A DNA stretch of 64,000 nucleotides from Elusimicrobiota bacterium (GTDB lineage Bacteria; Elusimicrobiota; Elusimicrobia; F11): NCBI GenBank assembly GCA_044221725.1, contig JBGAON010000003.1, positions 288,001 through 352,000 on the forward strand. The letters are read 5' to 3'. The translations under genes and the position numbers were made by a program. Each line of letters begins with the position of its first letter. Positions within the stretch are counted from its first letter, which is position 1. Shown piece by piece: positions 1 through 64,000 of the stretch. The notes under the pieces are model-generated. The model searched no databases, was not told where the DNA came from, and worked only from the letters and a program-made list of their open reading frames with translations.

Positions 1-1
1 G

Positions 2-1066
2 CTGGTCGATGCCATCGTGCTCGGCTACGATGTGATGTGCCGCCTGTGCGATGCGAACTCCATCCGCGTGCGAGGCTGGGATCACGTAACCTATCTACCG
101 ATCGCGAGCGCCGTGAGTTGCTCCTATATATATGGGCTAAACGCCGAGCAAACGAGACATGCTATTGCGCTGGCTGCCGTGGGAAATAATGCGCTGCGGC
201 AGACGCGGGTCGGAACCATTTCGGATTGGAAAGCCGCCTGTGCCGCCTACGCCGCTCGGGCGGGATTGGCAGCGGCTCGCCTGGCAGCCGCCGGCTTCAC
301 GGGTCCGTCGGACATTTTTGCGGGTCGCCACGGTTTCTTTAAGCAGGTGTCCGGAGAATTTAAATTTCCGGAGGGCGCGTTTGGAAGCCCGTGGAAAATA
401 ATGGAGACGCATACGAAATATTTTCCGGCCGAACATCACGCACAGTCCGCGATCGAAGCGGCCATCACTTTGCGTGGGCATCTTTTCCCTCTCCCTTTAG
501 GGAGAGGGCAGGGTGAGGGAAAGACCCCCTCGTCCGATAGGCTTCGCCCATCGCCTCTCCCGAAAGGGGGAGGTATAAGGAAAATTATCATCGAAACCTT
601 CGACGTCGCCGTCTCGATCATCGGCAGCGAAAAAGAAAAATGGTTGCCCACCACGCGCGAGACCGCGGATCACAGCATGCCGTACTTGGTGGTGGCCGCG
701 CTGCTTGAGGGCGATGTGAATTTGAAGCAGTACGAGCGCAGACTTTTCTTACGCAACGATGTGCGACGTCTCATGAAGCGCGTCGTGGTGAAAAGCAATC
801 GTGCGTACACGCATCTTTATCCGAAAAAAATGCCCAGCCGTGTTTCAATCGAATTTACGAATGGTCGCCGTGTGAGCGATCTCGTGCTTTTGCCCAAAGG
901 TTACGCGGGCCGCCCGATGTCGTTGGCCGAGGTGCAATGGAAATTTGAACGCATGGCGTCCCGAGTAATGGGCTCCAATCAACAGCGACGGATTGTTGCT
1001 CTGGTGGATCAATTGGACCGCCTCACAGATTTAAAGATGTTGTCCTCGGCAATGAGACTCGAATGA
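2..1066 (+). CDS. prpD: 2-methylcitrate dehydratase, MmgE/PrpD family (5' truncated by the window edge)
   Basis: Motifs RGWDH, WKACA, KYFPAEHHAQS and TRETADHSMPY; first gene before prpB and prpC; frame open from position 2. Confidence 0.9.
   Translation: MVDAIVLGYDVMCRLCDANSIRVRGWDHVTYLPIASAVSCSYIYGLNAEQTRHAIALAAVGNNALRQTRVGTISDWKAACAAYAARAGLAAARLAAAGFTGPSDIFAGRHGFFKQVSGEFKFPEGAFGSPWKIMETHTKYFPAEHHAQSAIEAAITLRGHLFPLPLGRGQGEGKTPSSDRLRPSPLPKGGGIRKIIIETFDVAVSIIGSEKEKWLPTTRETADHSMPYLVVAALLEGDVNLKQYERRLFLRNDVRRLMKRVVVKSNRAYTHLYPKKMPSRVSIEFTNGRRVSDLVLLPKGYAGRPMSLAEVQWKFERMASRVMGSNQQRRIVALVDQLDRLTDLKMLSSAMRLE
487..573. repeat. Palindromic REP/RPE-like element inserted in frame in prpD
   Basis: CCCTCTCCCT-TT-AGGGAGAGGG hairpin (487-508), then CAGGGTGAGGG, then a second hairpin CCTCTCCC-GAAA-GGGGGAGG (554-573); translates as PLPLGRGQGEG...PSPLPKGGG. 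Confidence 0.8.
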
Positions 1067-1962
1067 AAAGTCCGGGCCGGCAATTGCGCGCGCTGTTGAA
1101 AAAGCAGCCCGTGGTCATGCCCGGAGCCTACGACGCTTTGAGTGCGCTTATCATCAAGGATGTTGGCTTTGACGCCGGCTATCTGACCGGCGCCGGTCTG
1201 TCGGTTAGCGTTCACGGCAAACCCGACATCGGACTTCTCACGTTGGACGAAGTGACTGACACGATGCGTCGCATCGCGCGGGCGGTCGATCTTCCCTTTC
1301 TCGTGGATGTCGACACCGGTTTCGGCGGTACCGTGAACGTCGAACGCACGGTGCGGGAAATGGAAAAGGCCGGAGCCGCCGCCATCCAAATCGAAGACCA
1401 AGAGTTTCCGAAACGTTGTGGACATCTAAACGGCAAGAAGCTGATTTCGAAGGAAGCGATGGTGGAAAAAATCAAAGCGGCGGTCGCCGCGCGCCGCGGT
1501 CGCGACTTTCTCATCGTCGCCCGCACCGACGCGCGCGGCGTGACCGGGCTTCGCGACGCTTATGCGCGCGCGCAGGCTTACAAAATGGCGGGGGCCGACA
1601 TTATTTTCCCGGAAGCGCTTGAATCGGTGGGAGAATTCCGTTGGTTTGCCAGTCGAAAGGCTCACAAAACCAAGGCCCTTGGAGTTCTTATGGCAAATAT
1701 GACAGAATTCGGTCGCTCACCAGCATTAACAGTTGAGGAGTTGGCTCACCTGGGATACCGGTTGATTCTTTATCCGATGACAGCCTTTCGTGTCGCTGCT
1801 TTTGCGATGGAACGAGCGCTACACCGACTTCATCGAGCCGGCAGCACAACGGCCTTAACAAACCAGATGCAAACGCGAGTGAATCTTTATCGGTTAAATC
1901 GTTACGCCGATTTCGACGAGCGCGAGCAGAAAATTTTAGAAGAAGCGAAAAAAGTTATTTAA
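1063..1962 (+). CDS. prpB: Methylisocitrate lyase
   Basis: DVDTGFG and IEDQEFPKRCGH motifs of the ICL/PEP mutase family; prp context; ATGA overlap with prpD. Confidence 0.92.
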   Translation: MKSPGRQLRALLKKQPVVMPGAYDALSALIIKDVGFDAGYLTGAGLSVSVHGKPDIGLLTLDEVTDTMRRIARAVDLPFLVDVDTGFGGTVNVERTVREMEKAGAAAIQIEDQEFPKRCGHLNGKKLISKEAMVEKIKAAVAARRGRDFLIVARTDARGVTGLRDAYARAQAYKMAGADIIFPEALESVGEFRWFASRKAHKTKALGVLMANMTEFGRSPALTVEELAHLGYRLILYPMTAFRVAAFAMERALHRLHRAGSTTALTNQMQTRVNLYRLNRYADFDEREQKILEEAKKVI

Positions 1963-1970
1963 AGGGACAC

Positions 1971-3119
1971 ATGATCGACACAAAAACCGCCCTTCCAGAG
2001 GGGTACAAGCCAGGTCTCGAGGGCATTATCGCCGGGACCAGCTCCATCTCGGAAGTTAACGCCGATAAAGACGCTCTTAGTTACCGTGGTTACGATGCGC
2101 ATGTTCTCGCCGAAAAATCCACCTACGAAGAAGTTAGTCACCTGCTCTTAAAAGGCAAGTTGCCAACCAAAGCAGAGCTCGCCATCTTTCAATCCGAATT
2201 GCGCAAAGAGCGCACGCTTTCCATGTCCGTTCTTAAATTCGTTTCGCAACTTCCCAAGACCATTCACCCTATGATCTTGCTGCGCACAACGGTGGAACTA
2301 ATATCGATGGAAGATCCGGACGGCGATAAAGCCGATGCGGATGCGAGCTTACGAAAAGCGCTTCGTTTGGTGGCCAAAACACCGGTTGTTGTGGCCGCGA
2401 TTTCACGCATGAAGGCCGGTAAAGATCCGATTGCTCCCAAGCCAGAGCTCGATCATGCGGCGAACTTCCTTTATATGACGCTCGGTAGAGAGCCCGAGCC
2501 AGAAGTAGCACGCATTTTCGACGCCACCAATATTCTTTACGCCGACCACGGTTTCAACGCGTCCACGTTTGCCGCTCGCGTAACCGCTTCCACGCTTTCC
2601 GATTTGCATTCGGCCATCATCTCGGCCATCGGTACACTAAAAGGCCCGTTGCACGGCGGCGCCAACGAAGCAGCGATTGAAATGCTGCTCAAAATTGGTG
2701 ATGCGAACGCCGTTGAGGGCTGGGTCAAATCCGCGTTGGCGCGCAAAGAGAAGATTATGGGGTTCGGCCATCGTGTTTATAAGAAACAAGATTCGCGTGC
2801 GCCGTACATGAAAGAGCTGGCCGACCAAATGTCGAAGCGCGTCGGCGACACAAAACTTTTCGCGATGTCGTGCAAACTCGAAGAGCTCATGAAGAAAGAA
2901 AAGAATCTCTTCCCGAACGTGGATTACCACTGCGCGGTTGCCTACTATTTGATGAATCTTCCAATTGAGATCTACACGGCGATCTTCGCGATGTCGCGTA
3001 TGTCGGGCTGGACGGCTCACGTCCTTGAGCAGCACGCGTCCAATCGATTGATTCGCCCCGAGTGTTTCTATACGGGGCCGCGCGACCTAGCGTTCGTTCC
3101 CATCGACCGTCGGAACTAG
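1971..3119 (+). CDS. prpC: 2-methylcitrate synthase / citrate synthase
   Basis: DHGFNASTF, GPLHGGANE, GFGHRVYK and PNVDY motifs; prp context. Confidence 0.88.
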   Translation: MIDTKTALPEGYKPGLEGIIAGTSSISEVNADKDALSYRGYDAHVLAEKSTYEEVSHLLLKGKLPTKAELAIFQSELRKERTLSMSVLKFVSQLPKTIHPMILLRTTVELISMEDPDGDKADADASLRKALRLVAKTPVVVAAISRMKAGKDPIAPKPELDHAANFLYMTLGREPEPEVARIFDATNILYADHGFNASTFAARVTASTLSDLHSAIISAIGTLKGPLHGGANEAAIEMLLKIGDANAVEGWVKSALARKEKIMGFGHRVYKKQDSRAPYMKELADQMSKRVGDTKLFAMSCKLEELMKKEKNLFPNVDYHCAVAYYLMNLPIEIYTAIFAMSRMSGWTAHVLEQHASNRLIRPECFYTGPRDLAFVPIDRRN

Positions 3120-3134
3120 GCAACCTCCAATCCC

Positions 3135-4532
3135 ATGGCCGCCTCCCGCACCGAAAAAGATTCCATTGGCACAAAAGAAATTCCAGCGAATGCCTATTAC
3201 GGCATCAACGCGCTGCGCGGCCAGGAAAACTTTCCGATCTCCGGTTTAAAAACGCCGCCGCGTTTGATTGACGCCTTCATGTTGATTAAGAAAGCGGCCG
3301 CCCAAGCCAACAAAGAACTTGGCCTCATTAAAGCCGAACAGGCCGACGCCATTTCTCAAGCTTGCGACGACATCTTGAACGGAAAATTCCGCGATCAGTT
3401 TATTGTTGACGTGTTTCAAATGGGCGCGGGCACGGCGCTGCACATGAACGTGAACGAGGTGCTCGCGAATCGTGCGGTTGAAATTCTCGGCGGTTCGAAA
3501 GGCGATTACACAAAGGTAAACCCGAACGACCATGTGAATTTCGGCCAATCAACAAACGATGTGTTCCCGACGGCGATGCGCGTGGCCGCTCGGCTGGCGC
3601 TTAAAGAACTTTTGACCGCAACCGATCAACTGGCCGACGTGTTTTTCGAAAAAGGAAAAGAGTTCGATCATGTGATTAAGTCCGCGCGCACACATTTGCA
3701 GGACGCGGTTCCGATTCGACTTGGACAAGAATTTGCGGCGTACGGTCTGGCGATCAAGCGGTCCGCCGATCGTATTGCGCAGGCGGCCAAAGAAATCGAA
3801 GAGCTCGGAATCGGCGGAAGTGCGGCGGGCACCGGCCTCAACACGCATCCGGCCTACGCGAAACGCGTGGTGGATCTTCTCACGAACGAAACGCGAGTGA
3901 CGTTTCGCCCCGCCGAGGATAAGCGCGAGGCGATGCAAAGCCAGCGCCCTATTGCCGAGGTGTCGTCGGCAATTAAGAATCTTGCGCTGGAAATGACACG
4001 AATTTCGAACGATTTGCGGCTCTTGTCTTCTGGCCCCACCACCGGTTTTGCCGAAATCTTCTTACCGGGTTTGGCAGCGGGCTCCTCGATCATGCCCGGC
4101 AAGGTCAATCCGTCCATGCCCGAAATGCTGAACATGGTCTGTTTCCAAGTGATCGGCAACGATCTTGCAATCTCGATGGCCGTTCAGGCGGGTCAACTGG
4201 AACTGAACGTAATGATGCCACTCATGGCGTTTGATCTGTTGTTCTCGATTGAAATTTTCAAGAACGCTCTCAAGGTGTTCTCGGATTTGTGTGTGAAAGG
4301 GATCACCGCCGATGAAAACAAATGCCGTCGCTACGCCGAGATGTCAATGTCGCTCGTGACCGCCTTGAACCCAATTATCGGTTACGCGAAGGCGGCCGAA
4401 ATTGTGAAAGAAGCACTTAAGTCCGGTAAGACGATCGTCGAGATGATTGAAGAGAAAAAAGTTTTGACGCCTGAAAAATTAAAAGAAGTGCTTAACCTCA
4501 AATCTTTAACCGAACCCGGAGTCCATAAATGA
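3135..4532 (+). CDS. aspA: Aspartate ammonia-lyase (class II fumarase/aspartase family; FumC not excluded)
   Basis: GSSIMPGKVNP signature; RTHLQDAVPIRLGQEF; GAGT motif more typical of aspartases. Confidence 0.72.
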   Translation: MAASRTEKDSIGTKEIPANAYYGINALRGQENFPISGLKTPPRLIDAFMLIKKAAAQANKELGLIKAEQADAISQACDDILNGKFRDQFIVDVFQMGAGTALHMNVNEVLANRAVEILGGSKGDYTKVNPNDHVNFGQSTNDVFPTAMRVAARLALKELLTATDQLADVFFEKGKEFDHVIKSARTHLQDAVPIRLGQEFAAYGLAIKRSADRIAQAAKEIEELGIGGSAAGTGLNTHPAYAKRVVDLLTNETRVTFRPAEDKREAMQSQRPIAEVSSAIKNLALEMTRISNDLRLLSSGPTTGFAEIFLPGLAAGSSIMPGKVNPSMPEMLNMVCFQVIGNDLAISMAVQAGQLELNVMMPLMAFDLLFSIEIFKNALKVFSDLCVKGITADENKCRRYAEMSMSLVTALNPIIGYAKAAEIVKEALKSGKTIVEMIEEKKVLTPEKLKEVLNLKSLTEPGVHK

Positions 4533-5905
4533 AAAGCCGACTGTTCTTGTTTGCCGCTGTTACCGCTCTTGCGTGGCCCATCGTTCACGCGGATGACGAT
4601 CTTGCGGCGCAAGGGAAGATCTCGTTTGGAATGCACTGTGCGCGTTGCCATGGCGCGGAAGCAAAAGGCGATGGCCCCGACGCAAAGCGGTTGACGGTTG
4701 TCCCGCGCGATATCACCTCCGGAAAATTTAAATTCAAGAGCACCGCATCGGGAACGCCGCCAACCGACGACGATATTGCGAACGGAATCCTCGGCCACGG
4801 TTTGGCGGGTAGCGGTATGCCAAGTTTTGGGGATTTGGATAAAAACGTTCGGGCGGGTCTGGTTGCTTACATAAAAACGATTTCACCGGCGTTTCAAAAC
4901 GGACAAAAACCTGAGCCAATTCCTGATCCGGCCAACAAGAAAGCAAGCCCTGATCTCGCAAAAGGAAAGGAAGTGTTCAATAAATTGCAGTGCGGTCTTT
5001 GTCATGGTCCAAACGGTCATGCGAACGGCACGTCCTCGTTTGCGCTCGTGGATGCGTCGAACCACCCGATCAAGGTGGCCAACCTCACGCAAGGATGGAC
5101 GTATCGTGGGGGCTCCAAGCCGATTGATATTTATCACCGCATTCTTGCCGGAATTGAGGGCGCGCCCATGCCCAGCTACGAAGGCGCTGCGTCACACGAA
5201 GATATTTGGCAGCTTTGCCATTACGTCGCCTCGCTTCAGTTGAAGACGAACTGGTCCAACGAAATCACGGCCACGAAAGTGAGCGGCGCTCTTCCCACAA
5301 AATTGGATGATGCGTTGTGGCAAAAAGCCGTTCGCACCGACGTGAACATGCAGAATTATTTGTACGAAGGCGACCATCGCGCTTCCCTCACGGTAAACGC
5401 GGTGTCCGTGCAAGCTGTTTATAATGAGAGTGCGATTGCGTTTCGAATTTTCTGGGACGACCCGGTTCAAAACAACGGCGACAATATGTCCGATGCGCTG
5501 ATGATCGCGCTGAAACCAAACGATTTCGCAGGCGACACGCGGTCGAATCTTCATACTCTCTATGGTGCGGATGCTCCCGCGCTTGATCTCATGATATGGA
5601 ATGCGTCCACGCCGAAAGCGGTCGCGCAAAACAAATCCAATCTCGCGAGCGCCACGCGTTCAAGTTGGAATCATAATCAAATCCTTGAATCGTCCGCGCA
5701 ATACGAGGACGGTCGTTGGACGATAATGTTCACACGTCCGTTGGAGTTGTCCGGTGCTGACAAAATCGATCCGGCCAGCCATGATGTTCGCTATGTGGGC
5801 TTCGCTGCGTGGGACGGGAAAAATCGTGAATCGGGCATAAAACATTCCACGTCGCAGTGGATTCGCTTGGCGCTCGGCTCAAAATCCCACGGTTCAAAAG
5901 AATAA
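4529..5905 (+). CDS. Exported di-heme c-type cytochrome with C-terminal DOMON/ethylbenzene-dehydrogenase-like domain
   Basis: Signal peptide; two CxxCH motifs (CARCH, CGLCH) each followed by GxxMP; C-terminal YEDGRWTIMFTRPL...FAAWDG. Confidence 0.75.
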   Translation: MKSRLFLFAAVTALAWPIVHADDDLAAQGKISFGMHCARCHGAEAKGDGPDAKRLTVVPRDITSGKFKFKSTASGTPPTDDDIANGILGHGLAGSGMPSFGDLDKNVRAGLVAYIKTISPAFQNGQKPEPIPDPANKKASPDLAKGKEVFNKLQCGLCHGPNGHANGTSSFALVDASNHPIKVANLTQGWTYRGGSKPIDIYHRILAGIEGAPMPSYEGAASHEDIWQLCHYVASLQLKTNWSNEITATKVSGALPTKLDDALWQKAVRTDVNMQNYLYEGDHRASLTVNAVSVQAVYNESAIAFRIFWDDPVQNNGDNMSDALMIALKPNDFAGDTRSNLHTLYGADAPALDLMIWNASTPKAVAQNKSNLASATRSSWNHNQILESSAQYEDGRWTIMFTRPLELSGADKIDPASHDVRYVGFAAWDGKNRESGIKHSTSQWIRLALGSKSHGSKE

Positions 5906-5937
5906 CGGCGTTCCCGCCCTGATGTGGCTGGGCCCTT

Positions 5938-6711
5938 ATGCTATCTGTTCAGTCCCATGGTTCCGGCGTACCGCTTGTTTTCTTGCATGCGTTTCCGTTA
6001 TCGCAGCGCATGTGGGAACCCAACAGACCAGCGTTCACGAAGCATTTCCGCTTTATAACGGTTGACCTTCCCGGTTTTGGCGCGTCTCCATTAACGTCTG
6101 ACACGAGCCGCATGGCGGATATGGCCGCCGGCGTTCTCGAAGCGCTCGATTCCATTAAACTCACCGAGAAATTTGTGTTGGGCGGCCTTTCGATGGGCGG
6201 GTATGTTCTTCTGCAGGTTTTGCGTTTGGCTCCCACGCGCATTCGCGCGGCCGCCCTTTTCTCAACGCGTTCGGTGGCCGATTCACCCGAAGCGCGCGAG
6301 AAAAGATTCAAAACGATCGAGTTCGTTCAGAAAGAGGGAGTTCTGCCATTTGCTGGAAAGCAGGTTCAAACGCTTCTCGGAAAATCAACGCAGGTCGAAA
6401 ACAAACCGGTTGTTGATCACGTGAAATCGCTGGTCGAACAGGCGAACCCCAACGGTATTTGTGCGGCGCTTCGAGGTATGGCCGAGCGACCGGATACCAC
6501 CGAGGTCCTTTTGTCCGCGAAAATTCCCAAGCTTTTTGTGGCAGGGCAAGAAGACGTGGTAATTCCGCCCACTGAGATGGAAGACCTTGCGAAAAAAAAT
6601 GCGAACTCGGATTTTCGTATCTTGCCGAAAGCGGGGCATTTGATCAATCTCGAGCAACCGGCCTTATTTAACGATACATTTTTGCATTTCCTGAAGCGTC
6701 GGGTGTTGTAG
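5938..6711 (+). CDS. Alpha/beta fold hydrolase
   Basis: LHAFP, DLPGFG, GLSMGG nucleophile elbow, AGHL. Confidence 0.88.
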   Translation: MLSVQSHGSGVPLVFLHAFPLSQRMWEPNRPAFTKHFRFITVDLPGFGASPLTSDTSRMADMAAGVLEALDSIKLTEKFVLGGLSMGGYVLLQVLRLAPTRIRAAALFSTRSVADSPEAREKRFKTIEFVQKEGVLPFAGKQVQTLLGKSTQVENKPVVDHVKSLVEQANPNGICAALRGMAERPDTTEVLLSAKIPKLFVAGQEDVVIPPTEMEDLAKKNANSDFRILPKAGHLINLEQPALFNDTFLHFLKRRVL

Positions 6712-6716
6712 CGCAG

Positions 6717-6746
6717 GGAACCGAATCATAGACCATTTGTTATACT
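6717..6746 (+). promoter_or_regulatory. Putative ECF autoregulatory promoter GGAAC-N17-GTT overlapping an extended -10 TGnTATACT
   Basis: GGAAC 6717-6721, GTT 6739-6741 and TATACT 6741-6746, just upstream of the sigma ATG at 6751. Confidence 0.55.
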
Positions 6747-6750
6747 GGCC

Positions 6751-7422
6751 ATGAATACTGCGCTTGTGCTGGAACCTATGAACGAAACCGACGAAAAAAC
6801 ACGCCAAGAATTCGCCGAAGCCGCCTTCCCTTACATGGATGAAATGTACGCGGGGGCTTTGCGCATGACAAAAAACCCGCAGGCCGCAGAAGATTTATCA
6901 GCCGAAGTGTTTTCAAAAGCTTGGAAGTCGTTCCATCAGTTCGAACGCGGTACAAATATGCGGGCGTGGTTGTACCGAATCCTCACGAACACCTATATCA
7001 ACAGTTATCGGCAAAAAGTACGGCACGGTGTGCCGGTTCACATCGACCAATACGAAAACCAAGATGAGTTTTACATTTACAACAAGATTGCGGAGAGCGC
7101 GCGTCACGACGATGAAGATCCCGCCCGCAAGGTGCTCGAGAAATTCGCCGAGCAAGATATTTTGAACGCGATGGAGCATTTGCCCGATGGATACCGCGAA
7201 ACGGTTATTCTCTCGGACTTGCAAGGGTTGTCCTACGAGGAAATCGCGGAAGCATTGGATATTCCGATTGGAACGGTTCGCTCGCGTCTCAATCGCGGGC
7301 GCCGCCATTTGCAGAAGGCACTCTGGGAAGAGGCCGTAAAATCAGGTTATGTGACGGACAAGACAATGAACCCCATGAAACGGTGGTCGAACAAGCTTTT
7401 CCGATCGATGAGGGGGAGATAA
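6751..7422 (+). CDS. ECF RNA polymerase sigma factor (SigH/SigR-like)
   Basis: [22 protein letters not shown] and [21 protein letters not shown] (regions 2 and 4). Confidence 0.92.
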
Positions 7423-7646
7423 TGTGGAGTTGTGAACAGGTGATTCAGGATATTTGGATTTATCTTGACCGCCGACTCGGTGACGACGATCTTGTTCACA
7501 TGCAGAAGCATATTGAGCTGTGCCGAAGCTGTTTTTCCCGAGTGGAGTTTGAGAGATTGTTGCGTGAATCGATGAAGCAGAAAACCAACCATTGCTGCCC
7601 CGGAAAAGTAAAAGACCGCATCAAAAAGATTCTCGATCAATTCTAA
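7422..7646 (+). CDS. Zinc-finger (zf-HC2, RsrA/RshA-like) anti-sigma factor
   Basis: HxxxCxxC (HIELCRSC) plus N-terminal Cys; TAATG overlap with the sigma gene. Confidence 0.85.
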   Translation: MWSCEQVIQDIWIYLDRRLGDDDLVHMQKHIELCRSCFSRVEFERLLRESMKQKTNHCCPGKVKDRIKKILDQF

Positions 7647-7652
7647 TCGTCG

Positions 7653-8999
7653 TTATTTCGCGTAGTTTACCTGCCGCACGATAACCGTCTCGTTTCCGTT
7701 TGCATCCCGGGCTACAATCTTTATTTTGTTGGTGCCCGGCCTTAAAAATGTGCGGGTGCTGAAATGCCCATTGTTCCCTAAAAACACAACCTCGCTGTTA
7801 ATGGAAACCATGACCGCATCTTTCGCGTTGCCGCTAACGTCGCACGACGCCTCCGCGCCAGAAAATTGAGAACCCTCGTTCGGGACCACGTCCGTCAGAA
7901 TTGGCGGTTGCGTGTCTTTGATGATCACGGTCGGCGCCGAATATTGGCCTTGAACCCCGAACGCGTCCAAGAACGCCACGCGCATGTAGTAGCGGCCATC
8001 CGGAATCGATTGCTTCTTGACGTCAAACGAGGTGGCTGTAGCTTCCGTCTTTTCAAGAATGGTCGTCTGGAATTTTTCGTCATTTGATAGCTGCACGCGA
8101 TAATTAACGAGCATGTTTTGAGCAATAACGGATTTTGATTTTCCGGACGGGTTTGGATTTTCTTTTGGTGGTGCCGGAGGCGGCGTGAATTTGATCGGTT
8201 TGTCCGTGGGTTCACCGAAGGGCACTTTTTTCGGTGCTTCAAGCTTCATTTCGGCTGGATTAAAATCTTTGAAGTTTGAAAGCGGCATCGGTTCGATCGG
8301 GGGCGCCGATTTCGGAACTTGCGTACCAAAGCCTTCTTTCACGTGAACCGTTTTACCCTTGGCGGTGACGTTCACTTCTCCTTTGTACACGAAAACCACT
8401 TCGGTTTCATCTTCTCGAATCTTCGCTTGGTATTCGGAGCCCGCGTTCTTCGGATTCACGATGGTGCCACCGGGCATGATGACTTTCGCATGCGATGCGC
8501 GAACGTCACCTTGGAGCAACTGGATCTCTTGAAGAATTTTTTCCGGCTTTAGCACGACGTACGAATTTTCGTTAATTTGCACGACTTCTTTGGATGGAAA
8601 CCTCACGCGCGCTTGTGCGCCTTTCATTGTGCGCAAGCTGTCCTCGTAACGCAAAACCATGTCGGGGCTCGCCACTTTAAAATCCGCTTCGTCCCGCCGT
8701 TTGTAGCGCACCTCGGGTATCAGCTTAATGATTTGCGCGGTGCGATATTCTTCCTTGATGAGGCTCACCGGAATTTTTATTCGGCTTCCGGGCAACGCGA
8801 TCGTGGGGTCCGACGTCGGCAAATTGTTGACCTTTACAATCTCGGGCCATTTCTGGGGATCTTTCAAATATTTGTTTGCGATGTTCCACATCGTATCGCC
8901 GGGTGCGACGATCACTTCCTGCAAGCTGTCTTGTGCGTGCACGCGCCGCGGCATGACGGTGCTCAGCGTCATCAAAATGGCAAGCAGAAAGCGTTTCAT
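7653..8999 (-). CDS. Exported LysM + FecR-like + Ig/Fn3-like domain protein
   Basis: Signal peptide MKRFLLAIL; LysM VAPGDTMWNIANKYL; FecR-like EVVFVYKGEVNV; Pro-rich linker; C-terminal LRPGTNKIKIVARDANGN; ATGA overlap with upstream kinase. Confidence 0.78.
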   Translation of the reverse strand: MKRFLLAILMTLSTVMPRRVHAQDSLQEVIVAPGDTMWNIANKYLKDPQKWPEIVKVNNLPTSDPTIALPGSRIKIPVSLIKEEYRTAQIIKLIPEVRYKRRDEADFKVASPDMVLRYEDSLRTMKGAQARVRFPSKEVVQINENSYVVLKPEKILQEIQLLQGDVRASHAKVIMPGGTIVNPKNAGSEYQAKIREDETEVVFVYKGEVNVTAKGKTVHVKEGFGTQVPKSAPPIEPMPLSNFKDFNPAEMKLEAPKKVPFGEPTDKPIKFTPPPAPPKENPNPSGKSKSVIAQNMLVNYRVQLSNDEKFQTTILEKTEATATSFDVKKQSIPDGRYYMRVAFLDAFGVQGQYSAPTVIIKDTQPPILTDVVPNEGSQFSGAEASCDVSGNAKDAVMVSINSEVVFLGNNGHFSTRTFLRPGTNKIKIVARDANGNETVIVRQVNYAK

Positions 9000-11158
9000 G
9001 CCGCTTTCGCTTCCGTGAGTTTCGGTAAATTTTTGGGGATCGTAAAAATAAATGATGCGCCTTTGCCGACTTCGGACTCCACCCAAATTCGTCCCATGTG
9101 GGCTTCAACAATGCGTTTGCAGATCGTGAGCCCCAAGCCCGCACCGCCTTTGAAATGACCGTCGACCTGGCGAAACTTGTCGAACACCTTTTCGAGATAG
9201 TCTTCCGGAATGCCTTCCCCGGTGTCGATGACCGCGCAGCGAATCGCGTCATGGTCGTCATTGATGCGAATCTGGATCGCACCGCCATCCGGCGTGAATT
9301 TCGTGGCGTTACCAACCAAATTCACGAACACGCGTTCGAGCAAGCTAGGGTCAACAGGCGATGTCGGGATGTCGCCAATCACGTCGAGAGTAAGTGCAAT
9401 GTTGTTGCTTTTTGTCTGTGGTGTGAAGAGTTCGATCACGCGATTGGCAACATCCTGAAAGCGTGACGGTTCAATGTGCAGCGTCAAATGGCCAGATTCG
9501 AGCCGTGCCAAATCCAAAATATCGTTCACCATGTTCGTAAGTCGCAGCGATGCTTTGTCCATGGTTTCGAACATCTTCGTCTGTATCGCCGTGAGGGGGC
9601 CTGTCTGGCCCGTCTGAAAAAGTCGGATGAATCCACGAATGGCGGTCAGCGGATTACGCAGATCGTGTGTGATCGAATGGAGAAATTCTTCTTTCATTGA
9701 TTCGAGTTCTTTTTCGAGCGTTACATCGTGCAGAACGGTTACGAGTCCCAGAATTTCTTCTTTGCCCGGCGTGCGAACTTGCGCGGCGGACAACGCATAA
9801 AATTCATCCTTGTCGTTTCGTGTCATCTTTACTTCGATCGTCTTGTTTGTGTTGGGGTTCGTTAAGACGTCCATGCAGGCGGCTTTGAGGTCCGACGACG
9901 GCAGAAACTTCCATAGCGGCTGCCCCAGAATTGATTCCTGTTCGGCGATGTGAAGAATTTGTTTGGCCATGCGACTCATCAATTGAATCTTTCCTTGATA
10001 GTCGGTCATGATGATGCCGTCTTTGATCGAGAAAATGATGGCCTCGGTTTTCTTTTGTTCGATGATGAGTTTTTCCACTTGGAGTTCGGCGTAGCCTTTT
10101 AATTTCTCAAGCATTCCATTGAACGTTTGCGCGAGTTCTTGAATTTCGTCTTTGCTATCCACAACGATCGGATCCGGGAACTGTCCGTTCGCCAAATCCA
10201 CGCCCTTCGCAACGGTTGTAATGTGCAACAATGGTTTTACAAGCGACCGTGTAATAAGGACCGCCGCGAGAATTGCAAAACACATCGTTAGCAGAATAAA
10301 AAGAACGGCCTGTCTTTTTCCGCGCGCGCTGGCCGCGTAAGCCTCTTGTCGCGTCTGTTGCGTGAAAATCGCACCACCCCATTGTACGACGGGCGCCGAA
10401 GCGCCTACCCATTCCGTCCCAAGCGCATCCTTGAACTCCCGCGCACTCAGGTTTCCCGAGAGCGCGGCTTTGAGGATGGACTCGTCCAACTGTCCCGTGT
10501 TGTTTGATGGGTTGTGTGGCGCGGACAACTGTTGCCTATCTTGCCCAATATATCGCGCAAAGCCTGTTTGACCGATCGATTCGCGTGTGATCATTTCGCA
10601 CAAATCGTTTAGCGATACCTTCACGTACAATGCGTTCTTTCCTGACGGAGAATCAAAAGGGATAAAGAGCTCGGCCATCGTCTCGCCATCGGTGCGCGAT
10701 ACGCGGGTCGCTTGTTCACCGGTTTGTTGAAATTTTCTGAACAAAGGTTCGTTCGCGTAAGAAATGAGCGTCGGATTTTTTTCAACATCGGGTGCGAGCG
10801 CGGGGTTAAACGCTTTCATTACTTCTTGTCCCGCCGGTGTCACCGCCGAAATAATGGCGAACGTTGGCGATGAATCAATGAGCGCGCTCAAAACTTTTTG
10901 ACGATCTTCCCAGCTGACGCTCGGGTTTTTGATCGTGTCGAGCGCCAGCGCCATCTGTGTCACCACCGCCGCGAGGCGGTCATCCACTTTCTCGGCCAGG
11001 GACTGAGCCAGTTTTAGATGGTAGCGCTGCACTTCAAACTGAAGGCTTTCGTTGTTGATGCCGACAACGATCTTTCCAACCAGTGCCACGGGGATGACGG
11101 TGATCAAAAGCAGGAAAATGAGAAAACGCGGAAATAGGCGTAAATTCCGAGCGAACAT
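8996..11158 (-). CDS. Membrane sensor histidine kinase (Cache-like/HAMP/PAS/HisKA/HATPase)
   Basis: Two TM segments; HAMP DEIQELAQTFN; H-box THDLRNPL; NATKF, DTGEG and GAGLGL; start placed at ATG 11158 behind a sigma70-like promoter. Confidence 0.9.
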   Translation of the reverse strand: MFARNLRLFPRFLIFLLLITVIPVALVGKIVVGINNESLQFEVQRYHLKLAQSLAEKVDDRLAAVVTQMALALDTIKNPSVSWEDRQKVLSALIDSSPTFAIISAVTPAGQEVMKAFNPALAPDVEKNPTLISYANEPLFRKFQQTGEQATRVSRTDGETMAELFIPFDSPSGKNALYVKVSLNDLCEMITRESIGQTGFARYIGQDRQQLSAPHNPSNNTGQLDESILKAALSGNLSAREFKDALGTEWVGASAPVVQWGGAIFTQQTRQEAYAASARGKRQAVLFILLTMCFAILAAVLITRSLVKPLLHITTVAKGVDLANGQFPDPIVVDSKDEIQELAQTFNGMLEKLKGYAELQVEKLIIEQKKTEAIIFSIKDGIIMTDYQGKIQLMSRMAKQILHIAEQESILGQPLWKFLPSSDLKAACMDVLTNPNTNKTIEVKMTRNDKDEFYALSAAQVRTPGKEEILGLVTVLHDVTLEKELESMKEEFLHSITHDLRNPLTAIRGFIRLFQTGQTGPLTAIQTKMFETMDKASLRLTNMVNDILDLARLESGHLTLHIEPSRFQDVANRVIELFTPQTKSNNIALTLDVIGDIPTSPVDPSLLERVFVNLVGNATKFTPDGGAIQIRINDDHDAIRCAVIDTGEGIPEDYLEKVFDKFRQVDGHFKGGAGLGLTICKRIVEAHMGRIWVESEVGKGASFIFTIPKNLPKLTEAKAA

Positions 11159-11243
11159 ACAGTCAAGTGTACGTGGCAAGACAGGCCTTTCAAGAGAGAA
11201 AAACAAGGATTCATTTGGTACACTGCACGGCAATCAATCGCTC

Positions 11244-11975
11244 ATGAACGCTCGAATTCGAGTCAAAAACACCTCGCTAATTCAAATCGTTTTATCCGCA
11301 CTGGCTCTCACTGTTCTATATCCGCATCCGGCTGTTCCGTTGGAATGGGTTTCCTGGACAAATCACCCTCGGATCGCACTAACCTTTGATGATGGTCCGC
11401 ATCCGGAACCAACGCTTCTTTTGTGCGACGTGCTCGAACGCTATCACGTTCCGGCCACGTTTTTTATCGTCGGGCGCGTAGCCGTTCAGTACCCGACGCT
11501 GTTGCACAAAATTGTTCACGATGGGCACGAGCTTGCGAGTCACACGTGGACGCACGCGAATATCCGCAATCAATCAACCGAGAAATTGCGCGAAGAATTG
11601 GACCGCACGCGTGAGTTGATTTGTACGGTCACGGGCCAACAGACATTTTTGTTCCGAACGCCCGGCGCCACCGAAAGTTATTTGCGGCACATGTTTCGCG
11701 TCCCCGTCGGTTATCAATTGGTGCTGTGGGACGTGCACAGCTTGGATCAAGAAGGAATTTCGCCGGAGCAAATTGCCGAGCGGGTGCTGTCCCAAGTGAA
11801 AAGCGGCGACGTCGTTCTCATGCACAACGGAATTGAAAACACGCGGGACGCGCTTGGGATCATCATTCCCACATTGAAGAATCGCGGATACGAATTTGTG
11901 ACGGTATCGGAACTGTTGAAGCATCGACCATCCTCTGAAGCGCACGTTGCGCGTCCCACGTTCGTTCAAGGCTAG
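11244..11975 (+). CDS. Polysaccharide deacetylase (CE4/NodB family)
   Basis: TFDDGP, HTWTH, FRTP and VLMH motifs; N-terminal hydrophobic segment. Confidence 0.88.
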   Translation: MNARIRVKNTSLIQIVLSALALTVLYPHPAVPLEWVSWTNHPRIALTFDDGPHPEPTLLLCDVLERYHVPATFFIVGRVAVQYPTLLHKIVHDGHELASHTWTHANIRNQSTEKLREELDRTRELICTVTGQQTFLFRTPGATESYLRHMFRVPVGYQLVLWDVHSLDQEGISPEQIAERVLSQVKSGDVVLMHNGIENTRDALGIIIPTLKNRGYEFVTVSELLKHRPSSEAHVARPTFVQG

Positions 11976-12908
11976 ATGAAAACAAAGATTTTGGTTTGCG
12001 TGGCGGTCCTGTCCCTGTGGATTCTATGGCCCGGTACCGGTCAGCATTGGGTTGAAATCAATATTTCCGAAGGCGAAAACGCGCACGATGTGGTGAAAAC
12101 GTTGAAAGAAGCCCGGCTCGCGCGCTCGCCGATCCCATTTCTCGTTTGGGTGAAATTGCGGCGCGCTCAAAACAAGTTGCAAGTTGGGCGGTACCGCATT
12201 TCGTCGGGGCGCTCGGCGTTTTGGATTGTTGACGACATTATCCAAGGACGCGTGGAGAAAACAAAATTCGTTATTCCAGAGGGGTTCGCTTCGTGGCAAA
12301 TTGCCGAGCGGCTGGGCGATTTAAAACTCTGTGACGAGCAAACGTTCAAAGAGGTTGTGCAAAAAGAGAGCCTCGAGGGTTATTTGTTTCCGGCTACTTA
12401 CGAACTCGGTTTTGGATTAAGTCCGACGTCGCTCGCGCACAAGTTTAAAAGCCAATTCGACGCACGTTGGACGCCGGACATCGATCAGCGCGCGAAAGAG
12501 GTGGGCCTTTCCAAGGAACAAGTGGTGACGCTGGCATCGATCGTTGAGCGCGAAGTGCGCAAGCGAGACGAACTTGCGCTCGTGGCGGCGCTTTACCTGA
12601 ACCGTCTTCGCAAACGTATGCGGTTGGAAGCCGACCCGACGGTGCAGTACGCGCTTGGCTATTGGAAAACGCGGCTGACCTACGACGACTACCACAGCGT
12701 CAAGTCGCCCTACAACACGTACTTGAACACCGGTTTACCACCGGGCCCGATTTGCAGTCCTGGCTGGGACACAATCAAAGCCGTGTTGTGGCCCGCTCAG
12801 TCAAACGCGCTTTTTCTGCTCGCGCAGGAAGACGGTCATCACACGTTTTCAGAGACCTATCGCGAACACACGAACAAGGTAAACAAGCGCAATCGGAAGA
12901 AGAAGTGA
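11976..12908 (+). CDS. mltG: Endolytic transglycosylase MltG
   Basis: LEGYLFPATY, LASIVERE, LEADPTVQY and SPYNTY...GLPPGPI. Confidence 0.92.
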   Translation: MKTKILVCVAVLSLWILWPGTGQHWVEINISEGENAHDVVKTLKEARLARSPIPFLVWVKLRRAQNKLQVGRYRISSGRSAFWIVDDIIQGRVEKTKFVIPEGFASWQIAERLGDLKLCDEQTFKEVVQKESLEGYLFPATYELGFGLSPTSLAHKFKSQFDARWTPDIDQRAKEVGLSKEQVVTLASIVEREVRKRDELALVAALYLNRLRKRMRLEADPTVQYALGYWKTRLTYDDYHSVKSPYNTYLNTGLPPGPICSPGWDTIKAVLWPAQSNALFLLAQEDGHHTFSETYREHTNKVNKRNRKKK

Positions 12909-14491
12909 CGCTTTCCGCAACCGACTTCGAACTGTTGCTGCAGGCAAACCGTATTCTTTCATCGAAGCTTCGTACCGATGACGTGCTGCAGGCCGTGATG
13001 GAACTCGCTACAAAAGTTGTGCGCGCCGAAGCATCGTCTTTGTTGTTGCTCGATGCGGCGACCAATGAACTTTATTTTGATGTGGCGCTCGGCAGTGCGA
13101 AAGATGCCGTGAAACAAATTCGTTTGAAAGTTGGCGAAGGCATTGCTGGCTGGGTCGCCAACGAGCGCCGCCCGCTCATCGTTAACGATGTGTCGCAAGA
13201 CAAACGGTTTAGCGGAAAGGCCGACAAGTCGACGAGCTTTAAGACGAAATCCATTTTGGCGGTGCCGCTATTAGCGAAAGGGCGACTTGTTGGTGTCGTG
13301 GAAGCGCTCAACAAGGAAATGAACGGAATCTTTTCGGACCAAGACCGAGAAGCATTTGAAGTTTTCGCAAGCCAAGCCGCCGTCGCCATCGAGAACGCGC
13401 GGCTTTTCTCGGAAGTCACGCGCGAGCGTGAAAAACTGCACACGGTGTTCGCGCAAATGTCCGATGGCGTGATCCTCCTTGATTTCGCTGCGCGGGTTCT
13501 GTTAATCAACGATGCGGCCAGCCGGCTGCTGGGTATGCCGCGCGAAAAAGCCGAAGGCAACGTGTTTGATGATAAATTGTTAACCGGCTTTCAGTTCTCG
13601 GTGCCGCTCGCCGAGGTGATTGCCTCAAAAAACAAGGTTACGGAAATTGATATCACGCGGCGCGCCGTTAAAGATCTTACGCTCGGTGCGCTCGTCATGC
13701 GGTTGGCACCCGACGATCACGGGCAAGAGAACGGTTTTCTTGTCATGCTGCGCGACCTCACGGAGGAGCGACGCGGTGAAATGCTCAAGCGAAATTTTTT
13801 ATCCCTCATTTCACACAAGCTTAAGACACCGCTCACCGTCATTCTCGGTTACGCGCCAATGCTCCGCATGCAAACCGATAATTTGAACGATGCACAGAAA
13901 AAGGCCGTGAAGGCGATTGGTGAACAAGGCGAACATCTGAACGGGCTGGTTGACAAACTTTTGCGCTTTACCATCGTCGAATCCGAATCATTGGACCGAA
14001 AAATTGAACCGAAAGAACTTGAACCATTGGTTGCGGAAGCGGTCAAAGCGATTGCGCCGGATCAAGAGCATGGAAGCGTTAACGTGGATGTAACGGCGTC
14101 GGTGCGATCGGTTCCTTCGCTCATGGTGGATGGGAATTTGATGGTCGAAGTATTTAAAAACGTAATTGAGAACGCGATAAAATTTAACGACAAACCAAAA
14201 AAAGAAATTTCCATTACGGCTGAAAAGAAAAACGGCTCCGTGCTCATTCACATTCATGACAATGGCGTGGGCATTCCTCCGGAAGAACGAGAAAAAGTTT
14301 TTCAAAAGTTTTATCAGGTGGAAAATTCGTTCACGGGGCAAATCCCGGGCGCCGGGCTGGGCCTCGCGCTGTGTAAGAAGGTCGTTGAAGCGATGGGCGG
14401 CACAATTTCAATCGAATCGACCATTGGCGTTGGCACGGACGTTGTGTTGTCGCTCCCCGAGAAAAAACGCGGGCCGGCCGTCGCGTGTTGA
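12905..14491 (+). CDS. Cytoplasmic GAF-PAS histidine kinase
   Basis: GAF (GEGIAGWVA...VEALNK...F..QD.E); PAS; H-box SHKLKTPL; NAIKF, DNGVG and GAGLGL; GTG start overlapping the mltG stop. Confidence 0.88.
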   Translation: MTLSATDFELLLQANRILSSKLRTDDVLQAVMELATKVVRAEASSLLLLDAATNELYFDVALGSAKDAVKQIRLKVGEGIAGWVANERRPLIVNDVSQDKRFSGKADKSTSFKTKSILAVPLLAKGRLVGVVEALNKEMNGIFSDQDREAFEVFASQAAVAIENARLFSEVTREREKLHTVFAQMSDGVILLDFAARVLLINDAASRLLGMPREKAEGNVFDDKLLTGFQFSVPLAEVIASKNKVTEIDITRRAVKDLTLGALVMRLAPDDHGQENGFLVMLRDLTEERRGEMLKRNFLSLISHKLKTPLTVILGYAPMLRMQTDNLNDAQKKAVKAIGEQGEHLNGLVDKLLRFTIVESESLDRKIEPKELEPLVAEAVKAIAPDQEHGSVNVDVTASVRSVPSLMVDGNLMVEVFKNVIENAIKFNDKPKKEISITAEKKNGSVLIHIHDNGVGIPPEEREKVFQKFYQVENSFTGQIPGAGLGLALCKKVVEAMGGTISIESTIGVGTDVVLSLPEKKRGPAVAC

Positions 14492-15870
14492 AACCCACCG
14501 ATCTCACAGAATTCCTTGGTTACGGTGAATTCTCCGAAGCGTACGCCGAGGAATCCGCTACGCTGGCGATTCGTTGGGAAGGCGGCCAGGTGGAATCCAT
14601 TTCGCGCTCCGACGACTCCGGCATTGGACTTCGCTATCTGAACGGACCCGAGACGCGGTTCGGACACGCGGATCTCGCGCTTCCAATTACCGGCGACTGG
14701 AACAATGTTCATCGCTCCAAGCTCGCGGGAATTCGCAATCAACTCGTCGACAAATTAACGCACGCTCAACCGCGACCGAACGCCGCACCGGCGCTCAGCA
14801 CGCACACCATTAAAATCGCGCCGGACAAGATCGGCCTCGATAAAAAGATTGAACTTCTCGAGCGCGCGTTCCGAGCGGCCAAAGACGGTCCTTACGTGCG
14901 ACAAGTGTCGATCAACTACGGCGAGAAATTGAAGACGGTTTTCTATGTGAATGGTTTTGGTGAAGCGTTTCATGAGAAGCGCGTGTACGTGGTGTTCAGC
15001 ATCACGGTGACCGTGGAACGAAACGGCGACCTGCAAACCGGCTACGATTCTTTGGGCGGACTGATCGGTCACGAATTGTTTGATGGTGGGCGCGTCGAAC
15101 AGATCGCGCGCGAAGTTTCAAAACGCGCACACGAAAAATTGGACGCGCCGTCAGCACCGGTGGGCGAGATGCCGATTGTAATCGCCTCGAGCGCGGGCGG
15201 CACGTTGATTCACGAAGCGATTGGTCATTCGCTGGAAGCCGATGCGGTGCTCGAGGGAACGTCACCATCCTACGTCGGTAAAGTGGGGAAGGTTGTCGGA
15301 AACGAAAAACTCACGGTGTTTGATGATCCCACGGTCGCGGGCGCGCGCGGGTCATTCCATTTCGACGATGAAGGAACAAAATCCGAAGCGACGAAGCTCA
15401 TCGAGAACGGCGTGCTCAAGACGTATTTGTTCGACCGCATGTCCGCCACAAAAGCGAAGCGCGCTTCGAACGGGCACGGACGCCGCGAATCTTACGCGCA
15501 TCGACCAATTCCACGTATGTCGAACACCTTCGTGGCACCCGGACCGGACAATCCCGCGGAAATTCTTAAGTCGTTTAAGAATGGTTTGCTGGTCACGAAA
15601 ATGGGCGGGGGCCAAGTGAACACCGCGAACGGCGATTTTGTGTTTGAAGTCGAAGAAGGCTTCGAAGTGAAAGATGGAAAGAGAACAATGGTGCGCGGCG
15701 CCACGCTTTTGGGGAACGGACCCGAGACGCTGTTAAATATCGATCAGATTGGTTCCGATCACGGCTGGGCTATCGGAACATGCGGCAAAGAGGGCCAGGG
15801 TGTTCCCGTCTCTGATGCGCTTCCCACGGTACATATCAAGAAACTTGTTGTAGGCGGACAGAAAATTTAG
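14485..15870 (+). CDS. tldD: TldD/PmbA family metalloprotease
   Basis: HEAIGHSLEAD, FDDEG, PRMSNT and CGKEGQGVPV. Confidence 0.9.
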   Translation: MLKPTDLTEFLGYGEFSEAYAEESATLAIRWEGGQVESISRSDDSGIGLRYLNGPETRFGHADLALPITGDWNNVHRSKLAGIRNQLVDKLTHAQPRPNAAPALSTHTIKIAPDKIGLDKKIELLERAFRAAKDGPYVRQVSINYGEKLKTVFYVNGFGEAFHEKRVYVVFSITVTVERNGDLQTGYDSLGGLIGHELFDGGRVEQIAREVSKRAHEKLDAPSAPVGEMPIVIASSAGGTLIHEAIGHSLEADAVLEGTSPSYVGKVGKVVGNEKLTVFDDPTVAGARGSFHFDDEGTKSEATKLIENGVLKTYLFDRMSATKAKRASNGHGRRESYAHRPIPRMSNTFVAPGPDNPAEILKSFKNGLLVTKMGGGQVNTANGDFVFEVEEGFEVKDGKRTMVRGATLLGNGPETLLNIDQIGSDHGWAIGTCGKEGQGVPVSDALPTVHIKKLVVGGQKI

Positions 15871-16442
15871 GCGTTCAGAATTTTTTCGATGCGACTGTCC
15901 GGCACGAACCAAATCAGTGCAACAAACACGTACATACCGAACGCCACCGGCGCGTGCCAAAATGCCACCGGAATCGCGGCCGCGTAAATCACGACCGAGA
16001 TAATTCCCTTCTCATCTTTCCCAACAGCCAACATCAACGGGGAATCTTTTCGCTGACGACGAATAAGCAAGACCGTTAGGATGTAATACGCAACACCCGC
16101 CATCAGCATGACGACGCCATAACCGGCCACCGGCCACGGCGCAAAATGATTTTCTCCGGTCCATCCGGTAACGAACGGTACGAGCGACAACCAAAACAAC
16201 AGGTGCATGTTGGCCCACAAGATTTTTCCGTTCACGCGTTCAACCGCGTGCAACAGGTGATGATGGTTGTTCCAATAGATTCCGACAAACACGAAGCTGA
16301 GCACGTAGCACAAAAAGGCTGAGCCAAGCGGCCGAAGCGCGACCAAGCTCCCATCGTGCGGCGCGTGAAGTTCGAGCACCATGATCGTGATGATGATCGC
16401 AATCACGCCGTCGCTGAACGCTTCGAGGCGGTTCTTGCTCAC
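15867..16442 (-). CDS. TMEM175 family potassium channel
   Basis: RLEAFSDGVIAIIITIMVLEL and WNNHHH signatures; six hydrophobic segments. Confidence 0.9.
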   Translation of the reverse strand: MSKNRLEAFSDGVIAIIITIMVLELHAPHDGSLVALRPLGSAFLCYVLSFVFVGIYWNNHHHLLHAVERVNGKILWANMHLLFWLSLVPFVTGWTGENHFAPWPVAGYGVVMLMAGVAYYILTVLLIRRQRKDSPLMLAVGKDEKGIISVVIYAAAIPVAFWHAPVAFGMYVFVALIWFVPDSRIEKILNA

Positions 16443-16594
16443 GTCACCGTCCCAAGGTTTTCGCGAGGACTTTTTTTATTTCGGCTTCGTATTGCGGTCG
16501 ATAAAAACCAAGCGTTGCTTTATCGGCGTATTTAAATCCAATGACATTGACGGGACCCATGGCGTTACCTTATCGTTTTTTGCGGATAATGCTA

Positions 16595-16849
16595 CTACTG
16601 CAAGGCAACAACCTGACCTTGTTTCAAAGCACTCTCATCTTCGGCGCGCTTCAGCTGAAACGAGAACAGTTTTTGGTTGGGTTTGCCATCCGGCGTTACG
16701 CTTCGAGGTTGATCCATCCATTGTTCCACTGGCACAGCACCCAGCCTCGAGTCACGGTCGAGTTTAAATTGCTCGCTGTCCAGCTGGGTCGCAATTACAA
16801 CGACTTTTCCTTTGCGTTCGATGATTTCATCAATCCTAAAACTAGCCAT
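16595..16849 (-). CDS. Small hypothetical protein
   Basis: 84-codon ORF with SD-like GAAGGG upstream, co-oriented with neighbours; no motif recognised. Confidence 0.5.
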   Translation of the reverse strand: MASFRIDEIIERKGKVVVIATQLDSEQFKLDRDSRLGAVPVEQWMDQPRSVTPDGKPNQKLFSFQLKRAEDESALKQGQVVALQ

Positions 16850-16906
16850 GATTAACGCCCCTTCTGTTTGTTTTTCCACTTCTATCTATGCTTCGGGTTC
16901 AGCATG

Positions 16907-17410
16907 TTAGTCATGCGCGCAATTCCCATCTTTTGTTCCGGGCACTTCAATTGTTCCTTTGACCGCAAAATCCGCACTCCCTTTTTCGTCGTTCCAGGGT
17001 TGGACAATATATTGACCGTCGGTCGAGGTTTTCGCACCGCTTTTGATCGAAAACATCAAACTGCGGCCGGGAGCGATGTCGTTTTCGAAAGGCTTCGCGC
17101 TGTCTTTGCTTGTCCATGCAACGGTGCTGCAACCATCGGTTTGAGCAGACCATCCGTTTGGTGTGTTTTCTACTAGGAACGGAGCTTCGATCATAAGAGT
17201 GACCACGCTAATCGGATGACGTCCCAGATTTTTGACTTTGTAAGTCCAAATATCTCCTTTCTGGGTGACATTGATTTGCACGTCTTTTGATTCTCGATTG
17301 TGTTCCAGTGGTGAAGTCGCAAACACGTTTGATCCCAGTAGAAGAGCAAGTAGCGGAGTTGCGACTCTAAATAACCGCAAACAATCAGCCCGTGCGCCCG
17401 GACTCAGCAT
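16907..17410 (-). CDS. Hypothetical exported beta-rich protein
   Basis: Hydrophobic signal-like segment; WTYKVKN...PNGWS...IAPGRSL; start uncertain. Confidence 0.55.
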   Translation of the reverse strand: MLSPGARADCLRLFRVATPLLALLLGSNVFATSPLEHNRESKDVQINVTQKGDIWTYKVKNLGRHPISVVTLMIEAPFLVENTPNGWSAQTDGCSTVAWTSKDSAKPFENDIAPGRSLMFSIKSGAKTSTDGQYIVQPWNDEKGSADFAVKGTIEVPGTKDGNCAHD

Positions 17411-17414
17411 TGAA

Positions 17415-19424
17415 TTAATAAGACCTTTTCCCTTTACGGACCAATCGGACTTGGCAGGCGTTCGCGAAGAAAGGGAGCAGGGACTTTATTTTCGGCATTA
17501 CTTCTTCGGCGGTGGCTTCTCCCATTTTGATCATCTCTTTCGCGCGGTCCAAATCCCACCACAATAGGTCATGTGATTTGATGTTCATGACCACGTGCGC
17601 AATTTCGGAGCGCGCTTGCGAGATTTCGTACTGCATGATGTAGATGGTTTTGAGCATAATCTCTGGAATCGACGGGCCCCGCAGCACCGACGGCATATGG
17701 CGACGCCACCAACCAATCATTCGCGGCACGCGGCGCTCCCCGGCTTTTGATGTGAGATTGGCCGAAATTAAAATATTCGCGCCCTGAGAAACGCTGATGG
17801 AGGTTGGCACCGGATTCACGAGCCCGCCATCGACCAAGTAGCGGCCTTCAAGATAATACGGCTGAAAGAAAAACGGTAGCGACAAACTCGCGCGCACCGC
17901 CTCGGCGACGTTGCCACGGTCCAGAATCATTTCTTTGCCGGTTTGAATATCGGTGGCCACGCATGCGAACGGCAGCAGCAAATCACCGAACGATTGGTCG
18001 TTCAGGTGCGACTTCAAAAAGTTTAAAACGCCGTTGCCGCGAATTAGGCCCGTGCGCGGAACAATCGGGTCCGCCATCATCCACAAACGTTTCCTCGTGA
18101 TTGAAACGGCGATGCGCTCGAGTTCGTCGGGTCCGATGCCGGCCGCGTAGAACGCGCCGATCAAAGCCCCCATTGATGTGCCACTGATGACATCCGGAAA
18201 AATATTTTCACGCTCGAGAATCCGCAGCATACCGATCAGCGCGTATCCAAACGCCGCGCCCGAGCCCATCGCAAACCCGATTGAAAGTCCCGTTAATTTT
18301 CGGGCGAGCCGGTCCACGCACTTCTGACCGGAGATGGCGTCGGGCGTAAAAAACGGAGCCCCTTTCGCTCGAAATTTTTCGGCCCATTCGTCGCGCCAAT
18401 CCACGCGAATGTCCGGCGGAAAATCAGGCACAACGGTTTCCAAACTTTGCGAAAGCCAAACACGCTCCGGCTTCTTAGCGATCACGCCCGTGCCCATCTT
18501 CCGAATTTTATCGATGTCGGCCGGCGAACTCTGAGGGCCCGCCACGATCACCACACGATCAAATTCGTTCAACAAGATGACCGCGTTCTCGCGCGTGTCG
18601 GCGGGCAAAACAAACACGCACAGGTCGTAAAGATCTTTGATCAGTGCGAACAACGAATAAACAACGTTGTTGATGACGCCGGACATGATGCGCGCGTCCA
18701 ATTCCAACAGCTCGAGGCCCGATGGATGGACGGCCACGGATTCATTGAAGCGTCTTGTGTCTTGCAGCACTCCGTTTCGGAAATCGCGTTCGGAAATGGT
18801 GGGTGCGTGAACGCCCAGACTTTTGGCGAACAAATGGTCGCCGGTGTCGAGCGCGCAAACAAGCACGCGCCGCCGCGTTTGTTCGGCGAGTGAGATGGCG
18901 AGATTGACCGAAAAGACCACCCCGTCAGTGGGCGGTAGCGCAGAAACAAGCGCGAAAATTTTTGCGGGCTGATTCGTCGGAGTCCCGCTGCGGTGAATCG
19001 AGGCAAGACGACTCGACAAAATTCGCGACAGGTGCACGCCCATTGTTGGATTTTTCTCGAGAATCGCATCGAAGTCGCGTTTCGAAAGCACGAGCAGTTC
19101 GGCCGTTGTGTCGACAATGGCCGTGTTGGTCCGCGGCTCGCCGGCCAGAAGCGCCATTTCGCCGAGCACGTCGCCACGGTTTAGGAACGCTAGCGTGTTC
19201 TTGTCGGCATCGCGCAGCGCCGTGTTTGACTTCAAGATTCGCACGGTTCCAGAGAGAACGATATACAGCGAATCACCCGAATCGTTTTCCTGGAACAGCA
19301 CAGCGCCCTTGGGGAACGACACCACGGTCATGCGTTTGGCCAGAAAAGAAAGTTGGTTTCCAGTAAAACTGGAGAACAAGAACACTTTTCGAATAAATGG
19401 AATCCAATCTGTCGAACTAGCCAT
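17415..19424 (-). CDS. cNMP-binding domain / degenerate MinD-CpaE-like domain / patatin phospholipase fusion
   Basis: cNMP GEMALLAGEPRTNTA; patatin GSGAAFG, GTSMG and DGG motifs. Confidence 0.85.
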   Translation of the reverse strand: MASSTDWIPFIRKVFLFSSFTGNQLSFLAKRMTVVSFPKGAVLFQENDSGDSLYIVLSGTVRILKSNTALRDADKNTLAFLNRGDVLGEMALLAGEPRTNTAIVDTTAELLVLSKRDFDAILEKNPTMGVHLSRILSSRLASIHRSGTPTNQPAKIFALVSALPPTDGVVFSVNLAISLAEQTRRRVLVCALDTGDHLFAKSLGVHAPTISERDFRNGVLQDTRRFNESVAVHPSGLELLELDARIMSGVINNVVYSLFALIKDLYDLCVFVLPADTRENAVILLNEFDRVVIVAGPQSSPADIDKIRKMGTGVIAKKPERVWLSQSLETVVPDFPPDIRVDWRDEWAEKFRAKGAPFFTPDAISGQKCVDRLARKLTGLSIGFAMGSGAAFGYALIGMLRILERENIFPDVISGTSMGALIGAFYAAGIGPDELERIAVSITRKRLWMMADPIVPRTGLIRGNGVLNFLKSHLNDQSFGDLLLPFACVATDIQTGKEMILDRGNVAEAVRASLSLPFFFQPYYLEGRYLVDGGLVNPVPTSISVSQGANILISANLTSKAGERRVPRMIGWWRRHMPSVLRGPSIPEIMLKTIYIMQYEISQARSEIAHVVMNIKSHDLLWWDLDRAKEMIKMGEATAEEVMPKIKSLLPFFANACQVRLVRKGKRSY

Positions 19425-19500
19425 TGCAAATAGCAGCTTAACCCCGGTATGCTTCGTTTGTCAATTTGGGTGGTAAAAACAAAGTGATACACTTAAAAAA

Positions 19501-20217
19501 ATGAAACCAGCAAAAGCCGCGAAATCCGTCGACGTTCATCAGCTCTCCACCTTCTTACGGGGCGTCGAGCTTTTAAATGGTTTGTCGGCCGAAGATTTGT
19601 TGCGCGTGGCGCAAATGTGCCAATTGGTCAAATTTCGGCGCGCGGAGCGGATTTTCACCGAGAAGCAACCGGGCGCCTGTTTGTACGTGGTGATGGCCGG
19701 TCGCGTAAAGATTTTTGGTTCGTCGATTCAAGGCCGATCGAAAACGTTTGCCTACTTGGAGCCAGGAGATTTTTTTGGAGAGATGTCCCTGATCGATGAT
19801 GATGTTCGTTCCGCCTCGGCGGCGGCGCTGGAAGATTCGGTGCTCATCATGCTGAAGAGCGACGACTATCGAAAACTCATGCTGTCCCGTCCGGCTATCG
19901 CGCTTGCCGTTTTAAAAACGCTCGCCCTGCGCCTGCGCCGCGCAAACAAAGAGATCGAAGCGCTTTCGTTTAACAATGTGCTTGGCCGAATCGCTCAAAT
20001 TTTGCTCGACTTGGCGGACCGTTATGGCAAAAAAACCGACGAAGGCATTCGCATCGAAATGGAATTGTCCCACAAAGAACTCGCCGAAATGGCCGGCACG
20101 GCCCGCGAAGTGATCAGTCGCGTGATCTCGCGATTCCGGCGTATTGGTTGCGTCAACTTTTTCGACAACAAACTCATCATCACCGACCACAACAAGCTAA
20201 AAAGCTGGATTTTCTAA
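19501..20217 (+). CDS. Crp/Fnr family transcriptional regulator
   Basis: FGEMSL...RSASA cNMP pocket; HTH ELAEMAGTAREVISR. Confidence 0.92.
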   Translation: MKPAKAAKSVDVHQLSTFLRGVELLNGLSAEDLLRVAQMCQLVKFRRAERIFTEKQPGACLYVVMAGRVKIFGSSIQGRSKTFAYLEPGDFFGEMSLIDDDVRSASAAALEDSVLIMLKSDDYRKLMLSRPAIALAVLKTLALRLRRANKEIEALSFNNVLGRIAQILLDLADRYGKKTDEGIRIEMELSHKELAEMAGTAREVISRVISRFRRIGCVNFFDNKLIITDHNKLKSWIF

Positions 20218-20223
20218 AGATTC

Positions 20224-21477
20224 ATGACAGCCTCCATTCAAGTCCCGAAAGGGACGCGTGATATCACCGGCAGCGAAGTCATCGCCTTCCAAGAACTCGA
20301 AGCGGTCGCTCGCTCGACGTTTCACTTGTTTCAATTCTCCGAATTGCGAACGCCGATCTTTGAAGCGGTCGAACTTTTCTCGCGTTCGCTCGGCGAGACG
20401 TCCGACGTCGTCGAGAAAGAAATGTTCACGTTCACGGACCGCGGCGAACGCACGTTTGCGCTACGTCCCGAAGGAACTGCCGGTGTTGTGCGGCACTACA
20501 TCGAAAACAATTTGGCTGTGAAAGGCGGGGCGCAACGGTTCTTTTACGTTGGACCTATGTTTCGCGCCGAACGTCCGCAGGCCGGGCGTTACCGTCAGTT
20601 TTGGCAAATCGGCAGCGAACATTTCGGTCCATCGGATGCCGCGGCCGACGCGGACACAGTGGTGATGATCGCGAAGATTCTTAAGGATTTTGGTCTTTCA
20701 AATTTTACCGTCGAGGTGAATTCTATTGGGTGCAGCAATTGCCGACCGAAACACCGCGAAGCGTTGCTCGCCTATCTGAAGTCAAAAGAAAGCGAATTAA
20801 CAGAGGAGTCGCGTCGCCGCATGAACGTGAACCCGTTGCGCGTTCTGGATTCGAAAGTGGACGGACCGAAGCTGGGCGGTGCCCCAGTGATCACCGATTT
20901 TCTCTGCGTCGATTGCCGTGCGCACCACGATACGTTTCTCGAGCTGTTAAGAAATTCAGCGCTTCCGTTCCGCGAGAATCCACGGCTTGTACGCGGTCTC
21001 GACTATTACACACGCAGTGTTTTCGAATTCGTATCGCCCGATTTGGGCGCGCAAAGCGCGCTTGCCGCCGGGGGCCGCTACGACGATCTTGTGGCGCACC
21101 TTGGCGGGCAGTCGACCCCCGCTGTCGGGTTTGCTCTTGGGATGGACCGCGTTGTCGGTGCGCGAGCGGCGCACGCGGCCGAAACAAAAAACGGTCAACA
21201 ACCGATTGCCGTCGCAATTCCGCTCATGAAAGAAGCGGTCTCGATTTGTTTCTCGATCGCACAAACGCTGCGATCAAAAGGAATCTCTGTGCCGCCCGTC
21301 ACCGCTGCGAAGAAGCTCAAGAACCAATTAGCAAACGCCGTTGACATCGGCGCCAACTGGGCTATCCTTATTGGCGAAGATGAAATCAAGGCAAAACAAG
21401 TGACGGTGAAAAATTTGTCGACCCGTGAACAAACCCAAATCGCCGAAGAAAAGTTGATTTCCTTCCTGAAAGGGTAG
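20224..21477 (+). CDS. hisS: Histidine--tRNA ligase
   Basis: LRPEGTA, FRAERPQAGRYRQF, LVRGLDYY and AGGRYD. Confidence 0.96.
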   Translation: MTASIQVPKGTRDITGSEVIAFQELEAVARSTFHLFQFSELRTPIFEAVELFSRSLGETSDVVEKEMFTFTDRGERTFALRPEGTAGVVRHYIENNLAVKGGAQRFFYVGPMFRAERPQAGRYRQFWQIGSEHFGPSDAAADADTVVMIAKILKDFGLSNFTVEVNSIGCSNCRPKHREALLAYLKSKESELTEESRRRMNVNPLRVLDSKVDGPKLGGAPVITDFLCVDCRAHHDTFLELLRNSALPFRENPRLVRGLDYYTRSVFEFVSPDLGAQSALAAGGRYDDLVAHLGGQSTPAVGFALGMDRVVGARAAHAAETKNGQQPIAVAIPLMKEAVSICFSIAQTLRSKGISVPPVTAAKKLKNQLANAVDIGANWAILIGEDEIKAKQVTVKNLSTREQTQIAEEKLISFLKG

Positions 21478-21479
21478 AC

Positions 21480-22349
21480 GTGCTCGGCACGTATCACATG
21501 GGCGCGCTGTTGGAAGCGCTCTCGGATATCCACCATCTGCACGAGGAAGGATTGCTTTACGCGTTTGTGCTGAACCGTTGCAGCGACGTGTTAAAAGCGC
21601 AAGGCGGCACGTTCTTCTCGGTGCGCGAAGAAGAAGGCGAACTTTACCCCGAAGCGACGAAAGGCGTCGCGTTGTCGTTGATCCGCGAAATCCCGTTCAA
21701 AATGAAACTCGGGATTGCCGGTTGGGTCGCTTCGAACCGAAAACCCGCAATCGTGGAGAATGCACAGGCCGATGAACGGTTCAATCGCGCGGTCGATGTG
21801 ATCACCGGCGTGCGCACCCGCTCAGTTCTCTGCGTGCCGATAACACGCAAGGATGAATTGCTCGGCGTGGTCGAACTGGTTAACCGCGTGGATGGCGTGT
21901 TTCGCGAAGCGGATCTTGAATTTTTGCAGCACCTTGGAAATCAAGTCGGCGTGGCGCTCGAGAATTGCCGTTTGTATCAAAACACCGAAAATTTGCTCAC
22001 CTACACGAACAGTGTGATTAACAGCTTGACCGGCGGATTTATTTCAACCGATTTGAAAGGCAACGTCACGCGCTGCAACAACGCTGCGTGTCGCATTCTC
22101 GGTGTTTCGTTGGAAGATGTGATCAACAAACCGCTGCTCAAAGCACTGCCGAACTATCCGGCGTTTGCGGCCATTCTCGAGGTTACACAGAAGCATCAAA
22201 CGAGCGTGACGCGCCAGGAAATCGGTTTGCAAAAACCCGATGGATCCACGATGATCGTCGGTTACAGTACGTTTCTCATTCGCGACGACAATCAACTCCA
22301 CGGCGCCGCAATTATTTTTCAAGACCTCACCAACCTCAAAAAGAAGTAA
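21480..22349 (+). CDS. Stand-alone GAF-PAS domain protein
   Basis: GAF GIAGWVA...VELVNR...F..AD; PAS ending IIFQDLT; stop follows within a few residues. Confidence 0.8.
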   Translation: MLGTYHMGALLEALSDIHHLHEEGLLYAFVLNRCSDVLKAQGGTFFSVREEEGELYPEATKGVALSLIREIPFKMKLGIAGWVASNRKPAIVENAQADERFNRAVDVITGVRTRSVLCVPITRKDELLGVVELVNRVDGVFREADLEFLQHLGNQVGVALENCRLYQNTENLLTYTNSVINSLTGGFISTDLKGNVTRCNNAACRILGVSLEDVINKPLLKALPNYPAFAAILEVTQKHQTSVTRQEIGLQKPDGSTMIVGYSTFLIRDDNQLHGAAIIFQDLTNLKKK

Positions 22350-22353
22350 AAAA

Positions 22354-22382
22354 CGTCGCCCCGGCCCGCCGGGATGACGAAT
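22354..22382. repeat. Intergenic hairpin / GTCATCCCGG-type repeat remnant
   Basis: CGTC-gc-CCCGGC-cc-GCCGGG-at-GACG hairpin; 22369-22382 is the exact reverse complement of 35286-35299. Confidence 0.45.
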
Positions 22383-22386
22383 CAAC

Positions 22387-24042
22387 ATGAATAAAAATAC
22401 GGCACTTACGTGCGACTTCCTTATTATTGGATCCGGCTTGGCCGGTTTGTCGACAGCGCTTAAGCTCGCGCCGCATGGGCGTGTGCTGTTGCTGACGAAA
22501 GACACATTGGAAGACGGCGCCACCGAATACGCCCAGGGCGGTATTGCGGCGGTGACAGAGAAAAGCGATTCGTTTGCCTCGCACGTGAACGATACGCTGT
22601 CCGCGGGCGCTGGCCTGTGCGACAAACGTGTTGTTGAAATGGTCGTGACCGAAGGTCCGGCGCGCGTTCAGGAATTGATTCAGCAAGGCGTTCGTTTTTC
22701 GCTGCGCGAAACGTCGGGCGATGCGCCCGAAACGTTCGCTCTCGGTTTGGAGGGCGGCCATTCGCATCGGCGTATACTTCACGTCGCAGACCGTACCGGA
22801 CGCGAAATTCATCGCACGCTGATCGCGCGGGTTAGAGAATCTTCGCGCATCAAAGTTCTTGAAGGCCATTTTGCGGTCGATTTGCTTTCGACGCGGCATC
22901 AGGACTTGGGTGCGTTGAATGCCTGCCTTGGCGCTTATGTGCTGGACCGCAAAACTCGAAAAGTCCGTACCGTGCTCGCCGGTGTGACCATTCTCGCGAC
23001 CGGCGGCGCCGGCAAAACGTATTTGTACACATCGAACCCTGACGTCGCGACCGGCGACGGTATGGCGATGGCGTTCCGCGCGGGCGTGCCGCTGGCGAAT
23101 ATGGAATTCGTGCAGTTCCATCCGACGTGTCTTTACCACCCATACGCAAAATCATTTTTGATCAGCGAAGCTGTGCGGGGGGAAGGCGGCGTCTTGCGAC
23201 TTCGCTCCGGCGAAGAATTCATGAAGCGTTACAGCGTGCAAAAAGAATTGGCGCCGCGCGACGTGGTCGCTCGCGCGATCGACAAAGAGCTCAAGAAGCG
23301 CGGTGAGGATTGCGTTTATTTGGATATTCGACATCGCAAGCCACAATTTATCCGCAAGAGATTTCCAGCGATCTACAAGAAGTGCAAACAATTCGGCATT
23401 GATATCACGAAGCAACCGATCCCGGTGGTGCCGGCCGCCCATTATTTTTGTGGCGGCGTCAAAGTTGACGAATGGGGGCAAACGAATTTGCCTCGATTGT
23501 TTGCGGTGGGTGAGGTGACGTACACCGGACTTCACGGCGCCAACCGGCTCGCCTCGAACTCGCTGCTCGAATGTGCGGTGTTTGCGCATCGGGTGGCACT
23601 CAAAGCGCAGCAAGTGGCAAAGAAGCCGCTGCCAAAGATTTCGGTCCCCAATTGGAACCCGGGCCAAGCGCGCGACCCGGATGAGCAAGTGGTGATTTCC
23701 CAAAACTGGGACGAAATTCGTCGCGTCATGTGGAATTATGTGGGTATTGAGCGTACGGACAAACGTCTCGCGCGCGCGTTACGTCGAGTCGAACTTTTGA
23801 AACAAGAGATTCAAGAGTATTACTGGGATTTCCACGTTACAGCCGAACTCCTCGAGTTGCGAAACTTGGCCACGGTGGGAGAACTGGTGATCCGTTCGGC
23901 GCTCGCACGCCAAGAAAGTCGCGGTCTGCATTTTAATTGCGATCATCCGAAGCGCAGTGATGCCCATTGGCGCCGCACCTCCACGATCAGCCGCAGTCCT
24001 CTCCCCAGCGAATCACCAATTATCACGTTCGACAAAATCTAA
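22387..24042 (+). CDS. nadB: L-aspartate oxidase
   Basis: GSGLAG, AQGGIAA, EGGHS, QFHPT, PAAHY and [16 protein letters not shown]. Confidence 0.95.
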
Positions 24043-24093
24043 GCCGCACTTGAATTTCATAGAGGTTCTGAGCATGCTTGAAGGGATCTTCCT

Positions 24094-24702
24094 ATGAGAA
24101 AAATCTTCCTTCTTTGCGTGTTTGTGTGTGCTCCGCTCGTGCTTCACGCCGACAACGACGCCCTGCGCCGACTCGCTCGAGATTTCGGAAAGAAACTGCA
24201 GCCGTTGCACAAACCGCGCGTGGCGTTGTTGCCGTTTCCGTACCACAACGGAAAAATTTCGAGCGGATCTTCAATTCTTTGCGAGCGGCTCACCACGTAC
24301 ATGGCCGAGACGAAAAAGGTGCGCGTGATTGAGCGCAATCTCATAAAAAAACTTTTGGAAGAGCAGCATTTGTCGGAAACCGGTGTTGTGGACGCGTCCG
24401 CCGCGCAGAAGATCGGCAAGGTGGTCGGCGTCGATGTGATTATCACTGGAACATTGAACGATTTCGGTGAAAACGAAACCGAATTGAACGCGCGCGCGCT
24501 CGAGGCGGCGTCTGGCGAAGTTGTGGCTGCTGGGCGCGTCGTGGTCGAACGCGAATGGCAGGACCGTCCTCGCTCACCGAAGCCAATCGCGCCAATTGTC
24601 GTACAGGAGGACGAAGACGAAGAGAGAGCGGTTCCCAACGAGGCGATTGAAATCGGATTCCCGGGGGGTCGCGGCGGACCAGCTCCACGCCGCGGGCGTT
24701 AA
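24094..24702 (+). CDS. FlgO/CsgG-like exported protein (paralogue 1)
   Basis: Signal peptide; VALLPF...VIERNLIKKLLEEQ...GVDVIITGT...LNAR pattern. Confidence 0.7.
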   Translation: MRKIFLLCVFVCAPLVLHADNDALRRLARDFGKKLQPLHKPRVALLPFPYHNGKISSGSSILCERLTTYMAETKKVRVIERNLIKKLLEEQHLSETGVVDASAAQKIGKVVGVDVIITGTLNDFGENETELNARALEAASGEVVAAGRVVVEREWQDRPRSPKPIAPIVVQEDEDEERAVPNEAIEIGFPGGRGGPAPRRGR

Positions 24703-24707
24703 CCGCA

Positions 24708-25520
24708 ATGGGCTACAGGACGTACGCGTCCATGACGTTCGGTATGTTCCTTCTGATGCCAAGTGTATCCCACGCCGATGAATTTTCTCAGTTGGCCAAA
24801 GACCTCGCACAAGGCGCATCCGAATTGAAATACAAGAAAGTCGCCGTGCTGACGTTTCCCTATCACGATGGGCGTATGTCGAGCGGTTCGTCCATCGTAT
24901 CCGAGCGCCTGACCACCGACCTCGTCGGAAAGAAAAAACTTCGCGTCATTGAACGCCGGCTCATCGAGCAACTGTTGACCGAGAAGAAATTGAGCGAAGA
25001 GGGTGTGGTGAATCAGGAGAATCTGAAAACACTCGGCACCGTGCTCGATGTGGACGCTATCGTCACCGGAACCTTGATCGATCTCGAAAACAACCGTACA
25101 GAAATAAATGCGCGAATGATTCGTTCGGACTCGGGAGAAGTTCTGTCGGTTGGACAAGTGATTGTTGACCGAACGTGGAAAGACGAACCAGTTTCTCCAC
25201 GCCCGGCGGCGAAAATAAAGCGTGTTGCGGCCTCGCCCGCGCCAGCACCGGCGCCGCCACCATTGTTGGATGACATCGATCCATCCAGCGCGAAATCACC
25301 GGTTAAACTTTCGAACGAGAGTTTCCCGCCGAGCCGCCGCATTTATCACACGGTCGGTTATGGCGAGCCGAAAAAGAAACCGGAAATCGAAAAGATGTCG
25401 CCGGGGCGCGACGATCAAGACCACGAAAAGGTCGAAGAACCCATCGTCATTCGCAACGAGACGAAGCAAAAAGAAGCACCTACAAAACCCCCACCACCAC
25501 CGCCCGGCCGTCGTCGATAG
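24708..25520 (+). CDS. FlgO/CsgG-like exported protein (paralogue 2) with Pro-rich tail
   Basis: Same pattern as the upstream gene (FPYHDGRMSSGSSIVSERLTT); low-complexity Pro/Lys/Glu tail. Confidence 0.7.
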   Translation: MGYRTYASMTFGMFLLMPSVSHADEFSQLAKDLAQGASELKYKKVAVLTFPYHDGRMSSGSSIVSERLTTDLVGKKKLRVIERRLIEQLLTEKKLSEEGVVNQENLKTLGTVLDVDAIVTGTLIDLENNRTEINARMIRSDSGEVLSVGQVIVDRTWKDEPVSPRPAAKIKRVAASPAPAPAPPPLLDDIDPSSAKSPVKLSNESFPPSRRIYHTVGYGEPKKKPEIEKMSPGRDDQDHEKVEEPIVIRNETKQKEAPTKPPPPPPGRRR

Positions 25521-25551
25521 CCAAGATCGTTTTTCTTTGTAAGATTCCGCG

Positions 25552-26100
25552 GTGACGATCGATAGAGTTTTCGATGTTGTATCCGAAGATTTCGGCAAAG
25601 GAAAAATTCCGTGCGTGGTTATTGGTGGTATCGCGGTTAATTTTCATAAGTACGCGCGGCAAACGACCGACGTCGATTTCATGCTTTGCAAAGAGGATTT
25701 TTCGCGTGCCAAACAGAGTCTGGAAAAACGCGGCTATTCGCTTTGGCATGAGCAAGATACCTTTGCCCAATTCCGAACGAACGACAAATCTTTGGCCGAT
25801 GTTGATTTGATGTTTGTCGATAAAGCAACGCTCGACGAAATCTTAAAAGATGCGCAAGAGCTTAACGTTCGAGGAAAAATATATTGGGTCCCCTCGTTAA
25901 AAAATCTGATGGCGCTTAAATTGCATTCGAGCAAGGGAAGCAAATTTCGAGAATTGAAAGATTTGTTGGATATCGTTTTATTGGTGAAAGCCAATAATGT
26001 CGATGTGAATTCCCAGGAATTTCGAGCGTTGTGCGTGAAATATGGGAATGACGAGCTTTATAAAAAAATAGTTGAGCATTTGCCCACGAGCGAAAAATGA
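25552..26100 (+). CDS. Nucleotidyltransferase (DUF6036/AbiEii-like superfamily)
   Basis: VIGGIAV...RQTTDVD, LMALKL and KDLLDI motifs; AT-richer than flanks. Confidence 0.72.
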   Translation: MTIDRVFDVVSEDFGKGKIPCVVIGGIAVNFHKYARQTTDVDFMLCKEDFSRAKQSLEKRGYSLWHEQDTFAQFRTNDKSLADVDLMFVDKATLDEILKDAQELNVRGKIYWVPSLKNLMALKLHSSKGSKFRELKDLLDIVLLVKANNVDVNSQEFRALCVKYGNDELYKKIVEHLPTSEK

Positions 26101-26291
26101 GTGATTTGAATCTTCCTACCATTAAGAATGATTTTTTGCCGCCGCCGGCCAAGGATATGAATGAAATTTTCGAGTTTTTGAAATTTCCTTTTGAGAACAA
26201 TTTAATCGACCTTTCGGCTGTTCGTCTTCAAAAGGAATTGATGCGTTTCGACGTGCCTTTCGTCATAGAACCGTCGAGAAAAGCTGCCTAA
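26097..26291 (+). CDS. Small hypothetical protein coupled to the nucleotidyltransferase
   Basis: 64-codon ORF with ATGA overlap. Confidence 0.55.
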
Positions 26292-26325
26292 CAATTCGAA
26301 AATCTTTGATATATTGCTCGCTCCC

Positions 26326-29154
26326 ATGGAAGAGAACATCGTTGTACGTGGGGCGCGGACACACAACCTCAAGAACCTAACCCTCCGTATCCCTCGCAAT
26401 AAACTCGTGGTCGTCACCGGCTTGTCGGGTTCCGGAAAATCGTCGTTGGCGTTCGATACGCTGTACGCTGAAGGTCAGCGTCGCTACGTCGAGTCGCTGT
26501 CCGCTTACGCGCGTCAATTCTTGGACGTTATGGACAAGCCCGACGTGGACGTCATCGAAGGATTATCGCCCGCGATTGCGATTGAACAGCGAACGCCCAG
26601 TCACAACCCGCGCTCGACGGTGGGCACCGTCACCGAAATTTACGATTACCTGCGGCTGCTTTACGCGCGTGTTGGAACACCGCACTGTCCGAGTTGCGGG
26701 AAAGTCATTCGTCCGCAATCAGCCCAGCAAATCATCCAAGATGTGGCGGCGCTCCCGGAAGGAACGCAAGTGACCGTGCTCGCGCCTCTCGTTCGCGGAC
26801 GCAAAGGAACTTACGAGGAATTGTTCAAACGTTACGCGCAAAACGGATACGTGCGGGTGCGCGTGAACGGAAAAATTTACCGACTCGAAGAGAAGATTTC
26901 GCTCGATCGTTACAAAAAGCACGACATCGAACTGGTGGTCGACCGTGTGCTCATCAACAAAGAAAACCGTGACCGGTTGGCCGATTCGATCGAAACCGCG
27001 TTGCGCGAAGCGCGCGGTCTGCTGATGACGGAAATTCCCAAAGACGGCGTGAAGCTGTACAGCGAACATCATTCGTGCCCCGATTGCGGAATTTCGCTTC
27101 CGGAAATCGAACCTCGTCTGTTTTCGTTCAATAGTCCGTACGGCGCGTGTCCCGACTGCGATGGTCTCGGTTCGCAGGTGAAAGTGACGGAGGATTTGGT
27201 TGTACAGGATCCTGATAAATCCGTCGATGAGGGGGCGCTTACCGCGTGGTCGGATCCGGTCACGACACGAACGAACCGCTGGAAAAATTCTTGGGCGTCC
27301 TATTATGAAGACATTTTGTCTGGCGTTGCGCGCCGCAACGGAATTTCGTTGTCGACACCGTGGAAAGATTTGTCGAAGCCGCAAAAGAAAATGTTGCTGT
27401 ACGGTGACGGTGAGTTTGAAGGTGTGATTAACAATTTGGAGAGGCGCTACCGCGAAACCGAATCCGAGTTTGTGAAGGAAGAAATCCAAGACCGGTTTAT
27501 GTCTCGGCGCGAATGTCCCGGTTGCCACGGGGCGCGGCTCAAGCCCGAAGCACTCGCGGTAAAAATTGGCGGACTATCGATATCCGATTTGTGTTCGAAA
27601 GACGTGAAGGATACAGAGAAATTTTTTGAATCGCTGCCATTGTCGGATCGCGACAAGACGATCGCGCGGCAAATTCTTCAAGAGATCACGTCGCGCCTCA
27701 ATTTTCTTGTGCGCGTTGGCTTGGACTACGTGACGCTAAACCGCGAGAGCGCCACGTTGGCCGGAGGAGAAGCGCAGCGCATTCATTTGGCCACGCAGAT
27801 TGGCGCCGGTTTGGTGGGCGTGTTGTACGTGTTGGATGAACCGACCATCGGCCTTCACCCGCGCGACAACACGCGTTTGCTCACCACGCTGGCGCGCCTA
27901 CGCGATGCGGGGAATACGTTGGTGGTCGTCGAACACGACGAAGAAACCATTCGGATGGCCGATTGGCTGATTGATTTGGGCCCCGGCGCCGGTGTGCACG
28001 GAGGGGAAATTGTCGCCGAAGGAACACCGGCCGAAGTCCTTAAGAATATGAAGTCTTTGACGGCGCAATATCTTGAAGGCGGAAAAACCATTCAAGTGCC
28101 CGAGAAACGGCGCGCGCCAGGCAAAGAATGGCTCTCGATTTTTGGTGCGCAGCAATTCAATTTGAAAAATATCGACGTGAAAATTCCGCTCGGTGTGTTT
28201 GTCGCAGTGACCGGCGTTTCGGGTTCCGGAAAATCGACGTTCGTGCACGAAATTCTGCACAAGGGTTTGGCGAAGATTTTGCACGGTGCGAAAGACGAGC
28301 CCGGCAAGCACAAAGCCATCAAAGGTCTCGAGTTTCTCGATAAAGCAATTGTTGTCGATCAAGATCCCATTGGCCGCACGCCGCGTTCGAATCCGGCGAC
28401 GTACACGGGCGCGTACGCGCCGATTCGCGAGTTGTTTGCACAAGTACCCGAGGCGAAACGTCGCGGTTTTGGTCCGGGTCGGTTCTCGTTCAACGTAAAA
28501 GGCGGACGCTGCGAAAACTGTCAGGGTGACGGCACGCTAAAAATTTCGATGCAATTTTTGCCGGACGTTTATGTGATCTGCGACGTATGCAAAGGGGCGC
28601 GCTTCAACGACGATACGTTGGCCATTAAATACAAAGGGAAATCCATCGCTCAAGTTCTCGATATGACGATCGAGGAAGCGTCGGATTTTTTCTCAGCGAT
28701 TCCCTACGTTGTCCGGATTTTGAAAACGCTGACGGACGTGGGGCTTGGCTATATGAAACTCGGGCAGCCCGCGACCACGTTGTCGGGTGGTGAGGCGCAG
28801 CGCGTGAAACTGGCGACCGAGCTATCGAGACGCGCAACGGGCCGCACGCTCTATATTTTGGATGAACCGACAACCGGGCTCCATTTTGCCGATGTCGATA
28901 AACTTTTGCACGTGTTGCACCGCTTGGTCGACGCCGGGAATACCGTGGTGGTGATCGAACACAACTTGGACGTAATAAAAACCGCGGATTGGTTGATCGA
29001 CTTGGGCCCCGAAGGCGGTGACCGGGGAGGTGAGCTCGTTGCGGCCGGTACGCCGGAAGATGTTGCCGAAAATAAAGTGTCTCACACGGCGCGGTATCTG
29101 TTGCCTCTCGTCAAACCCCGCCGCAATTACGATATAATCCCGGCCTCTCTGTAA
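26326..29154 (+). CDS. uvrA: Excinuclease ABC subunit A
   Basis: GARTHNLKN; two Walker A motifs ([16 protein letters not shown]); zinc fingers; LSGGEAQR. Confidence 0.97.
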
Positions 29155-29238
29155 CCCGCGCGTCGTGTTTTTACATCGTCGCAAAACGGAAAATTTCTTA
29201 TGAGAATCAAGGGCGAGAAGCCCGCAAGGAGGAGTAAA

Positions 29239-29817
29239 GTGAAGAATCGTTTCAGTATTTCTATGTTGGTGATGTTTTTGGCGGCTGCGTTTGCATTGAC
29301 GGGTTGCCCGCCGAAAAACAAATTGGCCATTGATGAGAAAGCAAAAGAAGAAAAGCCCGCCGAAGAAGTGAAGACCGACGAAAACGCCCTGTCGAAAGAA
29401 TTGCAGCCCGGCGATGTCCAGATTCAACAAGACTGGACCGAAATTCCGAGCCTGCAATTGGTGCCGTTCGGTTACGATTCCGCAAACATTGATGATGCGG
29501 CCCGCGCAGCGCTAAAGGCGAACGTGGCTCTCATTAAAAAACTTCCGAAAACCGTGGTGGTTCGCGTTGAAGGACATTGCGACGACCGTGGTACCGTCGA
29601 ATACAATATCGCTCTCGGTCAGCGCCGCGCGAACGCCGTGAAATCGTATTACGCGACGGCCGGCATTGCAAAATCCCGACTCGACACCATTTCGTTTGGC
29701 GAAGAGCGTCCGCTTTGCAACGAAGAAACCGACGCCTGCTGGGCCCGCAATCGCCGCGGCGTCACGAAATTGAAAAACGCCGAAGCGATTGTTATCAAAG
29801 CTGATCAATTGAAATGA
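29239..29817 (+). CDS. pal: Peptidoglycan-associated lipoprotein (OmpA family)
   Basis: Lipobox LTGC; EGHCDDRGTVEYNIALGQRRA; AGGAGG SD before the GTG start. Confidence 0.92.
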   Translation: MKNRFSISMLVMFLAAAFALTGCPPKNKLAIDEKAKEEKPAEEVKTDENALSKELQPGDVQIQQDWTEIPSLQLVPFGYDSANIDDAARAALKANVALIKKLPKTVVVRVEGHCDDRGTVEYNIALGQRRANAVKSYYATAGIAKSRLDTISFGEERPLCNEETDACWARNRRGVTKLKNAEAIVIKADQLK

Positions 29818-30584
29818 AGCGGGCCCTCTCCCCAACCCTCTCCCTAAAGGGAGAGGGAGTTGCGCTTTTGTTGTTGTCGGTGTTGTTCTCGGGGTGCGTC
29901 ACGCGCCAAGATATTCGTGGGATTCAGACGGACCTGTACACGATTCAAAAAGGAATTGAAGCGCGTCTGGGTAACGTAAAAGATCAAACCGATAGTGTTC
30001 AAACCTCTCAGGCCGATCTTCTGCAGGAAATTCACGACTTGAGTGCGAATCTTACGGTTCTAAAATCCGATCTTGCGGATTATCAGCAGCGCATGGGTCA
30101 GTTGTCGATGCGCCTGGACGATCTTGAGGCATCCCTCACGGCGCGTATGGATTCTCAGATTGAGCTTTTATCGGGCTCAAAGTTTGTCGAAAAACCGCTC
30201 CCGAGCACTTCGTACAACCTCGCGAACACGGACTTTGTGCGGGGAAAGTACGGTGAGGCGATCACTGGTTTTCGGAATTACATCAAACAATTCCCGAAAG
30301 GCGACAAAGTTTCGGAGGCGAAGCTGAAAATTGGTGATGCTCTCGCGAAACAGGGCGATCACGAGGGCGCGTTGAACGCGTACAACGATCTGCTGCAGTC
30401 TTCGCCAAAAGATTCGTTGGCGCCGGCGGCGTTGTTGCGCAAAGCCGCCACGCTGGAGTCGCTGGGGCGCAAGCCTCAAATGAAAGAAGCGCTTACGGCG
30501 CTGATCAAGACCTATCCCTATTCCAACGAAGCAAAAACCGCGCAGGACCGTTTGCGCGGGATGCCTGCTGATACCGCGAAATGA
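29814..30584 (+). CDS. cpoB: Tol-Pal system protein CpoB/YbgF (coiled coil + TPR)
   Basis: Lipobox FSGC; coiled coil; TPRs ending YPYSNEAKTA; lies between pal and tolB. Confidence 0.8.
   Translation: MKRALSPTLSLKGEGVALLLLSVLFSGCVTRQDIRGIQTDLYTIQKGIEARLGNVKDQTDSVQTSQADLLQEIHDLSANLTVLKSDLADYQQRMGQLSMRLDDLEASLTARMDSQIELLSGSKFVEKPLPSTSYNLANTDFVRGKYGEAITGFRNYIKQFPKGDKVSEAKLKIGDALAKQGDHEGALNAYNDLLQSSPKDSLAPAALLRKAATLESLGRKPQMKEALTALIKTYPYSNEAKTAQDRLRGMPADTAK
29824..29857. repeat. Second copy of the CCCTCTCCC palindromic element, in frame in the cpoB signal region
   Basis: CCCTCTCCCCAA followed by CCCTCTCCCT-AA-AGGGAGAGGG; 29836-29857 is the exact reverse complement of 487-508. Confidence 0.78.
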
Positions 30585-31849
30585 TGCGCCGTTCCATCGC
30601 GTTGCTGGCGTTCGCGTTCATCGGTTCCTTTCACTTTGTCGCCGCGGATCCCATTGATGTTCAGATCGATCGTTCCAAAGAAAAGTTCAATCTCGGGCTG
30701 TCCGATTTTATTTCCGACAACAGCTCTGTTGATGTCAGCATCCTAAACGCGTTCCAGAATGTTATCGGTCCGGATCTCGATTATTCTCGGCTGTTCAATG
30801 TTGTGAAAAGCGGGCCCGTGGTTCGTTCGAAAAACGACGCGCTCGCGTGGGGGAAGCTGGGTTCCGAAATGGTTTTGTCGGCGTCGGTTCGTGGCAAGCA
30901 GCCCGACAGTGTAGACGTCGTCGCGCACCTCAACGAAACAAAATCCGGGAAAGAAGTGATGAGTTTTTCACGGAAGGGCACACGCGCCGAAATTCGCACC
31001 ATGGCGCACGATGTTTCGAACGAAGTCGTGAAATATTTTACGGGCAAGCCCGGAATTTTTAATTCGAAGCTCGTGTTTGTGAACGATGGTACGGGTCGCA
31101 AAGAACTTTATATTTCCGATTACGACGGAAAAAATCCGAAACGTCTGACGAACGACAACTCGATCGTCATCCTGCCAAGGTTGTCGCCCGATGGGAAAAA
31201 GATCGTGTTCACGTCGTACGCGTCGGGCAATCCCGATTTGTATCTGGTGAACCGAGACGGAACCGGGAAAAGGAAACTTTCGTCCAAGGCCGGATTGAAC
31301 GTTTCTCCATCGTGGGCGCCGAACAGCCAAGAACTGGCTGTCACTCTTTCGAAGGATGGGCCGCCGAATATCTATTTAATGGATTTGCAGGGTGTCATAA
31401 AGCAGCGTTTAACCGACGCGCAGACCGCGGACACGGCACCCTCTTTTTCGCCCGATGGCAGCCAAATAGCGTTTACGTCGGACCGCGCGGGTGCGCCGCA
31501 CATTTACATCATGAACATCGATGGCTCAGGATTGCGCCGCATTACAACCGCGAGCCATTGCGACTCGGCCGCCTGGTCACCCGACGGTCAAACAATTCTC
31601 TACGTGAAGAGCCAAGACAAAAACTTTGATATTTTCTCGATCGAAGTGTTGACGGGCCTTGAGCGACGGCTTACCTGGGGAAAAGGGGACAACGAGAATC
31701 CGTCCTGGTCACCCGACGGTCGATTCATTCTGTTTTGCTCGACGCGCAACGGCAAGTGGGAGCTTTTTACAATGGCCGCCGATGGCAGCGATCAGAAACC
31801 GATTCCAATTACGAAGGGTCAGTCGTACACGCCTTTCTGGTCCAATTAA
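30581..31849 (+). CDS. tolB: Tol-Pal beta-propeller protein TolB
   Basis: Signal peptide; TolB_N-like domain; repeated PSWSPDG (PD40) motifs. Confidence 0.92.
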   Translation: MMRRSIALLAFAFIGSFHFVAADPIDVQIDRSKEKFNLGLSDFISDNSSVDVSILNAFQNVIGPDLDYSRLFNVVKSGPVVRSKNDALAWGKLGSEMVLSASVRGKQPDSVDVVAHLNETKSGKEVMSFSRKGTRAEIRTMAHDVSNEVVKYFTGKPGIFNSKLVFVNDGTGRKELYISDYDGKNPKRLTNDNSIVILPRLSPDGKKIVFTSYASGNPDLYLVNRDGTGKRKLSSKAGLNVSPSWAPNSQELAVTLSKDGPPNIYLMDLQGVIKQRLTDAQTADTAPSFSPDGSQIAFTSDRAGAPHIYIMNIDGSGLRRITTASHCDSAAWSPDGQTILYVKSQDKNFDIFSIEVLTGLERRLTWGKGDNENPSWSPDGRFILFCSTRNGKWELFTMAADGSDQKPIPITKGQSYTPFWSN

Positions 31850-31858
31850 TTTCCTTTT

Positions 31859-32809
31859 ATGGTGACACCGTCCGGTCGTGATTTCATTTCGTTTTCTGAT
31901 TTTTCCCAATCCGAAATTTGGGAATTGCTGGCGCTCGCGCGCAAGCTGAAAGCGAACAAACAAAATAAATCACTGAACGGAAAATCCGTTGGCCTTATTT
32001 TCCAAAAGCCGTCGACCCGCACGGCCGTGTCGTTCGCCGTCGGCGTTACGCAGTTGAGCGGAACCCCGTTGATTCTGTCGGCGGACGTTCTGCAGATCAA
32101 GCGCGGCGAATCTCCGCGTGATACGGCACGAGTGCTGTCACGTTATCTCGACGCCATCGTGATCCGCGCGAATCACCATTCGGACGTGGTTGAGATGGCC
32201 GGTTACTCAACAATTCCTATTATTAATGGGCTCACGGACCTTGAGCATCCGTGCCAAGTCCTCGCCGATTTGTTGACGATTATGGAAAAGCGAAAAATGA
32301 AAAGCGCCAGCCAACTTCAGGGTTTCAAACTCACGTACCTGGGGGATGGCAACAACGTGGCTCAATCGTTGATGCTCGCTGCCGCTATGCTCGGAATGAA
32401 GCTTGTCCTGGCTTGTCCGTCGGGTTACGAGCCGAAATTGGAGTTTCGCGATAAAGCGAAAAAAATTTCAGGCGTAACAAAGGCCGAAATCCATTTGGTG
32501 AAAGACCCCATGGTTGCCGCGCGCAATGCCGACGCGTTGTACACGGACGTGTGGACGTCCATGGGACAAGAGGCCGAGTTGCAGCGGCGCCAGTCGATCT
32601 TTGCGCCGTATCAGTTGAACGAAAAGGTTTTGAAAGAAGCAAAGCCCGACGCGCTCGCGATGCATTGTTTGCCGGCGCATCGCGGCGAAGAAATTACCGA
32701 GACGGTGCTCGAAGGTCCCCAATCGGTTATCTTCGATCAAGCGGAGAACCGATTGCATGTACAAAAAGCTGTGCTCATGATGCTTTTGGCCGGCAAAAAG
32801 AAAAAATGA
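31859..32809 (+). CDS. argF: Ornithine carbamoyltransferase
   Basis: STRT, HPCQ, DVWTSMG and HCLPA motifs. Confidence 0.95.
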   Translation: MVTPSGRDFISFSDFSQSEIWELLALARKLKANKQNKSLNGKSVGLIFQKPSTRTAVSFAVGVTQLSGTPLILSADVLQIKRGESPRDTARVLSRYLDAIVIRANHHSDVVEMAGYSTIPIINGLTDLEHPCQVLADLLTIMEKRKMKSASQLQGFKLTYLGDGNNVAQSLMLAAAMLGMKLVLACPSGYEPKLEFRDKAKKISGVTKAEIHLVKDPMVAARNADALYTDVWTSMGQEAELQRRQSIFAPYQLNEKVLKEAKPDALAMHCLPAHRGEEITETVLEGPQSVIFDQAENRLHVQKAVLMMLLAGKKKK

Positions 32810-33333
32810 TCTTTGCGATCGGATCCAACAAACCCGAAATTCATCCGACGGCGTTCATTCACCCGATGGCGGAGATTTCGGGCAAAGTAAAAATCGGGCC
32901 GCGGGTATCTGTGTGGGGTGGCTGCGTTCTGCGGGGCGACGTTGATTGGATCACGGTCGGCGAGGATTCGAATATCCAAGACGGATCTGTTTTTCACACC
33001 TCGCATCACGTTCCCGTGACGCTCGGAAAAGGGGTAACGGTCGGACACCGCGCTGTTGTGCATGGCGCGACCGTCAAAGATTATTCGTTAATTGGCATGG
33101 GGGCGATTCTGCTCGACGGTTCCGTGGTCGAAGAGAACTGTTTGATTGGTGCGGCCGCGGTGGTGAAAGAGAATGGTTTGATTCCCAAGGGCAGCCTGGC
33201 GTTTGGGACGCCGGCCAAAGTGATACGTCCGCTAAAACCCGAAGAGATTAAGATGGTTGTGGACCGCGCCGGCGAATACATTCAGCTCACCAATCAGTAC
33301 ACAACAGCGCTAAAAGTCGCAAAGCTTCTTTAG
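32806..33333 (+). CDS. Gamma carbonic anhydrase family protein (YrdA-like)
   Basis: LRGDV, NIQDG..H and VGHRAVVHG hexapeptide repeats; start at ATG 32806. Confidence 0.9.
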   Translation: MIFAIGSNKPEIHPTAFIHPMAEISGKVKIGPRVSVWGGCVLRGDVDWITVGEDSNIQDGSVFHTSHHVPVTLGKGVTVGHRAVVHGATVKDYSLIGMGAILLDGSVVEENCLIGAAAVVKENGLIPKGSLAFGTPAKVIRPLKPEEIKMVVDRAGEYIQLTNQYTTALKVAKLL

Positions 33334-33353
33334 TTACGAACCGCATCTTATCG

Positions 33354-33992
33354 TTGTATCACCGTCTGCTTCGCACGTACGGCCATCAAGGGTGGTGGCC
33401 GACCACACCCATCGGCGGTTCCTGCCCCGTTTACACGCCGCGCAAAAGTTTGCGCACGTGCACCGAGATTGAGCGATTCGAAATTTGTTTGGGTGCGATG
33501 CTGACCCAAAATACGAATTGGACGAACGTTGAGAAGGTTCTCGTCCTATTAAAACAGAAGAAAGCGTTGTCGTTGAACGCCTTGCTTAATCTGCCGCGAA
33601 CGAAAGTGGAGACCTATTTCCGTTCGAGCGGATATTTCCGCCAGAAATCCGCCCGGGTCGTAAATTTTTTGCGAATCGTTCAGAAAGAGGCGGGCGGAAG
33701 CATCTCTCGATTTCTCAAAGGACCTTTGCCGGTTGTTCGAAAGCGGTTGCTCGAAATCAACGGAATTGGGCCCGAGACAGCCGATTCCATGCTTCTGTAC
33801 GCCGCAGGGAAACCCATCTTTGTCGTCGACGCGTACACGCGGCGTATCGGCAAGCGGCTCCGATTTCTTAAAGGCGGTGAGACTTACGACGAAGTCCAGC
33901 AGATCTTTATGCGCGGGTTGCCCCGTTCCGCCAAAGTTTTTGGTGAATTCCATGCGCTTCTAGTAAAGTTGGCGAAAGAAACGCGCGCATGA
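33354..33992 (+). CDS. Endonuclease III-related HhH-GPD DNA repair protein
   Basis: WWP, GAMLTQNTNW, GIGPETADS and VVDAYTRR; no C-terminal FeS cysteines. Confidence 0.85.
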   Translation: MYHRLLRTYGHQGWWPTTPIGGSCPVYTPRKSLRTCTEIERFEICLGAMLTQNTNWTNVEKVLVLLKQKKALSLNALLNLPRTKVETYFRSSGYFRQKSARVVNFLRIVQKEAGGSISRFLKGPLPVVRKRLLEINGIGPETADSMLLYAAGKPIFVVDAYTRRIGKRLRFLKGGETYDEVQQIFMRGLPRSAKVFGEFHALLVKLAKETRA

Positions 33993-34582
33993 AACAAAAA
34001 CAGAGCCCAATCATTCTTGCTTCCGCTTCGCCGCGACGCCGTGCGCTAATGCGCGAAGCGGGTTACCGCTTTGTCGTTCGCCCCAGCCATGTGTCCGAGC
34101 GCGCGCCGAGCGGGTTATCGCCGGCGCAACGGGTGAGTTTTTTGGCGCTTAAGAAGGCCACGTTCGTGGCAAAAAAGTTTCCAAACGACATCGTTATCGG
34201 TGCGGATACGCTCGTTTTCATTCATGGTCACGCGGTGGGAAAGCCGCGAAATGCCCGCCATGCGGAACGAATGCTTGCCGAATTATCGGGGCGTTGGCAG
34301 CGTGTTTACACCGGCGTTGCGGTTGTGGCGCAGGGCGGGAAAACAAAATTTAAAAAGTCCGCCGTATCCTATGTGAAATTCCGGAAACTTGCGGCCGAAG
34401 AAATTCGATCTGCCGCGCACAAGCATTTGGATAAAGCAGGCGCTTACGCGGTTCAAGAAAAAGGCGATAGCTTCGTTGCGAAGATAAAAGGCCGGTACGA
34501 CAACGTGGTGGGACTGCCGATGAACGTCGTGAAAGAGTTATTTCGCCGGTTGGCCGCCCAAACGCTTACGAAACGCGTCTGA
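33989..34582 (+). CDS. maf: Maf family nucleoside triphosphate pyrophosphatase
   Basis: ILASASPRR, GADT, DKAGAY and NVVGLP. Confidence 0.92.
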   Translation: MKQKQSPIILASASPRRRALMREAGYRFVVRPSHVSERAPSGLSPAQRVSFLALKKATFVAKKFPNDIVIGADTLVFIHGHAVGKPRNARHAERMLAELSGRWQRVYTGVAVVAQGGKTKFKKSAVSYVKFRKLAAEEIRSAAHKHLDKAGAYAVQEKGDSFVAKIKGRYDNVVGLPMNVVKELFRRLAAQTLTKRV

Positions 34583-35266
34583 GACGATATTTACTTTCAA
34601 TGTTGAGTTCAGCTGATTGAGCCAATCTCCGAATACGAAATTCGCTTCCTTTTCCCAGATCTGCTGACGAATCTTTTCCGGGTCCGCCTGCAACTCCTTG
34701 CGTTTCTTCGGATCCATTTCGGCTTTTACGGCCGCGTCCATGGAAGCCGTCAATTGCTCGTCTGAAATATTGACGGCCGTGGCGATCAAAGAATTCAATT
34801 GCCGGCCCGCCATGTCTTTCTTGTGTTCTTTTTCAAAATCGCGTGGGGCCATTGAGAATGTTTGCGCCACCACGCGGACGTAAGTGGCCGGATCAAAATG
34901 ACCGTCTTTCTGAAACGCCGGAATCGACATCAATTGCATCTGCAACTCTTGATCCGTAATTTCAATTCCGTACTTCTGCGCTTCTTGAGCGAACACTTCT
35001 TGGCGGATGACTTCGTTTAGTGCTTGGCTTTGAAGTTGATTGCGCTGATCGGTCGGGAGATTTGCTGCCTCGCGTTGCCGCACAAGCTGATTGTAGGTGC
35101 GGTCGTATTGCGCTTGCGGCACTTTTACACCGTTCACTTTGAAAATCGTGTCATGCGATGTGGAAACGAATGAGGAGCCGCCCACGCCAAACAAAATAAG
35201 CCCGCCGATACAGGCGGCCATGAACACCATGACGACGGAGCGATGCTTGCGGAAAAAGCGAAACAT
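34538..35266 (-). CDS. SurA N-terminal domain protein (PpiD-like chaperone lacking a PPIase domain)
   Basis: N-terminal TM; KVNG; IPAFQKDGHFD. Confidence 0.75.
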   Translation of the reverse strand: MFRFFRKHRSVVMVFMAACIGGLILFGVGGSSFVSTSHDTIFKVNGVKVPQAQYDRTYNQLVRQREAANLPTDQRNQLQSQALNEVIRQEVFAQEAQKYGIEITDQELQMQLMSIPAFQKDGHFDPATYVRVVAQTFSMAPRDFEKEHKKDMAGRQLNSLIATAVNISDEQLTASMDAAVKAEMDPKKRKELQADPEKIRQQIWEKEANFVFGDWLNQLNSTLKVNIVSDAFRKRLGGQPAK

Positions 35267-35319
35267 GAGGTCGGGATTATAGGAAATTCGTCATCCCGGA
35301 ATGTTTCTGTCCAGGATAA

Positions 35320-35757
35320 TTAATGTTTCGCGTTCGCGACTTTTAGGTTGCGGTGGCTGTTGTTTTCGAGTTCCGCGGTAATGTTGGACGGATTCACGTC
35401 GATAACTTGGCCGTCACCTTTTAACATCTGGCAGTTGCCTTCGAAGTTGGCACCATCGGAAACAACAAGCTTTGCGGTACGGATATCGCCGAGCACTTGG
35501 CCTTTCGGCAACAGCTCAAGCGATTCGTTGGCGGAAATGTTTCCTTTTACTTTGCCGGCGATCGTGACAGCGGACGCTGTAATATCACCAAGAACCAACC
35601 CAAATTCTCCGATCACAATCCCTTGGGCATGAATGCTTCCTTTGATTTTTCCGTCCACGCGAATCGATTCGTTCGTGTGCAGGTCGCCTTCAAGCTCGGT
35701 CCCAGCTCCGATAATTGTCTCGATTTTGTGTGCGGTTTTATCTGATTTAAGAAACAT
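35320..35757 (-). CDS. Bactofilin (polymer-forming cytoskeletal protein)
   Basis: TIIGAGTELEGDL...IRVDGKIKG...GANFEG. Confidence 0.9.
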   Translation of the reverse strand: MFLKSDKTAHKIETIIGAGTELEGDLHTNESIRVDGKIKGSIHAQGIVIGEFGLVLGDITASAVTIAGKVKGNISANESLELLPKGQVLGDIRTAKLVVSDGANFEGNCQMLKGDGQVIDVNPSNITAELENNSHRNLKVANAKH

Positions 35758-35796
35758 GGGAACCTCCCGAGCGATGCCGCCGATAGTTAGTAGGTA

Positions 35797-36807
35797 TTAG
35801 TGTAGCGAGGCGAAGCGTGTTTTGCCAGAAAATTTTGGGTCTTCGCGGATAAACGCAAGCGGGTTCTTTCTTGCCGTGTAGCGCCATACCTCGTAATGGC
35901 AATGCACACCGGACGATTTTCCCGTGGTGCCCATGAGAGCGATGACTTGGCCCCGTTTCACGCGATCGCCGACTTTAACGAGAATGCGGCTATTGTGCGC
36001 GTAACGGGTGCTATAGCCAAATTCATGTTGCAGCAAAACAAGATTCCCATAACCGCTGTTCCACGATGCTAGGCGCACAACGCCATCGGCCGTGGCCCGA
36101 ACCGCCGTGCCCAAATTGCCGCTGATGTCGATGCCCGGGTGAAATTCTGCTTGACCGTCGAATGGCGACGTGCGTGTTCCGTAGTGCGATGTGAGCGGAC
36201 CGTTGCAGGGCCAGCCGCGTGGAGTGGCGCGAAAAAGACGGCGTTGCGCCTCAATCCAGCTTGTAAGTTCATTAAAACTTGTGAGTCGGTCTTTGGCTTC
36301 GGATTTCATGCCTGTGATCTCACGAACGAGGTGCGGCCACGACATATCGGGTTCACCGGATTGAAGAACGCGCGTAAGGTCGTTCGCATCGGCAATCGTG
36401 GGCCCACCGGTTGCTGCCGATGCTTGTTTCGATGGTTTCAGTGGCTGATCATTTTTTATCAATGAAGACGCGTTTTGGTACTGCAATAATTGTCTCAGTT
36501 GCTCATCGACAGTTTTTACTTCATCCATATACTCACGCGATTGGTCCAACTGCGCCATCAAATATCGGATTTTTAACTTCATCACTTGGTTCGATGCTTG
36601 GGTGCGCCAGTAGTCAACATGTTGCGCGGACAAATACGAACCCCAGAAAGTGATGCCGGCCCACGCAAACGTGACAAAAAGAATTAATGAAAGTGGGATA
36701 TTTATTTGGCGAGGACGGCTTCCGCCATGCGGAACGAGCATGAACGTAAAACGATAAACAAGCAGATTTTTAAGCCAACTGTTTTTCAAAGGAGACCTGC
36801 CCTCCAT
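35797..36807 (-). CDS. M23 family metallopeptidase
   Basis: HPGID, YAHN and HCHYEV motifs; TM plus coiled coil; typical bactofilin neighbour. Confidence 0.9.
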   Translation of the reverse strand: MEGRSPLKNSWLKNLLVYRFTFMLVPHGGSRPRQINIPLSLILFVTFAWAGITFWGSYLSAQHVDYWRTQASNQVMKLKIRYLMAQLDQSREYMDEVKTVDEQLRQLLQYQNASSLIKNDQPLKPSKQASAATGGPTIADANDLTRVLQSGEPDMSWPHLVREITGMKSEAKDRLTSFNELTSWIEAQRRLFRATPRGWPCNGPLTSHYGTRTSPFDGQAEFHPGIDISGNLGTAVRATADGVVRLASWNSGYGNLVLLQHEFGYSTRYAHNSRILVKVGDRVKRGQVIALMGTTGKSSGVHCHYEVWRYTARKNPLAFIREDPKFSGKTRFASLH

Positions 36808-36860
36808 TTTTTAAAACGAAGTCGGCGAAGGAATACCAAGACGGATATCCAATGTCAATG

Positions 36861-37640
36861 TTATTGACTGAGCAGATCATTCATTTGTCCTTGGTCTTCG
36901 ATGGGTTTCGCTTTCTTCGCGTCGCTTCTGTAAAAGACCATGTTCGTTCCGCCGACCTCGATGAGCGCTCCGTTTTCAAGCAGCACTTGTTCGTTCACGG
37001 CGACACCATTCACTTTCGGGTAGCCCTGTTTCACGGCTTTTAAGAAATATCCTTCGGGACGCTTGCTTATCGCGGCGGCCAAACTGGGAGCTAAGAAACC
37101 TTTTATTTTGATCATTGCCTGATCCGTCGTGCCGATGTAAGTCACAAGATCTTTCAAATTAACTTCGGTTTGCCCGTTTACGCCACCGGCAATGATGCGT
37201 ACGACCCCCGTGGCGGAAGACGCCGGAGCGCCGGAATTTTTGCGGGAAATTTCTTTTTGTATTTCGGAGGACAGTGAATCGGGCGTTTTGGCGGGCGCCG
37301 TGGCTGGCTTGGGTCCGTTGGAAACTGGCGAATCGGTCGATGGTGCGCTTTTATCGTCAGCATGAAAATCCAGAATATGGCCGGCAACGCCGATTTGGTC
37401 TTTGTCTTTAATCTGACCCTCTTTGACGCGGCGGCCATTAATGAAGGTGCCGTTCGTGCTGTTTAAATCCTCTACGACAAAATGATCGCCCACTTTCTTA
37501 ATTTTTCCATGAAAACCGGAGACCGTGGGATGATCAATCGAAATATCGTTTGTGAGTTTGCGGCCAAATGTTATTTCGTCCTTATCCAATAGATATTCTT
37601 TGATGATTGCCGAATTAAACTTCAGAAATACCTTGGCCAT
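36861..37640 (-). CDS. FHA domain protein (one canonical plus one FHA-like domain)
   Basis: FGR...VSGFH...DLNSTNGTFING. Confidence 0.88.
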   Translation of the reverse strand: MAKVFLKFNSAIIKEYLLDKDEITFGRKLTNDISIDHPTVSGFHGKIKKVGDHFVVEDLNSTNGTFINGRRVKEGQIKDKDQIGVAGHILDFHADDKSAPSTDSPVSNGPKPATAPAKTPDSLSSEIQKEISRKNSGAPASSATGVVRIIAGGVNGQTEVNLKDLVTYIGTTDQAMIKIKGFLAPSLAAAISKRPEGYFLKAVKQGYPKVNGVAVNEQVLLENGALIEVGGTNMVFYRSDAKKAKPIEDQGQMNDLLSQ

Positions 37641-38479
37641 TATTTTGATTCCTTCGCCTTGGAGAGTGCACCTTTGACGCGGTCCGTTAATGAGCTCCAA
37701 TGGGATTTTGGTTCCAGTTTTGCAACGATGACGGTGATATTGTCGCCTCCGCCCGCGTCGTTCGCGCGCGCGATAAGTGTGTCCGAAATTTTTTCCGGGT
37801 CGGTTTCCGCTTTAAACACAGCTTCGATTTGGGTGTCGTCGAGCATCTTTGTAAGTCCGTCGGAGCACAACATCACATAATCTTCTTCTTGGACCGCGAC
37901 CTCTTTTATATCCACCTCGACGTCGTCTTTGTTGCCAATCGAGCGCGTCAGCATGTTTCGTAGATCGGACTTTTCTGCTTCTTCCGGCTTAATAAGGCCT
38001 TTGTCGATTTGTTCTTGCACAAAACTGTGATCGCTGGTGATTTGCTGGAGTTTGTTTCCACGAACGAGGTAGAGACGGCTGTCACCAACATGGGCGACCG
38101 CGAATTTGTCATCAAGCCACAACGCAGCGACCAGCGTCGTTCCCATGTTGTGGTTTTCGGGATTTTTCTGCGCCGCTTCGAAAACCGCTTGGTTTGAAAA
38201 TTTAAAACAGTCGCCAAGGATTCGGCTTCGCGGATCAAGACTGGGGTTGGGCGGAACGTGGAAGAACACCGGTACGTGACCGGTTTTCAGCGCGCGCTTT
38301 AATTGCTCGGTGCACAGTTTGGCGGCCAAATTGCTGGCCACTTCACCCGATGCGTGGCCGCCCATTCCGTCCGCAACAATCATAAAGCCAAGGTTTTCTT
38401 CGACGAGAAACGCATCTTCATTTTTTGAGCGTCGCCGCCCTTTGTCTGTCTTACCTGCGATGTTCAATCGTATCCTCAT
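37640..38479 (-). CDS. PP2C-family Ser/Thr phosphatase
   Basis: NED, VADGMGGH, HVGDSR, LCSDGL and GGDNIT. Confidence 0.93.
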   Translation of the reverse strand: MRIRLNIAGKTDKGRRRSKNEDAFLVEENLGFMIVADGMGGHASGEVASNLAAKLCTEQLKRALKTGHVPVFFHVPPNPSLDPRSRILGDCFKFSNQAVFEAAQKNPENHNMGTTLVAALWLDDKFAVAHVGDSRLYLVRGNKLQQITSDHSFVQEQIDKGLIKPEEAEKSDLRNMLTRSIGNKDDVEVDIKEVAVQEEDYVMLCSDGLTKMLDDTQIEAVFKAETDPEKISDTLIARANDAGGGDNITVIVAKLEPKSHWSSLTDRVKGALSKAKESK

Positions 38480-38490
38480 TGGTCTTAAAT

Positions 38491-41400
38491 TTATACCGCT
38501 TTGCGCTTCTTCTCATCTGTTTCATTCGCGTTTCCAGGACGCGGTGGTTGAAAATTTCCTTCGATTTGATCGGACAGCGGAAGGTTCGGGCGCTCGGACG
38601 GATCCATCACGACGGTTTTCTCAATGAAATCGGATGGCGGGATTACCACCGTATCGCGACCCACCGGATTCTGCGGAATCATGTCCATGACCGGTTCTAA
38701 AATCGAATCGCTTTTTGGTTGTTCCGGCATATCAATATTGAATGTGTCCTGTAACTCCGACATAAAATCGACCTTCGACATCTCGGAGGCAACATCATCA
38801 ATCGTGGGCAAATGTGCCACGGTTGCCACGGAAGGATTGTGTGGCGTTTCCACCTGTATCGGCTCCGGCGCCAACGGTTTCTGGATTTGCGGTTCAGGCG
38901 TCTCTTGTGGTTTCGTCTCTGCTGCTTGTGTTTTGCGAGTCGGTCCTGCTAGGGATTCCGGGTTTTCAAGGAAGCGTCTCAAATCGAGCGCCATTTCACC
39001 GGCTGACTGATACCGATCCGCCGGCAATTTTGCGAGAGCCTTATTAATAATCGTCACAAGCCCTGCCGGAATATTCGGATTGAATTCGCGCGGATCCGAA
39101 TGTTCGACGTTCGCGATGCGGTACAAAAGAGCTGGAATGCTGTCGGCCGCAAAAGGTTTTTCACCGGTCAATAATTCGAAAAGCGTGACGCCCAACGAAA
39201 AGATGTCGGCACGGCCGTCGACGGATTTGTTTTGATTCACCTGCTCGGGACTCATGTACGCTGGAGTTCCAAGAACAGCTCCGGTGGCGGTTTTTGACGT
39301 GGCTTGGATGCGCGCGATGCCGAAATCCGTGATCCGAAGCGTTCCATCTTTGAGCATCATTATATTGGCGGGTTTGATGTCCCGATGAACAACGCCTTGT
39401 TTGTGCGCGTAGTCGAGGCCTTCTGCCACTTGTGCTGCAATCTCCACAGCCCGGTTGATTGGTAACAGTTTGCTCTTCTCACAATTCTCTTTAAGGTCAT
39501 GACCGTCCAACAGCTCCATTGCGATGTAGGCCACGTCTTGGTCTTCACCGGCATCGAAAATTCGAATAATGTTCGGATGGGTGAGATTGCCGGCGGATTC
39601 GGCTTCTCGGAAAAAACGCTCTTTGATGCTCTTCGTTTGTGTCTCATCCATATCTTCTTCAAAGCGCAGCGTTTTGATCGCCACTTGCCGATTGATCTTC
39701 GGATCTTTTCCAAGATACACGATTCCCATGGCCCCGCGTCCAAGTTCCTTCATGACCTCATAGCGGCCGAGCGTTGTGTTTTGGCCCAAGCCCTGCACCA
39801 CCACGGTCGCATCGGAACCTTTCTTGCCAATGCCGCCGAACACGGCACCTTCGCCGGCTTTTTTCAGCAACTCAATTTTTTCTTGCACGTCTTTGTATTT
39901 CGGGTCAACGGTCGCAATGTGATCATAAACGGCGGCCGCTTTTGAGAATTGCCGTTTGCGCTCCATGTCGAGGCCGAGGTTGTACAAAAGCTCCTTCATC
40001 GAATCATCGATCGGACAACGGCGAAATTTTTCAAACGCCAAATCGAGCATGCCTTGACCTTGGAAGGAAAGGCCCAGCATTTTGTTCGTTTCGACGCCTT
40101 CGGCTTCAACCAATTCTTTTCCTTTCTCCGTGAACACGAGACGTTTCCCGACAATAACGACGAATCCGGCCACGAGCAGAAACGCGCCGTAAGTGGGGGA
40201 AACCCACAAGCCCTGCTTGACGAACAAGAAAGCGCTGGCTCCGACACACAGACCAAAGCACGCACCGGCAATCGGAATACCGACCCGCGCTTTGAGCATC
40301 GGCAAAACGAGTAACACAACAAGCGCGGCGAGCGCGATCATGCCCCACTCGGCTTTCGCAGCCCAGCGCGGTCGTGAAATAAAATGTTGTGCCAAAATAT
40401 TTTCGATGTGCGTTGACCAAATCTCGAGACCCGTGAAGCTTTCGCCGCTCGGCGTCACAAACGCCGGCGCGAGCCCTGGCGCGGTGACGCCAATCAAAAC
40501 GATTTTGTCGGTCAACGCGCGGTCCGGAATGCCGCCCGACAACACATCGACTGCGGAGAAGCGTTTGAATGTGCCCGCGGGCCCGGCGTACTCAAGATAG
40601 GTCTTCGCGTTCTCATCCATCGGAATCTTTGCCTTGAACAGTGTAAGTCCTTCATCGGCTTTCCACGTGAGCGCGTTGCGTTGCAGTTTTAGAAACTCAC
40701 GAACAATCTCGAGTGCGAAGGAGGGATAAACACTGTCGCCGTAGCGAAAGAGCGGCGCGATGCTGCGAAGGGTTCCGTCCGCGTCGGGCTGCAGATTGCT
40801 TTGCCCAACGGACAACGCCGCCTTCCCAAATTTTTCAAGAGGAAGTACGGCTGCGTTTCCGGCCGGAATGTTCGAATTCGCAGCGCCCACAACATTTAGT
40901 TTTTCGCGGGCAAAAAAATCTGGAAGTTTCTCGAGGTTGTTGCCAAGCGTGTCGCCCGGCTGAAAGTACATGGGCAACACAATGTTGACCGCCTGCTCGA
41001 TTGATTGCGCAAGGATGGAATCCCCGTCGAGTGACGATTGCGCATTTCCGAGATCCTCGGCCAGGAATTCTTCGAATGGGTGGATGTCGATTTTCTTTTT
41101 CTTCATGGCCGCCCGCTGTTTGTCGAGCAGCTCCGAAAACTTGTCGTGCAACTGAGTCAGTTCTTCCAGGCCTTGTGTCTGATCCGGTTCGGTGTAGAAA
41201 ATGTTCAGCCCAATCACTTTTGCGCCGGCACCGATCGTTTCATCCACAAGTTGCGCGACGAGCGACCGTGGCCATGGCCAGCGCCCAAATTGGGCCACCG
41301 AATTTTCATCAATTTCGACAATGCGAATGTCATCGGTCTTCGAGGTGGGGTGTCGGAATCGGCTTAACAGGTCGTAGGTTTTTAGGCTTGCGGTTTCAAT

Positions 41401-41493
41401 TTGCGTTGATTTCTTGAGGTATCCGTAACAAACGAACCCCGTCAATACGAGACCCAACCCAACTTCCACGAGAAATGGCGCTTTTTTGCTCAT
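38491..41493 (-). CDS. CHASE2-domain membrane Ser/Thr protein kinase
   Basis: CHASE2 GRWPWPR and PDADGTLR; three TMs; kinase LGRGAMG, HRDIKPAN, DFGIA and YMSPEQ; low-complexity tail. Confidence 0.93.
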   Translation of the reverse strand: MSKKAPFLVEVGLGLVLTGFVCYGYLKKSTQIETASLKTYDLLSRFRHPTSKTDDIRIVEIDENSVAQFGRWPWPRSLVAQLVDETIGAGAKVIGLNIFYTEPDQTQGLEELTQLHDKFSELLDKQRAAMKKKKIDIHPFEEFLAEDLGNAQSSLDGDSILAQSIEQAVNIVLPMYFQPGDTLGNNLEKLPDFFAREKLNVVGAANSNIPAGNAAVLPLEKFGKAALSVGQSNLQPDADGTLRSIAPLFRYGDSVYPSFALEIVREFLKLQRNALTWKADEGLTLFKAKIPMDENAKTYLEYAGPAGTFKRFSAVDVLSGGIPDRALTDKIVLIGVTAPGLAPAFVTPSGESFTGLEIWSTHIENILAQHFISRPRWAAKAEWGMIALAALVVLLVLPMLKARVGIPIAGACFGLCVGASAFLFVKQGLWVSPTYGAFLLVAGFVVIVGKRLVFTEKGKELVEAEGVETNKMLGLSFQGQGMLDLAFEKFRRCPIDDSMKELLYNLGLDMERKRQFSKAAAVYDHIATVDPKYKDVQEKIELLKKAGEGAVFGGIGKKGSDATVVVQGLGQNTTLGRYEVMKELGRGAMGIVYLGKDPKINRQVAIKTLRFEEDMDETQTKSIKERFFREAESAGNLTHPNIIRIFDAGEDQDVAYIAMELLDGHDLKENCEKSKLLPINRAVEIAAQVAEGLDYAHKQGVVHRDIKPANIMMLKDGTLRITDFGIARIQATSKTATGAVLGTPAYMSPEQVNQNKSVDGRADIFSLGVTLFELLTGEKPFAADSIPALLYRIANVEHSDPREFNPNIPAGLVTIINKALAKLPADRYQSAGEMALDLRRFLENPESLAGPTRKTQAAETKPQETPEPQIQKPLAPEPIQVETPHNPSVATVAHLPTIDDVASEMSKVDFMSELQDTFNIDMPEQPKSDSILEPVMDMIPQNPVGRDTVVIPPSDFIEKTVVMDPSERPNLPLSDQIEGNFQPPRPGNANETDEKKRKAV

Positions 41494-41544
41494 GCTCGAT
41501 AAAAGTAACGGGCAAATCGAGGGTTTTCAAGACCCTCTTATTAT

Positions 41545-42288
41545 TTAGTTCGTGAGTTTTTTCAAGTATTCCTTCGTGAAATACTTGTCAGGGAGGGGGG
41601 CGACGATCATTTTGTCGTAAATTAGCACCGAATATTGGTCTTTGTTGACGGCGTCGCGCATCGTGAGTTTGGTGGGACGTAGCCCGCCGCCAAATTCCTT
41701 GTACGCTTCGTAGGTGCAAATTTTTAATAGCCGTCCAGAGAACGCGTAAAATTCGGCTTGGTAGGGACGGTAGTTCTTAACATCGACCCACAGGACCGCG
41801 CGGCCGTAGGTCACGTTTTCATTTTTAGCGGTCAGCATCAGCGTGTAATACTTCCGACCTTTCATTTCTTTTATCTTGATCAGTTCCGCGTCATAATCGG
41901 CCGAAAAGTTTGTGCGCGCGAGGTCGCCGTTCGCCACGTCGCCCGTGAGTCTTTCTTGCGCGGAAATCCGAATTGGCTTTGATACGTTCGGCATGAAGGC
42001 CCAAAAATTTTCGGTGTTCATAAGCAGCACCCGCCCTTTGTCGATGGCGGGTTCCAGCGTTTTCACGATGGCGTTTTCGCGGCCCTTCACCATTACGGAG
42101 TAAAGAGAATTGGCGGGCGCTCGATTCGGTTTAATGCTTGTCACCTTCACCTGCACCGTGTAATCGAGTTGGGGATTTCGTACTTCGTCGCACTTCGCGA
42201 CAATAGAGTTCGCGTCCGGTTCCGCTGCAAAGCTCGGAACAAAAACGAATCCAAAAATGATTGCTGGGATTAAGCGACCGCGGATCAT
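41545..42288 (-). CDS. Outer membrane lipoprotein-sorting protein (LolA-like)
   Basis: Signal peptide; KPIRISAQERLTGDVANGDL, YAFSGRLLK and RPT; ends LPDKYFTKEYL. Confidence 0.8.
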   Translation of the reverse strand: MIRGRLIPAIIFGFVFVPSFAAEPDANSIVAKCDEVRNPQLDYTVQVKVTSIKPNRAPANSLYSVMVKGRENAIVKTLEPAIDKGRVLLMNTENFWAFMPNVSKPIRISAQERLTGDVANGDLARTNFSADYDAELIKIKEMKGRKYYTLMLTAKNENVTYGRAVLWVDVKNYRPYQAEFYAFSGRLLKICTYEAYKEFGGGLRPTKLTMRDAVNKDQYSVLIYDKMIVAPLPDKYFTKEYLKKLTN

Positions 42289-42330
42289 TAACGAATTGTA
42301 ACGGCAAGTCGTTTTCTTATCAACGATTTT

Positions 42331-43284
42331 TTAACCGTTTGCAGCGAGCGGTAGTGAGGACGGAAGTATTTCAGAGAAATCGTATTCCGGATAAATGTTT
42401 TTCAGTGTGACAACTTGCTCCACCGTAAGATCGGAGTGAATCAACGGAGAGGCGTGGATCATTTCCTTTATGTTGTCGGGGGATAACCGAAGCATCCGCT
42501 TAAATTTCTCCGGGGAAGCGGGTGTGCCATAAAAAAGTTTGTAGGCAACGTGCGTTTGCGCTTGCGCCTCCGTTTCTCGAAAATTGAAATGGCGGGCGAT
42601 CGCCGGGTTGTTCCCAGCGATGGCGTAGTCCGTAAGGCCTCCCAGTGGCTGGAATTGGAGAAAATTGTAGAGCGTATCGTGCCGCGGATGGTAGCACGCC
42701 ACTATCTCCGCAATATCTGTTTTTGTGCGCACGTAATCAAAAATGACTTTGAAAAAATTAATGAGAATGAGCATTCGTTTCGACCGGGAAAACGTTTTGC
42801 TCGAAAGCGACCGATCGAATGCCAGAAGCGACGCTTCCGCGATTTGGCCTTTTTGTTTTCGCAGCACGTCGAGCTGTGCTTTGTAGTTTTTATCCATCGG
42901 CACACCGAGCGGCGAATCTTGAATTAACGTGAGCGTTGCGAGCACGTAACGTCGTTTATAAACCACGATGAATGTATGGTTGTTCGGCAATAACTGTTGA
43001 AGAACAAAGCGGGATTGGGTCTGTTGTGGCGCCTGAAGCTTTCGTTTCAAATATTCTTCGTAAACCAGGTGCGAAGCGACTTTGAGTTCTTCCATCGTTT
43101 GAACCGGACGAAATTCAAAATCTCTCATGTGCCAGGATGACAATCCTTTCCAAATCACCTGAAGGAGCGGCAAGGATTTGCCGTTGCTGAGAAAATTGCG
43201 CTGCGGATGGTTGTTTTCAATGAATGGTGCCGTGGCGGTGGCACGAGCGTTTGTCGAGCTGTTCAAGTCCGTGTCATTAAACAT
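42331..43284 (-). CDS. N-acyl amino acid synthase, FeeM-like GNAT (paralogue 1)
   Basis: HLVYEEY, ATLTLIQDSPLGVPMD, conserved Glu in IAEASLLA, HPRHDTLY and NPAIA. Confidence 0.78.
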   Translation of the reverse strand: MFNDTDLNSSTNARATATAPFIENNHPQRNFLSNGKSLPLLQVIWKGLSSWHMRDFEFRPVQTMEELKVASHLVYEEYLKRKLQAPQQTQSRFVLQQLLPNNHTFIVVYKRRYVLATLTLIQDSPLGVPMDKNYKAQLDVLRKQKGQIAEASLLAFDRSLSSKTFSRSKRMLILINFFKVIFDYVRTKTDIAEIVACYHPRHDTLYNFLQFQPLGGLTDYAIAGNNPAIARHFNFRETEAQAQTHVAYKLFYGTPASPEKFKRMLRLSPDNIKEMIHASPLIHSDLTVEQVVTLKNIYPEYDFSEILPSSLPLAANG

Positions 43285-43406
43285 GTTGTTGATTCGCCTC
43301 CCGTTGAAAGTCTAGCGGAATCGTCGTTCGTTACGTCGTGACTTTCGTCATCGCATGAATTCTTGCAACGGTCGTGCCAGAAGAAGCCGCGAAGAAACGC
43401 GTTGTT

Positions 43407-44453
43407 TTATGGGTGGGAAAAGAATTTTTCGAATTGTGTGTGCATACGGGAGGCTTCTTCGTAACCGAAGTCGATCAGACGAGCAATGTAGGAGGATTGA
43501 AACCGAAACGCGCGCGTCGAAAATTTCTTTTTCGTGATATCGCTCGTGTCAGAAAACTCATTGAGCAAGTTTTCGACATCTTTTGAAGGGGTGAGAACTT
43601 TAAGTTCAACGTCTTTCCCTAGCGAGGTTGAGTGCAAATCTCCCGTGAGCGGGTCATGACTTAACGCCTTAATAAGAACCTGGAACAGCAAAGCAGAATC
43701 TGTTTGGAAATCGCTCGGATAGGGATAAAGCGATCTCGGTTTGGGCGGTTGTGTGGAAATCGCCAAGATTTTTTTCGCTCCCATTTGAACGGCGGCCGTG
43801 AGCGGCTTTGTCATGTTAATAGAACCGTCGGCGAAATAATGTTCGTGGATTTTTACGGGCGGAAGAAAAAAAGGCACGCTGCAGCTGGCCACAACGTGTT
43901 GCGGACCGATTTCTTGAGGAAGCCCAATCGAATCGTTAAGGTGCCACGGGGTCACGCGGAGCCCTTCAATAAACCAAACAGGATAACAATGGACAACGTC
44001 CGTGGCTGCGATCGCCAGTCCGAGCGTCGATTCGTACCGGAAGTTCTCCATTAAACTTTGCCGATCAAAGCCCTTGTTAACGATGCGTTCGACCGCCTTT
44101 CCATCGAATAGAGACCAAAAACCTTCTTGTCGATTTAATTTTTTACGTGCATGGCGAAACAAGGACTTAATGAGGTTGGGCAGCGGTTGTTGGTAGTACT
44201 CGGGTACGTGAAAGCTTCTCCACATATCTTCGAGGACCAAGCGCTGCTGAAACGCGTGGGAGGAGCGACAAGCATAAAACGTGGTGTTTAAAGAGCCGCA
44301 TGAAATTCCCGAGAAAATTTGAAACGGGCTCCGTTCCGCTCGACAAAATTTTTCGTGAATATACGTGAGCACGCCGGCTTGATAAGCGCCCATCGCACCG
44401 CCGCCGCTGCACACCAGTCCAAATATCGGATGTTTTTTTTGTTCACTTTCCAT
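43407..44453 (-). CDS. Patatin-like phospholipase/acyl hydrolase
   Basis: SGGGAMGAYQAG; GISCG nucleophile motif; ASCSVPFF; ADGS. Confidence 0.85.
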   Translation of the reverse strand: MESEQKKHPIFGLVCSGGGAMGAYQAGVLTYIHEKFCRAERSPFQIFSGISCGSLNTTFYACRSSHAFQQRLVLEDMWRSFHVPEYYQQPLPNLIKSLFRHARKKLNRQEGFWSLFDGKAVERIVNKGFDRQSLMENFRYESTLGLAIAATDVVHCYPVWFIEGLRVTPWHLNDSIGLPQEIGPQHVVASCSVPFFLPPVKIHEHYFADGSINMTKPLTAAVQMGAKKILAISTQPPKPRSLYPYPSDFQTDSALLFQVLIKALSHDPLTGDLHSTSLGKDVELKVLTPSKDVENLLNEFSDTSDITKKKFSTRAFRFQSSYIARLIDFGYEEASRMHTQFEKFFSHP

Positions 44454-44506
44454 CGCGCACGGTAAGTGTGCGGAGAAAGCGGCCGAGCGTCAAGGAATAG
44501 GTTGGA

Positions 44507-45748
44507 TTAGGAATGCTTCTTTATGGCGAGAACAGCGTTATGTCCACCGAATCCGAACGAGTTCGAAAGCGCGGCATTGATGTGAGCGGAGCGCGCAGAA
44601 TTCGGAACATAGTCCAAATCGCAGTCCGGATCCGGCTGTTCGTAATTAACGGTCGGATGGACCACTTTGTTTTCCATGCAGAGCAGCGTCGCGATCAGTT
44701 CCACACCGCCGGAGGCTCCGAGCAAATGTCCCGTCATTGATTTGGTGGCAGAAACCGGAATTTTTTTGGCGCGATCTCCAAAAACCATTTTTATCGCTTT
44801 CGTTTCGCTTTTGTCATTTAAAGTTGTGGCGGTTCCGTGCGCGTTTATATAGTCGATTTCAACGAATTCCATGTTAGCGTCGCGCAAGGCACCGCGCATC
44901 GCTTGTGCAGCGGCCGTGGCTTCGGGGCCGGGAGACGTGATGTGATAGGCATCGTTCGTGGCGGCGTACCCCGCTAGTTCCGCATAAATTTTTGCTCCGC
45001 GCCTTTTTGCGTGCTCTTCGGTCTCAAGCACAACGACGCCAGCACCCTCTCCCATTACAAATCCTGAACGCTTTCCGTCAAAAGGGCGGCTCGCTCGGTT
45101 CGGTTCGTCATTGAAGTTTGTGGTCATCGCCTTTGCTTGGCAAAAACCCGCAATCGCCGACGCCGTGATGGCGCTCTCCGAGCCACCGGCGAGAATCATG
45201 TCCGCGTCGCCATAGCGCAAATGTCGCAATGCCGACCCAATCGCGTGATTCGCCGTGGCGCATGCTGCTGAAACCGAATAGACGGGGCCCGTGAAGCCTG
45301 TGTGAACAGCAATTTGTCCGGCCGCTCCGTTGGTGACAAACATCGACAGAAGACGAGAGGAAACTTTGCGCGGACCGTCTTTCATGAGAATGGAGTGTTG
45401 CTGTTCAAGCGAAGGCAATCCGCCTATGCCAGATCCCACAATGACGCCAGCCCGGTCAAGCTCAACTTTGGTCAGATCAATTTCAGCATCGTTCAGCGCC
45501 ATACGAGCGGCGCATACTGCAAAAAGGCCAAACCGGTCGAGATGGCGCGACTGCTTCCGGTCAAGGTGATTCAGTGGGTCGAAATTCTGAACTTCCGCGT
45601 CAATCTTGCAAGGAGATTCGCTCGCATCGAAACGGGCGATTTTTCCAACTCCGTTTTTTCCGCCAGCTAGCGCTTTCCAAAAATCGGTGCATCCAATTCC
45701 AATGGGGCTTATTACACCGAGGCCTGTAATAACCACTTTTTTACGCAT
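44507..45748 (-). CDS. fabF: Beta-ketoacyl-ACP synthase II
   Basis: VVITGLG, SAACAT (catalytic Cys), NAHGT, GHLLGA and SNSFGFGGHN. Confidence 0.93.
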   Translation of the reverse strand: MRKKVVITGLGVISPIGIGCTDFWKALAGGKNGVGKIARFDASESPCKIDAEVQNFDPLNHLDRKQSRHLDRFGLFAVCAARMALNDAEIDLTKVELDRAGVIVGSGIGGLPSLEQQHSILMKDGPRKVSSRLLSMFVTNGAAGQIAVHTGFTGPVYSVSAACATANHAIGSALRHLRYGDADMILAGGSESAITASAIAGFCQAKAMTTNFNDEPNRASRPFDGKRSGFVMGEGAGVVVLETEEHAKRRGAKIYAELAGYAATNDAYHITSPGPEATAAAQAMRGALRDANMEFVEIDYINAHGTATTLNDKSETKAIKMVFGDRAKKIPVSATKSMTGHLLGASGGVELIATLLCMENKVVHPTVNYEQPDPDCDLDYVPNSARSAHINAALSNSFGFGGHNAVLAIKKHS

Positions 45749-46047
45749 AGACCTCTGTTAGAAAACTACTCTAAAAGAAGCAACAACTTATCGCGTTGCC
45801 GCCAGTGTTTCGGTGATCGCGCTTGTGATTGGCAAGCTGTATTCGAGAATGCCGAAATCCATTGAAGTTAAAGCCGGCGCATTTCGTCTTGCGGCTTAGA
45901 GTTTGTTATTACCTTCCATTTGGAACGTGCGACCTCGACGGACTGACTCGAAACGACGTTCAACACAAATTGAAACGGGTTCAGTCATTTTGCGGCGCGA
46001 TGAAAATCCTACACAAACAATGTGCCGCCCGAAACGAGCACGCGCTT

Positions 46048-46701
46048 TTAATGATTGGGCGCAACGTTTGGTTTGTCACTCGCTGTTGCCATTGTTTCGG
46101 TGATGAATCCGTTGATCTGTTGGCTGTAATTGATCGTCCCAAACTTTGAAGAAGTAATAAGCCGCGACATTTCTTCCGAAGGGGGTAGCTCCTCCCACTT
46201 TTTCAGTTCCGCCTTAGCTTTTTTTACCGAGCGAAACAGAAAGCAGTTTCGAATGAAGTGGAAGAACACTGTCAGCCCGGTTAGTTTGTGAAAATCTTGA
46301 ATCAACAGCGTCCCACCGGGCGCCAACACTCGTTTAATCCGCAACAAAAGTTCGTCCCGCGTCGCGAATTTATGGAATGAAAGACTGCTTACCACGACGT
46401 CGAACCATTGTTCTTTAAATTCCGCGCTGTTGGACAGATCACTTCGCGTAATTTTCCAGCTCGGACGTGACTTCCTCAGAACTTCTGAGACAAAACCCTC
46501 GTTTGTGCCAACCTCTAATACTTTCAAGCTGTGGTGGTGACCAACGAGATGGAGGATTTTCTCGACGAACTTCAATTGTTCGTCTCGATTTGGGTAATTC
46601 TCTTCGTCCACCATCGTCCCGATTTGAAATTTCGACTCAATCATCTCTTGAAGGTTGACCGGGCGTGATGCTTTCGTCAAGGATTTATCGCGAAAAAACA
46701 A
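46048..46701 (-). CDS. Class I SAM-dependent methyltransferase
   Basis: VLEVGTNEG, FDVVVSSLSFH and RVLAPGG; start uncertain. Confidence 0.75.
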   Translation of the reverse strand: MFFRDKSLTKASRPVNLQEMIESKFQIGTMVDEENYPNRDEQLKFVEKILHLVGHHHSLKVLEVGTNEGFVSEVLRKSRPSWKITRSDLSNSAEFKEQWFDVVVSSLSFHKFATRDELLLRIKRVLAPGGTLLIQDFHKLTGLTVFFHFIRNCFLFRSVKKAKAELKKWEELPPSEEMSRLITSSKFGTINYSQQINGFITETMATASDKPNVAPNH

Positions 46702-46746
46702 CCTAATACTTGTAAATGAATGCGTGACCCAGCATACTTTTTGATT

Positions 46747-48285
46747 ATGGGACGTTCGATCGAGTCGGCATTGAAATTGTGGAAAAAAGTATTGGGACCT
46801 GATTGTGCAGTGAACGACGCCGAAAGCTTGCGAGCTTATTCGAATGACACGACGGTCAATCCTCCAAAAGCTTCTGCGGTTTTAAAACCGAAAGATATTC
46901 AAAGTGTCCAGGCGATCGTCAAGATCGCTAATCATCACCGAGTGCCCATATATCCAATCAGTCGCGGAAAAAATTGGGGCTACGGTGCGGCGTGTCCCGT
47001 AAACGATGGCGACGTGGTTGTGGATTTGAGTGACTTAAACCGAATTGTTGACGTAAACACAGAACTTGCTTATTGCGTGATTGAGCCCGGCGTTACTCAG
47101 CAGCAGCTCTATGACCATTTAACCAACAACAAAATTCCACTTTGGATGGATGTGACCGGTGGTCCACCGGATTCAAGTTTAATTGGAAACGCATTGGAGC
47201 GCGGATTTGGACACACGCCATACGCGGACCATTTCCGGTCCATTTGCGGATTGGAAGTCGTGTTGCCGAGCGGTGAGCTGATCAAAACCGGATTTGGCCA
47301 TTTCCAAAACGCTCAAACGGCGCATCTTTATCCGTACGGTATCGGTCCGTATCTTGACGGGCTATTCACACAATCCAACTTTGGAATTGTCGTGCGAATG
47401 GGAGTTTGGCTCATGCCCAAGCCCGAGACGATGACCGCTTTCTTCGGGAAGATCGAGGATGATGCCGCCTTGCTGCACGTTGTCGAAAAGCTGCGCGTGA
47501 TGAAATTAAATCGTGATCTTCCAGGTTGCCTGCATATTGCGAACGCTCAACGCGTACTTTCCATGGGGGATTCCGCACCAAAAGACGTTAAGGCGTGGAA
47601 TTTTTCCGGCGCCTTTTACGGAGACTCGGCCGACGTCAAACTTAAAACCAGGAAACTTCTCAATCGGCTTCGAGATGTGGCTGAACTAAAATTTGTCGAC
47701 GAGCAAAAACTCAGGATCGCAAAAAAATTTCCGAATGCTTTGAAGACGCTGACCGGAGTCGATTTGCCAAGGATGTTGCCGGCATTGTCTTCTTTCTTTG
47801 GATTGTTGAAAGGTGTCCCGAACGGGCACGCTCTAAAAGGAGCATACTTCAGAAATCCCACGCCGGTACCGAGAAAAAATATCGATGCGGTGCGAGATAA
47901 TTGCGGTCTTTATTGGATTTCTCCGGTGATTCCTGCGCATCCCTCAGCGCTCACGCGCTTTCTAGCGCTTGTACGGCCCATATATAAGATGTTCGACTTC
48001 GATTTTCACGCAACATTGAATCTCGGAGAAGGACGAACCATTTGCGCGATCCTCTCCATTTCGTTCAACAAGTTTGACCACGCCGAAGCCGTTCGGGCGA
48101 GCCGCTGCTACGAAAAACTTTCGCGAGAATTAATTGGGGCTGGGTACGTGCCGTACCGCACCGGCGTGCAATCGATGCGTTCGGTTGTGAAGCGTAACGA
48201 TTCCTTTTGGAAATTCGTGAACACTCTTAAAGAGGGAATCGACCCAAATCAGATTCTTTCGCCAGGGAGATACAACATTGGATAA
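46747..48285 (+). CDS. FAD-linked oxidoreductase, VAO/p-cresol methylhydroxylase flavoprotein family
   Basis: PISRGKNWGYG, IEPGVT, GNALERGFG, YGIGPYLDGLFTQSNFGIV and DPNQILSPG. Confidence 0.88.
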   Translation: MGRSIESALKLWKKVLGPDCAVNDAESLRAYSNDTTVNPPKASAVLKPKDIQSVQAIVKIANHHRVPIYPISRGKNWGYGAACPVNDGDVVVDLSDLNRIVDVNTELAYCVIEPGVTQQQLYDHLTNNKIPLWMDVTGGPPDSSLIGNALERGFGHTPYADHFRSICGLEVVLPSGELIKTGFGHFQNAQTAHLYPYGIGPYLDGLFTQSNFGIVVRMGVWLMPKPETMTAFFGKIEDDAALLHVVEKLRVMKLNRDLPGCLHIANAQRVLSMGDSAPKDVKAWNFSGAFYGDSADVKLKTRKLLNRLRDVAELKFVDEQKLRIAKKFPNALKTLTGVDLPRMLPALSSFFGLLKGVPNGHALKGAYFRNPTPVPRKNIDAVRDNCGLYWISPVIPAHPSALTRFLALVRPIYKMFDFDFHATLNLGEGRTICAILSISFNKFDHAEAVRASRCYEKLSRELIGAGYVPYRTGVQSMRSVVKRNDSFWKFVNTLKEGIDPNQILSPGRYNIG

Positions 48286-48958
48286 ATTGGTAACCATAAA
48301 ATCAGTCACAAAGAATTATTTTCTGGGTAAGCAGACGTCCTCCGCTTTACGCGGAGTAAGCCTCAATATCGAACGCGGCGAATTCTTAGCGATTTCGGGT
48401 CCCTCGGGGAGCGGCAAAACCACCTTGCTGAATCTTATCGGGTGCATAGAAACTCCGACTCAGGGCAGCGTCATTATCGACGGGGTCGACGTAGGAACCC
48501 TAAGCTCGGATCAAAGTGCCGAATTAAAAATGAACAAAATCGGTTTTGTATTTCAGAATTTTAATCTGTTGCCAGTATTGACGGCGCTTGAAAATGTCGA
48601 ATACCCGCTTTTCCTAAAGCATGTTCCAAAGCTGCAGGTGCGAGAGCGGGCACGAAAAGCATTGGCCGATGTCGGGCTTGCTACGCGCGAAAATCACAAG
48701 CCGATGGAGATGAGCGGGGGGCAGCGACAGCGCGTCGCCATTGCGCGCGCCATCGTTTCCCAACCACAACTGGTGTTAGCCGATGAGCCGACGGCAAACC
48801 TCGATCATAGCACCGGGCTTGAGATTTTGGATCTCATGAAATCGATCAATGTTGCAAATCAAACGACCTTCATTTTCGCGACTCATGACCCGAAGGTGAT
48901 CGCTAAAGCATCCCGCAACGTGTCCATGATAGACGGACTTATCGAGGGGGACAAATGA
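48278..48958 (+). CDS. ABC transporter ATP-binding protein (LolD/MacB-like)
   Basis: GPSGSGKT, MSGGQRQR, LADEPTANLD and ATHD. Confidence 0.93.
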   Translation: MDKLVTIKSVTKNYFLGKQTSSALRGVSLNIERGEFLAISGPSGSGKTTLLNLIGCIETPTQGSVIIDGVDVGTLSSDQSAELKMNKIGFVFQNFNLLPVLTALENVEYPLFLKHVPKLQVRERARKALADVGLATRENHKPMEMSGGQRQRVAIARAIVSQPQLVLADEPTANLDHSTGLEILDLMKSINVANQTTFIFATHDPKVIAKASRNVSMIDGLIEGDK

Positions 48959-50211
48959 TTCTGAAACTTGGTTTCCGGAACGTTTTCCGACACAGGATTC
49001 GCTCACTCGTGGCATTATTTTCGGTGTCTTTCGGGTGTATTGGGATAATTTACTGCGGAGGATTCTTTGAAGACATTTTTATCGAGGTCCGCGAGAATCT
49101 CATCCATTCGTTAACGGGGCACATCCAATTAACTCGGGTCGGATTTCGAGAGTTAGGCCGATCCCGCCCATTCGAATTTCTTATCGATAATCCGGATGAA
49201 GTTTTGGATTTGACGCGAAAAATGCCGCACGTGGTAATGGCCACGCCTCGCCTGCACTTTTCTGGACTATTGAGTACCGGGGATAATTCAGTCTCTTTTG
49301 TTGGAGAAGGTATCGTTCCTCAGGATGACGCGTTCGTTATGGGAAAGGATGTCGAAAAAAACCGCGTTCTTCGCGGGGCGGGAGCGGTAATTGAGCAGGG
49401 AGAATCGCTTAGCAATGCGGATCCCTTTGGTATTAATCTCGGACGAGGACTGGCTGATAGTATTGGAGCAAAAGTCGGAGATAATCTGATTATGGTGGCG
49501 CGAACGGACGGTGGATCAATCAACGCGTTCGACGTCAGGGTTCGGGGAATTTTTTACACCGGATATAAACAAGCGGATGATTATTTCATTCGCATTCCTC
49601 TTTCGACCGCACAGCGCCTCCTTCGAACTTCTTCGGTTGATTCGATAATTGTGAATATCGATCTGACGAAAAATACATTCGATGTGCAGAAGGAATTTAA
49701 AAATGTGATTCGAAACAAAAAATTAGGGCTCGAGGTAAAGTCTTGGATTGAATTGAGTGATTATTATGTTGCCGTAAAAGCGCTGTTCGGTCGGATATTT
49801 CTCGTGATAAATATCGTGGTGGTTTTTTTGGTGGTATTCAGTATTTACAATACACTAAGCCTCGCTGTTTCGGAGCGCACTAACGAAATCGGTACACTGA
49901 TGGCGATGGGATCGAAACGTTCGGATATTGTAAAGCTGTTTATCGTAGAAGGTATGGCACTTGGAGCCATCGGCGGAGTATTCGGTTCTGCTATTGGTTG
50001 TGCCGTCACTTGGACGATTGCTCAAATTGGAATTCCTATGCCTCCGCCGCCGGGATTGGCCGTTGAGTGGACTGCTCGGCCCATCGTACTTCCTTTTAAT
50101 GTTTGTTTTGCGATGCTCGTGACTTTTTTGGCTTCTCTAATCTCTTCAATCTTTCCCGCGTATCGCGCCGCGAAGATGGAGATTGCTCAATGTTTGAGAA
50201 GTTCTAACTAA
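48955..50211 (+). CDS. ABC transporter permease (LolC/E, FtsX-like)
   Basis: RNVFRHRIRS; TM, large periplasmic domain and three TMs; ERTNEIGTLMAMG. Confidence 0.9.
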   Translation: MILKLGFRNVFRHRIRSLVALFSVSFGCIGIIYCGGFFEDIFIEVRENLIHSLTGHIQLTRVGFRELGRSRPFEFLIDNPDEVLDLTRKMPHVVMATPRLHFSGLLSTGDNSVSFVGEGIVPQDDAFVMGKDVEKNRVLRGAGAVIEQGESLSNADPFGINLGRGLADSIGAKVGDNLIMVARTDGGSINAFDVRVRGIFYTGYKQADDYFIRIPLSTAQRLLRTSSVDSIIVNIDLTKNTFDVQKEFKNVIRNKKLGLEVKSWIELSDYYVAVKALFGRIFLVINIVVVFLVVFSIYNTLSLAVSERTNEIGTLMAMGSKRSDIVKLFIVEGMALGAIGGVFGSAIGCAVTWTIAQIGIPMPPPPGLAVEWTARPIVLPFNVCFAMLVTFLASLISSIFPAYRAAKMEIAQCLRSSN

Positions 50212-51430
50212 GCAGTCGTTCAATCCTCTGCATTATCTCGTTTGTCTGGTTGAATCCTCGTAATTCTCGAGAAATTTCTATGCAATTTCTTTTTATTCCA
50301 TCTTCCTTCAATATTCGGAGGGAGATCTCAACCAATTGATCAACTTCCATCCGTGAAGGATAAATATAAGTTCCACAACCAAGCCGACGAATGGCTTCCG
50401 CATGGAAATGCTGATCCGCTTGGGCGGGGATTGCTACCATCGGGACACCGTAGTGAAGCCCATGATACGTGCTCATAGCACTTCCCGAATAAATCCAAAG
50501 ATCAACCATTTGTAAGAGACGGCTTTCGTTGATGAAATCTTGGATGAAAAGATTTGGGTGTCTGACATCAATTTCAAATTTACGATTCCCTTTTGAAAGA
50601 ACGACGTTTAAGTTTTGTTGCAGTAGTTTGTTGAGGAGGGGGGATAGGAACGCCGTATCGAGTGCTTCTTGGGTGCCGACCGAAATGTAAACAACTTTCC
50701 TTTGTTTAAGCGCGGTTTCGTCAATGGACAGAGGTTCCTCTCGTTTCCAAATTAACGCTCCCGAATAAATGTCTTGAGTTCGTAACCTGGGGATGGGCAT
50801 CACCATTGGATGGTCTGCCAGCACACACACATCTCCTTGAGCTGCGTAATGGAAAAACGAATCTAGCGCCGGTAATTTCATTCGACAAGATGCCGTTCGA
50901 AGTGTACGAGATATGGACCGAATGATATTTTTCCTAACGAGATCACCCAATAATGTTCTGCTTAAGGGATTAAATATTTTTAGAGGAAAAAACTTCGGCG
51001 GCAGATAAGCATTGGGGGTGCTCGAGCCGATCGGAAAATTCGGGTGGCAACTTGCGGATGTGATCCCGATAGAAGGAATTCCCATCTTTTTTGCCAATTG
51101 GAGAGCAGTAAATCGGAAGTCGCTCACGATGAGGCCCGGCTTCATGGAGTCAATTATTTTCTGATCCTCTCGATAGTAACGAAGCAAGTCGTCAACTTCG
51201 TACATCCACGCGCGCTTTGCGAGTCGATGGTAGATTTCGGTGGGATTCGTCGTTGTCAAATTTGTTGTTTCGAAGCCATGCTGATGAAACAGGCCGGCGA
51301 ATTTGTCAGCACAGGCGACAACAACCTTTCGTTTCAGGGTTTTAAACAATCGAGAGAAAATAAGGGGCCGAACGATGTGGCAGAAGCTAATGCTTTCAGA
51401 AAAAACGACAACCGGAGCGTCTTTCGACAT
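50204..51430 (-). CDS. GT1/UDP-glycosyltransferase family protein
   Basis: N-terminal His (CHIVR); VYISVGT; GVPMVAIPAQADQ. Confidence 0.78.
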   Translation of the reverse strand: MSKDAPVVVFSESISFCHIVRPLIFSRLFKTLKRKVVVACADKFAGLFHQHGFETTNLTTTNPTEIYHRLAKRAWMYEVDDLLRYYREDQKIIDSMKPGLIVSDFRFTALQLAKKMGIPSIGITSASCHPNFPIGSSTPNAYLPPKFFPLKIFNPLSRTLLGDLVRKNIIRSISRTLRTASCRMKLPALDSFFHYAAQGDVCVLADHPMVMPIPRLRTQDIYSGALIWKREEPLSIDETALKQRKVVYISVGTQEALDTAFLSPLLNKLLQQNLNVVLSKGNRKFEIDVRHPNLFIQDFINESRLLQMVDLWIYSGSAMSTYHGLHYGVPMVAIPAQADQHFHAEAIRRLGCGTYIYPSRMEVDQLVEISLRILKEDGIKRNCIEISRELRGFNQTNEIMQRIERLLS

Positions 51431-51435
51431 TTCGC

Positions 51436-52608
51436 CTAAAGACCGATGTCTTCTCGCTTTAAATTCAACCTTTGTAAAAGTTCGATAAACGTTTTGTTCA
51501 TGAACAAATTCTTTTTAACGAGAAACTCCACGCACTCGAAAACGTTGCGCCAATAAGTTCCGTCGGTTCGCTTTATTCTGATCATGTCGGAGAATTCGGG
51601 CTCAAAGCTGCAATGCCCAATTTTTTTGATGTCGATGGCCGTCATAATCGAAAGTACTTCGTTATTGGTTACCAGCGGACTTGAATGCCCTGGCAGAATG
51701 AGGTGCATCCTTTCTAATTCGTCCGCCACCAACTGTTTGTCTGGGCGCCAGGCCATCAGAGGAAGAATCCATCGAGGAACTCGTTCGGCGGGCCATTTCG
51801 TGCCATCCCAATACATTTCCGCATCTTCCTTATTAAAGATTTCAGCGATCTTAAATTTGCTTCGTCGCTCTATCCTGTCGGTATCCACGCGGGTTAAAAG
51901 ATCATGACGCGGATGTTCAAACGTTGTGTTACTTCCCATGAGAAGGGCCTGCGCCCAATCAACTCCGCTTATCATAAGTGGGATTTCAAACTCGGCGGCG
52001 TACCGAAGACCCATGTGCTGATTAAGCGATCCATCCAATCGATCGACCGTTCCATAACTTCCACTTTCATCAACATGGAGCAGGGTATAGCGGTAGAGGG
52101 AAGCGTATAAAGAGGAAGTTGGTTTATAAACGATATGGTCGAGATCAAGCTTCTTCGCGACTTGCTGTGAGGTTTCCAAGGCGACCACGCTGTAGAAACC
52201 ATTATCGATAGTCAGAGTAAGCATTCGGAGCTTCGGGTAGTCGCGTTTGATTCGGTACAACATGTAGGTGCTGTCTTTTCCACCGCTAAACAAAACAAGA
52301 GCGTCATAGCGGCGTTTTCCCTTCCCCTGATATTCGGTCAAGATTTCATGGAGCTTCTTTTGTTCATTCGCGATATATTTCTCTTCCCATCGCGATTGCT
52401 TGTCATCCGGTGTTGAATGGTTGAACGCTTCGCAACGCTGGCAAATATTTCCTTCGATGGTTACATGGGGAGCGTTCGACGAAATGGTGCATTGATGGCA
52501 ACGTTTTGCAATGAAGTTTCCGAGCATCGGCCGAATTAGCGGCCATATATTCTGGGAAACGAATTCGAACCGTTTTATTTCACGTGCAATGGCATGGGAA
52601 TTTGACAT
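51436..52608 (-). CDS. PP-loop adenine nucleotide alpha-hydrolase (WbuX/N-acetyl sugar amidotransferase-like)
   Basis: CxxC...CxxC; YDALVLFSGGKDS PP-loop; TIDNGF; start 52608 or 52635. Confidence 0.72.
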   Translation of the reverse strand: MSNSHAIAREIKRFEFVSQNIWPLIRPMLGNFIAKRCHQCTISSNAPHVTIEGNICQRCEAFNHSTPDDKQSRWEEKYIANEQKKLHEILTEYQGKGKRRYDALVLFSGGKDSTYMLYRIKRDYPKLRMLTLTIDNGFYSVVALETSQQVAKKLDLDHIVYKPTSSLYASLYRYTLLHVDESGSYGTVDRLDGSLNQHMGLRYAAEFEIPLMISGVDWAQALLMGSNTTFEHPRHDLLTRVDTDRIERRSKFKIAEIFNKEDAEMYWDGTKWPAERVPRWILPLMAWRPDKQLVADELERMHLILPGHSSPLVTNNEVLSIMTAIDIKKIGHCSFEPEFSDMIRIKRTDGTYWRNVFECVEFLVKKNLFMNKTFIELLQRLNLKREDIGL

Positions 52609-52609
52609 A

Positions 52610-52867
52610 TCAGTTTGTGGAGTCCTTTCGCTCAATGTACTCGTTTATTCGTAGAGGTCTTGGTCCGATTCGTTTGCCGTCGAGTTTGTCGACAATATAG
52701 CTGACATCCGTCGTATCCATGTCCACATAAGCGTAGGCATCGAACGTCGCATTCTCCATATCTTCAAATAATTGCACATTGGCGACTTTGCCAAACGGTT
52801 CGAACAGCGACCGGATTTCATCTCGAGTAAATCCGAACGGCATGCATCCGACAAAAATTCGTTTCAT
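52610..52867 (-). CDS. Single RRM RNA-binding protein
   Basis: RNP2 RIFVGCMP, LFEPFGKV, RNP1-like YAYVDM and LRINE; ATGA overlap with upstream gene. Confidence 0.82.
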   Translation of the reverse strand: MKRIFVGCMPFGFTRDEIRSLFEPFGKVANVQLFEDMENATFDAYAYVDMDTTDVSYIVDKLDGKRIGPRPLRINEYIERKDSTN

Positions 52868-54048
52868 CGACGACTCCTGTGGATCTCTTTGTTTAAGTTT
52901 ATGTGCCAACTCTCGTCTGACCAGAGCTTTTTAAAATGAGGTTGCGAAAAGCTGCTTGTGCAAATTCCGTGCCAACCATACGAACACGCGATCTGAACGG
53001 CGTCCGCGCTGATATCTTTAAACCAATTCCAATCGTCGGCGATGGTGGTGGGGCCCTCGTTTAGGAAGGTCGCGATCCATCCTTCCGAGGTGACGAGGGG
53101 GAGATTTTTGTCTTTGGCAAGTTGTTTCCAGACTTCACATTTACTTCTAAGAATGTCTAACGACTTTCTCTTGTTTTTTGTTACGTAACTTCGTGCTTCT
53201 TTCAAGACAAGGTCGCCTTTCGAGAAGTTGGTGGCAGATTTGCTGTGCCCCGATAAGAGAGACCATAGCAAGTCATCCGATATCCAAAAATGCGAGTCAA
53301 TCACGTCCAGTTCGCTCAAGTCAGCGCGAAACAGATTTTTAAGACCATTTGATTGAAACGAAAAGGTGTAGTTCAAATCCGGAAATTCCCGCTTCAAAGA
53401 ACCGATAGCCGTTCGCATGAATTCTCCAAATCTCTCGACGCAAGAGTCTCTCCATCTAAAAACATCGAGAATGAGCGCGCTCATCGTCATGGAATACGGT
53501 AACGAATATCCAAAAACATAATTGTTGGCCTCCGGAGCCCAATAGGCCATCGGAAATTCGTTGCAGATGTCGACCCATGCGACGGCGTCCAATAGATCCT
53601 CATTTTTAAGCAGAGTCAAAGTTTTTTTCCAAATTTCGGCGAAATGTTCTGGGCTCTTGAGTTCTCGTTTCATGTTTTGAGAATCATCGATAAGCCACGT
53701 GGAGAGAGCAATCCAAATGCCACGTTCCTTCGCCTTTCGAACAAAATCGACGAGGTTTTGGGCAGGAGTAATGGTCACGGGCACCGTGGCGCCCCACATA
53801 AACCCTTTGGGATAAGGCAGGACCGTAAACTGAGTCTCCATTTTCGAGTTCGGTTGGCCGATTAAATGGGGAAGCGCTTCTATGCGGAGACAGTCGTATC
53901 CGCGCGAAAGCGACTCATCTAAAACGCGGTCCCAATCCGAATACTCATTTTCCGCTCCGAACCGACGCACCGCCCAAGAAAAGTCCCACATTGATACGGA
54001 TCGTCGAGGTTGAGTTAGAAAGGAATTCGCGCGGTGCGGATGGGACAT
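52864..54048 (-). CDS. Cellulase-like (GH5-related TIM barrel) family protein
   Basis: MWDFSW, RGYDCLRIEALPHL, DICNEFP (acid/base) and TSEGW (nucleophile-like). Confidence 0.75.
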   Translation of the reverse strand: MSHPHRANSFLTQPRRSVSMWDFSWAVRRFGAENEYSDWDRVLDESLSRGYDCLRIEALPHLIGQPNSKMETQFTVLPYPKGFMWGATVPVTITPAQNLVDFVRKAKERGIWIALSTWLIDDSQNMKRELKSPEHFAEIWKKTLTLLKNEDLLDAVAWVDICNEFPMAYWAPEANNYVFGYSLPYSMTMSALILDVFRWRDSCVERFGEFMRTAIGSLKREFPDLNYTFSFQSNGLKNLFRADLSELDVIDSHFWISDDLLWSLLSGHSKSATNFSKGDLVLKEARSYVTKNKRKSLDILRSKCEVWKQLAKDKNLPLVTSEGWIATFLNEGPTTIADDWNWFKDISADAVQIACSYGWHGICTSSFSQPHFKKLWSDESWHINLNKEIHRSRR

Positions 54049-54174
54049 GCATTATGTTAACGGAATGAACTGAAATATCAACTATAAAGTGCGGGGTGCC
54101 GAGCCCGCTAACGTATCAAAGGAACTACAACGTAGAGGCAAAACTCAATCAATAAGTTCGTGATACGCGGACTG

Positions 54175-55160
54175 TTACGTGCTTCCAAAATATTCGTTGT
54201 AGATCTTAAGCTCATCGCGGAAAGCCGGAACGTTCATGAGCAATTCGTGCATATCCTTTAAATTGTAATACGGCACGGCCGGCAGCAGGTGGTGGGTGAA
54301 GTGGTAGTTTATGTTGAGCGGGGCCAGAGTGAAGCCTCTTACTTCACGGCTTTTGAGAACACGTCCGTCAGCGGCAGGCCCAAATGTTCAGCGATCGTTC
54401 GAACGCGAATCCACAAGACATTCAACGTCGAAAGGGGAAGAACCCAATACAAAAAGAATCCAAGCCAGGCGTGTGTGATGGTCAGCGCAACGGCGAGCGT
54501 CAATACGAATAAATAGAAAGAGAGCCGTTCTCTCCTAGAAAGTGCCGGAATGGGGGCCTTTGTTTTGAAGTGGTTAGAGATCGGGGAATAGGCACTAAAG
54601 ATCGAAACGATTTCCTTAAGGTTCATGCCAAAGACGTCGCGGAGGAACAACTTCGTGCTCTCCTTCATGGTTTTCGGCCAGCTCCAGTTCTTGCTGGTGA
54701 TCCAATAGGCGTAATACGGATCATCGTCCGTCATTAAAAATTTGTGATGAAGCACATGCTCCGCACGGTACCGGTTCACCGTCAGATTTACTGGAAATCC
54801 ACAGAAAAAATCCACGATAAAATCGTTCCAGCGTCGCGAGGAAAAAGAACTCATGTGCGTCGCTTCGTGAACAATGAGGCTGAGCGCATTTTGTCGTGTT
54901 GAAATAACAAAAATCGCCAGTGCCGAAGCCCACCCGTTGTTCATTTTGTGGGCGAAATAAAGACTTCCCGCGATAATGAGCCATTGGCTGGCGATTGACC
55001 AAGCGCCGCGCAAATTCGAGATCCGATAAAATTTCTTGTAGGCGGCGAGCAATTTGGCGTGTTCCGGGCGGTAGAGATATTTCAGTATGTCCGCGATAAC
55101 GGACGAGGCGGTTTTGTTTTCGCTTTCCTGATCTATTCTTTCTAAAAGTTCGATTTCCAT
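54175..55160 (-). pseudogene. Membrane fatty acid desaturase, frameshifted before the third His box
   Basis: His boxes HEATH and HVLHH in the ORF; it stops at 54339 while SREVRGFTLAPLNINYHFTHHLLPAVPYYNL continues in another frame to 54175. Confidence 0.78.
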
Positions 55161-55188
55161 ACTGACCTCCGGTATTTGCTTCTGCTTT

Positions 55189-55271
55189 AGTCTGAGGTCA
55201 TCGCCGCTAAGGGCTGTAAAACTGTGTCAAACGAGAGTAAAAAGTCGCGCGCTTCAGGTTCGTGTTGATTT
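55189..55271 (-). promoter_or_regulatory. Triple direct-repeat operator/promoter, copy A (desaturase)
   Basis: Plus-strand GTAAA-N5-GTCAA-N6-GTAAA at 55216-55241, 21 nt from -10-like CAGACT; TTCGTGTTGATTT at 55259-55271. Confidence 0.6.
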
Positions 55272-55305
55272 ATACGGCTGTTTCGCTTCGACGGGAAATT
55301 CATAG

Positions 55306-56271
55306 TCAAGCGACCGCCAGTTCTTTTTCCGAATAAAGAGTTTCAATGTAATTGCGTTGAATGTCGGAGGCAGATGCCAGCACGTTCGATTCGCGTTTAA
55401 ATAGACGTTCAAACTGATCGGCTGTGAGTTTTAAGCGGTTCGCGTAGCGCAAATCCATCGGCAGGTCTCCGCACAAAAGGCGTTGCGCGGTGTGATCTTT
55501 TCGGTCGGCCGCCAACCCTTCATACAAATCCCAGTAGCGCGCAATGGCCGGATTGCCATTGACGTTCGAATAGCTGCGTTCGCCACCCAACGGTTTCGCC
55601 ATTAACAACTTATAGAAACCGTCGTGCGAAGGGTGGCAGCACTCGAGGACGTGGGTAATTTTTGTCTGCGTTCTCACGTAGTCGAGCGCCGCTCGGATCA
55701 AATGGCAAACAAAGATGAAACGTTGCGACGACGTCATGGCTGTGGAACCACAAACAAGCTTTTCTTTGTGAACCGCGAACATGGAAAGCTCCATGACCTT
55801 ATGGCCCTGGTGTCGAAGCGCGTTTACTTCGGATCCGAATATTTTTTCCATCGGTAATCCGAGAGCGGAATCCTCCACGACCGTGATCGTGGCCAACGCG
55901 CCATGGCGAACGTGCCAGGCGACGAATGTCACCGTCGAGGGGAGCGCGTTAAACAACGAAAGGTGTCTTTCGTACGGATTTGGCGGGATGTACCCACTAT
56001 CGACATATTGTTCGTAAACGAGGTGAGCCGCTTGTTCCAATTCACCGACGGATTGGACTATCCGGAATTCGATGCTCGGAAAATAGAGTTGTTGCGAGAC
56101 GTCGATGGTGCCCAGCGGCGGCCCGTCGTGCATGAACTTCTTCGCAAAATATTCCGGTTCCTGCAAAATAGGGCTGGGTTTTTCGGCGTTTTCAATGCCG
56201 AAAAGATCGTCCGTGGCGATTGCGAATTTTTTGAGATTCGTAACCAGATTGAGTACGTCTAGCAAAAACAT
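55306..56271 (-). CDS. N-acyl amino acid synthase, FeeM-like GNAT (paralogue 2)
   Basis: HLVYEQY, ATITVVEDSALGLPME, VMELSMFA, HPSHDGFY and NPAIA; aligns by eye with paralogue 1. Confidence 0.8.
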   Translation of the reverse strand: MFLLDVLNLVTNLKKFAIATDDLFGIENAEKPSPILQEPEYFAKKFMHDGPPLGTIDVSQQLYFPSIEFRIVQSVGELEQAAHLVYEQYVDSGYIPPNPYERHLSLFNALPSTVTFVAWHVRHGALATITVVEDSALGLPMEKIFGSEVNALRHQGHKVMELSMFAVHKEKLVCGSTAMTSSQRFIFVCHLIRAALDYVRTQTKITHVLECCHPSHDGFYKLLMAKPLGGERSYSNVNGNPAIARYWDLYEGLAADRKDHTAQRLLCGDLPMDLRYANRLKLTADQFERLFKRESNVLASASDIQRNYIETLYSEKELAVA

Positions 56272-56304
56272 ATTCGTCTCCTTTGACTTCTTTGTGCTGG
56301 TCTC

Positions 56305-56378
56305 AGGCTATCCGGAAGGTGCTCATCGGCGTGTAAGACTATGTCAGGCTTCTGTCAGCACGCGATTCGTGTTGATTT
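56305..56378 (-). promoter_or_regulatory. Triple direct-repeat operator/promoter, copy B (synthase 2)
   Basis: Plus-strand GTAAG-N5-GTCAG-N6-GTCAG at 56333-56358, 22 nt from -10-like TAGCCT; TTCGTGTTGATTT at 56366-56378. Confidence 0.7.
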
Positions 56379-56436
56379 TTAAATATGTCTTTCCGTCGGT
56401 GAGATGGCCGTTATACTTTTCGATAGGGCCGAATTT

Positions 56437-58383
56437 ATGGCCCGTCATCCCATGAGATCACGAACCTTCACGCGCGCGATGTTGATAGCTTTGATGCTCG
56501 GAACCGTGCTTCCGTGCCCGCTATTTGCTGGGCAGACTGACACTGGACACGCGGGTACGGTTGCGGCGCCTTTCTTGCAACTGAACTCCAGCGTTCGCAG
56601 TGCTGCTCTCGGCGGCTATCAAGCGGCGCTTTCGGGCGATCTTCAGTCGCAATTCTCGAATCCCGCCGGATTGGCCAATGTGAGTTCGCCAGAATTGTGG
56701 TTCTCGCACAATCAATCGATTGAAAAGACGAAAGTGGACTCGCTGGGATTTGCGTCGAATCTAAAATCAAACGCGCTGTCGTTCGCGATTCAGCAATTTG
56801 GTTACGGATCCGCAGACCGGGTGGATCTCGATGCAAGCGGTAATCCCGTTACGGGACAGGGTAGTTTTAGTTTTTCAACCACGCTTCTCGAGGCTGGATG
56901 GGCGCGCCCTGTTGGTGATTCGCCGATCACTGAAAAAATAGCCGTCGGCGCTGTTGCCAAAGGATGGCGTGACAGCCAAGCCGGAACGTCGAAAACAGGC
57001 TGGGCCGGAGATATTGGCGTTCAATGCTACGGCTTGTTGTTTCAATCGCTTGATCTTGGATTGTCTGCTAGGAACTTTGGGCCCTCGGTCGACGGCTACA
57101 ATCTGCCACGCAGCATTGCCATTGGCGGCGCTTATCACATTGTTCCGCATGAAAGCGTTCTTAAACGTGTAAGCGTATTTTCCGAACTCGATATTCCTCG
57201 TCAACAAAGTGCCGTTCTTCGTTCGGGATTTGAACTTAATCAAAATTGGGTGTGGGAACGCCTCGGGTTTGAAAACGTCAATAATCATCCCGAAGATTCA
57301 TTGAGTCGTTTTTCATTCGGCGCCGGCATTCGGATAAAGAATCTCAAATTGGATTATGCGTGGTCCCCGCAAGGAGACCTTGGTGATATTCACAGGTTGT
57401 CACTTCAAGTGGGCTTTGGACTTACGCCGGAAGAAAAAAGAGACATGGCAAAAAATATCGACGCGGCTATTCAAAAGAGGTCGATTGAGAAATCTTCGAG
57501 CTTTATCGCGTTGGCGCAGCAGGCGATGAAAGAAGGGAAATGGAAGGTCGCACAAGGCAATCTTGAGACAGCTCTGATCTGGAGCCCTAGAGATGAAAAG
57601 ACCCGAGAGCTTTTGCAATCGGTGCAAGACAAAGCGCGCTATTCGGAATCGCGGTTGTTGTACCAGGAAGGCATGGAACTGTTTCAAGACGAACAATGGC
57701 TCGACGCAGCGCTTAAATGGGAACAAGTATTAAAGATTGATCCAAAGAACAAAAACGCTCGGCAAAATCTCATTGTGGCGCGCGATAAAATGGCGCGCGC
57801 AGGCTCCCAAAGAAAGGCCGAACTATCCGCTGCCGAAAAGGCGTTCGACCGCGGGACGCGTGCTTATCTGGATGGACGGTACGACGACGCGATCAACGAA
57901 TGGATGATGGTCAAAAAGTTGGCGCCGGGCACGCACGACATCAATACTTACATCGTGAAAGCGAAGAACATGAAGTTAACGGAGGAAGTCACAAAGCTTA
58001 AGAAAGAAGCGGCTCCCGAGAATTCAATGGCGGAGACGCTTTCGCAAGAAGCGTATACGTGGTACAGCCTTGGTCAAATCGATAAGGCTGTGGAAAACTG
58101 GGAAAAAGTTTTGGTGCTTGATCCTTCCAACGCCGATGCAAAGGCAGCGCTAAAAGAAGCGCGCGCACGCAAAAATTTATCTAAAAATGAAAGCCCACCC
58201 CAAACATCTGGAAAGGTCACGGAGTTAAACGCAGCAGCACTGAAAAATTACCGCGAAGGGAATCTCGATGCCGCGGCCGCCAATTGGCGCAAAGCGCTTC
58301 AGATTGATCCGCACAATGTTTGGATTCGCAGTTATTTAAATCGGGTCGAACGTGAAATTACGGATAGGGAGAACAGTCGTTGA
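56437..58383 (+). CDS. PorV/PorQ-like outer membrane barrel fused to a TPR array
   Basis: Signal peptide; APFLQLNSSVRSAALGG...SNPAGLA; LDYAWSPQGDLGDIHRLSL; C-terminal TPRs (WEKVLVLDP, WRKALQIDP). Confidence 0.75.
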   Translation: MARHPMRSRTFTRAMLIALMLGTVLPCPLFAGQTDTGHAGTVAAPFLQLNSSVRSAALGGYQAALSGDLQSQFSNPAGLANVSSPELWFSHNQSIEKTKVDSLGFASNLKSNALSFAIQQFGYGSADRVDLDASGNPVTGQGSFSFSTTLLEAGWARPVGDSPITEKIAVGAVAKGWRDSQAGTSKTGWAGDIGVQCYGLLFQSLDLGLSARNFGPSVDGYNLPRSIAIGGAYHIVPHESVLKRVSVFSELDIPRQQSAVLRSGFELNQNWVWERLGFENVNNHPEDSLSRFSFGAGIRIKNLKLDYAWSPQGDLGDIHRLSLQVGFGLTPEEKRDMAKNIDAAIQKRSIEKSSSFIALAQQAMKEGKWKVAQGNLETALIWSPRDEKTRELLQSVQDKARYSESRLLYQEGMELFQDEQWLDAALKWEQVLKIDPKNKNARQNLIVARDKMARAGSQRKAELSAAEKAFDRGTRAYLDGRYDDAINEWMMVKKLAPGTHDINTYIVKAKNMKLTEEVTKLKKEAAPENSMAETLSQEAYTWYSLGQIDKAVENWEKVLVLDPSNADAKAALKEARARKNLSKNESPPQTSGKVTELNAAALKNYREGNLDAAAANWRKALQIDPHNVWIRSYLNRVEREITDRENSR

Positions 58384-60149
58384 AGTCGGCGTCCTTGAAG
58401 TTTCTCGCCTGGGTCTTGTTCTTCTTGGCAATTTCATGTCCGGTATTTGCGATCTATTGGACTTTGGTCGATCCGTCGGCCATTCCGTATGACCGCCGAG
58501 AAGTCGCTCCAGCAGCGTTCAACGGATATTTCTATGTTGCGTCCGCAACGGCGCCTCTTAACTCTGGAATCTTTCCGACACGAGTCTTCAGATCCGCGGA
58601 CGGATTGAGTTGGACGTTAGCGAACAATTTCGGAAACAATATTCAGATTACGCAGCTCATTGCTAACGGCCAAAACTTGTACGCGTTTGTCGATGATCGA
58701 CTGGGGGCTTACCATGTTTATCGAAGTGCCGATGGATTAACGTGGACGGACGTTTACACTGGCATGGGAAACAGTTATTTCATGCCTCTCGTGTCTTTTG
58801 GCGGCTTCATTTATCAATTTGATAGTTCCGCTGGCTTTACAATAAGAAAGTCCGACGGATTAGGGAATCCATTGACGTGGCAGATCGTGTCGCAAGGACC
58901 CGGAACAATTACTCCAAATTTTCCAGTCAAGGCAACGGAATTTCAAAACGAAGTTTACGTATTGTCTTACAGCGGGTCAGGGCCCACGTACGACATAAAT
59001 ATTTTCAAGTCCCCGGATCTCGGAAATTGGACTCTTTCAAAATTGATACCAAACAATATTCCCCGTCCGAGCTTAGCAGCTTGTTCGTCTGGTCTGTATT
59101 CAGGACTCGGGGACGTATGGAGGCTTCCAAGTTCTACCGAGACTTGGGCCATTGATCTTGCGGGCCCCCTCAACGGAACAATTTATCCCATGAAAGTTTT
59201 CGGACATACACTCGCTTTCCGGCCTGGGCCGACGCAGGGAAATCCTCAGACTAGCCAAGACGATTTATTGGTTCGCTCCTCGTCAGGTAGCTGGTCAATC
59301 GATTCCACGTGCCAAGGAATTGGTGCCCCTACATTTGAGACTTTACCGATATCCATAGCGGATATAGCCTATATTCCGGCTTGCACATCGGCGAGGATTT
59401 TTAAAGACGGGTTGGTTTCGCTCGCACGTAAAACATTTATCTTGCCGACGTTGAGCTTTGACCAAAGAGACGCCACCCTATCCGCGATGACCTTGACGAT
59501 AAACCTCGATGAAACTTTAACGTCATTCGTCGTTGAAAACCTGGGTTCCGCGAGAGCAACGACCGATATTAAACGCTTGCAACTGCTCCGTTCGCGATTC
59601 GTTGCGAGTGTCGAGACTTTCACGACGGTGTGTGAGTTGGCCGCTGACTCTGATACCAAAACTTGGCGCATGCCGAACGGTACTCAAGTATCGCTTCAGG
59701 ATCAGGACAATTTGTACGTAACAGCGGATATCGCAAGCTTTCCGACCAATTTGGCAACGGTACAGCTGTCGGTGACGTCAATGGGATGGGCAAGAAATAT
59801 TTCCTACACGCCGCCACTTCCGCTTGTTGCGCCGCAGTCGATCGCGATCAACGGCAATCCGTCCGCTCCTACTACAATCTCGGACGTTCTTCCGTCGCCC
59901 CAACCGGCGAGCAATCAAGTGAAGTTTTTTTACGACCTCAACTCTATGGCTGACGTGCACATAAAAATTTTCAATGTGACAGGGGAACTTGTTAGTCAAG
60001 TTTCAGATACAGGAAAAGCGGCCGGCCGAAATTCGTCCATCTGGGATTCAACGAAGGTCGCCTCCGGAGTTTATTACGCCACCGTTGAGATTATTGAGCA
60101 GAGTGGCGGAACAAGGCGCTACCGCAAAACGGTGTACATTAAAAAGTGA
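58380..60149 (+). CDS. Secreted beta-rich protein with BNR/Asp-box-like repeats and a C-terminal T9SS-CTD/FlgD-Ig-like domain
   Basis: Signal peptide; repeats RSADGLSW, RSADGLTW and KSPDLGNW; tail PSPQP...IKIFNVTGELV...WD...VASGVYY...KTVYIKK. Confidence 0.7.
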   Translation: MKSASLKFLAWVLFFLAISCPVFAIYWTLVDPSAIPYDRREVAPAAFNGYFYVASATAPLNSGIFPTRVFRSADGLSWTLANNFGNNIQITQLIANGQNLYAFVDDRLGAYHVYRSADGLTWTDVYTGMGNSYFMPLVSFGGFIYQFDSSAGFTIRKSDGLGNPLTWQIVSQGPGTITPNFPVKATEFQNEVYVLSYSGSGPTYDINIFKSPDLGNWTLSKLIPNNIPRPSLAACSSGLYSGLGDVWRLPSSTETWAIDLAGPLNGTIYPMKVFGHTLAFRPGPTQGNPQTSQDDLLVRSSSGSWSIDSTCQGIGAPTFETLPISIADIAYIPACTSARIFKDGLVSLARKTFILPTLSFDQRDATLSAMTLTINLDETLTSFVVENLGSARATTDIKRLQLLRSRFVASVETFTTVCELAADSDTKTWRMPNGTQVSLQDQDNLYVTADIASFPTNLATVQLSVTSMGWARNISYTPPLPLVAPQSIAINGNPSAPTTISDVLPSPQPASNQVKFFYDLNSMADVHIKIFNVTGELVSQVSDTGKAAGRNSSIWDSTKVASGVYYATVEIIEQSGGTRRYRKTVYIKK

Positions 60150-61504
60150 AATTAAAAACAAAATTCATCGTGGCGATGTCGACGCTAGTGACGGTCTCCG
60201 TGCTGGTAGGCGGAGCACTGAACATCGTCGGCGAAAGGCGACTTCTGAAGCGTGAAATGAACGCCCAACAACAAGAAACGATGAAACGACTTGCGCGGGT
60301 ATGCGAAGAATCGCTCTATCAAAAAAATCTTAGTTTCTTTAATTATCTTCCAACGCTTGAATCTGAACGAGGATTCAAAGCAGCGTTTTTCGAAGATTCC
60401 ACAGGAATCATCCAAATGCATTCGGATCCCGAACAAATGGGGAAGAAAATCCCTGCGGTGAATAGTGATTTATTGGATTTATCAGAGCCCATTACCTACG
60501 CCGGCACGCGCGTGGGAAATGCGCATCTTATTTTGTCGAAAACAGAAGTGGACAAGCTTTTCATGGAATCGTTGATGGATGCGGTTCAACGCACAATCAT
60601 CACAATGCTTGCCTCATTGTTGCTTGGGTGGTTTGGCGCCTTATTTCTCGGAAGCACAATGATCACACCCATTCAGCGCCTCATCGACGGGTTCAGAAAA
60701 GTTGCAACAGGCGCGCTGGAACCGATCGCGTTTCCGGAACGTCATGACGAGTTGGGGCAAACATTCAAAGAACTGAACGTAACCATCGAAAAATTAAAAG
60801 AAATGGAAGATATGAAGCGGAATTTCTTCGCGCAGGTAACGCACGAACTTCGCTCGCCGCTCACGACGAATCAAGGGTTTCTCAGTTTGATCCTTCGTGG
60901 CCGGTACGGCACGCTCAACGACGAACAGCGCGGATTGTTTCTCACCATGCACAACAATCTGGATCGACTAGCTCGGCTGGTCGACGATCTTTTAACGACG
61001 TCGAAACTTGAAAGCAAGAAAGAAACTTTGGAACCGACTCAATTCGATGCCAAGAAAGTGGTGCAGGAAGTTATCGAGATGTACGTGCCTCTTTTTGAAC
61101 AGAAAAAGCTAAAGCTTGCCACCAACTTCCCGAACGAAGCGGTAATGATTCGAGCGGACTACGACAAATTAATTCACATTCTTTCCAATTTGATCTCAAA
61201 CGCGATCAAGTACACACCCAAAGGTTCGGTTTCAATAGGAATAAAAGAGCAGGGCGCCAACGTCGCTATTTGGGTCACCGATACGGGACTCGGAATTCCG
61301 GCTTCGGACCAACCACAGATCTTCAATCACTTTTTTCGAAGTTCGAACGCAAAAAACGTGAAGGGAACCGGTTTGGGATTGGCGATTGTGAAGAATCTGG
61401 TGGAAATGCATGGCGGGCAAATTCGTGTGGACGAGAATCCCGGGGGGGGATCAATTTTTTCTTTTTCGCTTCCGAAGAAAATAGGGATGAAAAAGGCCGC
61501 GTGA
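60146..61504 (+). CDS. HAMP-domain sensor histidine kinase
   Basis: Two TMs; HAMP DELGQ; THELRSPL, NAIKY, DTGLG and GTGLGL; GTGA overlap with upstream gene. Confidence 0.92.
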   Translation: MKLKTKFIVAMSTLVTVSVLVGGALNIVGERRLLKREMNAQQQETMKRLARVCEESLYQKNLSFFNYLPTLESERGFKAAFFEDSTGIIQMHSDPEQMGKKIPAVNSDLLDLSEPITYAGTRVGNAHLILSKTEVDKLFMESLMDAVQRTIITMLASLLLGWFGALFLGSTMITPIQRLIDGFRKVATGALEPIAFPERHDELGQTFKELNVTIEKLKEMEDMKRNFFAQVTHELRSPLTTNQGFLSLILRGRYGTLNDEQRGLFLTMHNNLDRLARLVDDLLTTSKLESKKETLEPTQFDAKKVVQEVIEMYVPLFEQKKLKLATNFPNEAVMIRADYDKLIHILSNLISNAIKYTPKGSVSIGIKEQGANVAIWVTDTGLGIPASDQPQIFNHFFRSSNAKNVKGTGLGLAIVKNLVEMHGGQIRVDENPGGGSIFSFSLPKKIGMKKAA

Positions 61505-62185
61505 CTACTCGGAGTCGAGTCTGTAGCCTACGCCACGGAGGCTTCGTAACAAATCGCGATTGGAGCCCAACTTTTTTCGGATTTGGTCGATCATCGTGTC
61601 CATTCGACGCGACAGTCGCGAAACGTCCGCTCCCCACACCGCTTCGGAAATGGTTGCTCGCGTCAGCACCTTACCTTCGTTCTTTGCCATAAACGCAAAC
61701 AATTCAAATTGTTTTGCTGACAGATCCAGTTGTTCATCGTCCATAAACACCGCGTACTTATCGAAATCGACTCGGAAAGGACCACAAACAAGCTCGCGCG
61801 ACTTTTGAGATCCGTCCTGGCGCCGAAATGCGGCTCTCACGCGCGCGAGAAGCACCGGTTCGCGCATCGGTTTCTCAATGTAATCTTCGGCGCCAATTTC
61901 AAGGCCCGCCACAACGTCAGCATCGTCGGCTTTGACGCTAACAAAGATGATGGGCACGTTTTGGGTGCTCTTATCTTCTTTCATTGCGCGACAAACATCC
62001 AGCCCGTTCATTTGAGGCATGCATACATCTAATAGTAGGAGGTCTGGAGGATCTGCTTTGATTTTCGGAAGAGCTTTCGTGGGATCGGTTTCTGAAACAA
62101 CGGTATATTCGTGCAAACCCAAAATTTTTTTAGCGAGCTCGATGCAGGACGGTTCGTCATCGACCACGAAGATCCGTTTCTTCAT
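61505..62185 (-). CDS. OmpR/PhoB-family response regulator
   Basis: VVDDE, LLDVCMP and GAEDYIEKP receiver; winged helix ending LRGVGYRL. Confidence 0.93.
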   Translation of the reverse strand: MKKRIFVVDDEPSCIELAKKILGLHEYTVVSETDPTKALPKIKADPPDLLLLDVCMPQMNGLDVCRAMKEDKSTQNVPIIFVSVKADDADVVAGLEIGAEDYIEKPMREPVLLARVRAAFRRQDGSQKSRELVCGPFRVDFDKYAVFMDDEQLDLSAKQFELFAFMAKNEGKVLTRATISEAVWGADVSRLSRRMDTMIDQIRKKLGSNRDLLRSLRGVGYRLDSE

Positions 62186-62253
62186 GCTTCAATTGTGCGG
62201 CCAAAGCCTCGCCGCGTCAACGGGCTTTGCAGGATTGATCGTCGATAGATTGC

Positions 62254-62976
62254 TTACGCTGGGCGGCTTTTCTTTGTGGCAATAACCTCCAATAGATGTC
62301 CCAACGTGGCTGCGCGAGGGGCCGCGAACCCGGCGAGCTCGGCTTTGCCCAAGAGTTCGTTAACTTCGTCCGGTTTGTAGGCGGCGCGAAGGCTTTCAAC
62401 GTATTGCTTGCTCATCTGGATGGATCCCATCGAAATGGCTCCGCCCATAAATAGCAACGGAAAGAGAGCATTGTGCGGACGGCGCAAGTCTTGCAGCAGA
62501 ATGATGCCACCGGGAACGAGCACGCGTTTCATTTCTTCCAGCATGGCCAGCGCGTCGGGAAATTCGTGCAGCGCGAAATGGCTCACAATAATGTCGAAAT
62601 GTTCGGAGGGGAAGCCGGTTTTTTCGGCAAAACTCTTTACGAAACTCACGTTTTCCATTCCCTGGCAATGACGACGAGCTTTTTCGAGCATGAGATCTGA
62701 CGCATCGAGCCCGATGATTTCCCAATTTGGCCGCTCTTTGTGGAGTTCTTTCGGAATCCACCCGGGGCCGGTGCCGAGATCCAAAACTTTCAGTTTAGAG
62801 AAGCGGCCCGCGAAACTCAAAATACGTTTAATAAAGAGTCCACGTTCCCACCGGACGAGCCCTTTGTCCATTCGGTCGTTATAAATTTCGACTTCTGCCA
62901 CTTCATCGTAGCGGGAATCTTTTTCCGGAATACGGGCGGATTTCGTTGCCCATTCAGCATTTGGCGCGCGTTCCAT
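62254..62976 (-). CDS. Class I SAM-dependent methyltransferase
   Basis: VLDLGTGPG, GLDAS, FDIIVSHFALH and RVLVPGG; GGAGG SD. Confidence 0.88.
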   Translation of the reverse strand: MERAPNAEWATKSARIPEKDSRYDEVAEVEIYNDRMDKGLVRWERGLFIKRILSFAGRFSKLKVLDLGTGPGWIPKELHKERPNWEIIGLDASDLMLEKARRHCQGMENVSFVKSFAEKTGFPSEHFDIIVSHFALHEFPDALAMLEEMKRVLVPGGIILLQDLRRPHNALFPLLFMGGAISMGSIQMSKQYVESLRAAYKPDEVNELLGKAELAGFAAPRAATLGHLLEVIATKKSRPA

Positions 62977-63003
62977 TGTAAAGCCTCCTTTCCCTCTGCT
63001 GTC

Positions 63004-63076
63004 AGGGTAATAGAGGAGGCTTCATCGGCGGGTAAGCTTATGTCAGGAGTATGTCAGCAATAAATGAGTTGATTTT
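63004..63076 (-). promoter_or_regulatory. Triple direct-repeat operator/promoter, copy C (methyltransferase)
   Basis: Plus-strand GTAAG-N5-GTCAG-N6-GTCAG at 63032-63057, 22 nt from -10-like TACCCT; GTTGATTTT at 63068-63076. Confidence 0.7.
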
Positions 63077-64000
63077 AGAAGTGATATTCCACTTCGATGT
63101 ATCCGCGGTCTTTGTTTTCGAAAATACCGAAATGGCCTTGATTCGGGTGGCCCTCGAAAATATCGGCACCCAACTTTGTGACGATGTGATCGCCGAAGCG
63201 GAGCGTAATTTTGGGACGATGCAATCGGTCTCTGCGACTTGGGTCGGTCAGAACCAGGTATTCCGGTTCCAGCTTTTTGTCGAGCAACGGCCATTTCACC
63301 CAAAATGTCCAAAGGCTGCTGCTCGGGCGTTCGTTTACGAGTTTATCGCCCGCGTCAGAAATTATTTTTTGGCTGAATTGGACATTTGTGTCGAGCGGGC
63401 CATATTGCCGCGACAAGCCGACCACATAGTTGAATGTGTCCTTGCGAGTGACGCCGTCCGTATCGGCGATGTCTGAGGTAGAGTAATAGCTATCCGGTTT
63501 GAGGTTTGCTTCGCCTTTGAGAATCGAGTCCCACAGGAAGTCTTTAGAAAGTGTCAACCCAAAGATATTTTGCCGCCGATATCCTGGCGCAAAATGGAAT
63601 CCGGAAAAATCGATGGTGCGAAAATAGATGGGAGATTTCTCCCAGGTGTAGAGCGCGAACGCGCTGATGTCGAGCCCGGCTACGAGCCGCGAAATCTTTG
63701 CTCCGGCATCCGCGCTGTCGGAACCGGTCGGTTCCGTGGGATCCTTCGTCGTTGTCGGTACCCCGGAAGGCGCGGGCAGGGGAAATGCAAACTCCGATCC
63801 TTGCACCGCAAATTTGTTGAATTCGGGCTTCGCAGCGAACAGTTCAAGATTCGCAATGTTGTGCGTGATGGACAGGTCCGCCGCCCACTGCGGTATTCGG
63901 ATTAAATCGAATTCGGGCAAAATGTATTCACGCAAGTCGATACCGTTTGCCACATCCGCGATGAACAGCGAAATCGCATCGCCCCACACGATTTGTTGTT
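63075..64000 (-). CDS. DUF1302-like outer membrane beta-barrel protein (5' end beyond the window)
   Basis: QQIVWG...DVANGIDLRE; alternating beta-strand pattern; ends FGIFENKDRGYIEVEYHF with a terminal Phe. Confidence 0.7.
   Translation of the reverse strand, partial: QQIVWGDAISLFIADVANGIDLREYILPEFDLIRIPQWAADLSITHNIANLELFAAKPEFNKFAVQGSEFAFPLPAPSGVPTTTKDPTEPTGSDSADAGAKISRLVAGLDISAFALYTWEKSPIYFRTIDFSGFHFAPGYRRQNIFGLTLSKDFLWDSILKGEANLKPDSYYSTSDIADTDGVTRKDTFNYVVGLSRQYGPLDTNVQFSQKIISDAGDKLVNERPSSSLWTFWVKWPLLDKKLEPEYLVLTDPSRRDRLHRPKITLRFGDHIVTKLGADIFEGHPNQGHFGIFENKDRGYIEVEYHF

Follow-up and report, generated by a model that had tools for sequence, protein, structure and literature searches.

A gene island for a candidate exported N-acyl-tyrosine lipid with a predicted sensor module in an uncultured Elusimicrobiota bacterium

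Which product would be made by a gene set in which two FeeM-type acyltransferases stand among lipid, sugar, export and signaling genes, and do these genes belong together? This question was followed in a 64,000-nucleotide stretch of DNA, in the following called the window, from an uncultured wastewater bacterium with a 94%-complete genome.

Limits and composition of the island

The gene island covers 23.2 kb, from 41545 to about 64772 (window-equivalent coordinates). An empty site is seen in three relatives (G001, G002, G004), in which the island is absent at the matching position and the kinase flanking its left side directly adjoins a cNMP-domain gene. Housekeeping genes appear again to the right of the island. 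Long terminal repeats were looked for at the island ends, and none were found. GC content is 0.465 at 49.0–55.2 kb versus 0.527 at 1–41.5 kb, and the segment at 47–52 kb lies below 98% of 562 genomic 5-kb windows. This bears out the AT-rich central part claimed in a preliminary description of the region, and the view of one island likewise held. All open reading frames listed there are present at their coordinates and their families were confirmed by profile search, but the inventory of 41545..64000 left out the PorV-cargo-kinase-regulator module, an RRM gene, a DUF1302 gene and the repeat operator. Contigs from RNA runs span parts of the island; since DNA may be present in these runs, the contigs are uninformative on transcription. 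A depth-2 contig in run X7 joining 55311 to 62916 was too weak to be considered.

Two FeeM-family synthases and their carrier

42331..43284, minus strand: FeeM-family N-acyl amino acid synthase 1 (PF21926, 87.7 bits; 2g0b, E 2.9e-11)
55306..56271, minus strand: FeeM-family N-acyl amino acid synthase 2 (PF21926, 108.5 bits; 2g0b, E 9.1e-13)

The two FeeM-like acyltransferases proposed earlier were confirmed, as both exceed the cut-off of the Pfam FeeM family (27 bits for PF21926; a control search with this profile gave hits in one of 14 genomes) and have FeeM (2g0b) as their only significant sequence match in PDB. The same matches rule out that both are unrelated GNATs. The synthases share 31% identity and keep the catalytic Glu (Glu95 of FeeM) as Glu150 in synthase 1 and Glu161 in synthase 2, both of which align to the Glu in position 96 of the 2g0b chain; the equivalent residue of the homologue Nas354 is required for activity (PMC4897644). 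The carrier-contact residues His145 and Phe148 are both kept in synthase 2 (His216, Phe219), and in synthase 1 the His is kept (His202) and Phe is replaced by Leu. Judged by sequence, both island ORFs belong to the FeeM family, with acyl transfer to an amino acid as the predicted reaction.

In a synthase tree, all synthases of family f1 form one clade (97/99), and the partner group of synthase 1 is left unresolved. A related-locus search of genome contigs with synthase 2 found nothing, and a word-index search returned two homologues.

The genome encodes a single ACP, within the fab operon of a different contig, and no ACP gene was found past 64000 or in the small gaps of the island. The suggestion that an ACP gene may lie past 64000 thus fails, housekeeping genes being located there, but the second suggestion, use of the housekeeping ACP, is upheld: in a 94%-complete genome with one ACP, it is the only option for the island.

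The flavoprotein and its loci in other genomes

46720..48285, plus strand: VAO/PCMH 4-phenol-oxidizing flavoprotein, FeeG/CndG-like candidate (PF01565; VAO/PCMH matches in PDB)

The flavoprotein matches VAO/PCMH members in PDB with e-values of 7e-85 to 5e-52. Its residues Tyr88, Tyr479 and Arg480 are conserved in the alignment, and we take them to be the counterparts of the phenolate-binding Tyr108, Tyr503 and Arg504 of VAO. A Gly occupies the place of Asp170 in VAO (numbering following PMC7617285). According to the available part of PMC11350588, FeeG and CndG are contained in the group of VAO/PCMH phenol oxidases. As in a fee-type cluster, synthase and VAO/PCMH flavoprotein share one locus here.

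Among the loci of close flavoprotein relatives, the fetched DNA contains a FeeM gene in 5/20 and a lipid-cassette or export marker in 13/20, compared to 0/11 for either at the loci of distant relatives. Since a FeeM gene is absent from the fetched DNA of 15/20 close loci, and GT1, GH5-like, patatin and FabF genes occur at 0/20, the exact gene set of the island has been seen once. A locus of Melainabacteria (L027) unites desaturase, flavoprotein, permease, ABC, LolA-like, DUF1302 and synthase genes, and the locus L048 has LolA-like, DUF1302, synthase, permease and ABC genes. The core recurring in other genomes consists of synthase, VAO/PCMH flavoprotein and LolA-like/DUF1302/ABC export, which supports the claimed co-occurrence of these genes. 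With FeeM-type genes, one island and co-occurrence elsewhere, neither of the two sequence-level objections raised in the preliminary description applies.

Supply and tailoring genes

43407..44453, minus strand: patatin-like acyl hydrolase, accessory (PF01734; GXSXG and DG motifs)
44507..45748, minus strand: second FabF, ketoacyl-ACP synthase II (TIGR03150 over cut-off)
46048..46701, minus strand: SAM methyltransferase MT1, degenerate, paralog of MT2
50204..51430, minus strand: GT1-type (EryCIII/MGT-like) glycosyltransferase (PF06722, 44.7 bits; TIGR01426 below cut-off)
51436..52635, minus strand: PP-loop ATP pyrophosphatase of an uncharacterized subfamily (SGGKDS, four conserved Cys)
52610..52909, minus strand: single RRM-domain protein, partner of the PP-loop gene (PF00076)
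52864..54048, minus strand: GH5-like glycoside hydrolase, accessory (PF12876, 253.8 bits; no signal peptide seen)
54175..55160, minus strand: membrane desaturase/hydroxylase pseudogene, His boxes split between frames
62254..62976, minus strand: SAM methyltransferase MT2, intact, directly upstream of the regulator

The island FabF has intact Cys-His-His motifs and 65% identity to the housekeeping copy. The island patatin found no match in 17 selected genomes, and the GH5-like gene occurs in one of 251 genomes of the class, namely that of the island itself. MT1 has 25% identity to MT2 and has lost approx. 24 residues in frame after SAM motif I, so that it is likely inactive as judged from its sequence; in G004 (L050), a homologue of MT2 lies close to the flavoprotein. 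A frameshift near 54340–54390 disrupts the desaturase, leaving His boxes 1 and 2 in the ORF 54339–55160 and box 3 in another frame. This sequence is unchanged in contigs of X1, X2 and, from a second study, X6, X7 and X8; an assembly error is ruled out by these five run contigs bridging the break in two studies. A desaturase is also said to lie in the neighborhood of the fee cluster. The "extensive tailoring" of the preliminary description is an overstatement, given the broken desaturase, the degenerate methyltransferase, and GH5-like, patatin and FabF genes at none of the 20 related flavoprotein loci.

Distant GT1 homologues are found next to FeeM genes at 5/14 fetched loci. The PP-loop enzyme represents an uncharacterized subfamily that travels with the flavoprotein, its gene adjoining that of the flavoprotein at 3/7 orthologous loci. 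The RRM gene adjoins the PP-loop gene in L057 and L076, and both are fused in P0004. No match of the PP-loop enzyme was found in plasmids. A metagenome scan with the PP-loop alignment gave only distant relatives, from 3/64 parts of the collection, and no synthase or flavoprotein was found near 15 of these distant relatives.

Export genes

41545..42288, minus strand: LolA-like periplasmic carrier, left edge of the island (PF17131, 155.5 bits)
48278..48958, plus strand: LolD/MacB-type ABC ATPase (profile search)
48955..50211, plus strand: FtsX/LolC-type ABC permease (PF02687; TIGR02212 below cut-off)
63075..64000, continuing to window-equivalent 64772, minus strand: DUF1302 outer-membrane barrel, right edge of the island (PF06980, 58.4 bits)

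Flavoprotein, ABC ATPase and permease genes are consecutive on the plus strand.

Sensor module and predicted operators

56326..56358, minus strand: predicted operator 1, in the divergent gap between synthase 2 and PorV
56404..58383, plus strand: PorV/PorQ-family outer-membrane barrel with C-terminal TPRs (NF033709, 105.1 bits, cut-off 90)
58380..60149, plus strand: exported cargo with type IX-like C-terminal sorting domain (TIGR04183, 24.4 bits, cut-off 23)
60146..61504, plus strand: membrane histidine kinase, HAMP-HisKA-HATPase (profile search)
61505..62185, minus strand: OmpR/PhoB-family response regulator (PF00072 and PF00486)
63025..63057, minus strand: predicted operator 2, same motif as operator 1, upstream of MT2 and regulator

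An N-terminal beta-propeller of the cargo is predicted from a model (pLDDT 49.6) and an Atlas value of 0.78; the model being of low confidence, the propeller is a lead. A homologue search with the cargo matched only the cargo itself. The cargo proteins of family f10 are different and carry FG-GAP repeats. In total, the genome carries 27 PorV-like genes.

At all three loci with the closest kinases (the island, the third synthase of this genome, and the synthase of a relative), the module adjoins a FeeM gene; since two genomes of a single family contribute all three, these loci are not independent. The further kinase loci contain a FeeM gene in 0/20 cases. In five related genomes, 6/21 modules and 6/41 lipid loci are linked.

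Each operator consists of two CTGACA half-sites spaced with an 11-bp period, after which comes CTTACNCGCCGA. The window contains two copies of the repeat (0.13 expected), the only ones in the genome, and a copy in matching register precedes the G004 synthase. No operator motif was found at the module of the third synthase. Our literature search, which covered few subscription papers, found no prior description of a synthase-sensor coupling.

Proposed pathway and alternatives

We consider it fairly probable that the island makes and exports an N-acyl-tyrosine lipid, which is converted to an enamide and maybe glycosylated, and that its own regulator switches it on. By analogy with the fee and hyellamide pathways, the product is most likely an N-acyl-tyrosine enamide, possibly carrying a sugar. 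The cell's single ACP would deliver the acyl chains, whose supply island FabF and patatin would tune, and the synthases would couple them to an amino acid. Tyr is the most likely acceptor, for the sole reason that the synthases are partnered by a flavoprotein of the 4-phenol oxidase group. The flavoprotein would decarboxylate the N-acyl-Tyr to the enamide, as FeeG and CndG do, GT1 would glycosylate the phenol and MT2 may methylate. In preparation for amidation or transfer, the PP-loop enzyme may adenylate a carboxylate, either of a sugar or of a branch in which the carboxyl is retained. The lipid would reach the surface via ABC permease, LolA-like carrier and DUF1302 barrel. The kinase would sense an outside cue, perhaps via the PorV-held cargo, and the regulator would bind the tandem repeats and drive the synthase 2 operon as well as MT2 plus the regulator gene itself. 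Desaturase and MT1 would no longer contribute. The core chemistry is known, and sensor coupling and the PP-loop tailoring enzyme appear to be undescribed.

An extension of this explanation, not a replacement, is a closed loop similar to quorum sensing: the lipid would be a density or surface signal caught by the PorV-held propeller and relayed via kinase and regulator to more synthase. This is doubtful, although several observations point to it. Synthase and module were kept together through a duplication despite divergence of the copies to 25–48% identity, and operator sites precede both the synthase and the regulator's own operon. Among 251 genomes of the class, the exact motif occurs only in the two carrying the island's kinase subtype, with the search pattern built from these three sites (two in the island, one in G004). 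In family f10, modules are enriched about four-fold at lipid loci (6 seen versus 1.4 expected). However, the majority of modules have no lipid genes and the majority of lipid loci have no module, cargo proteins vary between families, and the co-location may stem from shared accessory islands.

Returning to the enamide pathway, the flavoprotein could instead oxidize the side chain to a dehydro- or hydroxy-tyrosine, with the PP-loop enzyme activating the kept carboxyl like ThiF in oxazolone and stieleriacine pathways. Besides the PP-loop gene's position beside the flavoprotein, this would fit that 7/8 of the long PP-loop homologues scanned carry fused thioester-reductase, AMP-binding or carrier domains, and that the genome yielded no nitroreductase match and one distant ThiF on another contig, i.e., no cassette-type copy. 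We regard it as rather unlikely, as FeeG and CndG, the only characterized synthase-linked members in the available texts, both decarboxylate, PP-loop and ThiF-like genes are both nearby in L046 and L074, and the nearest fold of the PP-loop enzyme is a sugar amidotransferase.

Less probable still is a decaying patchwork of small cassettes inserted successively at a hot spot, yielding plain N-acyl amino acids or nothing and forming no joint pathway. The broken desaturase, degenerate MT1, at least five transcription units, a GC3 of 0.45 to 0.63 across the island genes, and the unmatched GH5-like and patatin genes are consistent with decay. On the other hand, the outermost LolA-like and DUF1302 genes are neighbors in the clusters L027, L045 and L048, one operator motif joins two separate operons, and reading frames are intact in 18/20 genes, the other two being decayed.

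Phosphorus-free lipids replace phospholipids under phosphate starvation. It is very unlikely that the repeats are pho boxes for PhoB and the island swaps phospholipids for phosphorus-free amino-acid lipids or glycolipids, with the patatin recycling acyl chains: PhoB does bind direct repeats (PMC10294691) and the genes that appear from their translations to be phoB and pstS of the genome are preceded by CTGTCA repeats with the same 11-bp period and a half-site one base different, but the genome's pho promoters lack the full motif including its 12-base tail, the other 249 genomes of the class have no exact match, the island regulator has a recognition helix different from that of the genome's PhoB, and a dedicated outer-membrane exporter and a flavoprotein oxidase are unsuited to bulk membrane replacement.

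The boldest form of the exported-enamide reading is, in our view, improbable: an N-acyl-tyrosine signal circuit of Elusimicrobiota with FeeM synthesis, LolA-like/DUF1302 export, a PorV-held, type IX-exported propeller as sensor, kinase-regulator feedback via the operator and a novel modification added by the PP-loop enzyme. If true, it would be a new quorum-sensing architecture and would for the first time assign a role to bacterial N-acyl amino acids, a role described as largely unknown (PMC4897644; available text of PMC11959600). Should the sensor prove unresponsive to the lipid, the island is one more hyellamide-like cluster. The island offers a compact test case with two synthases, a predicted operator and a regulator likely binding it. 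It would also give a substrate for the PP-loop subfamily and the first natural-product pathway for an uncultured lineage, for which none was found in the literature search.

Comparison with known systems

The earlier statement that the product cannot be matched to a described pathway is too strong, given hyellamide (PMC11959600) and the stieleriacine clusters (PMC7293339), as far as the available texts describe them. The fee cluster from soil eDNA comprises the FeeM synthase, the ACP FeeL and the flavoprotein FeeG (available parts of PMC8762209, PMC11350588, PMC11685415 and PMC11959600, citing Brady 2002). Following these descriptions, the island shares with it a FeeM-family synthase that has the catalytic Glu, and a VAO/PCMH flavoprotein. 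It differs in having two synthases and neither a dedicated ACP nor an acyl ligase, and in adding GT1, PP-loop/RRM, GH5-like, patatin and FabF genes, LolA-like/DUF1302/ABC export and the PorV-cargo-kinase-regulator module. Hyellamide, a glycosylated N-acyl-tyrosine enamide of Hyella patelloides, shares with the island a FeeG homologue, a glycosyltransferase and the lack of an ACP in the proposed cluster. In contrast, the acyltransferase proposed for hye is of SGNH/GDSL type and that of the island is FeeM, hye has a sugar acetyltransferase, and an export/sensor module is described for the island only (PMC11959600, available text).

In stieleriacine clusters, several synthases are accompanied by a methyltransferase and a desaturase (PMC7293339). 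Together with the thalassotalic acid, kyonggic acid and tyz clusters, they resemble the island in one to four NAS genes with methyltransferase and desaturase genes nearby, but rely on ThiF and nitroreductase, neither of which was found in the island, and the carboxyl of their products is kept or cyclized (available texts of PMC7293339, PMC12479983 and PMC10404671).

N-acetyl sugar amidotransferases of WbuX/PseA type (TIGR03573; 8wex) share with the PP-loop enzyme an N-terminal Cys cluster and the SGGKDS PP-loop, and 8wex is the best fold match (TM 0.56, 17% identity, model pLDDT 93); the TIGR03573 score of 85.6 bits is below the cut-off of 203.2, and the neighbors of the island enzyme are lipid genes, not O-antigen genes.

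No exosortase or PEP-CTERM genes were found among the island proteins by profile search. The PEP-CTERM/exosortase system is accompanied by the two-component pair PrsK/PrsR. N-acyl amino acid synthases linked to this system were reported by Craig 2011 (as cited in PMC7293339 and PMC4897644). As far as these citing texts describe them, a synthase is genetically tied to a surface-protein sorting system in both cases, but in the island, a PorV barrel together with a type IX-like cargo forms the sorting partner, and the kinase-regulator pair is private to the cassette.

Location and limits of the island

The window (G000:C5:288001-352000) belongs to a genome of 2.82 Mb that is 94% complete (G000), and bioreactor and wastewater runs contain near-identical DNA. 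A cNMP-domain gene directly adjoins a Ser/Thr kinase gene in G001 and G002, both of the same genus, and in G004, of the same family; in the window, 23,228 bases separate the two. That the region forms a single island, as the preliminary description had it, is borne out by an uninterrupted site in these three genomes. Two others of the five queried (G003, G007) are uninformative, because their flanks lie on separate contigs or one flank is missing. The genes at the island's edges, LolA-like and DUF1302, neighbour each other in other clusters (L027, L045, L048). All ORFs listed in the preliminary description are present, and the AT-rich centre was confirmed (GC 46.5% vs 52.7% left of the island); one 5-kb window in the island has a GC content under that of 98% of 562 genome windows.

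Features of the island (window coordinates)
41545 to 64772: island, LolA-like gene to DUF1302 start; flanks contiguous in G001, G002, G004
42331-43284 (-): synthase 1
46048-46701 (-): methyltransferase MT1
46720-48285 (+): flavoprotein
50204-51430 (-): glycosyltransferase GT1
51436-52635 (-): PP-loop enzyme
52610-52909 (-): RRM gene
55306-56271 (-): synthase 2
56326-56358 (-): predicted operator before synthase 2 (motif search)
56404-62185: PorV, cargo, kinase and regulator genes
62254-62976 (-): methyltransferase MT2
63025-63057 (-): predicted operator before MT2 and regulator (motif search)

A conserved core operon lies left of the island (35797-41493), in the order cNMP-domain gene, membrane Ser/Thr kinase, PP2C phosphatase, double FHA protein and M23 peptidase. 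The island cuts it between the cNMP-domain gene, moved to the right edge, and the kinase.

Synthases, flavoprotein and proposed pathway

Both candidate synthases, proposed earlier as FeeM-like, were recovered as FeeM by Pfam (87.7 and 108.5 bits, cut-off 27) and matched FeeM 2g0b in a PDB search, with no other notable match; they share 31% identity. The glutamate aligned with the proposed catalytic Glu95 of FeeM is kept in both, and the role of its equivalent in Nas354 is described as demonstrated by mutation (PMC4897644). An ACP gene, which had been suggested to lie past 64000, was found neither inside the island nor beyond its right edge, and the sole ACP of the genome is that of the fab operon. 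Contig C3 carries a third FeeM gene.

The C3 gene (C3:523341-529800; L016:13339-19800; 42% to synthase 2) has its own regulator, kinase, cargo and PorV, is without tailoring genes, and at its 5′ end overlaps or abuts that regulator, which is divergent. The same contig holds a single open frame of ~13,700 codons (C3:407277-448385). Two substitutions in synthase 1 (window 43020 and 43023) are common to runs X2 and X4, and are either strain variants or errors.

In the flavoprotein, Tyr88, Tyr479 and Arg480 are conserved across aligned relatives, and we take them to correspond to the VAO phenolate pocket. PDB sequence comparison places the enzyme among the VAO/PCMH 4-phenol oxidases, described as the group containing FeeG and CndG (PMC11350588). 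At the position of VAO Asp170 (PMC7617285), synthase-linked members have Gly or another small residue, which would give space for an N-acyl group. Two fusions were seen elsewhere: 7TM sensor, methyltransferase and VAO flavoprotein (L046:12098-15103, 1001 aa), and GMC oxidoreductase with GT1 (L053:7001-9943, 980 aa).

We put forward, as a rather probable explanation, a pathway in which housekeeping acyl-ACP would supply the acyl chain for N-acyl-Tyr, which would then be converted to an enamide. Glycosylation, methylation and a PP-loop step might follow optionally, before export via ABC, LolA-like carrier and DUF1302, all under control of the island's own two-component pair. What was observed are the enzyme families, the conserved residues, the island's limits and the sequence motifs; each chemical step and the regulator binding we infer. 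This explanation and its alternatives are not mutually exclusive, and the likelihoods we give them do not add up to one.

Distribution of the core cassette

Of 301 phylum genomes, 18 have a FeeM match, which in 12 is above cut-off; the flavoprotein was detected in 11 genomes among 251 of the class, and in none of three from the same genus. Of the 20 close-flavoprotein loci fetched, six come from other phyla and the remaining 14 from the class, two of these probably being halves of a single gene. Five contain a FeeM gene, four the PP-loop gene, and 13 at least one marker of lipid cassettes or export, vs none of 11 distant-flavoprotein loci with any of these. L027, from Melainabacteria, combines desaturase, flavoprotein, permease, ABC, LolA-like, DUF1302 and synthase genes within 8.4 kb. 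Synthase, flavoprotein and export genes, expected earlier to co-occur, are indeed found together in other genomes. By gene content at these loci, the core is a genuine, mobile cassette.

At L048 (G315:C146), PorV, a large TPR protein and apparent ExbB/ExbD/TonB run straight into LolA-like, DUF1302, synthase and ABC genes. Genomes of family f10 (G035, G329, G344, G041, G028) hold many mix-and-match cassettes, up to 14 loci per genome, assembled from FeeM/GNAT, ThiF-nitroreductase, flavoprotein, PP-loop, GT1, thioester reductase and MMPL (L023, L046, L053, L074, L076, L081, L112, L116, L117, L121), several headed by FG-GAP cargo, PorV, kinase and regulator. In Desulfobacterota-type genomes (L028, L029, L031), close flavoprotein homologues have kinases and regulators for neighbours and no FeeM gene among them.

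PP-loop enzyme

The PP-loop enzyme scores under the WbuX cut-off, and by sequence it is a separate subfamily (88 representatives at E 1e-30; invariant Cys residues and SGGKDS). Its structure model is confident (best fold match 8wex, TM 0.56). Orthologues were found in 5 of 250 other class genomes, each belonging to family f10, with seven copies in total: three adjoin the flavoprotein, one is no more than 12 kb from flavoprotein and synthase, one adjoins a PorV-kinase-regulator-ThiF block, and two are without a cassette gene. The RRM gene is adjacent to it twice and fused once. Among eight long homologues scanned, six are fused to a thioester-reductase domain and one to an AMP-binding domain; no synthase or flavoprotein was close to any of 15 distant relatives from metagenomes. 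Most likely, the protein is a carboxylate-adenylating enzyme of lipid secondary metabolism. A chemistry retaining the carboxyl group, with this enzyme taking ThiF's role, would suit such an activity, the flavoprotein adjoining three orthologues and the absence of any cassette-type ThiF or nitroreductase found in G000; we regard it as unlikely.

A sensor module beside the synthases

Between synthase 2 and MT2 lie genes for PorV-TPR, a cargo with type IX-like tail, a kinase and an OmpR-type regulator, a module absent from the earlier reading of the region. This four-gene set also stands beside the third synthase on C3 (25-48% identity) and beside one synthase in G004, and the three flanking kinases are the three best kinase matches among 251 genomes. 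In 20 control loci (the next 24 kinases less four at contig ends), no FeeM gene was found; PorV was present in eight and other cassette genes in two. Across five f10 genomes, a cassette gene lies no more than 8 kb from 6 of 21 PorV-kinase modules, and a module accompanies 6 of 41 lipid loci vs ~1.4 expected by chance, in genomes that are kin, with clustered modules and one kinase position added separately. The link is thus genuine in this subclade and loose in general; PorV-like genes number 27 in G000. To a closed signalling loop, which would extend the proposed pathway, we give rather little credence.

Accessory genes and decay

Accessory genes are tied to the core less tightly than core genes among themselves. 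GT1, GH5-like, patatin and FabF genes were at none of the 20 close-flavoprotein loci. In 17 genomes mostly chosen for carrying such genes, 15 loci with GT1 homologues (20-30% identity) were found, and in five of the 14 that were fetched the homologue adjoins a FeeM gene; the island patatin found no homologue in the 17 genomes searched, and the GH5-like family occurs in 1 of 251. The desaturase ORF ends at 54339, two His boxes in, with the third in a different frame, and the break is spanned unchanged by contigs from one sample (X1, X2) and from a second study (X6, X7, X8). MT1 lacks, relative to MT2, ~24 residues after SAM motif I. Desaturation of the product by island genes is therefore unlikely, and there appears to be one credible methyltransferase only. 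Of the broad tailoring claimed earlier, the genes stand, but part is dead (desaturase, probably MT1) or incidental. A decaying patchwork would account for these losses; we consider it quite unlikely. One X8 contig has a one-base insertion in MT2 (window 62618, depth 5.4), a strain variant or error.

Predicted operator

The window has two copies of TGTCAG-N5-TGTCAG, where 0.13 would be expected, and the rest of the genome has none. On the coding strand, both sites consist of two half-sites with an 11-bp period, then CTTACNCGCCGA; this layout also precedes the G004 synthase, in register. The pattern from these three sites had no further exact match in 251 genomes and, with one mismatch, 2 matches vs 5 for the reversed control; the operator was absent from the C3 module and third synthase. 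PhoB-family regulators are described as binding direct repeats of this type (PMC10294691). Because the genome's apparent phoB and pstS promoters have CTGTCA without the tail, and the recognition helix of the island regulator is unlike that of PhoB, the island regulator is the likelier binder; lipid replacement driven by phosphate, to which the CTGTCA resemblance might point, is very improbable.

An apparent ppk / phoB-phoR / porin / pstS-pstC region (G000:C3:145600-151400) shows clear CTGTCA repeats and a ~30-base stretch duplicated upstream of both promoters.

Comparison with known systems

The stronger grounds for interest are the sensor module, together with its predicted operator, and the subfamily of the PP-loop enzyme, rather than tailoring breadth. 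By analogy, the island pathway may work like the fee and hyellamide pathways. The fee cluster proper, however, has an ACP, and the acyltransferase of the hye cluster, as described, is of a different family (PMC11959600). Oxazolone and stieleriacine clusters are characterized by a cassette ThiF and nitroreductase, as their descriptions have it, which are absent from the island (PMC7293339, PMC12479983, PMC10404671). The literature searched, mostly without subscription journals, yielded no synthase tie to PorV/type IX cargo or to a private kinase-regulator pair; a tie of synthases to surface-protein sorting is already described for PEP-CTERM systems (PMC7293339, PMC4897644).
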